IMG/VR virus record: IMGVR_UViG_3300050336_000170 | Location: 32,001-96,000 of that record | Reading direction: 5' to 3' (one strand) | DNA: 64,000 nt | From: a virus | Lineage: Duplodnaviria > Caudoviricetes | Part shown: piece by piece, positions 1 through 64,000 of the stretch | Position numbering within the stretch: position 1 is the stretch's first letter | Layout of the letters: each line of letters begins with the position of its first letter | Notes under the pieces: generated by a model | Seen by the model: only the letters and a program-made list of their open reading frames with translations | Told to the model about the DNA's origin: nothing | Databases searched by the model: none | Made by a program: the position numbers and the translations under genes

Positions 1-92
1 GCACCCGATATAGTTGATTGATTTTCATCCATTAGTTCATTAGAACGTTTTTGTAATACCTTTTCTAAGGCATCTGCGTCTATTAATCTCAT
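1..92 (-). CDS. Partial phage hypothetical protein (MRLIDADAL...), runs off window edge
   Basis: ATG at 92 with AGAAAGGAAA RBS; MRLIDAD start is common in Firmicute phage proteins. Confidence 0.6.
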   Translation of the reverse strand, partial: MRLIDADALEKVLQKRSNELMDENQSTISG

Positions 93-401
93 TTTTTCCT
101 TTCTTAGCCTACCAATCAGCTATTTTATTGTGTGTTTCTTTATTTGCTTTTTGTATATTAGAGGATAATTACTATCCTCTAATATTTATCGTTTTCTTTT
201 ACTTTTCTTCTCATGTTCTTTTTGATAAGTTTCCCAATCTTTTTCTTCAACAATATCGTAATGGTTTTCAAATAGCATTTTTTTAATGGCTTCTTTGGCC
301 TGTTCAGTAGTTTCATAAATTTCTCTTAAATACGATCTCAACGAAATACTCCATATTTTATACATTATTAACACCCCCATGATTTTGTATTATATCAAAT
401 A

Positions 402-1868
402 TTAGAACAACTTGCACCCACCTTCTCTATATTCAACCGATTTCTTTGAATATTCTTTTGATGTTATTTTATTTAATTCACAATAACATTTTTTACAAAG
501 TAATTCTCTATTATCATGAGAGCAATCTTCATATCGTCCATATGTCTTATAAAACATAGCAAGTTCTGTTGGATTCATTTTCTTTCCACATTTACATCTT
601 TTATTAAAGTATTTAGCAGCCATATTTTCAGATATTCCTTTAATATCTGCTAACTCTTTAATACGTTCTTTTGTTGGTGATTTATTTATCAATTCATACT
701 CTTTGCTTATACCAGTTTTCCATTTTCCATTTATGTATTCTTGCAAAGTCCATTTAAGATTAATCAATATATGTTGTATTTCATAACTTTTTGTAAGAAT
801 ATCAATCCATCGACTCCATAATGAAGGATAATATCTTTCAATTAGCAAATCAATATAATCTGATTGATATGGGCATATTAAGCATCCACAACGATTGAAT
901 CCATAATTATATTGATTATTGTAAACTAATTGATTATATAATATATGTAGCCATATATCCTCGTCTTTCCATTCTACGGCAGGAGCAAATCGAGTCCAAT
1001 TTTCTGGCATATTATCGCTACCATATTGTTCTAATTGCCATTTATGATCCATTATATAATCAAAATTAGCCCTTTTAGCACTTTCGTATTTCCTAACTCC
1101 TAAAACCATCGTAAGATTTAGATTCTTATCATATACTTTATTTATTTGTCCTTCTTTATATGTTGAACAACAATTTCTCATCAATGCAGTTGGTACTAAA
1201 TAATTCTTTATTTTAATTATCCAAGGATAAAACCCAATTTTTGGATTAACTATTCTAAGATTTATATCATATGTATCGTTTAGAATACGCTTTAATGTTT
1301 TTATTAACTTGTAGGTTTCTGCTGTATCATTAGATGTATTACAAAAATATGATTCCCATTTTGGTTTTGTATCTAGTTTTTCTAGTGCTTTGAGCCATAA
1401 ATACAAAATTACTGTAGAATCCTTACCTCCAGAATGAGCAACAGCATAATATTGATCTGGATTATCTTTTATGTATCTTACAATTCTTTCTATTGAATTA
1501 TTTTCAAGGGTTTGAATTCTATTTAAATTTAAACTTATTAATTCTGATATCTTTTTTTGTTGATTAATGTCAAGTTTATTGAAGTTATTTTTAGTGATTT
1601 TAATTTCTTTATTTTCTACTTTAAACTGAAGTAAAGGTGTTGTTTGAGTAAAATCAAGATATATTTTTGAACCATTTCGCCAACATTCTGTAGGTAAATC
1701 TATTCCTGTTTTCTCTTTAAAAAACTGCCTCTCTTTTTCAAATATCGGCTTAAATCCTATTTTTGTCTCCTTCTTTCTGTTATTTATTTCTCTTACAAGC
1801 TTCAAACCATTCGACAATACCAAAACGATATATAACGTCCGCTGTTCTAATGACATCATCAGTATCAT
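402..1868 (-). CDS. PAPS reductase / DndC-like PP-loop protein with C-terminal Cys cluster
   Basis: SGGKDS PP-loop, RNCC, GVRxxESxKR, RCGCLICP motifs; true start may be downstream of 1868. Confidence 0.85.
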   Translation of the reverse strand: MILMMSLEQRTLYIVLVLSNGLKLVREINNRKKETKIGFKPIFEKERQFFKEKTGIDLPTECWRNGSKIYLDFTQTTPLLQFKVENKEIKITKNNFNKLDINQQKKISELISLNLNRIQTLENNSIERIVRYIKDNPDQYYAVAHSGGKDSTVILYLWLKALEKLDTKPKWESYFCNTSNDTAETYKLIKTLKRILNDTYDINLRIVNPKIGFYPWIIKIKNYLVPTALMRNCCSTYKEGQINKVYDKNLNLTMVLGVRKYESAKRANFDYIMDHKWQLEQYGSDNMPENWTRFAPAVEWKDEDIWLHILYNQLVYNNQYNYGFNRCGCLICPYQSDYIDLLIERYYPSLWSRWIDILTKSYEIQHILINLKWTLQEYINGKWKTGISKEYELINKSPTKERIKELADIKGISENMAAKYFNKRCKCGKKMNPTELAMFYKTYGRYEDCSHDNRELLCKKCYCELNKITSKEYSKKSVEYREGGCKLF

Positions 1869-1954
1869 ATTTAGAAAATGTTTTCCTGGCTTCTAACTCA
1901 TCAATTTCGTATTCTCTCTATGACTTATAATTTATACCCAATGAAAATACTATT

Positions 1955-4900
1955 TTATTCACTTATATCTAGCGAATAACTATCATAATACTTCGACCAA
2001 TTTCTAAACTTAGTTAAACCACGCTGTCCTGTACTACCTCCGTTCTTATCGCTTACCATAATTAAAATATATTTAGGGTCTACTGGCAACCATCCATTAG
2101 GAATTAATGATAATAAAAAATCTTCATTTATGTTGTCTTCTGCTAGATATACATTTTCTATATTTTCGTTCATTTCGATTTCTTTAATAAGTTCGTGAAC
2201 ACCATAATGCCTATGCCTTAGTTGTATTTTCATAATTTCTTCCTCTCTTTCACCTGATAGAAACAGCATTTGATCTTGTTTAGCCCATATCATCTTCATC
2301 TACTTCAACAGCAAACTCATCGGCAAGTTCATATCCGTCAAAAATAAGACCAAACATCTTGTCAAACGCTTCAGTTAAATATGTGTCACCGTTTTCTTGA
2401 TTGCATTCCTCAACAATATGCTTTGCACAGAATTCCGCAAATTGCTTACTTCTACCACGCAGAATTTTCATATTGTAATTATCAGGACAGTTATTAAAAG
2501 CAAAAACAAGATTCTTAATAGGTATTTCAATTTTAAGCTTTTCGTTTGTTAAGATGCTGGTAAAACCAGAGTTTTCAAACTTATTCATTATCTTCCCCAT
2601 CGTCATCTGTGTCTTCTGGATCTTCACCTTCTTCATATTCATACATTGATTCTTCGTCACCTGTATAAACCTTAGTGCCACAGTTTTCACAAATGAATTC
2701 ATGGCACGAAAACAACGACAAATCTACAACTGGAATTCCGTTCTTTGGCTCAACAGAATAATCGGACACAAAACCATCATCAATAATTGTCTCTCCACAA
2801 AGAGGACATGTAACTGCCATAATAAAATTTACCATAATTAAAAATCCTTTCAATATGTTGTTATTATAATTTGTTTAATATACTATATGTAGTTGCTAAA
2901 TCACCATAGAATTGTTGATTTATTGGTTTTCAAAATAGTATTTTGCCAATACTTTAATTGCATCATTAATTTTTGATCTTTTGTCTTGACTATATGTATA
3001 ATGAAAGCCAGTTGTAAATTCTCCAATACTGATTTCTGTTGAACCATACGCAAAATGTTCACTATATAAAGTGCAATCATCGCACTGGTACAAAGATTCT
3101 TCTGTTCCATAACTACTTGCACTACGATATTTTTCTACTAAAGTTGCACCGCAAACAGGACAATTCATTTAATCACCTCTTTTATTTAAACCAATGAAAT
3201 CGGTCTTCTATCTGCTTTCAAATTCTCTACATAAATTATTAAATATAGTTTGGTCAAAAGCCTTGTTTTTATTTTTCTTAGTACAAGTCCATTCTTTATT
3301 GAACTGAGCATATGTAAGTTTTAAATATTTACATTTCCTACAAGTGTGATTAAATTCGCTCATGTTGTCTTATTACCTTTTTGTAATACTGGCGATCTTT
3401 CACACCAGTCAGCATCACATTTTTCACACGGTATATAGCCTCTCCTGATCTGAAAATCGACAATTGGATATTCAATACTCAAAGTAATTAGATACCATAG
3501 TGCTTTAAATACATTATTTGTCTGCCTATCAAATTCGTAGTCGCATGTTCCATTACGCATAAATCGAATTATATATTTACATCCCATAATTAATTTCCTT
3601 TCACTATGAAATAGTTCTTTTATTTGCTTACAATATTATTTCCTTAAACTCTGGTAATTCTTCATGCACAACTATACCTCTTACGATAGGTGTTTCAGAT
3701 AAATATATTTTTCTTAATGCGGCATTTTCAACTGATTCCTTTGCAATTTTCAAAGCATTCTTAATTGTAGTTGTACTTCCCCATGTTGACCAACAATAAC
3801 CAGTATCATCACTATAAAGCCATCCTAATTTATAATCATCTTTACAAAACTTTGCATCCTTTTGTTTTGCAATAAGTAATGGAGCATATCCTCTCATTTA
3901 AAAGTTCTCCTTATAAATATTTATATCTAGTATCAATAAAAAGTTCTTCTTTAGGATATGGGATAGGTAAATTGTACATTTGTATATAACTTCCATAAGC
4001 ACCACTCCAACTTCCTGTTCCCCATAAATAAGGACTTCCATACCCGTTAAAATGTGTGATATGATATGCTGGTTTTTCACAACATTGCCAATGTGGAATT
4101 TTAAAACAATTATCTTTTGTAATATTTTTATGAATGTCTTTTAGACTCCAATGAAAATCACAAGCATTATTAATATCTTCCAATGTTTTTCCTTCATTAA
4201 GCAATTTGTTTGCAAGTTTTTCTCGATTATGTATTCTTTCACAATCCAATGCTAAATTTTCGATAGTAAACGCTTCTCCGCAATATTCACATATATACAT
4301 TTCTTTTTTTATCATATAATTCTCCTAATAAAATGGCTCTTTCATTTTGTATTATCAATATTCATTATAAATTCCAAAAGTGTACTTTGAGTTTGCTGAA
4401 TAACGTCAGCACAATTTTTTAATGCTTCATATAGTTCTTTTGTAGTGACTTGATGATTTGAAGGTATTTTATGTATTTCACTGATCCACTCTTCAGCCAA
4501 TCTTCGCTCGTCTGTACTAAGCCACTTCTGCCAAGCACCACAATCAGAACAATATAATCCTACCTGAGAACCATTTTCTTTTATAAAAAGTTCTGCACTT
4601 CCACATTTTCTACACGCAAATGTTTTTATTTTAATTCACCACCAGTAATAATTTTTATGTATGATAAATCATATCAGCTAATTTCTTTTTACAACTAGGA
4701 CATAGATTAACTTTACATTTGTCCAAGCTAACTTTAGGCATTAGAACATAACTCCCTAATCCACCTCTTGCATCTAACCACATAGGAAAGTCATATGTTT
4801 CTTCCGTTGCGTCATCACTTTTACAAATATTACATCTAAATATAATCATTTTTCACCATCAAATTTCACTTTCATCTGTTTTTATACTTCTTTGAGTGGA

Positions 4901-5085
4901 CACCAGCTAGGTCTAACATATGCTTTATTTCCACTTTCAACTTTTTGCATTTCAAGTACTTTGTTTGTTATAGAGCAAATTCTATTATAGCTATATTGAC
5001 CTTCTAAATAACTCAATTTACATTTTGCACAGTTATCTGGAATTCTCTTTAATTTCGTTTCTGCAATAATCATATTCCTCACCAA
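1955..5085 (-). other. Cluster of short hypothetical phage CDSs, several Zn-ribbon (e.g. 2581..2853, 2920..3168, 3911..4315, 4655..4849)
   Basis: Tightly packed minus-strand ORFs with SD sequences and CxxC pairs. Confidence 0.65.
4342..4629 (-). CDS. Zn-ribbon protein missed by ORF track (IKTFACRKCGS...YCSDCGAWQKWL), probable ATA start
   Basis: Open frame, GGTGGTGA SD about 7 nt upstream of ATA, in-frame stop just upstream, two CxxC. Confidence 0.6.
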   Translation of the reverse strand: MKTFACRKCGSAELFIKENGSQVGLYCSDCGAWQKWLSTDERRLAEEWISEIHKIPSNHQVTTKELYEALKNCADVIQQTQSTLLEFIMNIDNTK

Positions 5086-5094
5086 ATCTTACTT

Positions 5095-5976
5095 TTATCG
5101 ATTGTGTTCTTTCATCCATTGCTGAACATACCATAGCTGTCCACAACCACCACCTATGTCATCTTGACCATCAGGGTTAAATACCCTTGTATTGTATCCA
5201 TGCTCAATAAAGTACTGCGTGAACTTATTTATCTCGTCTAAATTCTTATATCCTGCATCCTTCATGGTTTCATCAGCACTACAGACTACGCTAAAAGTAA
5301 AATTAAAAACAGCAGGAGAAAACATCATATATAATTTCAAGAAGTCTCCATGTTTATTGTTTATTCCATCAATACAATAGTTAAGGTAAGGTTTACGTCC
5401 AGTCTCTTTCCACCACATCATACCTGCGTCTCTCAACTTGTATAAACTCATTTTGTTTTTAAATGGAATAAGCTTATCTCTATCAAAATCATTTGATTTA
5501 TGTATTGAGAACTGTAATCCGACCTTATCTATATCTTTTGATAATTGAATTATTCCTCTGTATGCCACATCATCATCAACACCAATTGTTGATAGTAGAA
5601 GCTCTGCATTAGGGTACAAAGTATGTAATCTTCTAACAGCCTCTTCAACATTGTCCCAATTAAGCATAGGTTCTCCCATGCTCATGAACATGATCTGGAA
5701 TCGCTTCCCTCTTGAATTGACATTTTCGATATCTTTATCGTATAGGACTGTTTTGATTTGATCCACAATTTCTTCATCAGTCAAATTTCTAATGAATCGT
5801 TTTCCTGTACCACAAAAACTACATCCTACAGGGCAACCGCTCTGTGTAGAACAACAGATAACTGTTCTTTCATAGTAATCGCCGTATTTATATAATACTG
5901 TCTCAGCAACATAATCATTTTCTGCGAACACATACTTAGATACATTACCTTCGATACTTTCAAATACTTTAAACAT
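5095..5976 (-). CDS. RlmN/Cfr-family (class A) radical SAM RNA methyltransferase-like protein
   Basis: CSTQSGCPVGCSFC (CX3CX2C), MSMGEP, DDIGGGCGQL; shorter N-terminus than typical RlmN. Confidence 0.85.
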   Translation of the reverse strand: MFKVFESIEGNVSKYVFAENDYVAETVLYKYGDYYERTVICCSTQSGCPVGCSFCGTGKRFIRNLTDEEIVDQIKTVLYDKDIENVNSRGKRFQIMFMSMGEPMLNWDNVEEAVRRLHTLYPNAELLLSTIGVDDDVAYRGIIQLSKDIDKVGLQFSIHKSNDFDRDKLIPFKNKMSLYKLRDAGMMWWKETGRKPYLNYCIDGINNKHGDFLKLYMMFSPAVFNFTFSVVCSADETMKDAGYKNLDEINKFTQYFIEHGYNTRVFNPDGQDDIGGGCGQLWYVQQWMKEHNR

Positions 5977-7817
5977 TATTACTCCTTATAAAATAGCCAT
6001 TCTATCAATTACACTCTTCATTTTCTTCAAGCATCTTTGTGTATTTATCAATTGCGATTTTTAATTGTGATCTATGAATTTCAACATACTGTCTATAATA
6101 TTGAGTGTCCTCTTTTAATAATCTTTCTTCTGCATATTTTAGATTTCGTTTTAAATTTCTAATTTCATCAATAATATAGTTTTCCAAAGGCTTAGTATTA
6201 AACTCTATTGTATAATTTGTTTGCCTAACAAAATGTCTTTCACAATTTCCGCAATAATCTTCCTGCCAATCATCCTGACCTCCGTAATCTTCAGCTTCTA
6301 CGTAATTTTTATGTCCACAATACGGACATACAGCTTCAGACTCATAGGAACAAGCTAAATCATCGTATTCTTTTGGTTTAAGCTTTTCTAAATCTATTGC
6401 CATTTTCTATTTTCCTTTCTTAATTCACTATGAAATAATCTTTCTATCGGTTTTTTATCTTGTCAATAATTTTTAATATTGCAATCAAATCTGCTTCATA
6501 TTCTGATATAGTTTCTGCACATGCTTCAATATAAAACTCTTTACTATTTATGTTGTGAGTCTTATACCAAAGCAAATCTTCTCTTTGTTCGTTTATTTTC
6601 TCTTGTATATAATTCTTTTCCTTAGTCAAACTTGCATGAATATATCTTAATTCTTCGTTATCAAATTCCATATAGATTATTCCTTTCATATATATTTCCA
6701 ATCCTTAAACAGATTATTGATTTTGCCCATACACTCTTTTCTTCTGTTCCATTCCTTTTTACCATGTAGTAATATTCCTAATTCATTTACAGCTTCTTTA
6801 TCATTACTATAACCTACCATATCTAGATGTCTTTGTAATTCTATTATCCTACTATATTTGTTTTGTTTTCGATTAGATAATGAAGCAATAATAGCAACTA
6901 ATAGACAACCTATACCGATTCCTACTATACTACTAACTATTTGTAATATAATGTGATTCACAATATCACTTCCTTATAAAATATCATTTTCATTGCCACC
7001 ACAATGTATAGCTATACTTCGCACCTACTAGACCACCAGTGAATTGAATATCGTTATCTTTCAACCAGCTCCAGACATCTCCTGAATTAAAAATTATAGG
7101 ATAATCGTTCTTAAAATCGCAGATGTCTACAATATCCTTACCATTAAAAGCTGTCTCATATAACAATTTTTGTAGTTTGTTATATTCCAGTCTTGTTTTT
7201 ACTGTTTTTGTTATGTTTTTTAACTCTTCTCCTAGTTTCAATTTTATACCTCCTAATGAAATGCAAGATTGGTTTATTAAATTTCTACTTCAAAATCTTC
7301 TACTTCTTCTGTACTAACCAGATCAGATTCTCCGTATGCAAAATCATCATCTTGCCATTTTTGTTCTGCTTCTTCTTCATTATCAGCCTCTACATAGTAG
7401 AACGAATTTACTGTGAGCTTATATTTTTTCATTTATATATTTCCTTTCATACAATAAAATATTTATTACTTTCTTTTGCCTTCACTACAATATTTCATAA
7501 TACGGTTTACTGAGTATCCACTATCAGTCCAATCTGATTTTAAAGCGCATGGACAATTTTTATCATATTGGTATTGACACTCAACACAATATACAATATT
7601 TTGTGCTTTTATGATTAATTCTTCGATATCTTCAAATTCACCTAATGATTTATATTGAGCTAATTCTAGTATATTAACAAATCTTTCTGCATCTTCAATA
7701 ACAACTGGTTCAGTCCATCCGCATTGTCTACATATGTTACTATGAAAGTATGGATCATATGAAGCTGTTCTGTGGCATATTGGACAAGTCATATTTTGCA
7801 TCTCCTTAAATCTGTAT

Positions 7818-7846
7818 TTGACATATGTATAAAATAAATCTATAAT
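7818..7846 (+). promoter_or_regulatory. Consensus sigma-A promoter
   Basis: TTGACA-17 bp-TATAAT. Confidence 0.8.
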
Positions 7847-7906
7847 GTGTATACTTCTAATATTCTCAATGATATAACTTACTTAACGAAAGGAATGAAT
7901 AATAAT

Positions 7907-8191
7907 ATGGCAAAAGGTAAAACTCCGTCAACCAAAGACACTATTGTAGAAAAAGTAGGTAGAAAATTTAGACCCCTCCCAGAGCGTCTTGCTGAAATAG
8001 ATAAGAAGATTAAATTTCATCAAGACACAATTGATCGTCTTAACACCAAAAAAGCAAAAATGATTAAAAATGCTACTAATGAAAAAGAGCAAATCAAAAC
8101 GCTGAAAGAGAAGCTTGAGGCAAAAGGCATGAGCATAGAAGACTTGCTCAAGAAGATTGATGAAACGCCTGTTACAATAGTATCCGAATAA
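7907..8191 (+). CDS. Basic coiled-coil protein (moron-like, opposite to surrounding genes)
   Basis: GAAAGGA SD, ATG at 7907, own promoter and terminator. Confidence 0.75.
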   Translation: MAKGKTPSTKDTIVEKVGRKFRPLPERLAEIDKKIKFHQDTIDRLNTKKAKMIKNATNEKEQIKTLKEKLEAKGMSIEDLLKKIDETPVTIVSE

Positions 8192-8200
8192 TATGTATTT

Positions 8201-8232
8201 GAGCTTGTGGCAACACAGGCTCTTTACTTTTT
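8201..8232. terminator. Intrinsic terminator between convergent genes
   Basis: GAGCTTGTG-GCAA-CACAGGCTC followed by T-rich run. Confidence 0.65.
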
Positions 8233-10124
8233 ATTTCCGAAATAAGTACCAACAGCACATCCAATTGGTGCAACCATGATAAATACAACTAGACAGGATA
8301 CATCCATGTATACTATGCTACTTTTATCAAAGTACATCCAGAATGCACCTACAATTGCGCCACTAAACAATGCTATATACGAACTGCTTAATATATTCTT
8401 TTTAAGTGCTTGAAAGTATTTTTTCATAATCTTTACTCCTTTCCTGATGAATCTCACAATTGGTTGTGAAATATTGCAATCCTACGGTCATTTAAATAAA
8501 ACCAACAACCGTCATATTTCATTCCTTTTTCGTCTACATAATAAGCAGCACCATTTGGGTGTAATCCAAACTTATCTTTCAAACCACGTATAATTGCAAT
8601 AAATTTAGTGTGTTTCGATCCTCGTTGTTCTAATTCAACGAATAACTTCCAAACTTCTTCTAAAACCTGATTTACTAAAAAATAATATTCTGTTCTCATC
8701 AATTCCCCTAATCAAAATAATCTTTTATTTGTTAATCAAAATCATCAGACGCAGTACATCTAACGGCTTTGCACTTGTTACATCTGTATATTTTGCTTAC
8801 ATATGTAATTTCAATTGATTCATTTATAAATTCCCACTCATGGTCACATTGATTATATATAATTGCTTCTTCGAAACCTTGCATAATCTCGTCATAATGT
8901 TTACTCATATTAAATTCCTCATTATATCTATTGATTTATTACCTTTTAATCACAGAAATCGTCTTCATCAAACACTATATTTATTTTAATTCCAGTGTTT
9001 TCATCGTGTTCATCTTCATTATCTATACGATCATAGATGTCGTTTATATTTTCAATAAGAAATATGTTATCTAATTGTATAACCAGATATTCATCACTAA
9101 ACCAATGTTTCATTTTCACAAATAGGTTCTTCCTCACCAAACGCGCAATTTATCGACATAACAAGCTTTTAAGTTTTGGGATTTCTTTAAGTTCCCAAGA
9201 ACAATTTCGGTGCTCTATTGCTTCTATCTCTTTTAAGACGTATTCTTTTGCTTTCTCTACAGTCTGTTTCCATGTATAAGGATAATTTAATATTTGGATT
9301 CCGTATTCACAGACTGGCAGTTTTCTTAAAATTGCACTCGCTACTCTCAAAGCCGTTTGATAATCATATGTATATTTTGTGTCACCATAATACTCAACTA
9401 ATCTAGTAGGTACATAATCAACACCATCGTTAATACAATATGAATACTCAAGGTTATCCACAGCTTGCATATGCAATACTCTATATTGATCTTTAAACTT
9501 CATAATATATACGCCGTTATCTGCACTCATGGAATTAAGCCTCCTTATCAAATCTACATTTGCTTGTGATTTGTTTTATATATTTTATATATGTCAGTCC
9601 AACCACCACGTACCGACACGCCTACTCCTGAATATTATGTAGGATACCTCTTGCCTTTTAACCATGCAGACAAATCGTAGTGTTTATTAATAAGACAATC
9701 ATATTTATCACTCAATTTATGATTGAATTTACCGCTATTCCCCACTGTTATTCACGATATGCCCCAACATGTAGTTGCCTTTCGGCATTAAATGTAGTGT
9801 GGTAAGGCAAATGAAATTAGATATTTATTTACTTAATGATAATCCATATTCGGAAAAATCTCGTATTTCTTTTATGTAAGTATATAATATTGTATCTGAT
9901 TCAAGCCCATCACAACTATCGGCTATGCTTAATATAAACTCCAACACATCTTGCTTTGTTTGCAACTGATCTTTAACTTCTTTACATATGTTCATATCTT
10001 TATTTCTCCTGTTTATTATTAAATGGTAGCCACCTGTTCATGACCAACTACCGCTTCGTGTACTTAGAAGCATATTTATACAGGATTGTCTGGGACACAT
10101 TGTAAAGAGGTGCGACAGGTCTAT

Positions 10125-10211
10125 TGGTGTCGGTGATGCGACTCCAACGCATAAGATCATTTGATCACGGTATTTTAAGTACCGATTGTCTAGCAGTTCC
10201 AACACACCGAC
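10125..10211 (-). tRNA. tRNA-Leu(TAA)
   Basis: GTCGGTG/CACCGAC acceptor stem, CGGTA-CTTAAAA-TACCG anticodon arm, long variable arm, encoded ACCA. Confidence 0.85.
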
Positions 10212-10285
10212 TGGCAGCGATATACTTAGTTGAAAAGTATCCTTGAGAGTCAAATTCTCACATGCTTCCGTTACACCATATCGCC
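10212..10285 (-). tRNA. tRNA-Gln(TTG)
   Basis: GGCGATA/TATCGCT acceptor stem, TGAGA-ATTTGAC-TCTCA, TACTT-TTCAACT-AAGTA T-arm, GCCA end. Confidence 0.85.
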
Positions 10286-10289
10286 ATAT

Positions 10290-10363
10290 TGGTGACTCAT
10301 GAAGGTTACGCTCCTTCGTCTACTGATTAAAAGTCAGTTGCTTTACTATTAAGCTAATGAGCC
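10290..10363 (-). tRNA. tRNA-Lys(TTT) with atypical T-loop
   Basis: GGCTCAT/ATGAGTC acceptor stem, ACTGA-CTTTTAA-TCAGT, GAAGG-AGCGTAA-CCTTC, ACCA end. Confidence 0.8.
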
Positions 10364-10950
10364 ATATGTAATTAGCCTATACCCTACCCTCCCTATTCTC
10401 TTTCCCCTGAGTTATTACAAGCAGTCCATCCCAGACCTTCAGCGTCCTTGCTTGCCCCTTATGTAAATGAAATATTGAATCTATCTACCGTTACAAAAGC
10501 TACACCTACTAATAACTTCTCCATTATCATAAAATTCTACTAGTTTTCCGAAAAATATCTCAGGATGATTCCAATTATAATCATGATATTTTTGGTTCCC
10601 CTCTTGTGTATAATAAAATTCCTGTTCATATTCTCCATCTGGATCACGTTTAAGTTCAATCATTAACTTTATAATACCGTTTTCAAGCGGAAGCCATTTT
10701 GTCATTTCCTATACCTCCAGATAAAAGCTAGATTTTATCATTATTTTTACTGTTACTTTTATTTAAGTTATGTATATAGTTTTCCAATTGCTCACACTTG
10801 TCTTTGCCACAACATTCTTTTTTGCTACACATTGGACATATAACTAACATAGCTAATCTTAAAGCATTCTTATGTGTCATGTATTTTCTATCCCGTTTTC
10901 TTTTCAAACAATTCATTAAGTATTCTAGGAGCATATTGTTGATTTTCAAC

Positions 10951-11511
10951 TCACATAACCCTACTCATAACTCTACCATTTACAAAATCCTCAATCTTTG
11001 ATTCTAAGAATATGTTGACCATTATAGAATCATTTTTTAATTGTCTCCTATGCACCCTACAATCATGATACTGTTTAGCCATTTTATAACCCTCACTACC
11101 TCCAAACTTATCAGTAAACTCAATGTAGTGTTCTAGATCACATTTTTCCTTTTCTACTCTATCTAGTAATTGTGGTAATTTGTTTTTATACTTTATAAGA
11201 TTAGTATAGAATATTTCAAATTCCTTACACATTAAAATCCAATCATAATCACCATTATCAAATACTGTTTCTGATTCAGTATCGGGAGTATCCTGTGCTT
11301 TGATTTCAATAACTTTCATTACTATGTATTTTTCTAATTTCAGATTCGTTCTATCTCTTGGTGATATCGAATTATTAATAATATTCTGTCCACCATCATA
11401 AGAAAATTTATCTGCCTTAATCTTATCATTAGTCTTAGACCATCTACCTACTTTATCTTTATACAAATATGTGTTACCATCAGTAATCACATAGCTATCT
11501 TCGTCAGTCAT
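10951..11511 (-). CDS. Hypothetical protein, first gene after a strong leftward promoter
   Basis: GGTGGTGA SD; 186-aa ORF. Confidence 0.7.
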   Translation of the reverse strand: MTDEDSYVITDGNTYLYKDKVGRWSKTNDKIKADKFSYDGGQNIINNSISPRDRTNLKLEKYIVMKVIEIKAQDTPDTESETVFDNGDYDWILMCKEFEIFYTNLIKYKNKLPQLLDRVEKEKCDLEHYIEFTDKFGGSEGYKMAKQYHDCRVHRRQLKNDSIMVNIFLESKIEDFVNGRVMSRVM

Positions 11512-11591
11512 TAATTCACCACCAGTTTATTTATAATAGCATTAATCAATTAAATACTCAATGTTTTTATTTTATTTAACTTATTAATGAT

Positions 11592-11620
11592 ATTATACAA
11601 GACATTTCCAATAATGTCAA
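11592..11620 (-). promoter_or_regulatory. Consensus leftward sigma-A promoter
   Basis: TTGACA-17 bp-TATAAT on minus strand. Confidence 0.8.
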
Positions 11621-11697
11621 CACTTTTTTAATTATTTTATTTGATTAGTAATTATGTATTTCAAAGGACAACGCTATCTTGCCCCTTGAAATTTGTT

Positions 11698-12654
11698 TTA
11701 ATACCCAAAAGCTTTCTTCCACATGTTATATGCTAATTCAATGTCTTTTGCCTTTTGAGTAGCAACATATTCTTTTTTCAGTGCATACTCTTTATTTTCA
11801 ATATCCATTTCTACATATTCACTAAACGATATTGATATATTCTCTTTTTCGAGTTGATACCACCTATAAAACAGTCCAGATTCATATACTCTAATTGGAC
11901 TCAGTTTTATATATTGTCCTGTTTCTTCTTTATACTTTTTGTTAAACGTAGTAATCTTTGCTCCAAATTGTTTTGCTCTTAATACATTTGTCTCTTTTAA
12001 TAATCTTAATAAATATGGTGAATCGCACAGATCAAAAAATAGCTTTTCTTTTTTAGTTCTCTTCATTAATTGATTTGATGGCACTGTTATCTGTAATAAA
12101 TACTTAAAGATTGGACTAGGGGTTATAGTTTTGTTGCTTGTTTTAATAATATTATCTTCTAAATTTACTTCATCACGCCTTAAAATAACAGCCTCTTCAT
12201 TTGTAAATCCCTCATATAGTAACCAAAAATAAATCCTGTACATATTCATAAAATGTAATTCCTCAACTGGAGGATATACAACATCTAATACGTCTGCTAG
12301 ATGTTCAGGACTTTTCAACATTTCTCGTTCAAATACATATGAGTTATCTATCTCTGATGCAGATATTAATGCTAAATGATTTTCTAGTATATTCGTTTTA
12401 CCGTTAATAATACACCAATCTACGTATTGTTTTAGTCTGCTTATATTCCATGCAATACTTTTTATATCACGGCTACCAAGTGAAGCTATACTAATTTTAA
12501 GTTCATCATAATTCATCTCTGAAATGTCTTTATCAAAATCACTTTCAGCTTTATTATATAGTTTTTTAAATAATATTTTGTAACTCTCTTTGCCTTTTTC
12601 ATCCTCATTTAAACTATTAATAAACTGAAGTTTTTGATTTTCATTATACATCAT
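11698..12654 (-). CDS. yopR: MrpR/YopR(SroF)-like master repressor (catalytically degenerate tyrosine-recombinase fold)
   Basis: MYNENQKLQF...AESDFDKDISEM...LKQYVDW...LLYEG...SPIRVYESGLFY resembles SPbeta YopR; lacks catalytic R and HxxR; syntenic with yopQ-like gene. Confidence 0.7.
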   Translation of the reverse strand: MMYNENQKLQFINSLNEDEKGKESYKILFKKLYNKAESDFDKDISEMNYDELKISIASLGSRDIKSIAWNISRLKQYVDWCIINGKTNILENHLALISASEIDNSYVFEREMLKSPEHLADVLDVVYPPVEELHFMNMYRIYFWLLYEGFTNEEAVILRRDEVNLEDNIIKTSNKTITPSPIFKYLLQITVPSNQLMKRTKKEKLFFDLCDSPYLLRLLKETNVLRAKQFGAKITTFNKKYKEETGQYIKLSPIRVYESGLFYRWYQLEKENISISFSEYVEMDIENKEYALKKEYVATQKAKDIELAYNMWKKAFGY

Positions 12655-13982
12655 AATTGCTCACCCCACTTTGAGATGAAGTATTTTTCAATTTTTACCT
12701 CATCTGTTGCCTTTCTCTCTATAGGTGATACCGTCTTTCTCCAATTAATAGATTTTAATAATGATTCAAGTTTATTGCGCCAGTTTAGATCATTCTCTAG
12801 TTGCTTTGATAAATAGGTGTATCCAACCCATGTCACAGCTTCAGTTGACCATTTAGTTTTTCTAGCTAGCTCATAGTCTTTAAAATCATCTATCATCACT
12901 TCGGATAGATAGTTATAAAATTCAACTAACCAATCCTTGACTTTTTGTGCCTGTGAATTTAATGAAAAACTATTAACATTATAATATTTCTGTATTGCGT
13001 TAGCTAAAGTAATTTGAACAATAAACCCTCTCTCTATCCCTGTTGTTGTTATATTTCGCTTATATACATCTTCTGCATTAGGATCAATTTTAATCCACTC
13101 AACTATTCTATTTGCATAATTACGTTCCATTGTTTCTTTGTGTCTAGTATTTGGCGGTGTAGCTTTCCATTCCTGAGATATCATATCTTTAACTGTATCA
13201 ATATCATAGAAAGTAAAAGCTATCTCAAAATATCTATTAGCAAACAAATCTCTAAGTTCTGGATAGTTTGAATATGCATATTCTGCACCTAAAGACCTAT
13301 GATTACCGTCTGGTATAATTATATCTCCATCTTTTGGCAAATAAATGCATTTGTTTTCTTCATCATAGGTATAACTTGATAACCCATCATTGATTAAATT
13401 AAGTCTTATCATGTTGTAATGATATCTATCGTTTGCAATTTTTTCTTCAATTTCTCTTACTTTTTTCTTATTAATCTCTATTTGTTTTAATATTTCTGTG
13501 CCTTCGGAATTTTTAATTGATTTGCTTTCCCTTTGTAACTCTGGTGTTACTCTAATAATACCTTTTCTTTTTGACTCTGCCAACTGTTGAACAGACATAA
13601 TACATGAATATTGATTACTTGATAACTGCACAACGTTGTGTAGCACATAAAGATCGTCTATCTTAATATCATCTCGACTAAAGAACTTGGAATTTTTTAT
13701 TTCTACTGGAGTAAAATAATCAGATACTTTACAAACATAAACTTTTTGTTCTACTTGATTACCAATTAATTCCATTGCATAGGCAAACCAATATAACTCA
13801 AAATCTTTAAGACTATCAAGTTCAACAGATTTCATAACTAATTTCTTATAATCAGCTATTGTAAATCTTCCTTCTTGAGTCATAAAATCTTGAACTTTAC
13901 TTTTAAATTCTTCATTAGAAGAGTTAAATAGCTTTTTCTTTATTAGACTAATTAACTCTTCTCGGCTGTTTTCATTCTTCAT
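12651..13982 (-). CDS. yopQ: YopQ(SroE)-like ParB/DndB-fold protein
   Basis: ELQR and IPDGNHR motifs; SD AAAGGATG before ATG at 13982; directly upstream of the mrpR-like gene as in SPbeta. Confidence 0.7.
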   Translation of the reverse strand: MKNENSREELISLIKKKLFNSSNEEFKSKVQDFMTQEGRFTIADYKKLVMKSVELDSLKDFELYWFAYAMELIGNQVEQKVYVCKVSDYFTPVEIKNSKFFSRDDIKIDDLYVLHNVVQLSSNQYSCIMSVQQLAESKRKGIIRVTPELQRESKSIKNSEGTEILKQIEINKKKVREIEEKIANDRYHYNMIRLNLINDGLSSYTYDEENKCIYLPKDGDIIIPDGNHRSLGAEYAYSNYPELRDLFANRYFEIAFTFYDIDTVKDMISQEWKATPPNTRHKETMERNYANRIVEWIKIDPNAEDVYKRNITTTGIERGFIVQITLANAIQKYYNVNSFSLNSQAQKVKDWLVEFYNYLSEVMIDDFKDYELARKTKWSTEAVTWVGYTYLSKQLENDLNWRNKLESLLKSINWRKTVSPIERKATDEVKIEKYFISKWGEQL

Positions 13983-14001
13983 AAATACACATCCTTTTGT
14001 A

Positions 14002-14451
14002 CTAAGCTGTGGCAAGTACTCGCTCTTCGACATTAATATACTTCTTACGCAATCTTTCTACCATCGCAATTATAGATTCATTATCCATATGAATCAAAAG
14101 TGGCGTTTCCTCTGTACATGCTTCTGCGATCTTTACTATATATTCTCTTGGAAGAGTTGTGATATACTCACCTATATCGTCTTTAGACCTGAGTTGTTCT
14201 TGCTCACATAAAGCAATGCTATCCTTAGCCAATCCACATTTTTTAGCATCTAAGAAAACGTGTGTTGGCATATAAGCTTTGTTATGTTCAGCCCCTGTAA
14301 GCGGAACTGCATGGATAATAGGACTATAACGATTTCCTATATCATTTTGTGTTATGATAGCAGGCCGCCATCCAGCTTGAGAGTGCTTGTTATGTTTATC
14401 TCTTTCAAAATAAACCATATATACACTATTCATCTTGGGAATAAAGTTCAA
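14002..14451 (-). CDS. mazF: MazF/PemK-family endoribonuclease (orphan)
   Basis: SQAGWRPAIITQNDIGNRYSP...VPLT...PTHV...DSIALCEQ parallels B. subtilis NdoA; catalytic Arg and Thr retained. Confidence 0.85.
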   Translation of the reverse strand: MNFIPKMNSVYMVYFERDKHNKHSQAGWRPAIITQNDIGNRYSPIIHAVPLTGAEHNKAYMPTHVFLDAKKCGLAKDSIALCEQEQLRSKDDIGEYITTLPREYIVKIAEACTEETPLLIHMDNESIIAMVERLRKKYINVEERVLATA

Positions 14452-14501
14452 TAAATCACTTCCCTTCCTTCCTTAATTATAGAATTCATAAGTACAATAA
14501 C

Positions 14502-14530
14502 ATACTACCACAATGATTATTTGTTGTCAA
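14502..14530 (-). promoter_or_regulatory. Promoter of mazF-yopQ-mrpR operon
   Basis: TTGACA-17 bp-TAGTAT; upstream hairpin TTATTCGCCC-AAAGTAA-GGGCGAATAA at 14576-14602 could insulate it. Confidence 0.65.
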
Positions 14531-14969
14531 CAGTTATTTTAAATAATTATTAAATAATATTTGACAGTTTATCACTTATTCGCCCAAAGTAAGGGCGAAT
14601 AAGTGTGTGATTACGTACATTGCTTTTCTTTCTTTGTCTTCAATTATTATATCATAAGTAAAATCAGGTTTTTCATCGAAATAAAGAATTAAGTAACAAT
14701 TCCCATACTCACCTACATTATAACATTCTCTAAAACATTTAATTGTACCATTTTCTGCTTCACTTGATAACTTTTGCAAATCTTCTATCTTTATATTGTG
14801 TTTTACGCTAATTATATCTTTATTGCTATATTCAAAATCTAACTCCCATTTAGCAGGAATCTTAATTTTCTTTTCGTCACTTACTAATATCATATAATCT
14901 CCTTCATATTATAAATTTAATGAAAATATATAATATCACGACCTTCCAATATGATATTGACTTGTCATT

Positions 14970-15533
14970 TTATACTGATCCTATTGTTGCTGCAATCACA
15001 ACAGATGTCAAAATATTTCTTAGCCAATTGTCTTTAAGTACTATGAATATATCTTGATCATAAGTACCAGACAGCCTATCCCTATCCCCTATAACAGCGC
15101 ATGGGTGAGTATTTATATGTCTGATAAAAGCATTATACAATATTTCAATTGATTTTTCTTTATTAATTCTACATGTTTCTGCAAAATTTGTTGCCTTATC
15201 AAAAAACCAATCAAGAAATTTATTTGAAGTATAGGCTCTTACTACATAAGATTTATTAATATCTTTTTTTATTTCTTCAACACGAAAAACAGAATTATAT
15301 ATACTATTATCCTCTTCTAATCCTTGGCATACTTCTTCCGATATTGTAATGTATGTAGGATTAAGACGCTTGTTAATATATTTTGCTTTGCATCTTCTTT
15401 GGACATTTTTCAACCATATACTATAAACATTTTTGCCTGTGATAGTATATATCCTATTGAGTCTTGACATTACATTTGCCAATCTCATTTCCATTGTGTA
15501 ATTAATTTGCATTAATATGATACTTCCTTTCAA
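14970..15533 (-). CDS. Hypothetical protein downstream of antisense-RNA locus
   Basis: GAAAGGAAG SD, likely ATG near 15512-15515. Confidence 0.65.
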   Translation of the reverse strand: MKGSIILMQINYTMEMRLANVMSRLNRIYTITGKNVYSIWLKNVQRRCKAKYINKRLNPTYITISEEVCQGLEEDNSIYNSVFRVEEIKKDINKSYVVRAYTSNKFLDWFFDKATNFAETCRINKEKSIEILYNAFIRHINTHPCAVIGDRDRLSGTYDQDIFIVLKDNWLRNILTSVVIAATIGSV

Positions 15534-15589
15534 AAACTTTAGTATAAATTTTTACTTGAAAAGAAGTCTTAGATATATTATAATCAAAA

Positions 15590-15680
15590 ACTGATATTGA
15601 TATCTGAGGCTTCAAATCAGATTAAATGTCCCTAGTAAGACAGACTGTAACTTTGGACGGTGGCAGTCTGTTTTACTTTC
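15590..15680 (+). ncRNA. Counter-transcribed small RNA with CTTTGGACGG-loop terminator hairpin
   Basis: TTGAAA(15556)-17-TATAAT(15579) promoter; GTAAGACAGACTG...CAGTCTGTTTTAC stem followed by T-run. Confidence 0.65.
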
Positions 15681-15759
15681 TTACTTTTGTTGAAAAAGAC
15701 TATCAAAAAACCCTCTCCTATATGTTTACAAATTTTTACTAATGATGTATAATAATAGC

Positions 15760-15832
15760 AATTCAGGTGTTGGCTAGACACTTGGAGGCTGGCATGGGCT
15801 ATCTATATTTTTATAGGTAGCTCATGTTTTTT
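15760..15832 (+). ncRNA. Candidate ~70-nt small RNA
   Basis: TTTACA-17-TATAAT promoter (15725-15753), CAGGTGT/ACACTTG hairpin, CATGGGCTATCTATA-TTTT-TATAGGTAGCTCATG-T7 terminator; no ORF. Confidence 0.55.
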
Positions 15833-16049
15833 AAATTGAAAATTCCTTGATAAACTCCTCCCTTGTCATCGTATTTGTTTTTCGGATCACCAATGCGTAA
15901 TATTCCTTTTGCTTTATTCCTGTGTCAATACACCACTTCTTAAAATTCTTATAGTCCTCATCGGGGATTCTGACCGTAAATCCTGTCTCAATAGATGTTT
16001 CGGTATTTCTCTCTATATTACCTTTTTTATCAATATTTGACACCCCCAT
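15831..16049 (-). CDS. Ribbon-helix-helix-like small DNA-binding protein
   Basis: FTVRIPDEDYKNFKKWC..TGIKQKEYY pattern after a ~22-aa polar tail. Confidence 0.55.
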   Translation of the reverse strand: MGVSNIDKKGNIERNTETSIETGFTVRIPDEDYKNFKKWCIDTGIKQKEYYALVIRKTNTMTREEFIKEFSI

Positions 16050-16150
16050 AAAAATATTATCACCAAATCACCATTTTTGTCAATTTTATCTAAACATAAT
16101 AATAGCAAAAATTATTATGTGATTTTTGTAATATATTATGCTTTTGGTAT

Positions 16151-16297
16151 TTATCTCTTATGGGGAAGGAACAGCCAGATCAGACCTCCAATCACTGATA
16201 ATAGTATTGTCCACAGTGGAGAAATAACAGCCATAACAGGGATTACGATAAATAGTAGAGGACTTACACCACTTGTCTTTTCTGTATTCTGCTTCAT
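16151..16297 (-). CDS. 48-aa hydrophobic membrane peptide (MKQNTEKTSGVSPLLFIVIPVMAVISPLWTILLSVIGGLIWLFLPHKR)
   Basis: GAAGGATAGGTG SD; below ORF-track cutoff; hydrophobic core and basic C-terminus. Confidence 0.6.
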   Translation of the reverse strand: MKQNTEKTSGVSPLLFIVIPVMAVISPLWTILLSVIGGLIWLFLPHKR

Positions 16298-16942
16298 GTA
16301 TACACCTATCCTTCACTAATACGAATGATAATTGGATATCCTTGCATAATTAATAGATTATTTTTAGAATTTTGTAGATTTTTTGTATTATATAAATAAA
16401 CTACGAGTCACCAAATCACCAAGTAAGTATCATTTTGGTCTCATTTTTATCATTTGTCCAGATAATTGTCGTAGAGTGCAAAAAATGTAGCGTAGTTTAC
16501 ATGTTTGACGCTCTAGCTGTAACCTACATATATAGTATATCAAATTGCTTAATTAGTAAAATCTGATATTCGTTCAAATTTGATGTTTTTATTTTTTGAA
16601 TTTGAAATTTTGTACTAGTTAATACCATTCCGTTCTATTCTATACTATAATTCGCATGTTAAGTTTTAGCTTATCTTTGTTTTTCTTATATTTGCTCTTG
16701 ATTGCTTTGTTTTTCTTGAATTTATAAGTGAAATAACAAGTTTATTATACCATCATATCAATATCTGAAAAGTCTCGATAACGCTCATAATATCTATTTT
16801 TCACTGGTACTAGTTTTTATGTTAATCAACATACATTAATGAAAATTTATATACGTTTAAATTATTCTAATATACATTGAAATTAAATTGTAATACAGTT
16901 GATTTTTGTAAGATTATTTTTAAAACACGATCTCTTATTTTC

Positions 16943-17377
16943 TTAGATTTCTTTAATTTTAATTATGATTGATGCTATAATACCCGCAATAAGAGAAGGA
17001 ATTACTGAGAATACAAGGAAAATAAACAGAGAACCAAGAATAAGCCATATTGTCAATTGTTCTTGAAAGAATATCATTCCAATAATTATTGTTACTATAC
17101 TACCTATTACCGTCACTGAAAACATAGAAATAAAAATATTGAATGGTGCTTTGATTTCTTTTATTACAGAATAAATTAAGCTTGAAATAGTTAAAACTCC
17201 TATAGTAATAAATGATATTATATATTGGCTTCTTACTGTATCGGTATTAGCATTTTGGAAATCTTTTATAGCTATTGGATATATAAGAATTGACAAACCT
17301 GCGGCAATAAATGGTATAAGTGAAGTGAGACAATCAGCGTCTTCATCGAATCCGATAATCGCAAGAATGAACCTCAT
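16943..17377 (-). CDS. Multi-pass membrane protein
   Basis: AAAGGAGG SD before ATG at 17377; about 4 hydrophobic segments. Confidence 0.7.
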   Translation of the reverse strand: MRFILAIIGFDEDADCLTSLIPFIAAGLSILIYPIAIKDFQNANTDTVRSQYIISFITIGVLTISSLIYSVIKEIKAPFNIFISMFSVTVIGSIVTIIIGMIFFQEQLTIWLILGSLFIFLVFSVIPSLIAGIIASIIIKIKEI

Positions 17378-18252
17378 ATAATATCCTCCTTTAAATTTTT
17401 CGGAACCAAATCTAGGTTTCATTAAGTATTTTTTCTATGTCTGATTTACTATACATAACATGCTTGTATATTACATAGTCACCATCTAACTGACATAACA
17501 CATCTGATAATACTTCTGTAGCTTCAAATAAATCAATCCATCCCTGATCCTCTTGGCAGACTAAACTTCCATCCCTACTATCAATCCAAACATGACTACC
17601 AGTTTTAAGAGTATGATTCCCATTTACTACTTTATAAACTTTGTCTGGAATTAAATCAAAAATATAACATTTTAATTCTCCTTATAAAATTATAGGTTTA
17701 TTGCCATTCTAATTTCTGACCACAATACGGGCATCGTTCTAAAGAGTATGCCCTACTTATATATCCATCATCATTCTCTTCATATTCATAAAATAGAGCC
17801 TTACATCTTGGACATTTAGAATTAGTCCACGCTTCTTGAATAACTGTCTGAGGTTTATTTATATCTATTAACGCCTGTTCATAACCCATATCATAATCTT
17901 TTTTACTCATCGTTCACCTCACAAAAACCTGATTTCATTGTTTTTCAGTAAAATCACTTTGAACATCGCCCAAATGATTAATCATGTTATCAAGTTCAAC
18001 ATAAATTTCACCACTTATTGAATTTATTATTTCTTCTGCTGTTTCACCTTCAAAATAGATACATATTGTCTGATTACCATATGGCAAGAGTGTGTCAATA
18101 TATCGTTTGTTCCAATGAATTTTCTTAATATAAACTTCACCATTATCTAAATAAGGTGCAAAATGGCTTAATACTTCTTCATTTATTTCTCTTTTCATGC
18201 TTTCCTTTCCTGACCAAATCCCGAATTTATCGGGTTACAAAATTGTAACCTT

Positions 18253-19458
18253 TTATGCTACTCGCGTAGACAACGGATGTAAACCTACACCCTCTACCCC
18301 TTCCGCAAAAGCGTTAGGGAATACCTTCATCATTATTTGATAACTACCATTTACGTCAGCGTTAATAATGTGGTCTATTGATTTGAACAAGCCTCTTGTT
18401 ATTCTTCTTGACTTGTCATAGTTTTCTTTACACGGCACTTCACCACTTAAAAAATCTGTACCACTTGTGTACGATTCTTCAGTTGTTATAAACCTAATTC
18501 CGACATTCTGACATTTATACTCTAGCTGCTTTATAAACATTTCATACGGAATAGAAACAAACTTCTGATTAGTTTTCTTACTCATTGCAGATTCTTGTTT
18601 CCATCCCGAATTATAACCGCATACTAAAGTATCTATATCGCTTTCTAAACACAACCTTACTATAAATTTACTTGCTTTATGCATCCAATCTTTAATCTTA
18701 TTATTACGTTTTGTGGTTAACTGCTGTAGTTTGTTACTCCAATGTTTACTGTTCTTTAACATGAGTTCTGACTGTATCTTTGCTTTCTGCTTATTGTAAT
18801 ACTGATTATAAGACTTGATTACGTTACCCTTAATAGCAATAGGCTGTATACCTATGTTATTTGTAATAGTTGCAAAGTTATCAATGCCCAAATCAATACT
18901 TGCTATATTATGAGATTCTGTCGGCTGCTCCGGTATATCGATTTCATAAACGATCTCCATGATATAGTTACTTCCATTCGGTATAAAACGACACTGCATG
19001 AGTTTACCTTGTACTTTTGTTGGAACACTATATCCTTTAAATGGTTTAAAACTTATACGGAATACTTTATCATTGATTGAACATTGAATATTTTTTAGAA
19101 TAAATACCTGTCTACCATCCTTTGCTTTGTATTTAGGCAGTTTTGGTTTGCCTAAGTAACTATCTTTGTGTTTTGACCAATCTTTGATTGCTTTAAAATA
19201 TGAGTTCCATGCTCTATCTAGAAATTTCAAAATATTTTGTGATGCCTGTGACCCTAATTCTTTATAACAATCGGCATTTTGGCACATGTGATCAAGTTTA
19301 TTGTATCTAATCCATTTTTTATTATTAATAAATTCTTGCCTGATCAAATAGTTAGCATAATTATATACGTTCTTTGATCTAAAACAGTATTCATCAACAA
19401 TTTTCCATATTGGATTAGATTCTTTTATTAAATGTCTCTCTGTTCTATTTACTTTCAT
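18253..19458 (-). CDS. tnpB: Solo TnpB (IS200/IS605-family, rearranged RuvC-II type)
   Basis: IDLGIDN, VCGYNSGWKQ, EESYTS, INADVNG motifs; no adjacent tnpA. Confidence 0.9.
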   Translation of the reverse strand: MKVNRTERHLIKESNPIWKIVDEYCFRSKNVYNYANYLIRQEFINNKKWIRYNKLDHMCQNADCYKELGSQASQNILKFLDRAWNSYFKAIKDWSKHKDSYLGKPKLPKYKAKDGRQVFILKNIQCSINDKVFRISFKPFKGYSVPTKVQGKLMQCRFIPNGSNYIMEIVYEIDIPEQPTESHNIASIDLGIDNFATITNNIGIQPIAIKGNVIKSYNQYYNKQKAKIQSELMLKNSKHWSNKLQQLTTKRNNKIKDWMHKASKFIVRLCLESDIDTLVCGYNSGWKQESAMSKKTNQKFVSIPYEMFIKQLEYKCQNVGIRFITTEESYTSGTDFLSGEVPCKENYDKSRRITRGLFKSIDHIINADVNGSYQIMMKVFPNAFAEGVEGVGLHPLSTRVA

Positions 19459-19499
19459 GAATTACTTGCAATAAATAAGTCTATACTATAAAATACAAG

Positions 19500-19578
19500 T
19501 GATAAGACCTACCCAAAAGAAGTCTTGTCTTGTAAAACAGTTGCAATCTTTGGACGGAGGGCGACTGTTTTACTTTTT
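19500..19578 (+). ncRNA. Counter-transcribed small RNA antisense to the tnpB leader
   Basis: TTGCAA(19466)-17-TAAAAT(19489) promoter; GTAAAACAGTTGC...CTTTGGACGG...GCGACTGTTTTAC-TTTTT hairpin. Confidence 0.65.
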
Positions 19579-19707
19579 CTGTTCTTCCTTCTGAAGATAC
19601 TCGCTACAAGCAAGTTTAATCAAGGCAGCGGGGGTTATCCCTTTTATCTTAGCCATATCAATAAGACGCTTGTAGAGATCATCAGGAATATCAAGACTCC
19701 TTTTCAT
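19570..19707 (-). CDS. 45-aa CopG-like ribbon-helix-helix protein (MKRSLDIPDDLYKRLIDMAKIKGITPAALIKLACSEYLQKEEQKK)
   Basis: GAAAGGAGGG SD; RHH residue pattern; TGTAAC...GTTACA inverted repeat over its promoter (19721-19750). Confidence 0.8.
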   Translation of the reverse strand: MKRSLDIPDDLYKRLIDMAKIKGITPAALIKLACSEYLQKEEQKK

Positions 19708-22700
19708 GCACCCTCCTTTCTGTAACCTAATATATACCTTTTTTGTTACATTGTTAATAGTTTCCTTAAATTATTGTCCAGATATTTGACGATCAAATTC
19801 CGTTTTTATTGCCTATTTACTTCATAACATATGTGATATATATTTCTTTTCAGCATATGTCAAATTTTCAAATAGTGGTCTGTATTTTTCATCTAATCTT
19901 ATAATTTTTTCAATTTGTTCATCTACTTGTGATACAACTTCATTTTTATAAGAATCATCGAAATATTTTGACATAAGTAGACATTCTCTCCTATCCTTAA
20001 TATCGTAAACATTTCTATATTCATTCCCATTAAATACTATTTCACGTACCATATCTTTTACGTCTTTTTTCGTATTATGAAAATGTCTTGAAAAATTTTC
20101 TACGTGATCTATATTTCCACCAGCATAATATTTTGAATAAAATTCTTTACCACATGAATCACATTTCATTGTAACACTCATAACCTTTTCTCCATTCAAA
20201 TCAAACATTTATCGTTATTTAAACTGAATAATATCATCATACACTTTCTTATCATATGTTATAAATTCTACATCTCGCTTACCTAGTGCCGTAAACCATA
20301 CGTGAAACCCCTCTGGTGCATCTATATGATACTGCATTTGCCAGATACGATAATTATTGTCAATCAATTTTTGTTTAATTTCATACCATTCTGCTACTGA
20401 TTTAAGGTCTTTCAGTAATACCACCACTTCCAAAATTGTTTTCTTTAAGACTATTGTACTTGTGGGCATTTGTTTTTTCAATATCAAGTTGAAAATTCTA
20501 CTTGCACACAAAAAGCGAAGTTTGTGAAGTTGTAGATAGTATACTGCTACACATTTATTACGTCAACCCGTTTTATTGGACAGTGATTTTTAATCGCTAA
20601 TTATCTGTATATCGTTTATGATTTTTTCACTAAATCCAACATCTTTTAAAAATTCTTTGAATTTATCTAGTAATATAGGCATTGTGCATTGTTGATTGTC
20701 ATCGATTATTGAGAATAACTTTTCATATTTAGCACCATTGTTGAGTTCACCTTTGAAATAAAAACATACTGTATACATTTTATCACACTCCTAGCAATAC
20801 AAATGCTTTTATCATTTGTAATAATTTTAAATGTTCAGGTTTTTCATCTCGCATTAACTCAGAATTAATTTGCATTTCCAAATCAACAAGTTCTTCAAGA
20901 TCATCAATGCATAACTTCAATTTATCTCTTGCATTATACTTTAATTCATCAATTTTACATGATGATGATAATATCGGAACGTAAAACATTTATATTCTCC
21001 TATATCATTAAGTATCTTTCTTCTCGATAATAAGCAATATCCTTGTAGAATTGTCTATCTGCTTTAGATTCACTATATTGACTGCAAGGATAAAAATAAG
21101 CACAACCATCATAAACATCTCGCCAATATTCTGTTACAATACCGTCTGGTGTAGTATGTTTAACCTTTGTCATATTCTTGACCTAGCCTCCATTACAATT
21201 TGTCTTGCTCTTCCCTCAGAGCATTTCATAGTCTTAGCCAATCCTGCTATTTTACGGTCTTCACTATAATAGCTTTTATCTAAATAACATATTGAACAGT
21301 ATTTGTTACCGTTTTCATCAATGTATTTTACTGTATGACCACATTTACATTTAACACCTTTTCTCATGCTAGGAGGAATAATGTCCATCATATCACCTTT
21401 CATATCTATTACTAATTTATTTTAATTGGCTTATACTCTATGTATACAAGCCTTTTGGCTTGTATTTCTAATACCCCTTTCTATATACTTTCTTGAGGTA
21501 TTTATAAAGTTTATTTACAAAGTGATAGACTGTATAGCCCATACACATATACGCAATAGCATTATATAAATCAAGCGAATTGAAGTATATATATCTTAAA
21601 AGTAATGTTACGTAAATCCAAACACTAAGAGATAGGATTCTCGCCTTTTTCATGAGTATCAACTCCAAAATATATTGTTTACTCTTTTATCATTCCCCAT
21701 TTCTTTTAAATAATTCACTCAATTTAGATTATCGCTTTCAATTAAATAGTAACTATAATGATCATCATCAAAAAACTTCATTATATCGTAACCTTTTTCT
21801 TGCAAGTTTGTTTTACTGTCACTTACATATACTTTATCAATATCTTGACCATTCTTTTGTAAATCTTCAATTACTGATTCATCAAAACCCCATTTTCGTA
21901 AAGTAACTTCAATATCTTCTTGTATAGAGTCAGTTAATTCAATAGTTGGCTCTGCTACAATATCTGCAAATTCATGTAATACTCCATACCCAAGCAATGC
22001 AGTTGCTATTAAACCTGCTGTTGTTATACACCCTGCAACTCGATAAGCTTTCAATTCCTCTCTAGGATTTGTGCATTGCCTCATTGTACCTAATGCAGAA
22101 CAACTTATTACTGTTTCTCCATTACCGTCTAATCCTCTTGATCTACATAACATACAACGTTTACATTCTGGTTTATCATAAAAAGAACATTTATATACAT
22201 AAACCATTACTATACACCTCTTAAATATTCATTCTAATTATACTGCCTTTTCTATCTTTAGTCTACCACAAACTTACAAAATATTCAATTGTGAGTGTCT
22301 ACACTTTTATTATACTTATCTTATGCAATTTTATGCGCTCGCTCTTCAAACCAATCTAGTAAATTCTCATATGCCTCTCCCTCTGTATCACCAGACACTA
22401 TAAAATTACCAAGACTATCATAGTATTCATAATGATCCATTACATGACGCAAAATATAATGCACTATATCACAGTTATATACACTCATACGGTTACTATC
22501 TCCTTTTCTTTTGTTTGATATGGTCTTACCTCTATAAATCTTAATCCATGCTGGTTACATTGATTCTCAGCCTTACAAGCGGCATTATAGATATCATAGC
22601 CATCTATCATAAAGTTATCATACCGGCCTGTACCATCCTGCCTACAAGCAGAATAATAAAACAACAATCCATTTTTAATTAACTGATTTATATTTATAAT

Positions 22701-25340
22701 ATTATTCATACGTATTATCCTTCCCGTAAATTTTTCAATGCTTCATTACAAATGCTAACAATTACGTCTTCTGCTTCTTGTGTCGTGATATTATCACTAT
22801 ACATTAACTCAAATTTGGCTGCTTCACGTGGTGTCATAAGATAAATAGCTATCCCATTGTAATATGTCTTTCTCATAATATATACTCCTTTTATTGTTAT
22901 CATTATATATTGTTTTATTATTTTGTCTTTAGTATATATTATGTTTTAGCTATGTATATGTGACTATTCTCTCTTAATACTTTTTATTATTTTAATCATA
23001 TCATTTTTATTGCCACAGGTTTGTAATACTCTAAACAATTGCATTGGTTTAATGTTTACCGGATATTCACTATTTATAATATTTTCTTTTGTTAAAAGCA
23101 TAATCAATCTCCTTCCAACAAGATAAAATATCTTTTCTATTTACTTTCTCTTCTTTTTTTGAGATCATATAGATGAGCCTTAAATGGTACTAATTCTTCT
23201 TCAGACGCTAATCTTATATTAATGTCAATTCCATTTGTCAAATCAATTTCAAGTTTTCCAATATCGTATCGTTCTCCATTTTCAGTATAATAAGAACTCA
23301 TACATGTGCCACTTTCCCAATAAAAATCTCTACCAATATATAGTATATTCTTTGTTATTATTTTATTTCCTTTCTCAATAAAACTGTTTTTCTATTGGGT
23401 TACTCCAAGAAAAGAACATAATTCATCATGAAATACATTCCCAGAATAATCATCCATACCCATTTCTCCTTTTGTAAAACGAAATTCTAATGCATCTAAT
23501 CTCGTCTCTTCAGGTTCCCATTGACCTTCAAGACCATAGCATGAACAATGTGATCCATTTACTTCATATAGCTTTCCGTCTTGCTCAAATAATACAAAAG
23601 CATCTCCTGAATAATTATCAGTGCCATATGCGGCAAATAGAACATTAATGTTGTCATATTTTTTAATTGCTTCAGTCATTTGTTTTTTCTTTTTGATCCA
23701 ATACGATTCATTTGTAAACGGTGCTTTATCTGCAAAATACTCTTCTTCTGTTAAATAGATATCTTCAAAATCACCAATCATATCTATTTTTGAATTCCAG
23801 TTATGTAAATATACTGACTCTTGATTAATAATTTCATTTAATGTTTTCATTCAATAACCTCCACAATATTTTTATTCATAATTAATATACTATCACAATC
23901 CCAACCATATAAGGCATAATATAACGAGTTTTCCCATTCGCTATTATCTTCACTTATGTGAATTTCAATTGCATCAACACCAGAAGCCAATATGCTTTCA
24001 AAATCAAGCCAATATTTATTTATTGAATCAAACCCAACAAGACTTTTATTTCTCGGCAACCCGCGCAAATCATCAACACTTCTTAAATGCAATACATTGG
24101 CATTATCTGAAAGTTTAAACTTAAAACTACATTCATCTTTACATTCTCCAAATTCTTCTGACTTACACCAATCTTTCCACCCATATTCCGCATCGATTGA
24201 TGAAGCCCATAATCCACCTCTTGGTTTTACAAAAGGTTTGTTTTCTATTTTATTAAACAAGGATTCATCAAAATGTGTATGCCCATAATGTATGTATTCC
24301 AAATTAATCACGCTCCCGCTTTAATTTTACCATAATTGTCAACCAAACTATTCTTTGGTTGTGTTATTAAATCGATCTTCACTGAATTGATATTGTTCAC
24401 AGTCATAAAGTTCATGTTTAATGTTTCTCTTATCACACTCTTGCATACAATTAGCGCAACAACAACAAACTAATTTGTTTTGGTAACGAATTGTCATTGT
24501 AATTTCTCCTTGTTTAATTCTAATATTCTTTCACATATTTTTCTTATACCAGTGTTATAACCACTGTCCCATTCATCGACTAACTTCTGTTCTTCTAATG
24601 TTAGTTCATCACGCCATTCCTGCGTCCATTCATCATTGGTTTCATCTGACCAATATTCATACATTTCATCTTCTCTTTGAGTTGAAATCATTTTAATTCA
24701 CCTTATTTAACCATTCTTGAAATTCATATCTATCAGGTTCAAATGCTCTATCTATATCTCTTTGTGATGCAACCATTTCATAACAACCAAATTGATTATA
24801 TTGAACATACAATTTTTCATCGATTTTTAAAAAACTTGATCCACAATCAGTTATAAATCTATCAGACAAACAACTATTACAAACGGATATGCCGTAACAA
24901 CTTGAACTAAATCCATTATCTTCGGATAGTCTAATGTTTTTATCGTTTGATGTTTCTGTGTTGCATATTTTACAATTATACATTTTATAATTCTCCTTAC
25001 CAAATTTAGCTTTTATCTGTTATTACACTTTTTAATAATTTGTTAATAAGTTTTCTAGTTTCTTTCTTATTAACTATCTTATCTATATGATCAATGGTTT
25101 TGTATCCTTTACTAAATTCCCATTCAAAATCTTCATTTGACATTGCTCTAATATCTCCTGTTTCATCTTCATTCCAAACGACATATTTGTTTAGATCAAA
25201 CATTGATAAAAAACATTGCTCTGACATTAATTCTGGTTTCGATTCAATTGTTTGTGCTAAAATTTTGTGTATGACTATCGCTATAGAACAACCAAGTATT
25301 GTAATAATAATCATTTTTTATATAACCTCCAATACTTTAT

Positions 25341-25892
25341 TTAATTAATATCTTCGGTAATTGATAATGCAGTTTTGCTTATCCACACTGGCACATCACG
25401 CTTAGTCCACTTAAATAAATGCTGTTTATCGCCTTTGTAGTAGTTTCTGTATGCTGTTACAGCATCCCTGTCATAATATTGTATTGGCATTGCTTGAACG
25501 AATGGTGTTAAGCCGATAGATGGTAAACTAATATCAATACGTCCATCAATAAATTTAAAATAGCTGCCATGATCCTGCGTGTGACCGCCTCTGTATTTCC
25601 ACTCATCGTTAAGAGTTTCTAACATTGAAAATAGATAATCATAATTCTGTTGTGATTCTCTTACCCACTTATTGCAAGGATGATTAACATGTGTCGGCTT
25701 TATAGTTGGTGTGCATTTTGAATATAGTGTTTTAAACTTTTCAATATCTCTTACCGTAACTATATATCCTGTCTGTATATAGATTGCGGTTGATAACATC
25801 TGAGCATATTCACTTATCATTTTATTAACGTGTTTATCCGTATAATATTGAGCATTTTTATTTAAGTCATAATCAAGTACAAATATATTCAT
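25341..25892 (-). CDS. Pyrimidine-dimer DNA glycosylase / DenV-like family protein
   Basis: MNIFVLD...DKHVNKMISEYAQMLST...THVNHPCNKWVRES...AYRNYY. Confidence 0.75.
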   Translation of the reverse strand: MNIFVLDYDLNKNAQYYTDKHVNKMISEYAQMLSTAIYIQTGYIVTVRDIEKFKTLYSKCTPTIKPTHVNHPCNKWVRESQQNYDYLFSMLETLNDEWKYRGGHTQDHGSYFKFIDGRIDISLPSIGLTPFVQAMPIQYYDRDAVTAYRNYYKGDKQHLFKWTKRDVPVWISKTALSITEDIN

Positions 25893-28800
25893 GGCTTTGC
25901 TCTTGTTCCTGTATATCCGTACATATCACAGTATGTTGGTATGTTTAGATAAGCAATTTTAAATAGCCATTTTGGTACAGATATGAACTTCCCGAATAAT
26001 TCAACTTGATATATTTGTGCTTTCATTTTATTTCACCTTTCAATAAATGGATAAAAGAGTTATTTCATCTTGTTTTAATTTCGTTAATCCTATTGGGCAA
26101 ACATCCGCAGGATAATCATGTTTGTAACAAACCATAGGTCTTTCAGACTTATAATATATAGAACATAAATTTTTATCTGTTAAATATTGACATCTAACAC
26201 CTGCTCTTTTATTTATTTCTGGAATTTCAAATCTAATACAACAATCTCCGCAATGTAAACATTTCATAGTTTTTATCTACTCTGTACTGAATTATTAAAA
26301 ACTCTTTCAACACATCCAGCGGCATTTACTAAGTCCTCAAACCAACAATTAGCTTTTGAACTAAAACAAACATCATCATATTTATCTTCCGCTTTTAAAA
26401 TAATATCATGTACAATTGCTAAATGACTAGCTATACGTTCTGTGTCCTTTTTACTTAATTCTTTCATAATCTGTTCTCCTAATCTATTGACACACAATAA
26501 TGACCTGTCAACTCGTCAACTTCTTCGCTTCTTTCATCTTCTGCTGGATCATAATATCCAGTCATAACATCACTAAAATCCATTGATTCAAACAAATCTG
26601 CCAATACATTGATTGCATTTTCATCTTTAGAAAGTATTTCATAGCCTGTAGCGAAAAACTTTTTACCTTCTGTTGGGTGTTTAGGTAAAGTGTTGGTTAT
26701 TTCTGTCCATAAATTATTCATCATTTCTTTTATTTCCTTTCTTAATAAGTAGATGAAATAGTTGTTTGATCAGTCTTCAATATCTGTTATCACTGTTACA
26801 AGTTTCGGTACTAAATTTTCACACTCTTTGGAAAACATTTGTTTATACGCTCCGTTGCTTTCTCCCCCATTGTAAAGTTTCTCAATTTCTTCTAAGTTCT
26901 TAAAATGTTCACAGTTATTAAAATCATTGCTAAACCACGGATAACCACCGCTATATTTATCAATTCCAAAATACTTTCTTGTTATTTTATCCTGTAAAAC
27001 ATAATATCCTGTTATTGTTCTCAATGTTTATTTTCCTTTCTATATAGAATTATTACTCACAATAATTCCTCTCATCAAATAATAGATTTATCTGCTACCA
27101 CGCGCATACATTTTTGTTAATACAACAAAAGTTCCAAGGACTAATGCCGCTGTTAAACCAATTTGTAAAAGCAAAGTATTCCATGTCCAAATAAAAGCTA
27201 TAATAAATCCTAAAAATAATGTAAGTAATACCGCAAAAATTAATCCTATAACAAAAGTTGAAAAATCATCATTCATAAATGCACCACCAAATATCTGTTT
27301 TATAGACTATTCAAAATTAAACTGTTTAAGCAATTGACCTCTTGCCCATCGTTTCGCATATTCTCTTGCTATTATACTTGTATATTCATCTCTTGTTATA
27401 AGTCCTTTAATATAAGAGTCTGTTACTCTTTTAATAAATTCTTCCATTTTAATTCTCCTTACCAAATATGTATTTTATCAACCAATATTTTTTATTAATT
27501 CTAAATATTCATTTCTACTTAATATATCAACTGGTTTATCCCAATATTCAATTCTAACATTTCCATTATGTGAAAATCCGATAAGTTTTATTTTGTTATC
27601 GTTCATTAATTTGTTTGATAATATATCAACACTTTCAACTTTATTATTCAATCAGATTCAATCCTTTCATATTTCTCTGTGTTTTCAATCCATTTATATG
27701 CTTGATTATCAGTATCAAATAATGGCATATTCATATTTAATTCATATGGTTTTTCGCCAAAAAGACTTGTTTCAAAAGCATATTTCCCAATGCCAAGTAA
27801 GCGCAATCTTGCTGTTTGTATACATTTATCATCAACTGATCGTCTGTAAATGATATTATTCAAAATAATTCCTCCAAACCAAATGTGTTTTTCATTGTAC
27901 TATGATGAATCTTTGCATTTCTTCATTTAATTCAAAGTATTTAATTAGGTCATCCCATTTAACCCACGCAAGCGAAGAATTAGATATTTCATAAGATACA
28001 GCACCCCATATGTCATATGCTTTATCATGAATTCTATAAGTTTCTCCTGCCTTATAATGTGCGATAAAAAATGTACAATCTTTTTTACAAGTAATAAACC
28101 ATTCCCCAAAATATTTTGGATTGTTAATTCTGGTACCTTCATACTCTTGCTGTATAGCTTCCGAAAGATTATTACTATATTTCATTTCAAAATCTCCTTA
28201 GAATATCATGTTTACTCATATGAGATTGTATTATCACTAAAATTCAACACAATACCATTAGCTAGATGAAAATTCTGTTTATTCTTTTTGCAAACTGTAA
28301 GAGTATAAAGTAATTTTTTATACTTGTTCATTAATTTCCGTTTAATAAGATTCATTTTTAATTCTCCCTCTGCCTGTTAGGTCAACCAAATTTAGATTTT
28401 GTCTTGTTTAATTTTATTTAATCAACATTTTCGTTTAGGAAGAATAAACTATTACTCTTCCTTTTCTATATTACCAATCTGCATTTCAACATCCATTTTT
28501 ATGGAGTCAAGAATTAAAGTAAGCATTGTAATTCTTATTTGTTTAAATATATGTTTATACCAATCTTTACAATCAAACAATTCTTGAACATATTTTTCAT
28601 GATCTGGATATGTTTCATCTTGATATGGAGATAATGCAATTTCCCAATCTCCACCTAAATCATGTTCAATTTTTTCATCATCTCCATACCAAGAGTGTAA
28701 AACTACCTCTTTATTTCCATACCAGTTGCATTCTAATACATCTCCCAATTCAGATGTATAAACATAAATTCCGTCATCATCTTCATTTTCAAAATTGTAT

Positions 28801-29540
28801 TTGTTATTTAGTTCGTTAAAAACTTCTTCATAACAAATAAAACTATCATATTCTTCGCTGTATGCCAATCCTTGTTCATTGCTTAATATCTCTTTGCTGT
28901 TTTCATCCTCTGGCATAATATACATTAATTTTTTCATTGTTGTTTATCCTTTCTTAAATTAAACTGTTTTCTTTGCCCTGTTACTAATACACCAGATTAA
29001 AACATCTTTACTTACTTTTGCTTTGGCATCGTTGATATCATTTGCCACAATATAAACCATAAGCGATCTTAAATGTGCTGCTCTGTTATCCTTACCCTGT
29101 ATATAGTCCTCTGCCATGTCAACATCAATTGTTGCAAAATCAATATCTTTAAGTGATTCAAGAAAATTACCAATAGTAGCTTTGTATGTTGCCCACGATG
29201 CAGGATTGATTGATTTTTCAAAAGCGTCATAATATTTCTGATTGTTTTCATTAAGATTGAATGACTTTACATGACGCTCAATCATTGCAGTATATTTTTC
29301 TGTATGCTCAATATTAAACTTACGATCAAAATGCGTAGTATCAAGCTGAAGAGCGTTAATGTGTTCTCTGATTAACTTCCGTGTTGTGCCTACTGTAGCA
29401 TTAAAATCTAATGCTTTGCATACTCCATCAAGATTCTTACTGTTCTGTACTGCATTTATAAAGTTATCTTTATTGACTGTTCTGCGTCCGATAGATAATA
29501 ATTCATTCATGGTAATAACTCCTTTATATTATATATTATA

Positions 29541-29612
29541 CCGCCTTGGAACGGATCACACAATACCATAGTGTGAGGGCATTATGGGGAACTATTGCTC
29601 CCCATCCTCTGC
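29541..29612 (-). ncRNA. Twister self-cleaving ribozyme (type P5 permutation)
   Basis: GCA-GAGGA-UGGGGAGC[AAUA]GUUCCCCA-U/AA-UGC-CC-UCACAC..GUGUGA-U-CCG[UUCCAAGG]CGG; P1-P4 and both pseudoknots can form. Confidence 0.8.
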
Positions 29613-32029
29613 ATTAGTCTCTAGTACAAAATACTTTCCTGACAGAATAATGTCTAACTTTATTTCAGTATCGATATTGATATTTGTACCCAATTTCCAT
29701 ATTTCATCAATATCAATTTCATTTGTATGACAGCTTACTAATACTTTGTTTCCTTCCTGTAGTGCCTTGAATGCTTTATCAATTTTTACAGGCTTCAACC
29801 GTTCACCCCCTTACCCTATGTATCCTGTTTACATTACTATTATATGCTGATTGTTTTGTTTTGTCTAGTTTATTTTATTTAATTTGTATATAAAGTTTAA
29901 GCGGTTTTATTGGTTACTATGCTACCTGTTTGCTTAATAGCATTGCGAATATTAAATACAATGTCATATACTTTTTGACTTCCTGTACCATTTTTGCTTT
30001 TCCAATAACGATAACTTACACCACCGTATTCTGTTATGGTACATTCAGCCAATGTGTTTAGTATCCAACCTCTTGTGCGAATTGGAATATTTATATTATA
30101 TTTGTCTGCTAGTTTTACAATCAAATTACCTCCGTTAATTGTTCCACCATTTAATATGATATTTTCTGTTGATTTAATCATTTCATTCTCTTGTCTTGCC
30201 TGTTCGTCTGCTTCTATTTTCTTTTTCTTTTCACGTTCTTCTTTTTTAATGGCTTCTTCCTGCTGTTTAATTGCTTTAATTTTTGCACTAATTTCAACGC
30301 ATTTATCTAATTCTTTTAAGAAAGCTGCACCGTGAAAATCTGCAAACTTCCCATTGTTGTCTCTTGCATCAATATATTGTGCTATACAACGATCAATGCC
30401 TAATTTAAGAAATTCAGCCTGTAACTGTTCGTTATTACCGTGTTCAGAAATAAATGCTTCTTCTTTTGCTGTTTGTTCTTCTACTAATGGTTTATATTCC
30501 TCATAGTTTTTACCTTTATAAATGTCATGAAATATTTTCTCACGATTTTCAGAACCATGATAGAATTCTTGAATTAAATATTCATAATTACTTCTCTGTT
30601 TTAAATCATATTCTGTATAACCAAAAGACACAAGATAATCATTTGTTTCAATCATATAATAATACTTGTCATCATCATTTTTTGCGTATTCTTTATCGGG
30701 TTTTCCTGCACTAATCCACAACGGATAGTCTATACCGTCACAAGAAAGTGTTTTTACATATTTTGCCCTGATCCGTTTTCCATCGCGGTTAAACATACCA
30801 TTAATAAAAAGAGGCTTCATAAGTTTTGCATGTTCCTCTATTTCTTTTTCATCAGTATGAAACACTTCATTTTTTGTTTCTTCTGGTTTTGTATAACGTG
30901 GAGATAGTCCATATTTTTCTACAGCACTTTCAATCATTGCATGAAATTTTTCAATACCATAATTTTTAAATGCTTCTTCAAATTTATTAGTATCACATAC
31001 GCCCAAACCGCTTTTGCCTTCTGTTAGTTTCCCATCAATTTCAAATAAATCTAGTCCATATGAATTATGAAATATTTTTGCATTTTGTACTGGTTCAAAC
31101 TTATGCATCGTTTTACCGTTTTCATCTTTTCCAATGTTCTTTAATATGTAACAAACATTACTATGTTTCTGTTCAGTCATTTTAATATTACCTTCCTACT
31201 CCAATAAATAGTTTATGCTTGCCCCATTTTATAATTTTAAAATCTACCTTGTCTAATGTTTGTACTAAATCTTTTATATTCCGTCTAACTTCAGATATTG
31301 ACGGAGCAATGCAGCAATCAACTAAAATTTTAGGTAAGAATCTTTCATTTGTGAATACCGTCATGTCCTTTTCTGTTTGTTTCCAATCATCCATATCAAA
31401 AGCAAACAATACAGAGGGATGAACGAGTAAATCACCTATAACAACATTTTCTATATGCTTCATGTTAACCTCATTTTTCTATTAAATCATTAATTCCATT
31501 AAATATTTTCGACATAATTGATTGATACTTGATATTGGCTTTTTCTTTTGCTTCTTCCATAGTGCAAAGAATAAAGTCGGCTTGTAATTGATCATTAATG
31601 TAATATGAATAATAATATTTATCATCATAGTTTATGGCAGGAATAGAAATAGTAAAAGATATTGATTTAACAAAAGGTATATTGATTATCGCTTCATAAC
31701 CACTCAATTCTCCTTTAAAGTATTTTTCATACCAATTCAAGTTTTTGAAAATCATTTTGTGTTTACTCCTTATCAATATATTGTATTCTTTCGCTGTTTA
31801 TATACTACATCTTGACGCAAAATCACCATAAAATTGCCGTTTTATCGTGGTATCTTTATACAATCAGGATGACAACCATAATATTCTATTCCATATGCAA
31901 TTACATCATATCTCTCAAAATCTTCGTCATGATATCCTGCACGTTTACCAATTACTTCACCATAAATCCATTCACTTTCTTTGATTTTTGAATTATATAC
32001 TTCAATTAAACATTTCTGATACATTTTCA

Positions 32030-33664
32030 TTACGCTCCTAACTGTAATAATTGATTTGATTCAACTAGATAATACTGTTTATTATTCATAACTTTATTAT
32101 ACTCCTGCTGCCCCTCATAATCGTCTATAACCATTTTTTCTTCGCTGTTCATATCCTTATATGCTTTCTTGCCGTATGAAGGTGGAAGCCATCCTTTGCG
32201 CTGCGAGGCATACAAATTAAATTTTGCAAGTAATTCAAGATTAGTAAATTCAATATGTGCAGTTCCTTTTTGATAAAAACTGATATTAAAATATTTTAAT
32301 GGTATTTTCTTTGTATCTCCATAATCTTGCGCTAATTTTAATGAATCAACTAAATTTACATTTGCAGTTAATCCACCATCAAGATAATTGAAAACCTTTT
32401 CAATGTCTTCTAATTTTTCTCTAACCTTATACATATAATCAAGATATCCAGACCAACTATAACAACTTAATGGTATAATTACTTTTTTGTTTATCTTCCA
32501 TGCGCTGTTTGTCTTCCATCCATTATAATAGTGTATATTTGCGCTGTTATCTTTATCCCAATAATACTTATGTGAAAACTCATCAAACAGATTCAAAATA
32601 GTATCTTCTATACCCTGTACCATATTCTTAGACATTTCAAGCTTAATTGTATAAATATTAAACAACGAAAAATCATAGTCAACTAATTCGTTTATTCTGT
32701 TATAGTAATCCTGTCTTAAATTACCTGTTAGTTGTCCTGTAAATTCTTTGTTATCAAATAACGCTTTCCAGTACTTATGTCTAACACGTTTAATAAATGT
32801 GTTTATGCTTGGATAATCACCATCAGAGTTATGAGGATTATCAACCGTCAATTCAAGTATAGATTGTTTGCTAACATATTCGCCTTTATCATTTTTCTCA
32901 AAACTACGCAATATAACAGGCTTCATTGCGTTGAATTCATTTATTAGATTAATACCTGCTTTAATTTCTAATTTATATTGACCAACAATAGCCTTTATAA
33001 AATCATTATGCACAAGCGAATAATATTCGTCAGGCTGTTCAGCTTCAATAATTGGCTTTTCCTGTTTAAGCTGTTCATAAATATATGATGATTTTTCAGC
33101 TTCAGGAATGTGTATCTTAATCAATGCAATTTCAACATCTGTTTTACGTTCTGCATCATAAAAAGCATTCTGTATATATTCAATACTTGCATTATATTCA
33201 TCTAGTTTTTGTGTTAACTCTTTTCGTCTGTTACTGTATGGATTTTTCAGTGTTTCGGCATTGAGTAGACAAACAATGTTGCCTCCGCTTTTCTGCATTT
33301 CTAATGCCTTTAATAAATGTTGATCCCCATTTGAAAAAGGTGGATTCATCACGATTAAACTATATTGTTTATAAGTATCCAATGTTAAAAAATCATCATG
33401 TATAACTCTATATCCTTTGCCCTTTAAGATATGACGGAAATTTTCATTTATTTCTATACAGTCAATGTCTGGATTGTATTTTTTCCTATCATGACTATAA
33501 TTATTGTGTTTATAATCCATTTTATCCGCTACTATTTTGACCAGATGCCCCTCCCCCGCCGAAGGTTCAAGAACGCTAGATATATAATTAAAGTCTATAC
33601 CATCAACCATTTTGTTAATAATGTGTAATGGTGTCGGATAGTATTCTTCAGGTATGTTATGCAT
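32030..33664 (-). CDS. DUF4942-type SAM-dependent DNA methyltransferase
   Basis: YYPTP, VLEPSAGEG, MNPPF; C-terminal FYQKGTAHIEF. Confidence 0.85.
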   Translation of the reverse strand: MHNIPEEYYPTPLHIINKMVDGIDFNYISSVLEPSAGEGHLVKIVADKMDYKHNNYSHDRKKYNPDIDCIEINENFRHILKGKGYRVIHDDFLTLDTYKQYSLIVMNPPFSNGDQHLLKALEMQKSGGNIVCLLNAETLKNPYSNRRKELTQKLDEYNASIEYIQNAFYDAERKTDVEIALIKIHIPEAEKSSYIYEQLKQEKPIIEAEQPDEYYSLVHNDFIKAIVGQYKLEIKAGINLINEFNAMKPVILRSFEKNDKGEYVSKQSILELTVDNPHNSDGDYPSINTFIKRVRHKYWKALFDNKEFTGQLTGNLRQDYYNRINELVDYDFSLFNIYTIKLEMSKNMVQGIEDTILNLFDEFSHKYYWDKDNSANIHYYNGWKTNSAWKINKKVIIPLSCYSWSGYLDYMYKVREKLEDIEKVFNYLDGGLTANVNLVDSLKLAQDYGDTKKIPLKYFNISFYQKGTAHIEFTNLELLAKFNLYASQRKGWLPPSYGKKAYKDMNSEEKMVIDDYEGQQEYNKVMNNKQYYLVESNQLLQLGA

Positions 33665-33732
33665 ATTCTGTTTATTCCTTTCTGACGGTTTCTTGTTTAG
33701 CGTGATACCGTCAAATATCGCTTGCCTGTTTA

Positions 33733-35727
33733 TTATCTATCTGATCTATCTACCAGAATGTTAACATTGTTTTGTTTTAAATAATCTTTAATATCTTTGA
33801 TTTGCTGATTGTCACATGACCCATACTTGGAACTACGGCAAGTAAATCCGTTTTTAACTTCTACATTCCACAAGATAGTTTCTGGTATGGTATGCCATCC
33901 GCTAGCAACAATAAAACACTTATTGCTATGATAATATGTGTAGTATTGTTTACGCTTGTTTTCGGGCGTGAAGACTGTTTTTACTGCATCATCATATTGA
34001 GCATATTTGCAATTGGTAACGCTGTGCATTTTTACTCTGCTTTCCGTAACCATTCCAAAATCACTAATGCAAAATATAGTTATTTTGTCACCGTCTTTTA
34101 TATTGGCTTCTGTGAATTGTTCTTGTACTCCGTTGATGTGTTCAATAAATCCATATAAATATTGCTTTAGTTCTTCAATTTCTGTTTGTTGTATAATGCC
34201 TTTTGTTAGTGTTATATTGTTTTCTTTTAATTGCTGTTTAAGTGCTGTTTTATAAACATCGCTTGTCTGCCAATCTGTTATTAATTCATTTTTATAGATA
34301 ATCTCTGTACTGATATCCTCAATCCCAGATGCAACAATTTTATCTCGTGCTATTGCTTCAGCTTCTTCTGTGCTAATGCCATAACTTGAATTGTTATAAG
34401 TGTTTGCATTTTCTTCACGTTCTGCCGTATCTGTTAAACCTACATAACGTGCATAATTAAATCCCTGTGGATCAATAACAAATTGAAGTTGATTATTAAA
34501 ATACACAGCTAATCCTGTGAGATTCCATTTTACAGTTTCTTTTTCTTTCTTGCTCATATTACTATAATCCGTCATGCTGTTACATCTTGGATCATCTGTA
34601 TAACTTCCACCAGTACCGCCGATAAAATCAAAATCATGTGAAAGCATATTTTTATATAGTTCTAAAGCTTCAAATGTTTTAAAGTTTACTTCTCTAGTTA
34701 TTTTGATATCCTGATAATTAAATCCGTCTTCGTTTTCTCCTTTTTCTACTTCCTCAATATACTCGTCAATTGTATTGTTTTTGTTAAGGTGTGCAAACTT
34801 ACAGCCAATAAGCATATATTGATCATTTTCCATCAGGTCAACAAAGGAAACATTATTAATAATAATTTCTATTTGCTTTTCTTCCTGTTCTGCAATTCGC
34901 TTGTTTTCTTCTTTTTCAATTTCACGCTGTTTAATTGCTTCTTCAACTTCAATTTTGCGCTGTTCTTCATCCTGCTGTTCTTTGATTTCTAACGCTTTGC
35001 GGAATTCTTCAATAATAGTTTTGTGCTCTTCTGTCTGTTCTATCTGCTCATAATCATACGATGATATATCAACATGCGTATAAATATTATAACTGCTGCC
35101 ATAGTCACCATAAGGATCATAACAAGTGCAATGTTTAAAACTGTTTAAATACTTTTTACAATAGTCAATAATTGCTGTTAATTCTTTGTCGTTTTCTTTA
35201 ACCATTCTGTTATATTCGTATCTGTCCATATTTTCATATTTAGAATCATAGCTAGTATGATTATATGGACTTGATTTTAACTCAATAGAAACACTATCAT
35301 AATTTGAGCATGTAATACTAAATTTACATTCAGGAAAACGCTGTCTAATATGCTGTCTAACAACCTTTGTTATCTCTTTACCGCCATAACCATATGACGG
35401 ATTATAATTATTTACATCATCTGCAATCTGCACACGATCAAACAACGGCAAAAGATTATTGTTATTGCCTGTTTTTCGCTGTTCTGTTTTAACTTCCTGT
35501 GTTGCTTTTTCGGTTTTGTGTTCCTGCTCAATATCTTTTATATCTTGTGCGGTTAGCTGCTTTGCAAGTGTAATTGTTTTGTCGTTCTGCCTTGCATACC
35601 ATACCTTTTTTACATTGTGCCAACGAAAACCGCATTCTTTCAAGTTATTGAGAATATCGCTGGATGGCTTCTTTTCAAAAGACAATTCAACGCCGTTTAA
35701 TTTCTCATTGATTATCATAGTACACAT
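33733..35727 (-). CDS. Polyvalent-type protein with LPD29-like domain
   Basis: NGVELSFEKKP...GFRWH..KKVWYA N-terminus; VRQHIRQRFPECKFSI motif. Confidence 0.6.
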   Translation of the reverse strand: MCTMIINEKLNGVELSFEKKPSSDILNNLKECGFRWHNVKKVWYARQNDKTITLAKQLTAQDIKDIEQEHKTEKATQEVKTEQRKTGNNNNLLPLFDRVQIADDVNNYNPSYGYGGKEITKVVRQHIRQRFPECKFSITCSNYDSVSIELKSSPYNHTSYDSKYENMDRYEYNRMVKENDKELTAIIDYCKKYLNSFKHCTCYDPYGDYGSSYNIYTHVDISSYDYEQIEQTEEHKTIIEEFRKALEIKEQQDEEQRKIEVEEAIKQREIEKEENKRIAEQEEKQIEIIINNVSFVDLMENDQYMLIGCKFAHLNKNNTIDEYIEEVEKGENEDGFNYQDIKITREVNFKTFEALELYKNMLSHDFDFIGGTGGSYTDDPRCNSMTDYSNMSKKEKETVKWNLTGLAVYFNNQLQFVIDPQGFNYARYVGLTDTAEREENANTYNNSSYGISTEEAEAIARDKIVASGIEDISTEIIYKNELITDWQTSDVYKTALKQQLKENNITLTKGIIQQTEIEELKQYLYGFIEHINGVQEQFTEANIKDGDKITIFCISDFGMVTESRVKMHSVTNCKYAQYDDAVKTVFTPENKRKQYYTYYHSNKCFIVASGWHTIPETILWNVEVKNGFTCRSSKYGSCDNQQIKDIKDYLKQNNVNILVDRSDR

Positions 35728-36282
35728 AGCAAAATTCTCCTTTTATTATGTATTAATTTATTTTAATTTGTTTTAAACACATTACAACATACCAGAATTG
35801 ATATATTGTAAACTGTCTAAAAGACAGTTAGATTTTTATCTTATATTTTCTCTTAAAATCATTTGTACTTCGTTAATTCCTTTAGTCCCCCAAATTGAAC
35901 ACATAAAATATACATTATCTAAATTATTCAATTCAAAGGAAATTTTTTGTTTGTCTCCTGATGCTTTGGCATATCTATAGTCCCTTAACGCATTTTGAAT
36001 AACTTGTTCTCTATCTTTGTTTGTCATGTTATTAACCTCCTAAAAATCAAGATAAATATCTGTTTTTATCGGTTTATCTTTTCTTTTCAATTACAATATC
36101 AAACCTATCCTCACCGAAGAAAAGAGTTAATCCACATTTTCCATCTTCTGTATGCCAATCGACATAATTTTCACCAAGAACAGGCACAGCAATAAACTTA
36201 TTGATAATGTCTTTTCTTAATTCGTTTTCGTTATACATTGGATACTTCATTTTATATCACTCCTATATAATATATTTTATCT

Positions 36283-36352
36283 GCTACCTCTCCCCGCTAT
36301 TGCAGGGAGAACGCTACAGGGCCTAAAGCGGTTTATACTCGCCCTGACGAGT
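36283..36352 (-). ncRNA. Pistol self-cleaving ribozyme
   Basis: ACUCG[UCAGGG]CGAGU-AUAAAC-C-GCU-UUAG-GCCCUG-UAGCG-UUCUCCCUGC[AAUA]GCGGGGAGAG-G/U-AGC matches pistol P1, pseudoknot, P2, P3 and the GU cleavage site. Confidence 0.85.
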
Positions 36353-36359
36353 TATTTTT

Positions 36360-37421
36360 TTATGCGCTCAATTGCTCCTGTGATTTAAAATATTTGTTAT
36401 AATCGCTCTGTATAGCCTCTAGTCTTGTTCTAACTGCTTCAGCCTTTGCGCTTCCTGATCCGATTGCATCATTGTATTTGTCGTTATTTGTTGCGCTTCT
36501 CTTGCCATTGTAAAAACTCATTAACCATTCTGCAAATGCACTCAATGAAACATTGTCAGTAAATGACTGTAATGTTATCGGAACAATAGAAACAAGATTA
36601 GTCCTTGTAAAAATATGCTTTGCTGTTTTCCTCAGTGCCTTCTGTTTATCTTTGTCTTCCTCTTCCTGTTCTGATAATTTCATGATATACAAATGAGCAT
36701 CAGCAATTCGTGTAAATGCACTGTCAATCTCATCTGCCTGTTCTGCTGTGATTTCTGCTGTTTCTATCAATGGGCGAATTTCTTTTGTTTCAAATGATAC
36801 ATTTGGTATGTTCTGAATTGCCCATGCTTTAATTACAATGTCTTCATTCGTATACTTTGTTAATGCCTTCTCGCTTACTGCTTCGCTGAATATCGGATGT
36901 TTACCAAGTTGCTTGATTGTATCAATGCTTTTTGCCTTGACTCTAGTTAACTCAATAGCTGTTAACGGTTTGCCATTGTTCAACCTAAAGAACATTTCTG
37001 TTATTTCTTCTTCTGTAATGCAGGATTCAAACCAGTAAAAAGTTAAATTATAATCTCTGATTTTGTCTTGAATTTCTTCTGATAGTTGATCAAAAAACAT
37101 CTCACCAATATTATCCACATAACCATTATCAAGCGTGATTTCTGGCGTTTCTTCATGCAATGCATATTCGTTATTTAGGAATCCTTTAATTGCTTCTGAT
37201 CTTTGCTTACCCTCAATGCAATCATAATTGCCGTTATCGGTCTTAACTGCATAAATCGGCGGTACTGGATAATCAGCGATTAGACTATGAATCAACAGAG
37301 ATTTTCTTTTATTGTCCCATACCAAACCGCGCTGAATTGCATTATCAAATGTCACAGTGCCATTCGTCACCATTTTAGAATATTGTTTTACAGTGTAGTT
37401 ATTCGGATGCTTTTTGATCAT
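36360..37421 (-). CDS. DUF262 (ParB/Srx-fold) protein
   Basis: IQRGLVW, EGKQR, FFRLNNGKPL motifs. Confidence 0.8.
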   Translation of the reverse strand: MIKKHPNNYTVKQYSKMVTNGTVTFDNAIQRGLVWDNKRKSLLIHSLIADYPVPPIYAVKTDNGNYDCIEGKQRSEAIKGFLNNEYALHEETPEITLDNGYVDNIGEMFFDQLSEEIQDKIRDYNLTFYWFESCITEEEITEMFFRLNNGKPLTAIELTRVKAKSIDTIKQLGKHPIFSEAVSEKALTKYTNEDIVIKAWAIQNIPNVSFETKEIRPLIETAEITAEQADEIDSAFTRIADAHLYIMKLSEQEEEDKDKQKALRKTAKHIFTRTNLVSIVPITLQSFTDNVSLSAFAEWLMSFYNGKRSATNNDKYNDAIGSGSAKAEAVRTRLEAIQSDYNKYFKSQEQLSA

Positions 37422-39241
37422 TTGTAAACACTCCTTTTCATTACATTATTTTATTTGATTTGATTATTAGTGCCGTTTGAAATTATAACTCTTGATCCGC
37501 TTGTTTCGCAGATATGCGTTATATGCCATATAAACGATAAATCTAAACAATATCAAGCATATAAGCACAAACCCAACTTGAAAAAGTACCTCTAAAAATA
37601 CTAGAAACATAATTTTGTATCCTTCTTTCATTAGTATAACACTGTTTACGAGTTTTACAATATGCTTTTGCTTTAAATAATTAACATATTTTAGACTTTA
37701 ATGTTGTGCAATTCAACCGTTTGACTGATTCAATATAAATATAGTCCAGCATGTTTTCAGCTTCGTCTGCCGTGTATCCTTGCATCATCAGATAGTATTT
37801 AGCATATTCCCTTGGAGTTAATTCCAGATTGACGTTACCGCCGAAATAAGTTGTTTTCATGATTTTATATCTCACTTTCATATTAATATAATTTTTGTTT
37901 TTTGGATGCTGTTTGTTCTGTTTGCTGTTTGTATTATATTATATGATTATGTTTTGTTGTATGTTACTTTTATTTAATGTATATGTTATTTTTCTTTTCG
38001 TCCAAAGCTTAAATTAATTGTATTCATATAAGTATCAATTACCGCATGATAACAATAATATTTATTGCCTTCTTCAATGATATATAAATCTCTAAGTGCT
38101 ATATTGTATATATCGGTCTTATCTGATTTTATATCGTTGTTTGTGTTTAGTATATGGGTAATTACGGTTACTGTTTTGGAATGCCCTGTGTTTATTTCAC
38201 GCTGGATATTATCAGATAGATTTACTTTTATCATGTTATTACACTCCTATGTTATTTATTTTGATTTGATTATTACTACTTAATACGCTTTACAATGTAT
38301 TATAGTTGATATGATATAACACATTGTAAAAGGCATTAAGCCTTTTATGTTAAAAAATAATCTTCGTCATGTTTATACCTTCTTTCAATCAAGACAAAAT
38401 CACCGTTTTATAGTGCTAAGCCTTCAAATATTCGCCATCTTCGATATAATCCGCTTTAATGTCTTTTAGTTCATCGATTTTATTTTTCAATTCAGATATT
38501 GATACATTTATCATAATAGGCCGGATAAACTTTTTAATTAAATCATCTCTGTGTTTACATGATTCTTCATTATCGCCCCACATATAATGCATAATTTGAT
38601 CGTCTGACATGTTTGATATTTCATTGTTTAATGCCTTTATTACCTTATTTTTGTCACGTTCTGTTAGTGTTGAATTCGCCCATACATCATCGAATATATG
38701 GTTCTCTTCTGTTATTTCATATATCGCTTCACGGATCATATTATTATCAATAAACCAATTTTCGTTATATTTTTCAGGCGATATCATTTCAATATTTGGA
38801 TACTTTTGCTTGAATTCTTCGGCATATTCTTTACTTATAAAGAAATAACCTAATTCAATATACTCATGGTTGTTGTACTCTTCAAGTAGCTTATCTCCGT
38901 ATTCAGTAATAATGTTTGTGTCCTCTATAAAATCTTTTCTGTTAATTTCCTTATGAAAATCATAAATAAAAGTTTTGTTTACTAAAAGATTTGACATTGT
39001 AAAAACTCCTTCAATCAAATTTTGTTACTGTTTTGTAATGCAACCAATACACGGTTTTATTGTGCGGATTTTAATTTTACTTCTAAAGCTTTTATTTGTT
39101 TATTATAATTATCTATCTTATTTTTATCTGTTTCTGTTTTTATTTTCTCTTTATAATACTCGATTGCTACACTTAAGAATTCTTTATCAACATATTTATA
39201 CATCTTAATTTTACTCCTTTAATCAAGATAAAACTAATATT

Positions 39242-39595
39242 TCATATGGATTCTATTACTTTTTCTTTCAATATTTGATATCTGCGAATTGTGTCTTTTT
39301 CTTTTGTTCTATTAATCTTAAACGCTTTTGAATAATTAGGAATATTGGGTAAATATTGTTCTTTGGTTAAATCAATTATTTCACCATTAACAACATTATA
39401 GTTATGATGTTCATGTTTAATCCTGTATATATCTCCTCCAAAGAAGTCTTGAACAATCATAGCTGTTATCATACAGTGACCATATGTCGGATTGTCTTTA
39501 CTCCAGTTAGCTTGATAGTTTTTATGTGCTGTTTGTGCGCTGTATGCTTGCCTTAACTTATTATCAAGTTCTTCTATAGTCATAGGCATTACCAT
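39242..39595 (-). CDS. YunG-like protein
   Basis: WSKDNPTYGHCMITAMIVQDFFGG...HNYN...DLTKEQ. Confidence 0.6.
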   Translation of the reverse strand: MVMPMTIEELDNKLRQAYSAQTAHKNYQANWSKDNPTYGHCMITAMIVQDFFGGDIYRIKHEHHNYNVVNGEIIDLTKEQYLPNIPNYSKAFKINRTKEKDTIRRYQILKEKVIESI

Positions 39596-41533
39596 TTTCT
39601 TGTATTCTGTTTTGCTTCGCGTTCTGCTTTTTTCTTATCCTCATATGCTTGTTCTGATTTTGTTAACTTCATTTCTAAAGGTACAATGATCATAGATGAT
39701 ATATTGTTTTCACATTCTTTAATTTTGTCCGCTAATTGTTCAGCCGTGTAAAGTTTTGCTAAATATATTTTACTGTCTCTTAACGCAAGTTTATAATTGT
39801 TAATCCATTCTTGTGTATCTCTTACATATGACTTCTTTTTCTTTTCTGCCGCTCCGTATGTTTCGTGACAGGAAACACAACTGTCACCATACATAAAAGC
39901 ATATCTGTAAACATGACTTGTGCTAGTTCTGATTTGTTTTCCGTTATAGAAAAATTTCATATTATATTACCTCACATTAATGTTATTATTGCTCATACTC
40001 AAAACAAATTGACTTTGTTTCAAGTATCGGCAATAATCTGCCGATATTTTGTTATTTGTTTTTATCTTCCCAAAACGGAGTATACGCAAAAGGAATGTCA
40101 TACCACAAAACATGATCAATATTATCCTTGAATGTTTTTACATTCTGCTTAAATTCGTATTCATTGACAAGTTTATCGGAAATTGAATTTTTACGTAAAT
40201 ATAAATCGCTCTGCCAATTTGAAATATCTGATTCTTGCATTAGTTCTTTAGCTAATCCGTAAATATCCTTTTTTGATTCTTTGATGTGATTATCCATGTT
40301 GTTATTCATTTTGTTTTACTCCTTATTAATAGAATAGTCCATTGCCATATCATGAAAAATATGCCCGTTATCGTCTTTAAGTTTTAACCATATAAAACCA
40401 TGTTCATAATATGAATTGAGAACAATATATTTTTTGTCTTGCTTGTAAACTATTTCCTCCATTTAATTACTCCATTCTTAAATTATTGTGGACAAAATTA
40501 CCATTTGATTAAGCATTTACATATTGATTATTATCAATTTTTTCTCTGTGCTTTTCAAGTCTAACAGAGCCTTGTATATTGTCTCTGTATTCTTTATAAC
40601 TTCTTTTTGCGTCTTTCAATGTGTATTCGCTGTTTTCACATTCCCATCTATAGCCGTAATTAGTCATGATATCCCATCTGTCTATTGTTTTACGTTTATA
40701 TGTTGCTATTGTTATAACCTCCATTAATAAATATTATAGTCTGCCCTTTCTGCTAACCATTCTTTAAAGTCATAAAAATCGCCTATTGGATTAGAATGCA
40801 TACCATTTTTTGAGGATTGTTCAATAATCATGTTATGCGCTCCAACGTCAGAAGCTATATATTTAATGGCTTTATATTGTTCCTTTGTTGGCAGCTTGTA
40901 AAATTCAATACAATTTGACTCAGGCATAACTCTAATGTTGCCACGCTTCATAAATTTAACCATTTGTTTAGTTGTTACTGCATATTCTGAAGGATCATAT
41001 TTAAAGAATTGACAAACATTTCTATGATCCTGCGTCCTTCCCATGCCTCTACCTTCTGAATAATCTAATAATTGACCGTCGGGCAGAATATAACCAGCAT
41101 CATAAAAACTATCTGTTATACCGTATTCTTTAATTGCTTTTTCTTCGATAGTCATTATATTAACCTTCTTTCATTATAATTTAATTCAATTTAGTATTCA
41201 TCAATGCATACAATACCGATTGTTTTGATTAGCTATTGTTTACAATGGATTGTATGCATTAGTTTAGACTAAATTAGTTGTTATTTATTTCTCTATAACA
41301 TTATCAATGATATAAACATCATGTCTATAACAGTCTCTAAAATCGCTTTTAGCTCCATTTTCTGTTAATGCAGTAAAAGTATCATGTCCCTTTGTTCCGT
41401 TACTACGTGTAAAATAAACGATATAATCTTTTAACATTGTTATTCACTCCTATAAAATGTTTATTTGGTGGGTTTAGATTGTTTTAATGCTCATTACTGC
41501 ACACGATTGTAAAATCATATCAGTTTATCAACA

Positions 41534-42784
41534 TTAAAATACTTTACAGCGCGTTAGCTCCGTTTGCTTTTCGCCATTGTATTCTTTATGCTCTTTGATA
41601 GTTCCCTTGATATTAGTGAATGATTCGATTGCAGGATATTCGCCCTTGCTATTTTCAACATGACTTTTATTTGTACGCCACACATACACAGCACCGTTAG
41701 AATCAATTATTTTGAATATATGAGTTATTCCGTATTGCGTTTCATAGTGTGCGATATGCGTAATTGTAACGGCTTGTAATGATATCTTATCGCCTACTTT
41801 GCCAACATAATTACTTTTAGGTTGATTTGCTTTTTCTGCTTCTCTTGCTATTCTATCAGCTTCTTTTTCCATTGCTTTGAAGTATGCTGAAGGAAGACTA
41901 ACCAAAATACCAATGTCACGCCATTCGCAATATTGATTGCTTACAGATACTTTTAGATTATTCAAGTATTGATTGTCTGCACTTTGACTTTTTGCCCATT
42001 CAACCATTGTATTGACTTCTGCTTTGTTTTTGTCGTTGTCTATGGTTTTTAGGTTAATCCCGTATTTCTGAATTTTTTCATGTGCAAGTTGAGAATCAGG
42101 ATTGAACATTAGTTCTTTTACAATTTCACTTGTTGGCATTGTATAAAGCTCTTCGGCTTTGCTCTTTGAAACAAATCCAGCCTTTTTGACTACTTCATTA
42201 GCCATTAACAAAACGTCTAATACGTCAATGTAATGCCGTGTAAAGCCTCCTAAACTTTCATGATCATTTAATTCAGCGATTGTATTAAAGTAGCTTGCAA
42301 AGCTTGCAGCCATTTCAGCGGATAAACCGCTAGTGTAATCTTGCAAGCATGATTTACCTACTTGCTTTATCTCATTGGTAACGGTATTAAGAATAAGATA
42401 AGAATCTTTACGATATCTGTCAATATTGCAATGATCACAATGAGCGGAAACGGTTTTATACTTATCAGGTATTGCAATTTCAGAATATGAGCGAATAATG
42501 TTTCCTGCTTCGGTATGCTCAATGGTAGCAAGAAATCGCCAGTTATTAATGATTGCTTTTCCTTCAACTTCGATGATAACAAAACGTTCTAATTTTTCAA
42601 AAGTCTTTGCAAGTTGTCTTTGACCGTATGCACCTTCAATTTCTTTGTAGTGCTGAAGGTTTTTAAACTCTTCGCCTACTTCGGCATATGAGAAGGTGCA
42701 GCCGTATTTATTGCACTTGTTTTCGATACGGTGAAGCTTTTCTATTAACTTCGGTAAATTGTCTTCATGAATTGAGTATTGCAT
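41534..42784 (-). CDS. Phage protein with Zn site and probable C-terminal OB-fold
   Basis: CDHC...QVGKSC; YVGKVGDK...IKGTIKEHKEY..EKQTELTRC. Confidence 0.65.
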   Translation of the reverse strand: MQYSIHEDNLPKLIEKLHRIENKCNKYGCTFSYAEVGEEFKNLQHYKEIEGAYGQRQLAKTFEKLERFVIIEVEGKAIINNWRFLATIEHTEAGNIIRSYSEIAIPDKYKTVSAHCDHCNIDRYRKDSYLILNTVTNEIKQVGKSCLQDYTSGLSAEMAASFASYFNTIAELNDHESLGGFTRHYIDVLDVLLMANEVVKKAGFVSKSKAEELYTMPTSEIVKELMFNPDSQLAHEKIQKYGINLKTIDNDKNKAEVNTMVEWAKSQSADNQYLNNLKVSVSNQYCEWRDIGILVSLPSAYFKAMEKEADRIAREAEKANQPKSNYVGKVGDKISLQAVTITHIAHYETQYGITHIFKIIDSNGAVYVWRTNKSHVENSKGEYPAIESFTNIKGTIKEHKEYNGEKQTELTRCKVF

Positions 42785-43517
42785 AATACAACCTCCATTT
42801 ATAATAGTATAGTGTGATTAATTACTAAAGTCAAAGCACAAAACACGGTTAAATGTCTTGTGCTTATCTTTTAAGAGTTAATCTAATTTTAATTGCTTTG
42901 ATACTGCTGATTGATAATGTCCGTCTTCCGTATCGTTCAATGTGGTATTACTGCCTTAAATAGCTAGATAGCACACTGTCAACGGATATCTGGTCATAGC
43001 TGATTCTCCATGCATCAGGCCATAAGCCAAACATTAAGATGCATAGTCAGTGCTAACACTGGCAGTCAGATAACGCGCATAGACTCGTCACACGCGCTAT
43101 GCTTGGAGCATATCTAGGACAATTCCTAGCAATGGCAAGACATAGAGAAAATATCAATTGTCAATACTATAATACGCTTATCAAGGTCATTTTGCAATAG
43201 TATTTACTTTATTTAAGTTATATATTAGTATGGTAATATGACTGAATAATAGCTGTATTATATATGTATATTGACAGTATACAATGAGTAATTAAAGCTA
43301 ATGTGTGAATGGGTTGATGTGAGGATGATTGATTGTAGGATGATGACAGAATTGATTTTAAGGCGTCTAGAAGGCCGTGAGAGCGATTATTTTTACATGG
43401 TAGTATTATCACTCATGGATTAATTAAACTTAATGTAGAGAGAAAGTGAGTGAATCAGTGTGATGCAAATATGGGATTAATGATTAGAGGACAGATGAAG
43501 GACGGAGCATAGAATCA

Positions 43518-43619
43518 ATCGATAAACTTTTTAGATTTTTTATCGATATAATTTTATATATCTTTATCGATATAGTTTCTGAATTTTATATCGATACATT
43601 CTGTAGTTTTTATATCGAT
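43518..43619. repeat. Five ATCGAT palindromes at exact 24-bp spacing
   Basis: ATCGAT at 43518, 43542, 43566, 43590, 43614. Confidence 0.9.
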
Positions 43620-44294
43620 ATATCTTTACTGATTATATTATCAAAACAGCGGATCAAGCGAACGCATATAGTTGTAACTTGCAACTATTTTAAATTGCAA
43701 CTAATAATCAATAATCAGGCCGACAATATACCGATAAAATCATCATTTCATGTCTACTATAGCAGTATGAATAGTATAAAACCATTGCAATTACTGGACT
43801 AATCGGCTTAAATGTCCGATACCTATAAAACACGACATTTCTAAATCCTTGCAAATACAAGGTTTTTTCGTGGTATGGGGGCATAGTTTACATTTTTTGA
43901 TCCTTCATTTTCGGCTGGATATCCCCTAGTACATCCAGTCCTAAGACAGCAATATTTCCATCGAGCGAATCGACTATAAACCAATAATCCAATCACCTAA
44001 CCACCCACCAAATACCCAAAACAATTCGGTACAAACTTCGATAAAACTCCCTAACCTCAACACTATTAACCAGATCACAAACCAACTAAATTTATAAGTA
44101 ACAATAAATTACAAACATCACAATCAATTAGAATCATTGAAAATACTATATTTTTACCGATAATGACCTATATTACACAAAACACAAACAAAATAAATAC
44201 ATTCAACAAATCCAATAAACAACCAAGATAACCGCTATCCACTATCTACCCACTATCTATTCATAAATTATTTAAAATTATTTCTCTATACCTA

Positions 44295-44323
44295 TTGACA
44301 TTAGTGGTAATATTTGATACAAT
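44295..44323 (+). promoter_or_regulatory. Sigma-A promoter of the recombinase gene
   Basis: TTGACA-17 bp-TACAAT. Confidence 0.7.
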
Positions 44324-44366
44324 GAGATTGTAAAGAAATGCAATTATCGAAAGGAGCAACAAAACA

Positions 44367-45224
44367 ATGACAAATACAGTAACTAAATTACATGAAGATA
44401 TAAACACAACCCTTAATAATATTATCCAATTCCCCTATCCAACCAGTAATCAGACAATTAATATATCAAAATTAAAAGACACAAAAATCTATACTCCAAT
44501 AAATCTAACCAATTCATGTGATATCATAGACAACTCAATTAAAATAAAACACGATTCTGAACCAATAAAAAGTTTATCAGATATTAAACTCATTGCAGAT
44601 CACCTTCTGTCACAGAAAAAATACAGAGACTATATGCTATTTATCATTGGAATTAATTTTGGACTAAGAGCTTCAGACTTGCTTAGACTAAAATTTTCTG
44701 ACATTATCAACACAGACGGTACATTCAAATATAGTTTTGAATTAATTGAGCAAAAGACCAGTACAACAAGAAAGCACATTAAATGTAGATACATTCAGAT
44801 AAATAAAGCAGTACAAAATGCAGTAATAACATATCTTACTGAATATTCAGACACAACATTATCTGACTATCTTTTTACAAGTCAGAAACATGATACAGAT
44901 GAAGATAAAAATATTACAGACAAAACAAGACCTATAAGTGTAAAACAAATGGAAAGAATAATAAAAGATGTATGTAAAGAACTATCCATCACAGGCAGAT
45001 TTGCAACCCATACACTCAGAAAGACATTTGGATATCATATGATGCAATTGCATAACAACGATCCTAGATTTCTTGCTATACTTCAGAAGATATACGGACA
45101 CAGTAGCAGTACTATTACACTTAGCTATATAGGTATCACACAAGATGAAATAGATGTAGCTTATGAAAATCTTAACCTTGGACTTAGAGAAGGATTAATT
45201 GACAGTGATGTTTATGAAGGATAA
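44367..45224 (+). CDS. Tyrosine recombinase (catalytic-domain type, intact active site)
   Basis: GLRASD (R), EQKT (K), HTLRKT (HxxR), YGHSS (H), LSYIG (Y). Confidence 0.92.
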   Translation: MTNTVTKLHEDINTTLNNIIQFPYPTSNQTINISKLKDTKIYTPINLTNSCDIIDNSIKIKHDSEPIKSLSDIKLIADHLLSQKKYRDYMLFIIGINFGLRASDLLRLKFSDIINTDGTFKYSFELIEQKTSTTRKHIKCRYIQINKAVQNAVITYLTEYSDTTLSDYLFTSQKHDTDEDKNITDKTRPISVKQMERIIKDVCKELSITGRFATHTLRKTFGYHMMQLHNNDPRFLAILQKIYGHSSSTITLSYIGITQDEIDVAYENLNLGLREGLIDSDVYEG

Positions 45225-45445
45225 TACAGAAACAAAACACATAAACAAGTAAAACAAAATACAACATTAAGACAACCAACACATAAAGAAACAAATTTAA
45301 AACTAAACACCAAACAGCATTAGAAACCATTGTAAAGAAAACGAAACCAGAAACCAAAAAGAAGGTATTTCTCGCTGGTTGAAAACCAGAGAGAATAAGT
45401 ATTATTATAGTTAATTTGTTTATATAGTTATGGAGGGGGAAAATT

Positions 45446-45505
45446 TTACATGATTCATGTAATAAGAAATGCATATTTTTGACTTTTGACTACATGAATC
45501 ATGTA
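45446..45505. promoter_or_regulatory. Two TACATGAWTCATGTA palindromes (operator-like)
   Basis: 45446-45462 and 45491-45505, upstream of the 45536 ORF. Confidence 0.6.
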
Positions 45506-45535
45506 ATATACCCATGAATATTAACTTGAAAGGAC

Positions 45536-46303
45536 ATGGCATTGCAAAGCAGAAAACCGTATGTAACCATACCAAGAGAGATCATAGAACTAGAAAATGT
45601 TGATGATATTAGAATACCTATATATGTATATTTTTATTGCAGAAGACCTTTGATAGATATTGTAGGGTTTTCTATAGATAAACTTGCTGCATGTTGTGGT
45701 TATAAACCGAATAGTCACAAAAACATGATTAACGATAAATGCAAAGATGTTTTAAACCATTTTGTAAATAATGATTTGTTTTCTGAATACCCAGATGATT
45801 TCTCTGCATTTAAACATGATCAATACATTGAAGTAGCTTTAAATTATGAATGGTTTAGTCCAAAAACTACATATGCTTATATTGAGATAGAAGAGATAGA
45901 CAAAATCCTAAATTTCAAAAACACAATTAGTAGCTCAAATAAAATTACTTCATCTAAATTACTACTATTACTTGCTTACATAAGAGTTAATAAACTCACA
46001 CGGACAAAGATTCAGTCTGAGTCACATCCAGAAAACAAGCCAGAAATATTTTACAAGCATTATAAAGTTATTGCTGAAGATTTAAATTTGAGTGAAGACA
46101 CAATTGTGGTAGCCACAGATATACTTTGTAAGTTAGACATTATAGCAACAAAAGAAATACCAAGATATCAAGATGACTCTGGTAACTGGCATACAGATGT
46201 AACGTTATTTGCTGATAAGAAGGAGGGGTGGGAGAATGAGTTGATATGGGGGGAGGCACATATAAAGAGTAGCAAGAAAAAGAAGTATAACCAAAACGTA
46301 TAA
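45536..46303 (+). CDS. Winged-helix DNA-binding / replication-initiator-like protein
   Basis: Two HTH-like segments (SIDKLAACCG; YKVIAEDLNLSEDTI). Confidence 0.5.
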   Translation: MALQSRKPYVTIPREIIELENVDDIRIPIYVYFYCRRPLIDIVGFSIDKLAACCGYKPNSHKNMINDKCKDVLNHFVNNDLFSEYPDDFSAFKHDQYIEVALNYEWFSPKTTYAYIEIEEIDKILNFKNTISSSNKITSSKLLLLLAYIRVNKLTRTKIQSESHPENKPEIFYKHYKVIAEDLNLSEDTIVVATDILCKLDIIATKEIPRYQDDSGNWHTDVTLFADKKEGWENELIWGEAHIKSSKKKKYNQNV

Positions 46304-46321
46304 GGAGGTAAAATGTAAAAA

Positions 46322-46768
46322 ATGTCAAATAGCACAAATATAAATAAAAGTAGCATGGGTAGACCTAAGAGTAAAAACATAAACAAATCTATAAAAGAAA
46401 AGAAAACCAAAGCAGAATACACAGAAAAAGAATATAAATATTCTAAGGAAGAACAGGAACTACATCTCTACATAGATGAGATTGACAAAGTATGGAAAGC
46501 AGATGCAACAACTCCAAGATACATAAACAAGTTAATTAAGAATGGTTGGACTACTCAGAACATTACATATTACAAAGACGGATCACCTAAAGCAGCTACA
46601 TTCATAGCTCCTAAGAATGCAATATCTATTCGCAAAACCAAAGACGCTACAAAAGTTAAAACAAATGAAAGTAACAAGCCAAAACGTGTAATGACTGATG
46701 AACAAAAATTAGCAATGAAAATTGGCAGAGAAAATAAAAAAGCACAAAAAGCACAATTAGATAAATAA
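46322..46768 (+). CDS. Basic hypothetical protein
   Basis: AAGGAGG SD; EQELHL...KRVMTDEQK motif. Confidence 0.7.
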   Translation: MSNSTNINKSSMGRPKSKNINKSIKEKKTKAEYTEKEYKYSKEEQELHLYIDEIDKVWKADATTPRYINKLIKNGWTTQNITYYKDGSPKAATFIAPKNAISIRKTKDATKVKTNESNKPKRVMTDEQKLAMKIGRENKKAQKAQLDK

Positions 46769-47502
46769 TATTGAAATCATTTATTTAAACAATTAAAATT
46801 AGCATTGCAATATTGCCTATGTAGGTACAAGGGTAATATTGTTTTAGAGTGATTTATATTTATTTAATAAATGAAATTAGATAGTAATAATTAATTGTTT
46901 TATTGTTGTGTCAAATACGCAAGTAACATTATAGTTTTTACCCTCAATTTTGCACGTTTACACCATTGGGTATGTAACTATATACCCTGCCCTATAAAAA
47001 TCAAAATTATACCTAAAACATATATATCAATTAATTATTTAAAATTACTTATATACTTTGCTACTACTCCAGTACAAATGAATCAATACTAACTAAAAAT
47101 CATTTAGAAAGGATTTGATACAGAATGGAATCAACAAATATAAACAACATAAATTTGAAAGGAAATTATTTTAATTACAATGACATATTCAAAATTTTTA
47201 GAGCAAGAACCAGAAGACCGAGGGTTAGACCATGAATCAGAAGACTTTGACTTCTTTGAAACAAAATTACATAAGTGCGATTGTGAATGCTTATGGTTCA
47301 GTGATTGTAAATCAATAGGTAAGGAAGAATTTGATTACATATTAAATTATGGTTGTGAGGATTATTATTCTGCTCAACTAGATTATACAAATGATGAGAT
47401 AGTGGATAGGTACATAGAGATGGGTAGGAAAGAGTATAGAGATAGATGGATACAGGAGTATGACCAGTTTCAGACTGAGTGGAATTGAAGGTGTAATGTT
47501 TA

Positions 47503-48498
47503 TTGATTGAAGAAATTTGGAAAGACATTAAAGGTTATGATGGATTTTATCAGGTAAGTAATTATGGCAATGTAAAAAGTTTAGATCGTACAATATATAA
47601 AAAAGATGGAAATACTGAATTTCGTAAAGGTCAACTTATGCAAAAAGTAATTGACAAAGATGGATATTATGTAGTTGGGCTTAGAAGACCAGATAAAAGC
47701 AAAAAGTCTTATAGGGTAAATCAACTAGTTGCTTTAGCATTTATTGACAACCCAGATAATTATGATCAAACAAACCACAAAGATGAAAATAGATTAAATA
47801 ACTATGTTTATAATTTAGAATGGTGTACAAGTAAATATAATAATAATTATGGAACAAGGAACGAAAAGTTGACTACATATGATAAGTCTAAAAGAGTCGT
47901 TGTCTTTGATAAATTTGGATATTATATTGGTGTATACGCTAATCTAAATGAAGCCTGTCAATTTTATAATCTAGATAAATCGCTATTCAGAAAGAATAGG
48001 GTATATACAAGTTATAATGAATATATTTTATGTTATGAAAATAATTTTGACACAGTACCAGAATTTATTGACCCAACTAAACTAGTAAAAAAAACAACAG
48101 ACTATATAGTTATTTATAATGTATTTACAGGAGCATTGATAAAAATTTATGATGACTTAATTTTAGCAAGTCTTGATCTTAATACAAATATACATATGAT
48201 TAGAAGTAGAATTAAAAGTAAAACACCGTACAAAAATTTCATAATTAAAAAATACAAAAACAAAAACGACATTGCAAACAGTATAGAGATAACCAAATAT
48301 AAAAAGTTATTTATAGTACAATATGATAAATATATGCAAGTAATTAATGTGTGGAATTCAGCAAAAGAAATTAGCAATAGACTAGGATATGATAATAGTG
48401 CAATACTTAAATGTTGTAAACAAATTAGAGAAAGTGCATATGGTTACATTTGGCGTAGAGAATATTTAGTTATGAATGAAAATGTGGAGGTGGCGTGA
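47503..48498 (+). CDS. NUMOD4-HNH homing endonuclease with NUMOD1-like repeats
   Basis: EIWKDIKGYDGFYQVSNYGNVKS; NHKDENRLNNYVYNLEWCT. Confidence 0.9.
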   Translation: MIEEIWKDIKGYDGFYQVSNYGNVKSLDRTIYKKDGNTEFRKGQLMQKVIDKDGYYVVGLRRPDKSKKSYRVNQLVALAFIDNPDNYDQTNHKDENRLNNYVYNLEWCTSKYNNNYGTRNEKLTTYDKSKRVVVFDKFGYYIGVYANLNEACQFYNLDKSLFRKNRVYTSYNEYILCYENNFDTVPEFIDPTKLVKKTTDYIVIYNVFTGALIKIYDDLILASLDLNTNIHMIRSRIKSKTPYKNFIIKKYKNKNDIANSIEITKYKKLFIVQYDKYMQVINVWNSAKEISNRLGYDNSAILKCCKQIRESAYGYIWRREYLVMNENVEVA

Positions 48499-48501
48499 CC
48501 A

Positions 48502-51024
48502 TTGTTTGCACCTCCACTTTATACAGTACGCAAATATCCATTGAAATACATTATTGATAATAATTTTAACATCCAACATTCAATAAAAGATGATAAACGT
48601 TTTAACATTAAGCAGCAAGATAATCTACTCTTTAGACAAATTCGTTTAATAACTAAAGACAAAAAAGAATTTAATAAATATATAACATTTGTTGATTGTA
48701 AAGGTGGTCAAAGTTATCAGTCAGAATTGACTAAGTTAGTATTAGATGGATTCAAATTAATATCTCAAGACATGGATATTAGTGAACGCTCTGCTTCTAT
48801 GACTAGAGTTCAGATATTAAGTTACGTAGATAAACAAATAGAACCTGAATTATCTGAAAGAGTATCTATGGGAATCAAATTACCAAAAACCGTGTTGTCA
48901 AAGTATTTTGCTTATCGTGGACTAATGTTAAGCTCATGTCATTGTCTTGAAAACTGGTATCCTAAGATTATAGTAGTGCCTGATTATTACCGCATTATAC
49001 CTAATCAGAGAATAAAATATGTTTACGATAAAGATACTGAATTTGTTGACAAAAACGGTATTAGTAGAAAATGGACTCAAAAAGATATCGCTGAAAAAGT
49101 AACAGATATTAAGATCAATGTATTTGACGGGTCTGGTATTCATCATCCGCATATATCTAAAACCGTTAAAGATATGATTGGAAGTAAAACCAATATGACA
49201 AGTCTATTGTGGAGAATGCCTTTTATTAAAGGTGTAACTCATGAAATGGATTATACAAAGTTTTATGAAGATCATGGTATTAGTCATATTATGGATATAT
49301 GGGGTGTATCCCATAGTATATATGATCAAATGATTATTATTACAGAAAGTATGTATAAGGGTAAGAAATATTTTGAACAATATAAAGATATAAGAGATTG
49401 GGAAGAATATTGGAATAGATTTACAAAATATGAGCATTGTGTTGGTGTTGCGAAATGGAATTTTAGCTTAGAGGAAGAACCACTATATACAAGAGCAAAT
49501 TATCAAATACTTCAGGATTTACAATTACAATATGATGACTTTGCTATGCTTGCATTAGATAGTATAGAGTGGGCAACGAAAATTATAGACGGAGATTTTT
49601 TATATACATATTGTTTTTTAGGATTATTCGCTGATAAACATAAACCATTAAACTCATATTGTAAAGCAATTCTAAAAAATCCAGAAATGTTAAAAGAATA
49701 TGGAATTAGGCAGTATTTTATATCACTTATTTCAAAATATATAGATGAATTCAAATGCGGTAAATTGTGGCTTAAATCATGTTTTAAATTCTTAGTACCT
49801 GACTTAATTATGATGTTGGAATGGATAGGTGGGAATCAAAATCCAGAAGGTTGTCTAAATTTTGATGAGTTTTATTCACTAGATATTGATGGTGTGTATT
49901 CAGGAGAATATGCTATTGAACGAAATCCGCACATATGTAAATCAGAACATGTAATTCTTAAAGGCGTTAATAATAATATCATTAAAGATTATTGCTCACA
50001 TTTAAGTAATATATGTATGATAAATGGCAAAAGCATTACACCACAACGCCTTAACGGAGCAGACACCGATGGTGATCTTGTCCTTGTTGTCGATCATGAT
50101 TTATTTAAATCAGGAATAGACATAAATGTTCCTGTGGTAATTGATATAGATGATAAAATTACCGCTTTAGAAGAAGAGATAACTAAAGAGAATCAGTTAA
50201 ATTTAATTTTACGCACAATGAATTCGCTTATTGGAGAAACCAGCAATTGTGCTACTGGATATCACAACAAAGTACCAAAGACTGACGAACAAAAACAAAA
50301 ATATGAATCTTATATTGATTTATTGTCTGTTATAAATGGAAAAGCAATTGACTACGCAAAAACTGGGGTTTTATTTAACATTCCTAGAAACATTGCAAAA
50401 TATAGTAAACCACTTCCCTATTTTATGAAATATGCAAGCGAATACTATAAGAAACAGAAAAATTTTTCACGGTCACAAAGTAACATGAATCGTCTTTGTT
50501 TTGAATTGGAAAAGTGGAGCAAGACCATAAGGTTTAGACGAAAATTTAACGATTTTGATTACAGTATTATGATTGACGATTCCATAAATATTTCAGAAGA
50601 ATTGTTCTCAGAAATTGAGTCAATATATTTAGATTTCTGTAAAGAAATGAATGAATTAGGGAGACTGCAATCTAAACTCAAAAACTATAAACAATATGTT
50701 GATGAATTTGATGGTGTAATAACATATCAAGAAGCTCAAAATACAGTTATAGACTGGAAATATTATTATAATCAGTATAAAGAAAAATGTATGGCTATAT
50801 GTAAAGATCAAAAATCTCTTGCTAATATTACTGTTAGGTTATTTTATGAAAAATATCGAAATAAGAGTAATAAATTTATGTGGATTGTTGCTGAAGAAGG
50901 AATTATAAATAATATTAAACAGATGAATATTAAATTGCCCATAAGAAGTAATGGTGGAGACTATATGTATTTAGGTAAGAAATATGATATAGTAAAAGTA
51001 AATTCGGAGGATATACATATTTGA
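48502..51024 (+). CDS. yonO: YonO-like single-subunit (double-psi barrel) RNA polymerase
   Basis: RNPH, NGADTDGD (DxDGD), AIDYAKTG motifs; 840 aa; position upstream of late genes. Confidence 0.85.
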   Translation: MFAPPLYTVRKYPLKYIIDNNFNIQHSIKDDKRFNIKQQDNLLFRQIRLITKDKKEFNKYITFVDCKGGQSYQSELTKLVLDGFKLISQDMDISERSASMTRVQILSYVDKQIEPELSERVSMGIKLPKTVLSKYFAYRGLMLSSCHCLENWYPKIIVVPDYYRIIPNQRIKYVYDKDTEFVDKNGISRKWTQKDIAEKVTDIKINVFDGSGIHHPHISKTVKDMIGSKTNMTSLLWRMPFIKGVTHEMDYTKFYEDHGISHIMDIWGVSHSIYDQMIIITESMYKGKKYFEQYKDIRDWEEYWNRFTKYEHCVGVAKWNFSLEEEPLYTRANYQILQDLQLQYDDFAMLALDSIEWATKIIDGDFLYTYCFLGLFADKHKPLNSYCKAILKNPEMLKEYGIRQYFISLISKYIDEFKCGKLWLKSCFKFLVPDLIMMLEWIGGNQNPEGCLNFDEFYSLDIDGVYSGEYAIERNPHICKSEHVILKGVNNNIIKDYCSHLSNICMINGKSITPQRLNGADTDGDLVLVVDHDLFKSGIDINVPVVIDIDDKITALEEEITKENQLNLILRTMNSLIGETSNCATGYHNKVPKTDEQKQKYESYIDLLSVINGKAIDYAKTGVLFNIPRNIAKYSKPLPYFMKYASEYYKKQKNFSRSQSNMNRLCFELEKWSKTIRFRRKFNDFDYSIMIDDSINISEELFSEIESIYLDFCKEMNELGRLQSKLKNYKQYVDEFDGVITYQEAQNTVIDWKYYYNQYKEKCMAICKDQKSLANITVRLFYEKYRNKSNKFMWIVAEEGIINNIKQMNIKLPIRSNGGDYMYLGKKYDIVKVNSEDIHI

Positions 51025-51644
51025 TTAATGAAGTATTAGAAGTACAAGAATATTTGAATGGCAAAAATATAACAGATAAAAACTTATATAGAATTTGTTA
51101 CATGCTTGCTAAGTGGTTTAAAGAGCAGGGGAAAAGTCATATTGAGATCAGACAGTCAATATTTCAGTGGGGAAAAATAAATAATGTTTTTATTAAATAT
51201 AATGTAAATAATATAATTTATCAAGCACTAGAAGATAAGCGTAGACTAAAAGAAAATGTTATAATAAAGATCAATAACAATGACATATTTGAAATTACAA
51301 AGAGATTTGATAGTAAAAATTGCAAATTAGTTGCTCTAGCAATATTGTGTTATGCTAAATGTTATGCTAATAGGGACAATGAATTTATAATATCAGCAAC
51401 CGCCCTATCGAATTGGTTACATATTAATCATGGAAATTTGTGTGGAAAATACATACCTGAATTGATAGATTTTGGATTTGTAACTAAAGTATATTCCGAA
51501 AAGACATATTCATGGAATAAAAACATTAAGTCGAAATCTTTATGTTTAAGGTTAGAAATTAAGTTTTCTAATTCTGGTGATTTTCAACTTAGAGACAATT
51601 TGATTGAAGACTTGTATAATGAAATTTTTGCTCACAATATATGA
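51021..51644 (+). CDS. Hypothetical protein coupled to the RNAP gene
   Basis: 4-bp overlap with the RNAP stop; GGAGG SD. Confidence 0.7.
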   Translation: MINEVLEVQEYLNGKNITDKNLYRICYMLAKWFKEQGKSHIEIRQSIFQWGKINNVFIKYNVNNIIYQALEDKRRLKENVIIKINNNDIFEITKRFDSKNCKLVALAILCYAKCYANRDNEFIISATALSNWLHINHGNLCGKYIPELIDFGFVTKVYSEKTYSWNKNIKSKSLCLRLEIKFSNSGDFQLRDNLIEDLYNEIFAHNI

Positions 51645-51773
51645 ATACTAATAATGTGTTTAATTTTGTGCTTTAATTACATATTTTAGTTTTATATTTT
51701 AACTAATTTAGACCGTCTTTATGACGATCTAAATTTTTACCATAATATTTACAAACAAAAGGAATGAAATAAC

Positions 51774-51956
51774 ATAATTCAGATTACCCAGAGTGAACGG
51801 GATTACATTCTAAGTCTACTCCCTACTGCCCAAGTACACATGACAAGCAAGAATAAAAAAGGTCGTGGTGTCGATCACGGAAAAACGTATTATTTATGTG
51901 AAAGCAAAGACGCAATGAGTATACTCAAAAAATATCGCAATAATCAAAATAAATAA
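51774..51956 (+). CDS. 60-aa protein with probable ATA start (IIQITQSERDYIL...KTYYLCES)
   Basis: AAAGGA SD upstream of ATA; open frame. Confidence 0.5.
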   Translation: MIQITQSERDYILSLLPTAQVHMTSKNKKGRGVDHGKTYYLCESKDAMSILKKYRNNQNK

Positions 51957-52142
51957 AATAATTATAAAGGATGATTATTACTTAATGATTAACAATTATC
52001 TCTGTGAAAAATGTGGACATTCAGAAGTGTGTAAGATTATGGATATTCTTGCTAAGTTTAGCAAAGATTCAAAGAAATCTCTTGGTGTTAATATTACAAT
52101 GGATGGATGTTCTAATTATGATGATATTGACGGAGAGGATGA

Positions 52143-53504
52143 ATAAGAATATTTGATTTTAAATCAGAAATAGAAAAGTTAGGTATTACAGTAGAGCAAT
52201 ACGAAAGTTGTATAACAGATATTTTTGATAAAGTTAAAAATAGCAATGTTGATTTAGACTGGTCGGATATCGTAGAGAAATACAACTTGCCTATTACAAA
52301 AGACACCCTTAGAAAATCTTCTTCACCTATACCGTTTGGTAGTGTTTTTGTAAGTGAATATTTAAAAAGTAAAAATATTTCTGAAGATTCATTTGTAGAA
52401 AATAAGATTAGAAATTTTAAACCATCTGAAGAAGGTAATGTTGATGGATCAAGAACATTTGATAGGCTTATTGAAATATGTGATACTGATGAAATAACAC
52501 CTGAGTTATTACTTGAATTACATAAACTCGATAAATCAAGGTGGAAAGTTGTTTCATACAAGAATAATTATTGGCATAGTCAAATTAAAGGTGGTAAACG
52601 CCTTGTAATGTATCAGAGCAAGGTTACAGTAAAACCATACAATTATGATGAGATAAGTCCATATAGTTTGAAAACTTGGTTTGAACAATTTACACCTAAA
52701 CCTATTTCTAATGTTAATCGTATTTCTAATTATGGTCAGGGTAATAGTTGCTTACTTTTGCCAGTCGTTGATCTTCACTACAACTTGTTAGCCACTACTT
52801 TTATTACTGGTAATGAATATAATTGTAAAATAGCAAAAGATAGATTTTTGAGTGTAATTGATGATAACATTGAACAATCAAAAGACAAAGGCGTTTCTAA
52901 AATTATATTCCCTATTGGTAATGATTTATTTAATGCTAATGGTATAAACGGGACAACATTTAAGGGAACTCAACAAACAAATGAGAAACATATATTTGAA
53001 GCATATATTGAATTGTTTGAAATTATGGTGGAAGCTTTACGGCGTTTGGGAGAAATAGCTCCTGTGGATGTAATATATATACCATCCAACCATGATAAAG
53101 AAATTTGCTTCTATTTTATTTATAATTTATATACTCAATTTAAAAATGAAACGAAAATTAATGTTAATGTTGATTATTCTCCAATTAATAACAAATATCG
53201 TAGATTTGGTAATACATTAATGATGTTTACTCATGATGTAAAAATGGATAAGGCTGGAAATATTGTTTTTGATGAAGCTGATGAATTAAAAGATGGAGCT
53301 AAGTGGATCGAAGTGTTTTTAGCCCATTTACATTCAGAAACAGTAAAACAAGAGCGAAATATTACACTTCGTAGATTACCAACAATAAGTGGGAAATCTA
53401 GTTGGACGGTAGAGAGCGGTTATGGATCAAATCTAGTAAGTCAATCTTTTCTAATCAATGATAGGTATAATATCAGAAATGTTCTCTATACAATGGTGGA
53501 TTAA
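52143..53504 (+). CDS. Metallophosphoesterase-fold protein (YonJ-like)
   Basis: DLH, GND, SNHD, HD, AHLH motifs; frame open upstream of 52287 to ATA at 52143/52149. Confidence 0.75.
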   Translation: MRIFDFKSEIEKLGITVEQYESCITDIFDKVKNSNVDLDWSDIVEKYNLPITKDTLRKSSSPIPFGSVFVSEYLKSKNISEDSFVENKIRNFKPSEEGNVDGSRTFDRLIEICDTDEITPELLLELHKLDKSRWKVVSYKNNYWHSQIKGGKRLVMYQSKVTVKPYNYDEISPYSLKTWFEQFTPKPISNVNRISNYGQGNSCLLLPVVDLHYNLLATTFITGNEYNCKIAKDRFLSVIDDNIEQSKDKGVSKIIFPIGNDLFNANGINGTTFKGTQQTNEKHIFEAYIELFEIMVEALRRLGEIAPVDVIYIPSNHDKEICFYFIYNLYTQFKNETKINVNVDYSPINNKYRRFGNTLMMFTHDVKMDKAGNIVFDEADELKDGAKWIEVFLAHLHSETVKQERNITLRRLPTISGKSSWTVESGYGSNLVSQSFLINDRYNIRNVLYTMVD

Positions 53505-53686
53505 TTATCTTAACAAATTACGATTAAGTCCCACATTTTACAGTGGGTACATATAGCTCTTAGATGAGCAACAAAGAAACAGGGTGGGGATTTTTATTAT
53601 ATTAAGCGAGAACACCCGTGACTTCAGTCATGGGATGAATCGCTTGCATATGTTATTCAAAATAGTTAAATAAATGGCGTAATTAC

Positions 53687-54145
53687 TTGACAAATTGCTA
53701 TACATATGTTAAAATAAGTATGGTGATAAATATGGAAATTAAGTCAGGTAGAGGATATGTATATTCAATTCAATATCATATAGTATGGTGTGTAAAATAT
53801 AGGCATAAAATACTCAATGATGTTGTTGAAAGTAAATTAAAAGGTATTCTAAACAAAATATCAAATGATAATGGATTCACAATAATTGAGTTTAATTCAG
53901 ATAAAGACCACATACATTTGTTAATAGATTGTTGTCCGCAACATTATATTCCAGATATTATAAAAGCATTAAAAGGTGTAAGTGCAAGGTTATTAATGAA
54001 AGAATTTCATGATGATTTAGTTAAAAAGTTATGGGGAGGACATATTTGGAACTCATCATATTTTGTGGCTACAGTAAGTGAAAACACTGAGGAACAAATA
54101 AAACAATATATAAAGAAACAGAAAATAAAACAGAAAGAGAGGTGA
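53687..54145 (+). CDS. tnpA: IS200/IS605 HUH (Y1) transposase
   Basis: [20 protein letters not shown]; likely start at 53732. Confidence 0.95.
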
Positions 54146-55272
54146 AGATTGAGATGGAAAAAGCATATAAATTTAGATTATATCCCAATACAGAACAAGA
54201 ACAATTAATTCAAAAAACATTTGGTTGTTGTAGATTTGTATATAATTACTATCTTAATAAAAGAATAGAATTATATAAACAAGATAAATCAAGTTATAAT
54301 TATAATGAATGTGCAAATGATTTAAAGCAATTTAAAACCAACTATGATTGGTTAAAAGAAGTTGATTCTATTTCGCTTCAATCTTCACTTAAAGACTTAG
54401 ATGTTGCTTATCAAAACTTTTTTAGAGAAATCAAGAAAGGTAACAATAATCAGGGGTTTCCTAGATTTAAGTCAAAGAAAAACAAACATAAATCTTATAA
54501 AACAAAGTATACAAATGGAAATATTCAAGTATTAGAAAAACACATAAAACTTCCTAAACTTGGTTTAGTTAAATGTAAAGTATCTAAACAAATTGAAGGA
54601 CGTATACTTAATACGACAATCTCACAGAATCCAAGTGGTAAATATTTTGTAAGCGTTTGTTGTACTGATGTTGAAATAGAACCATTTGAAAAAACTGGAG
54701 CAGTTGTTGGTATAGATTTGGGTATTAAAGAATTTGCTATAACAAGCGATGGGCAACACATAGAGAATCCCAAATACTTAAAACAAAGTGAAGAAAAACT
54801 TGCTAAACTTCAAAGACAACTATCCCGAAAAACAAAGGGTAGTAGTAATTGCAATAAAGCAAGAATCAAAGTAGCAAGGCAACATGAAAAAATTACTAAC
54901 CAAAGGAATGACTTTTTGCATAAATTATCCACTCAAATAGTAAAAGAATATGACATTATTTGTTTAGAAGATTTACAAATCAAGAATATGGTTAAAAATC
55001 ATAAACTTGCAAAAAGCATAAGTGATGTATTATGGGGCGAATTTACAAGACAGATAGGTTATAAATCAGATTGGTATGGTAAAACAATACAAAAAGTTGG
55101 TAAATTCTATGCAAGTAGTCAACTTTGTGGTGAATGTGGTTATCAAAACAAAGATGTAAAAGACTTATCTGTTAGAGAGTGGGATTGTCCTAATTGCGGT
55201 AAGCATTATGATAGGGATGAAAATGCAAGTAACAATATATTAAGTGAAGGGTTAAGATTGCTTTCTGCATAA
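54142..55272 (+). CDS. tnpB: RNA-guided endonuclease TnpB
   Basis: [17 protein letters not shown], CxxC..CxxC, DRDENA. Confidence 0.95.
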
Positions 55273-55397
55273 GTAAGTAAAGTATAATAAAATACCGTAG
55301 AAACTACGGAAATTAACGCCTGTGGAGATAGTAGGTTACGAGGTCTTAGAAGCAGGAATCATGCGACTTTAGTCGTGTGAGGTTCAAATGAAAGGAT

Positions 55398-56561
55398 TTG
55401 GTAGTTATAGCAAGACCTAAAGGAAACGGTAGTAGAACTACCACTTCTAGAAAAAAATCAGACAAAATAGAAGCACCTAAAAAACTATGTATAGCATGTC
55501 CATCAGATTTAAATTTACATCCTCTGACAAAGTTTTATAGGAGTTATAGCAATTTTCACGCAGATGGTTATATCCCAATGTGTAAGGATTGTATTCAAAA
55601 AGCAAGTTTTGATGAAATAGTTCAAGATATAAATATTGATGGATTTAAAAAAATATTAAGGCAAATAGACAAACCATATATTGAATCTATTTTGCAAAGT
55701 TCTATTAATCAATATAATGAACAATATGCTGGTAAGAATTGCCCTAAAAATAATAGAACCAAAATCATAGCGTATTATTTTAAAAACATCAATTCATTGC
55801 GTCAATTGTCTACTCTTGATTGGCAAGGTGGAATTGATTATACAAATAGAATGGGTGGTTCTGAAACAGGTAATGTTAATACAAGAGTAGAAGATAAGTA
55901 TTCATTGCCAAACCAAAGCGAAGATCAAGTTTACTATTTACCTGATGATGATTTTAATGTTACGCCAGATATAATTCGTTTATTTGGTGAAGGGTATAAG
56001 AAATCTGAATATAAAGCATTTTGGGATAAATATAATTTTTTAATTAAAAATTATCCAAATACAACAAATCTTCATACTGAATCGCTTGTTACATATATTA
56101 AGTTTAAAGTTAAAGAAGAAATAGCTACTTCGAAAGGTAACGTTGCCGATGCTGAGAAATGGTCAAAGATGGCTATTGCCGCTGCTGAGAAGGCTAAAAT
56201 AAATCCTAGTCAACTTACTCAAAGTGATTTGCAGGGTGGAATTAATAGTTTCTCTGAATTATTCAAAGCTGTTGAGCAAGCTGTTGATGTTATAAAAATA
56301 TTGCCTCAATTTAAATACAGACCAAATGATGCATTAGATTTTAATATATGGTGTTACATAAACTACATCAGAGATTTAGAGGGTAAACCTCTCGTTGATT
56401 ATGAAGATATATATAAGTTTTATGATAGAAGAGTTGCTGAATATATAGAACAATATGGTGATCCTTATAATATATTTGCTGATGATCCAACAAAAGAAAA
56501 CAGAGATAAAATTAAGAAGTTTATTACATTACCAAAAGATTATTTGGATGGTGATGAATAG
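55398..56561 (+). CDS. YonG-like packaging-associated protein (putative terminase small subunit)
   Basis: N-terminal CxxC...CKDC; directly upstream of terL. Confidence 0.55.
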   Translation: MVVIARPKGNGSRTTTSRKKSDKIEAPKKLCIACPSDLNLHPLTKFYRSYSNFHADGYIPMCKDCIQKASFDEIVQDINIDGFKKILRQIDKPYIESILQSSINQYNEQYAGKNCPKNNRTKIIAYYFKNINSLRQLSTLDWQGGIDYTNRMGGSETGNVNTRVEDKYSLPNQSEDQVYYLPDDDFNVTPDIIRLFGEGYKKSEYKAFWDKYNFLIKNYPNTTNLHTESLVTYIKFKVKEEIATSKGNVADAEKWSKMAIAAAEKAKINPSQLTQSDLQGGINSFSELFKAVEQAVDVIKILPQFKYRPNDALDFNIWCYINYIRDLEGKPLVDYEDIYKFYDRRVAEYIEQYGDPYNIFADDPTKENRDKIKKFITLPKDYLDGDE

Positions 56562-59500
56562 TGGGTAGAATTAAGGGATCAACAAATACAAATCATAAGT
56601 ATGGTTCAAGTGGTCATAAGTCAGATTCATATGTTAATTATGAAGATGTTAAGTCAAATAGCAATAATACAAAATCGTTAACTGATGAACAACAAACTAG
56701 TTTTGAAAGAAATCTACCCAAATATATTGATTTTGCAAGTTGGGTACTGTGGTAAACAAAAATAATTCACAAAAAGGAGTGTTATTATGGCAGATTTGCA
56801 TATTAACAATAATAAAGGTTGGCAATTTAAGTGGGAAGAATGGGAAGATGATATAATCAGAGAGCATTATACGTCAAATGGTTATGAATATATTCTTAAA
56901 TTATTACCGCATAGGAATAAGCAAGGAATACAAGGAAGAGCATCAAAATTAGGAATACGATATTTAATCTATAATAAAAATTATTTCAATAAAATTGATA
57001 CCCCAACCAAATCATATTGGTTAGGGGTTTTATATGCTGATGGTTACGTCACTACTCATAATAGATGGGGGCTACAGTTATGTATAGAAGATTTAAATCA
57101 TATTCAAAAATTATTAGATTGTATCGAAAGTAATATCATTCCTAAGATTCAAGAAAAAAACAATACTAAATCATGCTCTTTTCAAATAAATAACTCCACA
57201 ATGTATAATGATCTAATTAGCAATGGTGTTGTAAGAAATAAAACAACCCTGTTAGAATTTCCTAATAGCGATATATTACTTCCTAAATACATTTCCCATT
57301 TCATTAGGGGTTTCTTTGATGGTGATGGATGTGTCACATATAGTAATAAGGATTTTATTAGAAAAGATAGGAATAACAAAATTAGTAATAGATTGCGAAA
57401 AAGTGTTTTCTTTGTGTGTAAAAGCGAATCTTTTATTAAGAAATTAAAAGATGTTTTAAAGGATAATAATATAAATATGAATTTATATTATAACAAGAGA
57501 GACAAATTACCAACTTTGTGTGTTTCAAATAAAGAAGAAATTATAAAATTCTATAATTATATATATCAAAACTCTGATGAAAACAATAGATTGCTCAGAA
57601 AATATAATAAGTTTCAAGAATTATTATGCCACCTACAATAGTAATATTGTTGAAAAATCTCGTGAACCTAGAAATCTAGGGTGTATATCTTACGTTAGGA
57701 ACTATAGGAAATAATAGTTAGAAGATATGCTAACAGGGAAAGCTATAGCTGTAAAGTATGCTAATCCTGTGCCAAGCCTTTTTATAAAGGAAGGTGCAAC
57801 GACTATCCGTTTAGGAGTACATGTACGGTGAAATTCCGTATTTGGAAGTGCGAGACACCCTACATTGAGGGTGAAGATATAGTCTACACTTATGGAAACA
57901 TAAGATTTACTGTGATCCAGACCTATTTTTAGATTTAATAACACCATTAGAAGGTGGAATTAAGTTACACTCAGATCAACGTACTTTTTTAAGATGTGCG
58001 TTGAGATTCTATAGTATATATGGATGTTTTCCTAGAGGTTGGGGTAAAACGCATGGTGAAGTATTGGCAATGTTTATTATAGCCATACGCTTTCCGAATG
58101 TTGAATTGGCGTTAACTGCTCAAACTAAGGAAAATGCAGCAGAGTTATTAAAAGATAAAACAACTGAAATTCTACGTCAATATCCAATGTTTGAAAATGA
58201 AATAAAAAAAATGAAGTTTCAAAAAGGTGATGGAGAAGTATTATTTAAAAATGATGCAAGAATCGACGTTCTCGCAAATGCCCAATCATCGAAAGGCCAA
58301 CGCCGCAAAAGGATACAAATCGAAGAAAGTGCGCTTTTAGATAATACAACTTTTGAAGATGCATTAAAACCAATTGTGGAAGTTGCACGTTATACTTGTG
58401 GTAAATTAGCAGTAGTAAATCCAGAAGAATTAAATCAGCAAGTAAATTTCTTTACAACACCAGGTTATCGTGGTTCTGATGAATATGGACGTAATATAGC
58501 TATGATAAAAGATATGGGAGATTTGAAAGGCGATATTGTTTTAGGATCAGATTGGATGCTAGGTTGTTGGTATGGACGAGGATCAACAAAAAGTCAAATA
58601 TTACATAAGAAAAAAACAATGTCACCTACATCTTTTAAAATGAATTATGGTGGTTCTTGGGTTGGTAGCACAACAAATTCATTGACAAATATGAATAAAT
58701 TATTGAATTGCCGAAACTTAATTGATCCTGTTTTTCAATCGACAAATAAAGATGATGAATTTTATATAGGTGTTGATGTAGCTAGGTCTGAAAATAGTGC
58801 TAATAATCAATCTTCAATAGCAATTGGTAGAGTTATTAGAAATCAATATACAAATAGAGTTATTTCTATTGATTTGGTTAATTTAATAAATATCTCAAAT
58901 ACTTTAAATTTCTCAACACAAGCTATAATGATAAAAAAACTTAAAAAAAAATACAATGCAAAAGTTGTTATTTGTGACGGCAATGGTGTTGGGACAGGTT
59001 TGGTTGATTGTCTTTTAAAGGATACAATCGATCCTATTACTAAAGAAACATTGGGATGCTGGAATACAATTAACACAGATAATACACCTGAGTTACATAA
59101 CGCAGAAAAGTGTCTTTTTGATTTAAAAGCACAAAGTTTTCAAACTGAAATGATTACTAAATTTATAGATGTTATTGATAGTGGAATTTTGAGATTATTA
59201 GAGAAACGTCAATTTAATGAATATGATTATGAAAATATTGAAGATTTAGAAACAAAATCAATTCCATATATTCAAACAGACTTATTTTTCGAAGAAGTAA
59301 GTAATTTGAAGATAAAACACTTATCAGGAGGAAAATTAGGTCTTGAGAAAGTTGTAAATAAGATTAATAAAGACCGTGTATCTGCTACTATGCATCTAGT
59401 TTTTTACGTAATGCAATTTACTGATTTTCAAAAAGTAAAACAAGATTATGACGTTGATGTTTTGTTTCAATTTCGTCAACCAATCCTAAGAGCAATATAA
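56561..59500 (+). CDS. terL: Terminase large subunit, split: exon1 56561-56753, exon2 57915-59500 (592 aa spliced)
   Basis: Splicing gives ...SWVLW-Y-PDLFLDLITP...; Walker A PRGWGKT, IQIEE, GVDVAR, DGNGVG, KDR. Confidence 0.9.
56754..57914 (+). mobile_element. Group I intron (IA-like) in terL
   Basis: 5' splice after U, ends in G; GCAACGACTA (P7) and GAAGATATAGTC (J8/7-P7'); IGS TGCCAC (57627-57632) pairs with GTGGT/A. Confidence 0.9.
56787..57641 (+). CDS. Intron-encoded LAGLIDADG homing endonuclease
   Basis: WLGVLYADG and FIRGFFDGDG. Confidence 0.92.
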   Translation: MADLHINNNKGWQFKWEEWEDDIIREHYTSNGYEYILKLLPHRNKQGIQGRASKLGIRYLIYNKNYFNKIDTPTKSYWLGVLYADGYVTTHNRWGLQLCIEDLNHIQKLLDCIESNIIPKIQEKNNTKSCSFQINNSTMYNDLISNGVVRNKTTLLEFPNSDILLPKYISHFIRGFFDGDGCVTYSNKDFIRKDRNNKISNRLRKSVFFVCKSESFIKKLKDVLKDNNINMNLYYNKRDKLPTLCVSNKEEIIKFYNYIYQNSDENNRLLRKYNKFQELLCHLQ

Positions 59501-59558
59501 CAACAACGATACACCTACATAACTATATAACCACAAAATAGAAAGGCGGTGATCATTA

Positions 59559-61064
59559 TTGCCTGACATCATAGATGTAGAAAAACAAGAGAAATTAAAA
59601 CAATATGACTTTTCATACTTGAACAATTTTGCGCAATTAGCAAAATTAACGTTACAAGATTTAAGAAAAAATAATAAAGATTCTTTATTTTATTCAAAAT
59701 TTACTAAAGAAGATATTATCAAATATTTAAAAACTCCTGACAAATATGAAAAACAGTTACGTAATGCTTGTATATATTTATATAATGCTTCTAGTCATTT
59801 TAAAAGAATTGTACAGTATTTTGCAAAGCTAAATCTTCTTTATTATATTGTGATACCATATAGGTTACAACCAAAACCAAATAAAAAAATATTTCAAAAT
59901 AAATATCAAGAAGTATTAAATGTACTTGAAAACATGAACATTAAACATGAATTTATAAAAGTACTAAATACTGCATATCGTGAAGATGTTTTTTATGGTT
60001 ATGAATATTCTACTTCGGAATCTTACTTTATAAGAAAATTAAATCCAGACTTTTGTATGATATGTTCAGTTGAAGATGGTGTTTATAATTTTGCGTTTGA
60101 TTTTTCATATTTTGATAGCCGAAAAGAAAAATTGGTTGAGTTTGGAGAAGAATTTCAAACAAAGTATGTAAAATTTAAAGGTGATAAAGATAGAGGTATT
60201 ATAGGAGATTCAAACAAGAGATGGCAAGAATTATCAAGTGATAACACTATTTGTATCAAAGTAAATGAAGATTTAGATTACTTAATACCTCCTTTTGCAA
60301 GTCTTTTAGAGGCTATATATGATTTACAAGATTACAAAATGTTGAAGCGTGTTAAGAGTCAGAATGATAATTATAAAGTTTTAGCATTTGAAATTCCTGT
60401 TGATAAAGAAAGTGGTGCATTCTTATTAGATGAGGCTTTAGCGTTAAAATACTATCACATGATGGAAAATGCTATTCCTGAAGGTATAGGACTTGCTCTT
60501 TCTCCTATGAAAATAGATCAGTTCTCTTTTCAGAATAATTCAACCGCTGAAAGAGATGCTGTAGCAGAAGCAACGGCTGATATATTTAATTTAGCTGGTG
60601 TAAGTTCATTAGTATTTAACAACACCTCTGCTGGATCAACTGGATTAACTCAATCAATACGCTCTGACTATGATGTAGCTGGATCAGTAATTAGACAACT
60701 TGAACGATGGGTTAATAGGAAACTTAAGAATCTTGATTTAACCTATAAGTTTAAAATTCAATTTTTGGATATTACTAGATATAATCAAAAAGAAATGTTT
60801 GATATGTATCTAGCTGCTGGAAATGCTGGCGCACCAGTTAAAATGGCAATAGGAGCTACATTGGGGTATTCTCCATCTGATACTGCTAACATGTCATTTC
60901 TTGAAAATGATATTTTACAAATGAGAGATAAAATGTTTGGAGAACCTTTACTATCTTCAAGTACTATGTCACCAGATAAAGAAAAAGGCGGTAAACCGCA
61001 ACAAGACACTGTAGATGGGTCTGGTCAAGTTACTAGGGACACAAATGGAAACGATAGAGAATAA
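59559..61064 (+). CDS. Portal protein (YonE-like)
   Basis: 501 aa directly after terL; C-terminal GGKP tail; SPbeta-like synteny. Confidence 0.75.
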   Translation: MPDIIDVEKQEKLKQYDFSYLNNFAQLAKLTLQDLRKNNKDSLFYSKFTKEDIIKYLKTPDKYEKQLRNACIYLYNASSHFKRIVQYFAKLNLLYYIVIPYRLQPKPNKKIFQNKYQEVLNVLENMNIKHEFIKVLNTAYREDVFYGYEYSTSESYFIRKLNPDFCMICSVEDGVYNFAFDFSYFDSRKEKLVEFGEEFQTKYVKFKGDKDRGIIGDSNKRWQELSSDNTICIKVNEDLDYLIPPFASLLEAIYDLQDYKMLKRVKSQNDNYKVLAFEIPVDKESGAFLLDEALALKYYHMMENAIPEGIGLALSPMKIDQFSFQNNSTAERDAVAEATADIFNLAGVSSLVFNNTSAGSTGLTQSIRSDYDVAGSVIRQLERWVNRKLKNLDLTYKFKIQFLDITRYNQKEMFDMYLAAGNAGAPVKMAIGATLGYSPSDTANMSFLENDILQMRDKMFGEPLLSSSTMSPDKEKGGKPQQDTVDGSGQVTRDTNGNDRE

Positions 61065-61074
61065 CGGTGATGGT

Positions 61075-61251
61075 ATGAAAGATAAATTTATATATGTTCA
61101 AGATAAGGAATTAGCAGACAAATTAATTAGTCATGGTTATCGCCTACTTAAGCAGAATAATTCAAATATATATGTGTTCCAAAATAATAAAACACTAAAT
61201 TTTGATTTGTCAGGGAAAAAATATATACTTACTGACACGTTATTATTTTAG
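61075..61251 (+). CDS. Small hypothetical protein (MKDKFIYVQDKELADKL...)
   Basis: GGTGATGG SD; followed by terminator-like hairpin 61255-61283. Confidence 0.55.
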   Translation: MKDKFIYVQDKELADKLISHGYRLLKQNNSNIYVFQNNKTLNFDLSGKKYILTDTLLF

Positions 61252-61309
61252 TTGAGACTGATATAAATCAGTCTTTATTTTTTGTCTTGAAAGGCGGTGG
61301 TAAAGTGAG

Positions 61310-62848
61310 ATGCACGAAGATTTAAAATTTGTTAGTCTAGCTACTACATTTGAAATAGACAATTCATTTGATTCAGATAGATTCATTAAACTTAGACTTA
61401 GAGTACAGCATGACGGAGAAAACCCAAATGGGAGTGCCTTTACAATTGAAGATATGAGTAAGGCTCAAGAATCAATAAAGAATATTCCTATTTTAGCGCA
61501 TGTGCTATTTGACGAAGATGGCAACCCACAGTTTGGCGCACATGATATGCACATTGAAGAAAGTAAAACTACCGAAGGTGAATATAAACTTATATATGAT
61601 GAACAACCTTTGGGATGTGTGCCAGAAACAAATAATTATTTAATTTCGGATTTTAACGGTAAAAATTATGTATTTGTTGATTCATTTGTGTGGCGTGATT
61701 ATAGTAACTACGGTGAAGAAATTATTAAAAGAGACACCAATATTAAGCTCAGCATGGAAATTATAGTAGACGCATATCAGTATGATTCAAAAACTAAAAT
61801 TTATAATATTACTGACTATCGATATAAAGGTATAACTTTACTTGGAAATAATTATGGTACGGGGATGCTTGATGCTCTTGCGAGTACGGAATCTTTTTCT
61901 GACGAAGGTAAACAGAAATTATTTAACTTAATGTCAGAATTAAAGGAAGAAATATCAAAAAATCAATCCTCTTTAGAGGTTGATATAAAAACTTCATTCT
62001 TGAATGAAAAGGAGGAGAAAATAAATTTGAATGAAAAAATAGAACTTATTACTAAGTATGGTCTTACAGTTGAACTGCTTGGGTTTAGTATAGATGAAAT
62101 TTCACTGGAAGATTTAGAAGTAAAGTTAAAAGAGTTTTCTGATAATCAGAATAAACCTAAACATAGTTACTCTGCTACTTATAATCAAAAACGTGAAGCA
62201 ATTCGCAATGCTCTAGATTCCGAAATAATTAGAGATGCAGATGGTAATGTTGTTGAGGAAACTTATTATTGGGTAGCTGATGCCTCAGACGAATTTGCAT
62301 ATGTTGAACGCTCACATTGGTCTGCTAACGGTGATTATGATAGCAAGTATGGGCGTTTTACTTATTCTTTTGAAGAAGCAACAATGACAGCAACTATTAC
62401 AAGCGAATTTGAAGAGATGTTCCTTATGTGGTTGACAGCGGAACAAAAAGCAGAAATTGATTCCGCTAATGCAAATTTTGAACAACTCAAAGCAGATTTT
62501 GATGTCTACAAAGAAAATTATTCTACGCCTAATTCTGACGTAGAAAAACTTCGTGAATTTCAAAATACTATCATTGAGACAGAACGTAAAGACGCAGAGG
62601 ATGCGATATTTACTCAGTTTGATGAAAAACTTGCAAATAATGAAGAATACATAACACTTAAATCAAAAGTTAAAGATTATGATAATCTAGAAGACTTCAC
62701 AGACAAATGTTTCGCTATATTGGGTAAAACAACTGCTAATTTTGCAATTAAAACACCAGAAAAGAAAACAGTTAAAATATCGGTTGATACTACTCCTGTC
62801 AGCGATGTGCTTTATGGTGGTCTAATTGAAAAATATACAGGTAAATAA
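61310..62848 (+). CDS. Prohead protease / scaffold (YonD-like)
   Basis: HDGENPNGS, LSMEI protease-type motifs; acidic coiled-coil C-terminus. Confidence 0.7.
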   Translation: MHEDLKFVSLATTFEIDNSFDSDRFIKLRLRVQHDGENPNGSAFTIEDMSKAQESIKNIPILAHVLFDEDGNPQFGAHDMHIEESKTTEGEYKLIYDEQPLGCVPETNNYLISDFNGKNYVFVDSFVWRDYSNYGEEIIKRDTNIKLSMEIIVDAYQYDSKTKIYNITDYRYKGITLLGNNYGTGMLDALASTESFSDEGKQKLFNLMSELKEEISKNQSSLEVDIKTSFLNEKEEKINLNEKIELITKYGLTVELLGFSIDEISLEDLEVKLKEFSDNQNKPKHSYSATYNQKREAIRNALDSEIIRDADGNVVEETYYWVADASDEFAYVERSHWSANGDYDSKYGRFTYSFEEATMTATITSEFEEMFLMWLTAEQKAEIDSANANFEQLKADFDVYKENYSTPNSDVEKLREFQNTIIETERKDAEDAIFTQFDEKLANNEEYITLKSKVKDYDNLEDFTDKCFAILGKTTANFAIKTPEKKTVKISVDTTPVSDVLYGGLIEKYTGK

Positions 62849-62886
62849 ATTAATTAAAATTATTAAAGAAAGTAGGTAATATACAT

Positions 62887-63381
62887 ATGGCATATTGTAT
62901 CGTTCGCACAGACCGTATGACTGGAACGGTTGTTCCTTCTGCTCTTATTTCTGGTAAATATCTTCCTTCTGCTACAGCTACTGCTATTGATAATGGTAAT
63001 GTTGTAAAGGTTGGAGCACTCGTTAGCGGTGAAAGAGAAGTGTTTACCCTTGATACTCCTGCTGTTAATACCCCTCTTGCTCAGATTGCCCTTGTTGCAA
63101 CACCTGAAGTAATGGCTGATGAAAGACTTAAAAATCTTAATGAGTTCCGTAATGCTGCTGGTGATATTGTCCGAGCTTATATGCTTCGTTCTGGTGATAT
63201 TTTCTCTATTACATCTGATGGTTATACTGCAATTTCTGGTACTGCTCCTGCTGCTGGTCAGATTGTAGAACTGGCTGCTGCTACTAAACTTAAGCTTACT
63301 GCTTCTCTTACTAGTGGCTCTACACAGGTTGGTACAGTTATTGCTGTTGAAGGCAGTTATCTTGTTGTTAAAGTTGTTTAA
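62887..63381 (+). CDS. Head decoration / capsid-associated protein (YonC-like)
   Basis: IDNGNVV..G; between scaffold and capsid genes; biased codon use. Confidence 0.6.
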   Translation: MAYCIVRTDRMTGTVVPSALISGKYLPSATATAIDNGNVVKVGALVSGEREVFTLDTPAVNTPLAQIALVATPEVMADERLKNLNEFRNAAGDIVRAYMLRSGDIFSITSDGYTAISGTAPAAGQIVELAAATKLKLTASLTSGSTQVGTVIAVEGSYLVVKVV

Positions 63382-63414
63382 TCAATTATTTAAAAGAAAG
63401 GTGTTAATGATATA

Positions 63415-64000
63415 ATGAACGATGTTATTAAATTAGCTATTGATGCTATTCAGCATAAAGTTCCTAATACATATTCTGATAAGCAGACATCCGAAACACT
63501 GCGTCAGGCATTTATTGATGCCAATGGTGGTTCTACAAAGTTTGGAATTAAAGAATTCCGTAGACATCCTGAACTCTATGATATCATTGAAACTATCGTC
63601 CCTACAATTATTGATGAAGGTCTTAAGGGCGATGAATTCTTCATGAATTATGTTGAATATCGCAATCTTGCTCTTGGTGACGATGAAAAGTTCTGGGCTG
63701 AAGATCGTTCTCTTTTCCTTGTTGCAGATGCTGCGCAGGGTACTCAGGCAATTCGCAGACAGCGTTTGAACGTTGGAAGTTATGTTACTATTGCTAGAAC
63801 ACTTAAAACAATCAAAATTTATGAAGAATTAAATCGTATGCTTTCTGGTCGTGTAGATTTTAATATGTTTGTTGACCGTGTAGCGAAGTCTATGCTTAAT
63901 GACAAATATACTGATATTTACACTGTATTTAACGGTATTTCTGATTCAACTGCTGGCATGACTTCCGATTATTACAAGAGTGGTTCTTTTGCAGAGGACA
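63415..64000 (+). CDS. Major capsid protein (partial, runs off window)
   Basis: GAAAGGTG SD; MNDVIKLAID...VEYRNLALGD...AIRRQRL; position after decoration gene. Confidence 0.75.
   Translation, partial: MNDVIKLAIDAIQHKVPNTYSDKQTSETLRQAFIDANGGSTKFGIKEFRRHPELYDIIETIVPTIIDEGLKGDEFFMNYVEYRNLALGDDEKFWAEDRSLFLVADAAQGTQAIRRQRLNVGSYVTIARTLKTIKIYEELNRMLSGRVDFNMFVDRVAKSMLNDKYTDIYTVFNGISDSTAGMTSDYYKSGSFAED

Follow-up and report, generated by a model that had tools for sequence, protein, structure and literature searches.

An 18-bp dyad at gene junctions of a large SPbeta-like phage: candidate crossover points for gene cassettes

The accessory (early) arm of a large SPbeta-like phage, whose record spans 131.6 kb, is punctuated by a dyad with a 6-6-6 layout, in which inverted AYVAAA arms flank a 6-bp centre, and which is non-random, strictly spaced and located at gene junctions. 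Given the analysis of a window of 64,000 nucleotides (positions 32,001 to 96,000 of the record IMGVR_UViG_3300050336_000170), the reading preferred here, held with evenly balanced confidence, is that these dyads serve as crossover points for the swapping of gene cassettes between related phages, a process for which there are candidate enzymes only. This role would be the main consequence of the dyads, and is probably their purpose.

In the large temperate phages of the Firmicutes, small genes of unknown function form long arrays, and many such small genes in other phages are defence or counter-defence genes. To our knowledge, the turnover of these arrays is poorly understood, and a short and strictly spaced site that marks exchange at gene junctions would provide a physical rule for their mosaicism. 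The dyad also occurs in SPbeta, a genetically tractable model phage, and the idea is open to direct tests in Bacillus subtilis. For SPbeta, no published account of such a site was found, SPBRE being the sole repeated element on record. Should a dedicated enzyme be involved, the system would be a natural counterpart of engineered cassette exchange and a possible tool for modular phage engineering.

Statistics and distribution of the dyads

The pattern AYNAAA-N6-TTTNRT has 26 exact matches in the window, from 1941 to 43734, against a dinucleotide-shuffle expectation of 4.14 +/- 1.93; in 100 shuffles, a count of 26 was never attained. All 26 come from a spacing of 6 in the left arm of the window, where each of the other spacings in the range 0-15 gives 0-4 matches, and the rightward arm has 0 matches at spacing 6. 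A similar picture emerges from the whole phage record, with 51 dyads at spacing 6 compared with 3-11 at other spacings and 7 matches to a reversed-pattern control, the enrichment being limited to spacing 6. As 47 of these 51 strict dyads lie in the leftward arm (76 kb, genome 1-76.2 kb), the array extends some 32 kb past the left edge of the window.

The preliminary description of this DNA had counted about 40 dyads in the leftward arm, a fair figure when the approximately 15 one-mismatch sites of the window, each at a junction directly before a Shine-Dalgarno (SD) sequence, are added to the 26 strict sites; taken together, sites with one mismatch show hardly any enrichment (83, as opposed to about 70 at other spacings). 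The shuffle and rightward-arm comparisons, which it had suggested as a check, came out in its favour, as did its report that the dyads are absent from the repressor operon and the structural arm: no junction dyad was found in the repression operon region (11-17 kb), and the late arm has no dyad excess, with 14 sites at no more than one mismatch in 17 kb, where 14.0 were expected. Its 6-bp core that differs between copies also stands, given that only spacing 6 is enriched and that the spacers of the 47 leftward-arm dyads are all different; as some 76% of random sets of 47 spacers are equally all-different, spacer diversity alone is uninformative.

Anatomy of the junctions

Nearly every junction of the early arm has a dyad, and the dyads lie inside long operons with few promoters, many copies being found in short intergenic gaps between ORFs that mostly have no Pfam family. 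The stop codon falls within +/-9 nt of the dyad start, most commonly in register +1 (A-TAA-AA or A-TGA-AA), and that of the upstream gene is often inside the 5' arm, while most dyads are 6-41 nt from the next start codon downstream, which confirms the position claimed earlier, between a stop codon and the next SD. Base frequencies indicate that only 6 bp per arm are conserved and that the SD begins at a fixed distance, 2-6 nt past the 3' arm; the half-sites are symmetric, and the remaining asymmetry is that of the overlapping stop codon and SD.

In window coordinates, with no strand assigned, strict dyads occupy the junctions at 3606..3623, 4858..4875, 8711..8728, 26753..26770, 27286..27303, 28385..28402 and 40492..40509. 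An arm contains the stop codon at 1941..1958 (gene 1955-2299), 5081..5098 (radical-SAM gene), 6976..6993, 17921..17938, 27878..27895 and 31828..31845, whereas at 24999..25016 the stop codon is in the spacer and an SD follows. The dyads at 4328..4345 and 39228..39245 precede an SD, which comes directly after those at 27461..27478 and 41452..41469. Further strict copies are located near the 3' end of a gene (26051..26068), at 38394..38411, and upstream of the RHH-tnpB unit (19792..19809), together with a fully symmetric one (ACCAAA...TTTGGT, 24342..24359) that is followed directly by TTGACA. Two strict matches may be due to chance, one within an ORF (9096..9113) and the other overlapping the start codon of ORF 16943-17422 (17405..17422).

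One-mismatch dyads are found before the SD of the radical-SAM gene (5988..6005), before other SDs (7256..7273, 9547..9564, 17684..17701, 23123..23140, 23378..23395, 27074..27091 and 36052..36069), and downstream of tnpB (18213..18230). Among the bracketing sites named in the preliminary description, those at 5988, 7256, 17684, 18213 and 27074 have one mismatch, and that at 10467, with two mismatches, is weak.

Covariation between the arms is lacking: 20 sites have pairable bases at positions 3/16 (21.0 expected) and 42 sites have them at positions 2/17 (42.7 expected), no covarying pair was found among all the columns examined, and there is no extended pairing with the flanks. This absence of covariation rules out an RNA hairpin, and the site is therefore one of double-stranded DNA for a paired protein, whose arms a putative dimeric protein would recognise. 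The dyad has neither -35/-10 elements nor a stable stem, and a promoter for the host or phage polymerase is unlikely, given that the site is symmetric, SD-adjacent and not coincident with the few strong promoters.

Recombinase and repressor genes around the array

On the minus strand, the gene of an MrpR-like (YopR-like) integrase-fold repressor (11698..12654; Pfam MrpR_N_CB, E 7.6e-16; 22% identity to SPbeta MrpR) is accompanied by a YopQ homologue (12651..14033; BLASTP against SPbeta YopQ, E 4e-19) and by a PemK/MazF-like gene (14002..14451), the first of the dyad-free repression operon. A consensus sigma-A promoter on the same strand (TTGACA-17-TATAAT, 11591..11620), which is conserved in the relative L006, would serve the dyad-punctuated operon that runs leftward from about 11.5 kb. 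The plus strand carries the gene of a short tyrosine recombinase of Xer-like type, which points away from the array (44367..45224), and a YonO-like single-chain RNA polymerase (48502..51024), with which the dyad-free late arm begins.

The array had been described as integron-like, and it does resemble integron cassettes in that small co-oriented genes are punctuated by recombination-type sites. It differs from them, however, in the lack of IntI and of an attC-like folded site, and its genes retain their own SDs in phage operons. Against TIGR02249, the integron-integrase model with a cut-off of 265, the 44367 protein reaches 20.3 bits, and its best matches are generic Xer models, far under their cut-offs; no attC-type folding structure or attI-like feature was found, nor any attI or Pc beside the recombinase, and membership of the integrons is accordingly not supported.

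The role first ascribed to this divergent recombinase fared no better. Its family consists of short recombinases that are common in small phages of Streptococcus, Clostridium and Bacillus, and a relative that hosts a 41%-identical homologue has just one dyad in 16.7 kb, while SPbeta has dyads and no homologue of the protein. The sole dyad near the gene (43734..43751), in the 1.5-kb gap between the arms, is an ordinary one, 615 nt from the recombinase start, and a link between the dyads and this enzyme is unsupported.

Homology breakpoints at the dyads

A dyad with the centre TCTAGC is common to the window (10721..10738) and to L006-L008, whose MrpR is 58% identical to that of the window. The local match is 28 of 34 positions, the downstream genes are unrelated, the window has some 800 nt extra upstream, and the flanks are unrelated on both sides. 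This is the one comparative case of a swap at a dyad in the phage's own lineage, and the same behaviour is inferred for the roughly 60 sites of the phage, among which it is the single direct case. MrpR-based scans of viral and genome contigs returned no usable close relatives; two other contigs that bear the MrpR gene of the window are 100% identical, and hence have no comparative value, no dyads at all occur in a relative found through YonO (48% identity, GC 43%), which uses other repeats, and a scan of viral contigs for the dyad plus an SD returned mostly one orthologous site of an unrelated phage family, which was uninformative.

The SPbeta group offers further cases. SPbeta has 20 dyads at spacing 6, as against 4-9 at other spacings, and excesses are also seen in phi3T (10, with 1.96 expected), Goe11 (9, with 2.0 expected) and Goe14 (10, with 2.0 expected); in SPbeta, the dyads occur in late and cargo regions as well, and between convergent and divergent genes. 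In five alignments of these four phages, homology ends at or beside a dyad and the slot-specific spacer is kept, which, at the level of sequence comparison, demonstrates breaks at dyad edges with retention of the dyad and its centre. For example, at the centre TGATAA the left flank of SPbeta differs from those of the other three phages up to the dyad edge, and the right flank of phi3T diverges from the dyad edge onward; the same pattern of flank breaks is found at the centres TCGGTC, TATTCC and GATCAA. The replacement of yorT by a methylase between SPbeta and phi3T has dyads on both borders, with centres that are identical in the two phages. On the other hand, the right breakpoint of TCGGTC is past a shared 27-nt leader and not at the dyad, a position that agrees with short-homology recombination just as well as with a site-specific enzyme.

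Six of the nine junction dyads of phi3T are at a border between an SPbeta-like and a novel gene, and two more are at indels; a hand count from the annotation put the background at 31 of 93 junctions (binomial p about 0.04). With a junction-restricted null, the enrichment of dyads at breakpoints is modest (p about 0.04-0.06), and most swap borders of the SPbeta group have no strict dyad, which is present at about 6-8 of 31.

Published recombinants between phi3Ts and SPbeta (Dragos et al., bioRxiv 10.1101/2020.05.06.055103, Suppl. Table 1) were placed on the SPbeta record by subtracting the chromosome coordinate from 2,286,447, a conversion in which three anchors agree. Two of these laboratory junctions also map onto dyads. 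Junction N1, the sole one classed as non-homologous, is at record position 116414, the first base of the TATTCC dyad of SPbeta; as its phi3Ts side is tabulated 14 nt from the phi3Ts dyad, the event as reported does not amount to a clean exchange of one dyad for another. At junction 7, the 30-bp homology corresponds to a dyad-like site (69423-69440), and nothing else is common to both phages there. Ordinary long homology was used at 15 of the 16 homologous junctions. Gene presence and absence thus break at the dyads, as the preliminary description had proposed to check, in one case from the phage's own lineage and repeatedly in the SPbeta group; of its cassette array that gains and loses accessory genes, exchange at the dyads is supported, and the integron-like recombinase scheme is not.

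Proposed crossover between related phages

The dyads would act as linkers that join the gene units of the early arm, with a block between two dyads being replaced, inserted or lost through dyads that have the same centre, and the partners would be related phages that infect the same cell or reside in it. In such an event, the upstream unit would keep its stop codon, and the downstream unit its SD and leader. Candidate enzymes include a YomM-like Xer-type recombinase, conserved in the late arm outside the window, another protein of the tyrosine-recombinase fold, and homologous-recombination proteins of the phage or host that may use the short conserved junction. Arms of six bases are short for a tyrosine recombinase.

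Co-occurrence of the dyad with a YomM-like recombinase is suggestive but not clean. Thirty large viral records that carry such a gene, and that have no DNA similarity to the window, contain 530 dyads and 194 reversed-pattern controls, the enrichment being at least 2-fold in 24 records and absent in six, and a further record, in which no YomM-like gene could be detected, has 7 dyads and 0 controls.

A more specific proposal, which we regard as doubtful, is that SPbeta-like phages run a dedicated, site-specific and "addressed" exchange of cassettes, the putative YomM-like enzyme being the leading candidate. The 6-6-6 dyads would be the cutting sites of a conserved tyrosine recombinase, with the slot-unique 6-bp centre as the overlap region, and only equivalent junctions of co-resident phages would recombine, which would swap the accessory genes slot by slot and leave the genome order unscrambled. 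Heterospecific lox and FRT sites, which have the same arms and different centres, are used in engineered recombinase-mediated cassette exchange, where only matching centres recombine. The dyads share this combination of like arms and differing centres, by which each junction would be an "address", although the lox and FRT arrangement is engineered.

Comparison with known systems

The closest parallels combine a resemblance in layout with differences in the site itself. The promoter-early stem-loops (PeSLs) of T4-type phages (Arbiol et al. 2010, PMC2839356; Comeau et al. 2014, PMC4122927) are likewise short conserved repeats between small non-essential genes of hyperplastic regions, in which the borders of insertions, deletions and replacements between related phages fall. 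They are, however, composite promoter-plus-terminator hairpins of tens of bases that recombine by homology, whereas the dyads have 18 bp, a slot-unique centre, no promoter and no stable hairpin.

The dif modules of Acinetobacter plasmids (PMC6449649, PMC13141974) also consist of accessory genes bounded by many inverted-arm sites with a 6-bp centre (pdif, XerC/XerD), are shuffled between replicons, and resemble the dyads further in that the recombinase is not encoded beside them. In contrast, the arms of pdif sites are 11 bp long, their XerC and XerD halves are defined, and the sites alternate in orientation, while the dyads have 6-bp AT-only arms and are found in a phage, and any involvement of Xer would be hypothetical.

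Dozens of short sites in intergenic gaps of transcribed temperate-phage regions are also known as the stoperators of cluster A mycobacteriophages (PMC9283540, PMC6550527). Unlike the symmetric dyads, each of these is an asymmetric 13-mer, which follows the direction of transcription and is the target of the monomeric immunity repressor; for the SPbeta-type repressor, a different site is known.

That site is SPBRE, the operator of SPbeta MrpR (Kohm et al. 2023, PMC10516654), which is, like the dyad, a repeated dyad of the same phage family, and is recognised by an integrase-fold protein. Its sequence is about CAAATACAAAWAATATGTAT, with some 10 copies in the spacer of TAGACA-17-TATAAT promoters, and a weight matrix recovers 10 of the 10 published loci in SPbeta. 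Identity of the two was ruled out, as the sequence and the 7-bp centre of SPBRE differ, and given that SPbeta carries both, the dyad is not merely a diverged SPBRE.

Alternative readings

The restriction to the early arm, the absence from the repression operon and the tight coupling to the SD would also fit a regulatory site. A possible, although rather unlikely, alternative is therefore an array similar to stoperators, in which a putative dimeric DNA-binding protein of the phage (or host) at early-arm junctions blocks or tunes transcription, and the swap borders are a by-product of conserved junctions, as in PeSLs. The dyads are indeed inside transcribed, promoter-poor operons, at nearly every early-arm junction, are missing both from the operon that must be expressed in the lysogen and from the late arm, which the YonO-like polymerase transcribes, and have the symmetric half-sites and free centre of a dimer operator, for which the stoperators are a precedent (PMC9283540, PMC6550527). 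But the binder is only hypothetical, SPbeta dyads occur in late and cargo regions too, and regulation does not in itself explain laboratory junctions exactly on dyads; the peaks of the SPbeta immunity repressor are, moreover, all explained by SPBRE promoters, and SPBRE-distant dyads have no peak. The same data bear on the suggestion, made in the preliminary description, that the dyads are operators of the MrpR-like repressor (11698-12654) and thus the counterpart of SPBRE. That protein is a true MrpR-family member beside a YopQ homologue, its tyrosine-recombinase fold suits a 6-7 bp centre between inverted arms, SPBRE is likewise a dyad (ATACA-N7-TGTAT), and five of the 10 SPBRE promoters of SPbeta are within about 90-280 bp of a dyad. 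Analogy with SPbeta nevertheless makes this reading improbable, as SPBRE is a different sequence of ~20 bp that includes a conserved centre, is found in promoter spacers (~10) and not close to an SD, and dyads distant from it are missing among the MrpR ChAP-seq peaks.

Slightly less credible still is a signal at the RNA level, also raised in the preliminary description, such as a processing site or translational operator 5' of the SD that is read by a MazF-like nuclease or RegA-like repressor. The fixed distance to the SD, the location of every site in a transcribed junction and the presence of a MazF-like protein in the phage would agree with it, but dyad symmetry is meaningless for a single-stranded RNA site, a hairpin is at odds with the lack of base-pair covariation, and SPbeta has copies between convergent and divergent genes. 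That AT-rich intergenic DNA, stop codons (TAA or TGA followed by AA) and the T-rich stretch before the SD mimic the motif by chance is barely conceivable: the frequent stop codon in the 5' arm and the weak enrichment of the one-mismatch class point that way, yet spacing 6 is at least 5-fold above every other spacing, and this, together with the reversed pattern (7 against 51) and the shuffles (0 of 100), rules out an artefact of composition or junctions.

Finally, a pair of 24-nt repeats in a tail-protein gene (L032, 6360/8299) proved to be a different motif, outside the dyad system.

Phage identity and the dyad motif

The window covers bases 32001-96000 of a virus record that measures 131,585 bp, with a G+C content of ~30%, and the window phage is a distant SPbeta-like phage. 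Several components are common to it and to Bacillus phage SPbeta, with their order conserved: a YorL-type DNA polymerase with YorJ, a YopQ homologue (E 4e-19), an MrpR-family repressor (Pfam MrpR_N_CB, 7.6e-16), the YonO single-chain RNA polymerase (window 48502-51024), the terminase, portal and tape-measure proteins, and a YomM-like tyrosine recombinase (E 6e-39), which lies in the late arm, beyond the window. The first 44 kb of the window (1-44 kb) hold leftward genes, mainly small ORFs without a known family, and the late arm is transcribed rightward.

The 18-bp dyad AYNAAA-N6-TTTNRT has 26 matches in the window, all within 1941-43734, where shuffles give 4.1. The decisive control is the spacing test, in which the same two half-sites at spacing 6 match 26 times in the left arm of the window and 51 times genome-wide, whereas the other spacings from 0 to 15 give only 0-11 matches each. 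The backward-read pattern has 7 matches in the genome. As 47 of the 51 genome dyads fall within the 76-kb leftward arm, the array extends well past the left edge of the window; in the late arm, dyads stand at chance level, with no excess. In the direction of transcription the dyad reads ATRAAA-N6-TTTKRT, and its 5' arm often holds the upstream gene's stop codon, with a Shine-Dalgarno sequence (SD) 2-6 nt after the 3' arm and, at most sites, the start codon 6-41 nt past the dyad. The recurrence noticed in the preliminary description is therefore real, and its figure of about 40 copies is fair, given that ~15 extra one-mismatch sites in the window share the same stop/SD anatomy and add to the 26 strict ones. 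Of the sites it named, five carry one mismatch and 10467 carries two.

Strong sigma-A promoters are few in the arm and none coincides with a dyad, which places the dyads within long operons. The arms of the dyad do not pair beyond expectation, as positions 3/16 are pairable in 20 of 47 sites (21.0 expected) and positions 2/17 in 42 (42.7 expected), and no covariation was found between any pair of columns within or around the dyad. Because variation in one arm is independent of that in the other, a conserved hairpin, whether of RNA or of DNA, is ruled out, and this independence points to two equivalent half-sites on double-stranded DNA, read by a putative paired protein. The motif is real, and is predicted to be a protein site on double-stranded DNA; no published description of the element was found.

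The dyad in SPbeta and its relatives

SPbeta itself has 20 dyads at spacing 6, where other spacings give 4-9; 13 are perfect copies of ATAAAA-N6-TTTTAT, and in several a stop codon falls within the arm and an SD comes after the dyad. With up to two mismatches, 30 dyads are found where 15.3 are expected in 34 kb, and phi3T, Goe11 and Goe14 have 10, 9 and 10, respectively, against ~2 expected. After two of the SPbeta dyads, a nearly identical 27-nt leader, TTAGARTAAAAATAAAATWWRTGGAGG, is present at 113681-113707 and 132764-132790, so that the conserved junction unit is ~45 nt, not 18, in some slots.

Homology breaks at the dyads

Orthologous dyads in this group were recognised by their shared 6-bp centre. 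For example, the centre TGATAA is found at SPbeta 99497, Goe11 14265 and Goe14 16868, where the left flank of SPbeta (yorD) is unrelated to the left flanks in the other three phages up to the edge of the dyad, and the right flank of phi3T (a novel gene) diverges, at the opposite edge, from the right flanks of its three counterparts. In the slot of phi3T orthologous to SPbeta 99497-99514, the dyad (10964-10981) has the centre TTATCA, which matches the reverse complement of TGATAA at every base, as though this site were inverted, and none of the readings considered here accounts for this. In the TCGGTC slot, the left flank of Goe11 shows no relationship until the dyad is reached, three phages have the dyad and its 27-nt leader in common (SPbeta and phi3T without a difference, Goe11 with one substitution), and past the leader SPbeta, phi3T and Goe11 each enter a different gene.

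The same break pattern is found at the centres TATTCC and GATCAA. Where yorT of SPbeta is replaced by an extra methylase in phi3T, dyads stand at both borders, their centres (TATCTC and GATCAA) are identical in both phages, and homology stops within ~10 nt of each dyad. Five further centres (TTTGTC, GTTTTA, CTAATA, TTCTAA and TGTTGA) are common at syntenic slots with differing neighbours. In a hand count from the annotation of phi3T, six of nine junction dyads lie at a boundary between SPbeta-like and novel genes, and two more at indels, against a background of 31 of 93 junctions (binomial p ~0.04). Over the last 34 kb, seven of the 15 ends of SPbeta-phi3T homology fall within 40 nt of a dyad (up to two mismatches), where ~1.3 would be expected by sequence length and ~3.75 if all ends were at junctions.

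Only short relatives exist for comparison within the window phage's own lineage (L006-L008, MrpR 58% identical). These present the order mrpR, terminator, promoter and dyad, with a promoter conserved with that at 11620 in the window and a dyad centre, TCTAGC, equal to that of site 10721. The gene past this dyad is unrelated between them and the window, which also has ~800 nt extra, with two ORFs, between promoter and dyad. Site 10721 repeats the SPbeta pattern in this one instance, so the breakpoints at dyads anticipated in the preliminary description recur in the SPbeta group and are seen once in the phage's own lineage.

Laboratory recombinants

Hybrids of phi3Ts and SPbeta, together with extrachromosomal DNA, have yielded 16 homologous junctions and one described as "non-homologous" (Dragos et al., bioRxiv 10.1101/2020.05.06.055103). 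Three of the published junction coordinates match BLAST ends obtained here, and from these the position in the SPbeta record was taken as 2,286,447 minus the chromosome coordinate. The non-homologous junction N1 (chromosome 2170033) falls at 116414 of the SPbeta record, exactly where the TATTCC dyad begins; on the phi3Ts side it is placed 14 nt from that phage's own copy of the dyad, so the tabulated event is no clean exchange of one dyad for another. Junction 7, for which 30 bp of homology are given, converts to 69415, where the only sequence shared by both phages is ~30 bp centred on ATAAAATGCATATTTTAA. Both of the least-homology events therefore sit on dyads.

Exchange, regulation and candidate proteins

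The most likely reading, at about even odds, is that the dyad is a crossover point for the exchange of gene units between related phages. Such exchange might proceed by a dedicated recombinase, a rather improbable mechanism, or by short-homology recombination at the conserved junction. The array is not an integron. The divergent recombinase at 44367, weakly Xer-like and catalytically intact in appearance, is no integrase of the integron type; its family is common among small Streptococcus, Clostridium and Bacillus phages, and its proposed association with the dyad is not supported: a relative with a 41% identical homologue has one dyad in 16.7 kb, and SPbeta has dyads and no homologue. The YomM-like recombinase is the best-conserved protein between the window phage and SPbeta and is present on at least 67 viral contigs, of which many are large. 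Across thirty YomM-bearing records there are 530 dyads and 194 control matches, with enrichment of at least 2-fold in 24 and missing in six; a YonO-bearing phage without a YomM-like gene has zero dyads, and one record without a detectable YomM-like copy has 7 against 0 controls. YomM as the enzyme acting on the dyads is only a lead.

A serious rival, though a rather improbable one, is that the dyad is a stoperator-like regulatory site, a role that could go together with exchange, as it does for the PeSL (promoter-early stem-loop) cassettes of T4-type phages. For SPbeta a single repeated element has been described, SPBRE, which is bound by the MrpR repressor (PMC10516654). Rebuilt from the SPbeta record as about CAAATACAAAWAATATGTAT, it fills the 17-bp spacer of conserved TAGACA...TATAAT promoters, and a weight matrix from seven copies finds all ten published ChAP-seq loci. 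The dyad differs from SPBRE in both sequence and location, and the two cannot be equated. SPbeta dyads distant from any SPBRE are absent among the published MrpR peaks, which argues against MrpR as the binder and against the earlier suggestion of operators for the MrpR-like repressor.

Other features of the phage and its relatives

At 10881-11070 of the SPbeta record (L009), the start of yorM as annotated takes in an SPBRE-type promoter (110904) as well as a dyad (111028), and the true start codon of this gene is probably ~190 nt further downstream. In a dyad-free, YonO-bearing relative (L028, ~2900-3300), a different element of ~25 nt, TTGTAAACATTTTGTGAACATTT, is repeated just upstream of two sigma-A-type promoters, and this phage probably has its own operator.

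The repression operon of the window (11698-14451, minus strand) has the order MazF/PemK-like, YopQ-like and MrpR-like, with no antitoxin gene seen in it, and the same order is found again in three relatives (L005, L010 and L011). A TnpB (IS605 OrfB) gene (18253-19458, minus strand) lies without tnpA between dyads 18213 and 19792, and L010 also has TnpB near its repression operon. Three clustered tRNA genes (Lys-ttt, Gln-ttg and Leu-taa; 10125-10363, minus strand) stand within the operon that the dyads punctuate, immediately following the weak site 10467 with its two mismatches. Accessory genes of recognisable family, all on the minus strand, are PAPS-reductase-like (402-1868), radical SAM (5095-5976), pyrimidine-dimer glycosylase (25341-25892) and DUF4942 with a Dam-like methyltransferase (32030-33664).

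In a later piece of the genome (L032), a 24-nt direct repeat, 79% identical, at 6360-6383 and 8299-8322 (genome 102360-104322) flanks the 3'-terminal 1.9 kb of a late-arm gene of 830 aa; the palindrome of this repeat, CTAAT-N6-ATTAG, is distinct from the dyad motif. Finally, a Pistol self-cleaving ribozyme (36282-36352, minus strand; Rfam RF02679, 58.4 bits against a gathering score of 34.5) is situated within the early operon, directly downstream of a GmrSD-like gene (36360-37421).

Follow-up and report, generated by a model that had tools for sequence, protein, structure and literature searches.

The locus described here raises the question of why a temperate phage should carry a gene for a MazF-like endoribonuclease, with no mazE beside it, at the head of what appears to be its own repressor operon. 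It lies in the window, the 64,000-nucleotide stretch that was analysed (positions 32,001 to 96,000 of IMG/VR record IMGVR_UViG_3300050336_000170), and the source record is a prophage of 131,585 bp from an anaerobic digester, with an estimated completeness of 80%. All the parts that a preliminary description had listed were found at their coordinates on the minus strand, in the order promoter, mazF-like gene, yopQ/sroE-like gene, mrpR/sroF-like gene and hairpin. The features are as follows.

14576..14893, minus strand: upstream 105-aa ORF, no Pfam or PHROG match
14573..14605, minus strand: perfect 13-bp hairpin, read from the sequence, that includes the 105-aa ORF's stop codon; no U-tract after it
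14502..14530, minus strand: sigma-A-type promoter, TTGACA-17-TAGTAT, 10/12 matches plus an upstream TG
14459..14472, minus strand: purine-rich Shine-Dalgarno sequence, 7 nt before the mazF TTG start
14002..14451, minus strand: mazF-like endoribonuclease gene, 149 aa, TTG start; PF02452 at 1.5e-16
12651..13982, minus strand: yopQ/sroE-like gene, 443 aa from the ATG at 13982; PHROG 5732 at 9e-46
11698..12654, minus strand: mrpR/sroF-like recombinase-fold repressor gene, 318 aa; Pfam MrpR_N_CB at 7.6e-16
11658..11692, minus strand: hairpin directly 3' of the mrpR stop, no U-tract
11653..11658, minus strand: UACAUA, beginning at the last base of the post-mrpR hairpin
11592..11620, minus strand: perfect consensus promoter, TTGACA-17-TATAAT, 12/12 matches, serving the downstream UACAUA-rich gene block

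In phages phi3T and SPbeta, whose transcripts are rich in MazF sites, lysogeny is promoted by the MazF of the host (PMC10769878; 10.1101/2023.04.27.537455; 10.1101/2025.11.27.690993). The MazF route to lysogeny in Bacillus phages, with MazE, AimX, YosL and SroB as partners, has been described as still uncharacterised. The answer that we prefer, with a probability of roughly one half, is that the unit is a three-gene lysogeny-control operon (mazF, yopQ/sroE, mrpR/sroF) of a large SPbeta-like temperate phage, in which MazF would be the built-in RNase arm of the lysogeny module, sparing its own block and cutting lytic transcripts.

The first gene product matches PHROG 1936 ('MazF-like growth inhibitor') at 1e-17 and Pfam PemK_toxin with 61 bits against a cut-off of 23.1, is 36–40% identical to Bacillus and Staphylococcus MazF, and is matched by MazF chains of the PDB at 2e-16 to 4e-14. 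Its catalytic Arg and Thr had been called intact; R29 and T52 do align with the catalytic R25 and T48 of B. subtilis MazF, and both residues, together with PTHV and other core positions, are invariant among 37 diverse relatives at about 40% identity. An AF2 model (pLDDT 88.4) shows the MazF fold, an SH3-like barrel, followed by a long C-terminal helix. Foldseek aligns this model with 4MDX (E 5e-12, target TM 0.86, rmsd 1.7 over 111 columns), and residues 118–142 of the 143-aa form, belonging to a C-terminal extension of about 30 residues, fall outside the match. We infer that the protein is an active endoribonuclease cutting at UACAUA, a specificity assumed from the 36–40% identity to characterised MazFs. 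In Bacillota, MazF cutting at UACAUA is conserved, narrow and non-lethal (10.64898/2026.08.06.743204).

The protein thus has the fold, catalytic residues and RNA-binding loops of the chromosomal MazEF systems (EndoA/EndoAI) of Bacillus subtilis, Staphylococcus aureus and Listeria, and probably their UACAUA specificity as well. Unlike those systems, the window mazF has no upstream mazE, encodes the additional C-terminal helix, is phage-borne and is followed by recombinase-fold repressor genes.

The longest ORF for the second gene spans 12651–14033, and the ATG at 13982, 20 nt after the mazF stop, is its probable start, as in a related locus, L008, which has a yopQ-like gene in the same position and the same mazF-yopQ-mrpR trio. 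The predicted protein shares 24% identity with SPbeta YopQ (tblastn 2e-12) and has a weak DndB match besides that to PHROG 5732. For the third gene, the family profile matches solved YopR/MrpR at 1e-11, with about 280 of 317 positions covered, and PDB 9rd5, a related CB-domain protein, at 2.7e-13 over nearly its full length; XerA is matched at only 6e-3, and the MrpR-like protein has no Phage_integrase Pfam match. As to the recombinase catalytic residues, the G-x-R-x-x-E box reads G-F-T-N-E-E in an alignment that, at 22–25% identity, is not residue-exact. Simple k-mer and palindrome searches of this genome, aimed at repeated SPBRE-like operators, yielded no significant repeated element.

The preliminary description had regarded the MazF as an orphan and had seen no arbitrium genes, and both statements hold for the whole 131.6-kb record: neither MazE_antitoxin (PF04014) nor Peptidase_S24 has a match, nor do AimR (PF22871), SPbeta YopK or TPR_12, in a search that detected AimR in the B. 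subtilis genome as a control and that a very divergent receptor could escape. Nor does AimR occur in any of 35 related viral records, of which 16 are at least 90% complete. An RHH_1 match about 68 kb away is weak and below cut-off. Besides the MrpR-like protein, no recognisable repressor, CI-type S24 included, was found in the record, and the ORFs upstream of the operon have no HTH_3 or Phage_integrase matches.

The sole candidate for an adjacent antitoxin is the 105-aa ORF. Among 5.8 billion proteins its only homologue is itself, and it is unrelated to SPbeta YopN and to the conserved gene of about 107 aa ('F8') that lies 5' of mazF in many relatives. It stands outside the conserved module, the genes 5' of mazF vary between relatives, and no conserved antitoxin is adjacent; a neighbouring cognate antitoxin, which would have spoken against the original proposal, was not found. 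A type II MazEF module, with an adjacent MazE of AbrB or RHH type, is accordingly not supported, since MazE_antitoxin has no match in the record and the upstream ORF is an ORFan.

Type III toxins of the ToxIN kind share the Kid/MazF-like fold, and ToxIN resembles the window locus in combining an RNase toxin (here a predicted one) with a preceding hairpin and no protein antitoxin gene. The window protein differs in being a true MazF/PemK member rather than a ToxN. No tandem repeat, and hence no array of an antitoxin RNA, occurs between 14452 and 15000, and a type III assignment is not supported.

The next observation concerns the neighbourhood of the extended MazF. An MrpR-like gene lies directly 3' of it in 79 of 80 viral loci, which represent 34 MrpR clusters at 70% identity and range from 34 to 53% GC. 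The same was scored for 22 of 27 extended MazFs in Clostridia genomes, and one further locus (L116) has an MrpR-like gene in this position that the profile missed. No MrpR-like gene follows directly on any of about 50 MazFs of canonical length. The C-terminal helix thus marks a MazF subfamily that is almost always found directly 5' of an MrpR-type gene; a single clade for this subfamily is not rejected (AU P 0.51). We found no paper in the literature that describes the mazF-mrpR pairing. At least 398 IMG/VR matches belong to this family, which spans 34 or more diverged lineages; some members are prophages from Clostridia of the gut and rumen, with loci in MAGs of Oscillospiraceae, Ruminococcus and Roseburia. 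The preliminary description had staked its proposal on conservation of mazF at this position, and the position is indeed kept across a large family, with mazF tightly linked to the repressor genes.

This survey bears on three other explanations. The first is that mazF is an orphan toxin moron that came to lie next to repressor genes by chance, without any functional link. Phages commonly carry MazF-like genes (74 phage records), and the surroundings of these genes differ: Thomasclavelia phage TR-TP1, for example, has one beside a true integrase, and phage Perkons has one in a set of small genes. However, adjacency conserved in so many diverged lineages and specific to the extended subfamily, with the promoter, coupling and cut-site pattern also conserved, contradicts this reading in our view, and we consider it extremely improbable.

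The second possibility is a reversed toxin-antitoxin arrangement, in which the antitoxin would be the repressor itself, MrpR or, in this phage, YopQ, keeping MazF inactive by way of the C-terminal helix of MazF and freeing it upon loss or inactivation of the repressor. The toxin gene comes first and is translationally coupled, with gaps of 0–30 nt or overlaps; the extension co-occurs strictly with MrpR adjacency; and there is no other conserved antitoxin candidate. Moreover, the association runs one way: an extended MazF hardly ever lacks an MrpR partner, but SPbeta, the phage D-1873 contig and two of three other MrpR-bearing Clostridia genomes have MrpR and no MazF. This is the pattern expected of a toxin dependent on its neutraliser. 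Nevertheless, a toxin-binding role is not known for MrpR-type proteins, YopQ separates mazF from mrpR in the window, and the model alone leaves unexplained the change in UACAUA density described below. Since Bacillota MazF is reported to be non-lethal and narrowly specific, an antitoxin may also not be needed. On balance we judge this arrangement unlikely.

A third alternative is that the MazF-like protein no longer cuts RNA and instead assists MrpR on DNA, either structurally as a co-repressor or as a specificity subunit. Such a role would accord with the strict pairing and with a helix peculiar to the subfamily, and according to the MrpR paper, binding to specific DNA sites in vivo may require additional factors. 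The invariance of the catalytic Arg/Thr and of the RNA-binding loops (QNxxGN, PTHV) across sequences only about 40% identical is hard to explain without an enzymatic function, which makes this alternative very improbable.

Returning to the operon reading, several signals suggest that mazF is transcribed from its own promoter together with the repressor genes. In this AT-rich DNA the window promoter alone is not above chance (40 promoter-like sites against 40.5 expected), but an equivalent near-consensus promoter lies 5' of mazF in 31 of 34 relatives, compared with 4.6% of control windows, and also in L008. The latter keeps the TTG-AAC/T-TTT start of mazF as well; in the window a strong Shine-Dalgarno sequence precedes this TTG, and none is suitably spaced from an alternative start, the ATG at 14433. 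The mrpR start overlaps the yopQ stop (ATGA). The preliminary description had closed the operon with a hairpin terminator. The hairpin is there and has an equivalent in L008, and most relatives carry a GC-rich hairpin plus a T-run after mrpR; however, both hairpins flanking the window operon lack a U-tract, and 'terminator' is therefore not established for this phage.

A further line of evidence comes from the distribution of UACAUA. The copy at the end of the post-mrpR hairpin is the sole one between 14620 and 11500, and L008 has one at the same place, just after its mrpR hairpin, followed by the same downstream-promoter arrangement. Within 100 nt after the mrpR stop, the motif occurs in 16 of 34 relatives where 7% would be expected (P 4e-10). 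Exactly at this site the sense-strand density rises about fivefold: the minus strand of the left arm holds 67 copies in the 43.3 kb below 11653 and 10 in the 31.6 kb above it. Compared with synonymous-codon shuffles, the motif is over-represented in the lytic blocks (z +2.7 to +4.9), whereas its counts in the operon and in the upstream blocks do not exceed expectation (binomial P 1.2e-4 for the partition). Across 30 relatives the motif occurs 0.60 times per kb upstream, 0.48 in the operon and 0.93 downstream; downstream exceeds upstream in 26 of them (P 6e-5), and the antisense control shows the opposite. The compared loci are related, and therefore these P values overstate independence.

The lack of sites inside the window operon is not significant alone (0 UACAUA against 1.5 expected; P 0.15 for UACAU), UACAUA-free stretches longer than that of the operon occur elsewhere, and a search of 35 operons for avoided 5-mers, made without a preset motif, gave nothing strong. 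In relatives, the post-mrpR UACAUA sits inside a longer conserved box (TTTACATATATCAAnnTAATTA), which could be a DNA operator or promoter element instead of an RNA cut site.

The same distribution weighs on a different placement of the enzyme, in an early operon of the lytic programme, where the RNase would shut off host messages or host defence and the MrpR-like protein would serve as a temporal regulator or in the manner of Cro. A divergent HTH_3 plus Peptidase_S24 (CI-like) repressor stands immediately upstream of the unit in about 12 of 35 representative relatives, and the unit precedes same-strand HD, ERF, nuclease, DnaB and primase genes, much like the early genes of lambdoid phages. We concede that in these S24-bearing relatives, about one-third of the total, the pair might act in the early lytic programme, which tells against our preferred reading. 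For the window phage, however, the MrpR-like protein is the only recognisable repressor, the unit has its own promoter and then a hairpin or terminator, and an RNase of this specificity in the lytic phase would damage the phage's own UACAUA-rich lytic messages. Furthermore, SPbeta MrpR and phi3T SroF have been shown experimentally to be master repressors (PMC10516654; 10.1101/2025.11.27.690993). A lytic role here is thus quite doubtful.

If MazF is indeed the RNase arm of the lysogeny module, it would be made together with the repressor proteins and would cut lytic transcripts, early and late, that are rich in UACAUA. Any transcript reading through from the repressor operon would be cut at the site just after the mrpR hairpin, while the operon's own message and the UACAUA-poor 30-kb upstream block would be spared, and infection would be tipped toward lysogeny or lysogeny kept tight. 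For its MazF activity the phage would draw on a gene in cis, where phi3T and SPbeta release host MazF through SroB and arbitrium. A lysogen would have to tolerate constant MazF synthesis, a point that weighs against this reading; it might do so because of the narrow six-base specificity, the TTG start and possibly a restraint that MrpR or YopQ exerts through the C-terminal helix. Other roles offered at the outset, namely MazE titration, formation of heterodimers with host MazF and superinfection defence, may also apply.

The absence of AimR, the UACAUA at the 3' edge of the operon and the family-wide change in density are consistent with the view that this phage has internalised a MazF function for which SPbeta and phi3T rely on the host. 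The pairing suggests that a means of control which Bacillus phages borrow from their host may have become part of the virus itself. More tentatively, and with less than even odds, we can imagine a self-contained RNA-level lysis-lysogeny circuit that replaces arbitrium and host MazEF in phages of anaerobic Clostridia: a UACAUA-specific MazF co-transcribed with the repressor, a protected block poor in sites and lytic blocks rich in them, a sentinel site that severs read-through, and a helix that couples the RNase to MrpR. A phage with its own RNase and repressor in one operon, and no arbitrium, would be a stripped-down natural version of the Bacillus circuit, and the phage-borne operon reduces the question of MazF and lysogeny to two or three genes. 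Given the size of the family, the arrangement may bear on dormancy control in many large temperate gut phages.

The closest known counterpart is the sro operon (sroA-F, or yopM-R) of SPbeta and phi3T, which likewise ends in an adjacent SroE/SroF-like pair, has its own promoter and a trailing hairpin, and belongs to phages of about 130 kb whose lytic genes contain many copies of the MazF cut site; in both, MazF activity would be tied to the lysogeny decision, a tie that for the window phage is inferred here. As in SPbeta, the MrpR/SroF gene is last and the YopQ/SroE gene lies directly 5' of it. In contrast, the window phage encodes MazF itself, as the first gene of the operon and in the place of SroA-D, and it has no recognisable homologue of aimR-aimP-aimX, of SroA-D (YopM, YopN, HTH YopO and integrase-like YopP) or of a MazE mimic. 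The hosts differ as well, Bacillus for the sro phages and anaerobic Clostridia-type bacteria for the window phage, and protein identity between the window phage and SPbeta is 22–25%.

The two-gene mazF-mrpR units of gut and rumen Clostridia phages share with the window the extended MazF, the MrpR family, the promoter type and the UACAUA after mrpR. They differ in lacking YopQ, which is absent within 10 kb, and in the upstream gene of about 107 aa or the divergent S24 repressor that accompanies many and some of them, respectively. The window phage and L008 form a deep low-GC side branch that retains YopQ between mazF and mrpR, and this YopQ links the mazF-mrpR pair of the Clostridia phages to the sroE-sroF pair of SPbeta.

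The gene order anticipated in the preliminary description, a promoter followed by mazF-like, yopQ-like and mrpR-like genes, is present in full on the minus strand, with the three genes tightly linked between 11698 and 14451. The three genes are as follows.

14002-14451, minus strand: mazF-like gene (MazF/PemK; Pfam 1.5e-16; PHROG 1936) with a TTG start
12651-14033, minus strand: yopQ/sroE-like gene (PHROG 5732, 9e-46), likely starting at the ATG at 13982, 20 nt past the mazF stop
11698-12654, minus strand: mrpR/sroF-like gene (MrpR_N_CB, 7.6e-16), whose start overlaps the yopQ stop

The YopQ/SroE-like protein shares 24% identity with SPbeta YopQ. Over approximately 280 of 317 positions, the MrpR family profile aligns to the solved structures of YopR/MrpR and to a related CB-domain protein, whereas its match to the true recombinase XerA reaches only 6e-3. 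A search of the whole record revealed no Peptidase_S24 repressor and no convincing HTH_3 protein, and therefore the MrpR-like protein is its sole recognisable repressor candidate.

The region upstream of mazF contains a hairpin of 13 bp, a promoter (TTGACA-17-TAGTAT, with a TG upstream) and a strong Shine-Dalgarno sequence, although in such AT-rich DNA (the window is about 30% GC) the promoter match taken alone is not above chance. The mrpR gene is followed by a hairpin and then by a perfect consensus promoter serving the next genes. Both flanking hairpins lack a U-tract, and thus the terminator proposed earlier stands as a hairpin only. The complete anatomy, including the TTG-AAY-TTT start, is repeated in the closest relative (L008), which carries the same three genes. 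More broadly, among 34 representatives of related phage loci (one per MrpR cluster at 70% identity), 31 have a near-consensus promoter of the extended -10 type 40-80 nt 5' of mazF, compared with 4.6% of control windows, and most carry a GC-rich hairpin, usually with a T-run, 3' of mrpR. With this promoter and hairpin, the mazF-mrpR unit is autonomous.

The encoded MazF is 36-40% identical to Bacillus and Staphylococcus MazFs, with R29 and T52 at the positions of the catalytic residues, as had been noted from the sequence. The AlphaFold model (pLDDT 88) adopts the MazF fold (4MDX, TM 0.86) and adds a long C-terminal helix that is absent from canonical MazFs and common to database relatives of about 143 aa. 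A set of core residues, among them the Arg, the Thr and the PTHV loop, does not vary among 37 diverse members of this extended subfamily, which argues for retained enzymatic function. The extension was also considered as a mimic of the MazE helix, and inspection by eye showed no match to M-x3-Y-x-E-M, the published pattern of MazE, AimX and YosL (PMC10769878).

The preliminary description had called this mazF an orphan, and the searches agree. MazE_antitoxin has no match in the whole record, and the only RHH match is weak and about 68 kb distant. The adjacent 105-aa ORF, which lies upstream of mazF, belongs to no family, finds no homologue among 5.8 billion proteins and is related neither to SPbeta YopN nor to the gene found before mazF in relatives. 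It also lacks usable neighbours in the Atlas and is poorly modelled there, and it was rejected as an antitoxin. No tandem-repeat RNA array was found upstream of mazF. Arbitrium genes, likewise reported as not visible, are absent by profile: AimR (PF22871), SPbeta YopK and TPR_12 gave no match in the 131,585-bp IMG/VR provirus record, of which the window covers bases 32001-96000, while controls were detected, and AimR gave none in 35 related viral records, 16 of which are at least 90% complete. Two large ORFs upstream of mazF were rejected as AimR candidates. One, inside the phage, encodes a 401-aa TnpB (18253-19458; OrfB_IS605 and a Cas12f1-like TNB domain) with no tnpA nearby; the other, of 427 aa, has no family and no TPR-like neighbours.

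This MazF type is almost always paired with an MrpR-like gene. In an IMG/VR survey seeded with extended MazF, for which 80 loci were fetched out of at least 398 confirmed relatives, in 79 the next gene downstream is MrpR-like and on the same strand, with a usual spacing of 0-30 nt. These loci form 34 MrpR clusters at 70% identity and span 34-53% GC, such that the position of mazF beside mrpR is indeed conserved; none has a YopQ-like gene within 10 kb. Extended MazF also occurs in bacterial genomes, specifically in MAGs of Oscillospiraceae, Ruminococcus, Roseburia and other Clostridia, where the profile places an MrpR-like gene directly downstream in 22 of 27 loci. In one more (L116, the isolate genome of Clostridiales Family XIII bacterium PM5-7) the gene is present though missed by the profile, two (L095 and L100) end too near mazF for the downstream gene to be judged, and one (L113) is a genuine exception. 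In the same genome search, none of about 50 canonical-length MazFs has an MrpR-like neighbour. MrpR-like genes are found without mazF in SPbeta, in two of the three other MrpR-bearing Clostridia genomes among 400 sampled and on a Clostridium phage D-1873 contig (ACSJ01000014; L002:594-3075). The latter encodes a YopQ-like protein of 460 aa and an MrpR-like protein of 368 aa (MrpR_N_CB 5e-22), and mazF is absent from the 593 nt available upstream of the YopQ-like gene. Thus, the dependence is one-sided: extended MazF requires a nearby MrpR, whereas MrpR can do without MazF. An AU test does not reject one origin for the extended subfamily (P 0.51), and the window and L008 form a deep branch.

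This one-sided dependence, together with the subfamily-specific C-terminal helix, fits what we regard as the strongest rival explanation, namely a toxin-antitoxin pair in reversed order in which the repressor would be the neutraliser of MazF. A complex prediction for a MazF dimer with MrpR scored 0.00 in a run made without controls and is evidence neither way.

In phi3T, the sro operon makes the repressor and also frees host MazF via SroB, and lysogeny is favoured by MazF activity (PMC10769878; 10.1101/2025.11.27.690993). Here, a MazF gene occupies the place of SroA-D. The most economical interpretation is a phage that provides its own RNase. This reading and the reversed pair are not mutually exclusive. 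If the phage enzyme shares the UACAUA specificity of its Bacillota homologues, which we assume from their identity, it would cut UACAUA-rich lytic messages and any read-through leaving the repressor operon, while its own UACAUA-poor gene block would be spared. In B. subtilis, Listeria and S. aureus, MazF cleaves strictly at U^ACAUA and is non-lethal (10.64898/2026.08.06.743204), and MazF sites are enriched in phi3T and SPbeta transcripts (10.1101/2023.04.27.537455).

The distribution of UACAUA is consistent with such a scheme. Minus-strand transcription occupies the left 43 kb of the window and plus-strand transcription the right part; a 416-aa ORF (41534-42784; no Pfam match, PHROG 2319 of unknown function only) adjoins the divergence point. 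On the left arm, minus-strand UACAUA occurs at 1.55 per kb below 11653 and at 0.32 per kb from 11653 to 43263, a 31.6-kb block with only 10 sense-strand sites. Beyond the operon and the TnpB gene, this block includes the following genes.

25341-25892, minus strand: pyrimidine-dimer glycosylase
32030-33664, minus strand: DUF4942/Dam-like methyltransferase
33733-35727, minus strand: LPD29 protein
36360-37421, minus strand: GmrSD-like protein with a GmrSD_N nuclease domain

Relative to synonymous-codon shuffles, UACAUA is over-represented in the downstream blocks and in the right (structural) arm (35 observed vs 20.1 expected, 16 vs 9.0 and 50 vs 29.2), whereas its counts in the operon (0 vs 1.5) and the 28 kb upstream (4 vs 9.3) match expectation or fall short of it. 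The partition has a binomial P of 1.2e-4, with block boundaries set after the gene map was seen. Across 30 representative relatives, which are kin, density per kb is 0.60 upstream, 0.48 within the operon and 0.93 downstream, and downstream exceeds upstream in 26 (sign test 6e-5), with the antisense control trending in the opposite direction. Inside the operon alone, counts of UACAU and UACAUA are low but not significantly so. By length, the UACAUA-free stretch that contains the operon ranks only fifth on the left arm, and a blind 5-mer search of 35 mazF-mrpR operons revealed no avoided word beyond amino-acid composition effects. Overall, the proposal of an internalised MazF as a lysogeny switch agrees with the missing AimR, the UACAUA at the 3' edge of the operon and the UACAUA density pattern, and it remains an inference.

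The sole UACAUA between 14620 and 11500 (11658-11653) starts on the last base of the post-mrpR hairpin, and L008 has one in the same place. Among the 34 representatives, UACAUA lies within 100 nt past the mrpR stop in 16 (7% expected, P 4e-10) and within 130 nt before mazF in 11. In many relatives, the site directly after the mrpR terminator belongs to a conserved box, TTTACATATATCAAnnTAATTA (also given as TTTACATATATCAA), found at these places in representative loci.

L014:11392-11440, and equivalent places in L023, L049, L054, L056, L080, L046 and L047: after mrpR
L019:9924-9935 and L004:7954-7965: where the mazF promoter is predicted to start transcription

The box contains UACAUA yet exceeds the MazF site in length, and it could be a DNA element rather than an RNA cut site. 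Its candidate roles are an operator for MrpR, part of a promoter or a signal for RNA processing. A search of the genome for an SPBRE-like repeated operator (exact 11-mers; 5-7-nt inverted-repeat arms) yielded no element that stayed significant once multiple testing was taken into account.

Some relatives suggest a role for the unit in the lytic phase instead. In about a third, a divergent CI/LexA-like repressor gene (HTH_3 and Peptidase_S24) lies just upstream of the mazF-mrpR unit (L014:8416-9219, minus strand, and approximately 11 other representative loci), which would give these phages two repressor-type proteins. The record studied here, however, has no gene of this type. Separately, 19 of 37 representative loci (L014:9528-9872, L004:7572-7886 and 17 others) have a conserved gene, about 107 aa long and without a Pfam family, immediately 5' of the mazF promoter; the window lacks it.

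Full-text searches turned up work on host MazEF with SPbeta and phi3T but nothing on a phage-encoded MazF paired with MrpR. The window contributes a version with three genes, YopQ/SroE included, from a digester prophage of low GC, and this version ties the mazF-mrpR pair of Clostridia phages to the sroE-sroF pair of SPbeta. The sequencing-run search places the locus in one run only, a DNA run from an anaerobic digester metagenome that may be the sample of origin, and lists no RNA run. GenBank phages match neither the locus (blastn) nor MrpR (tblastn), and viral contigs yielded no close relatives from a single-protein query or a three-sequence MrpR alignment.

Two cultured or named phages carry canonical-length MazFs in other arrangements. 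In Thomasclavelia phage TR-TP1 (PQ571309; L012:1034-2354), a MazF-like gene lies directly 5' of a bona fide tyrosine integrase (Phage_integrase 1.4e-35) that is not MrpR-type. The cultured 137-kb Psychrobacillus phage Perkons (MT325768) has a yopP-yopQ-yopR-like trio (L175:3638-7071) with an orphan MazF (L174:2998-3360) 11 kb upstream on the same strand, and it may be a second, independent SPbeta-like phage with its own MazF.
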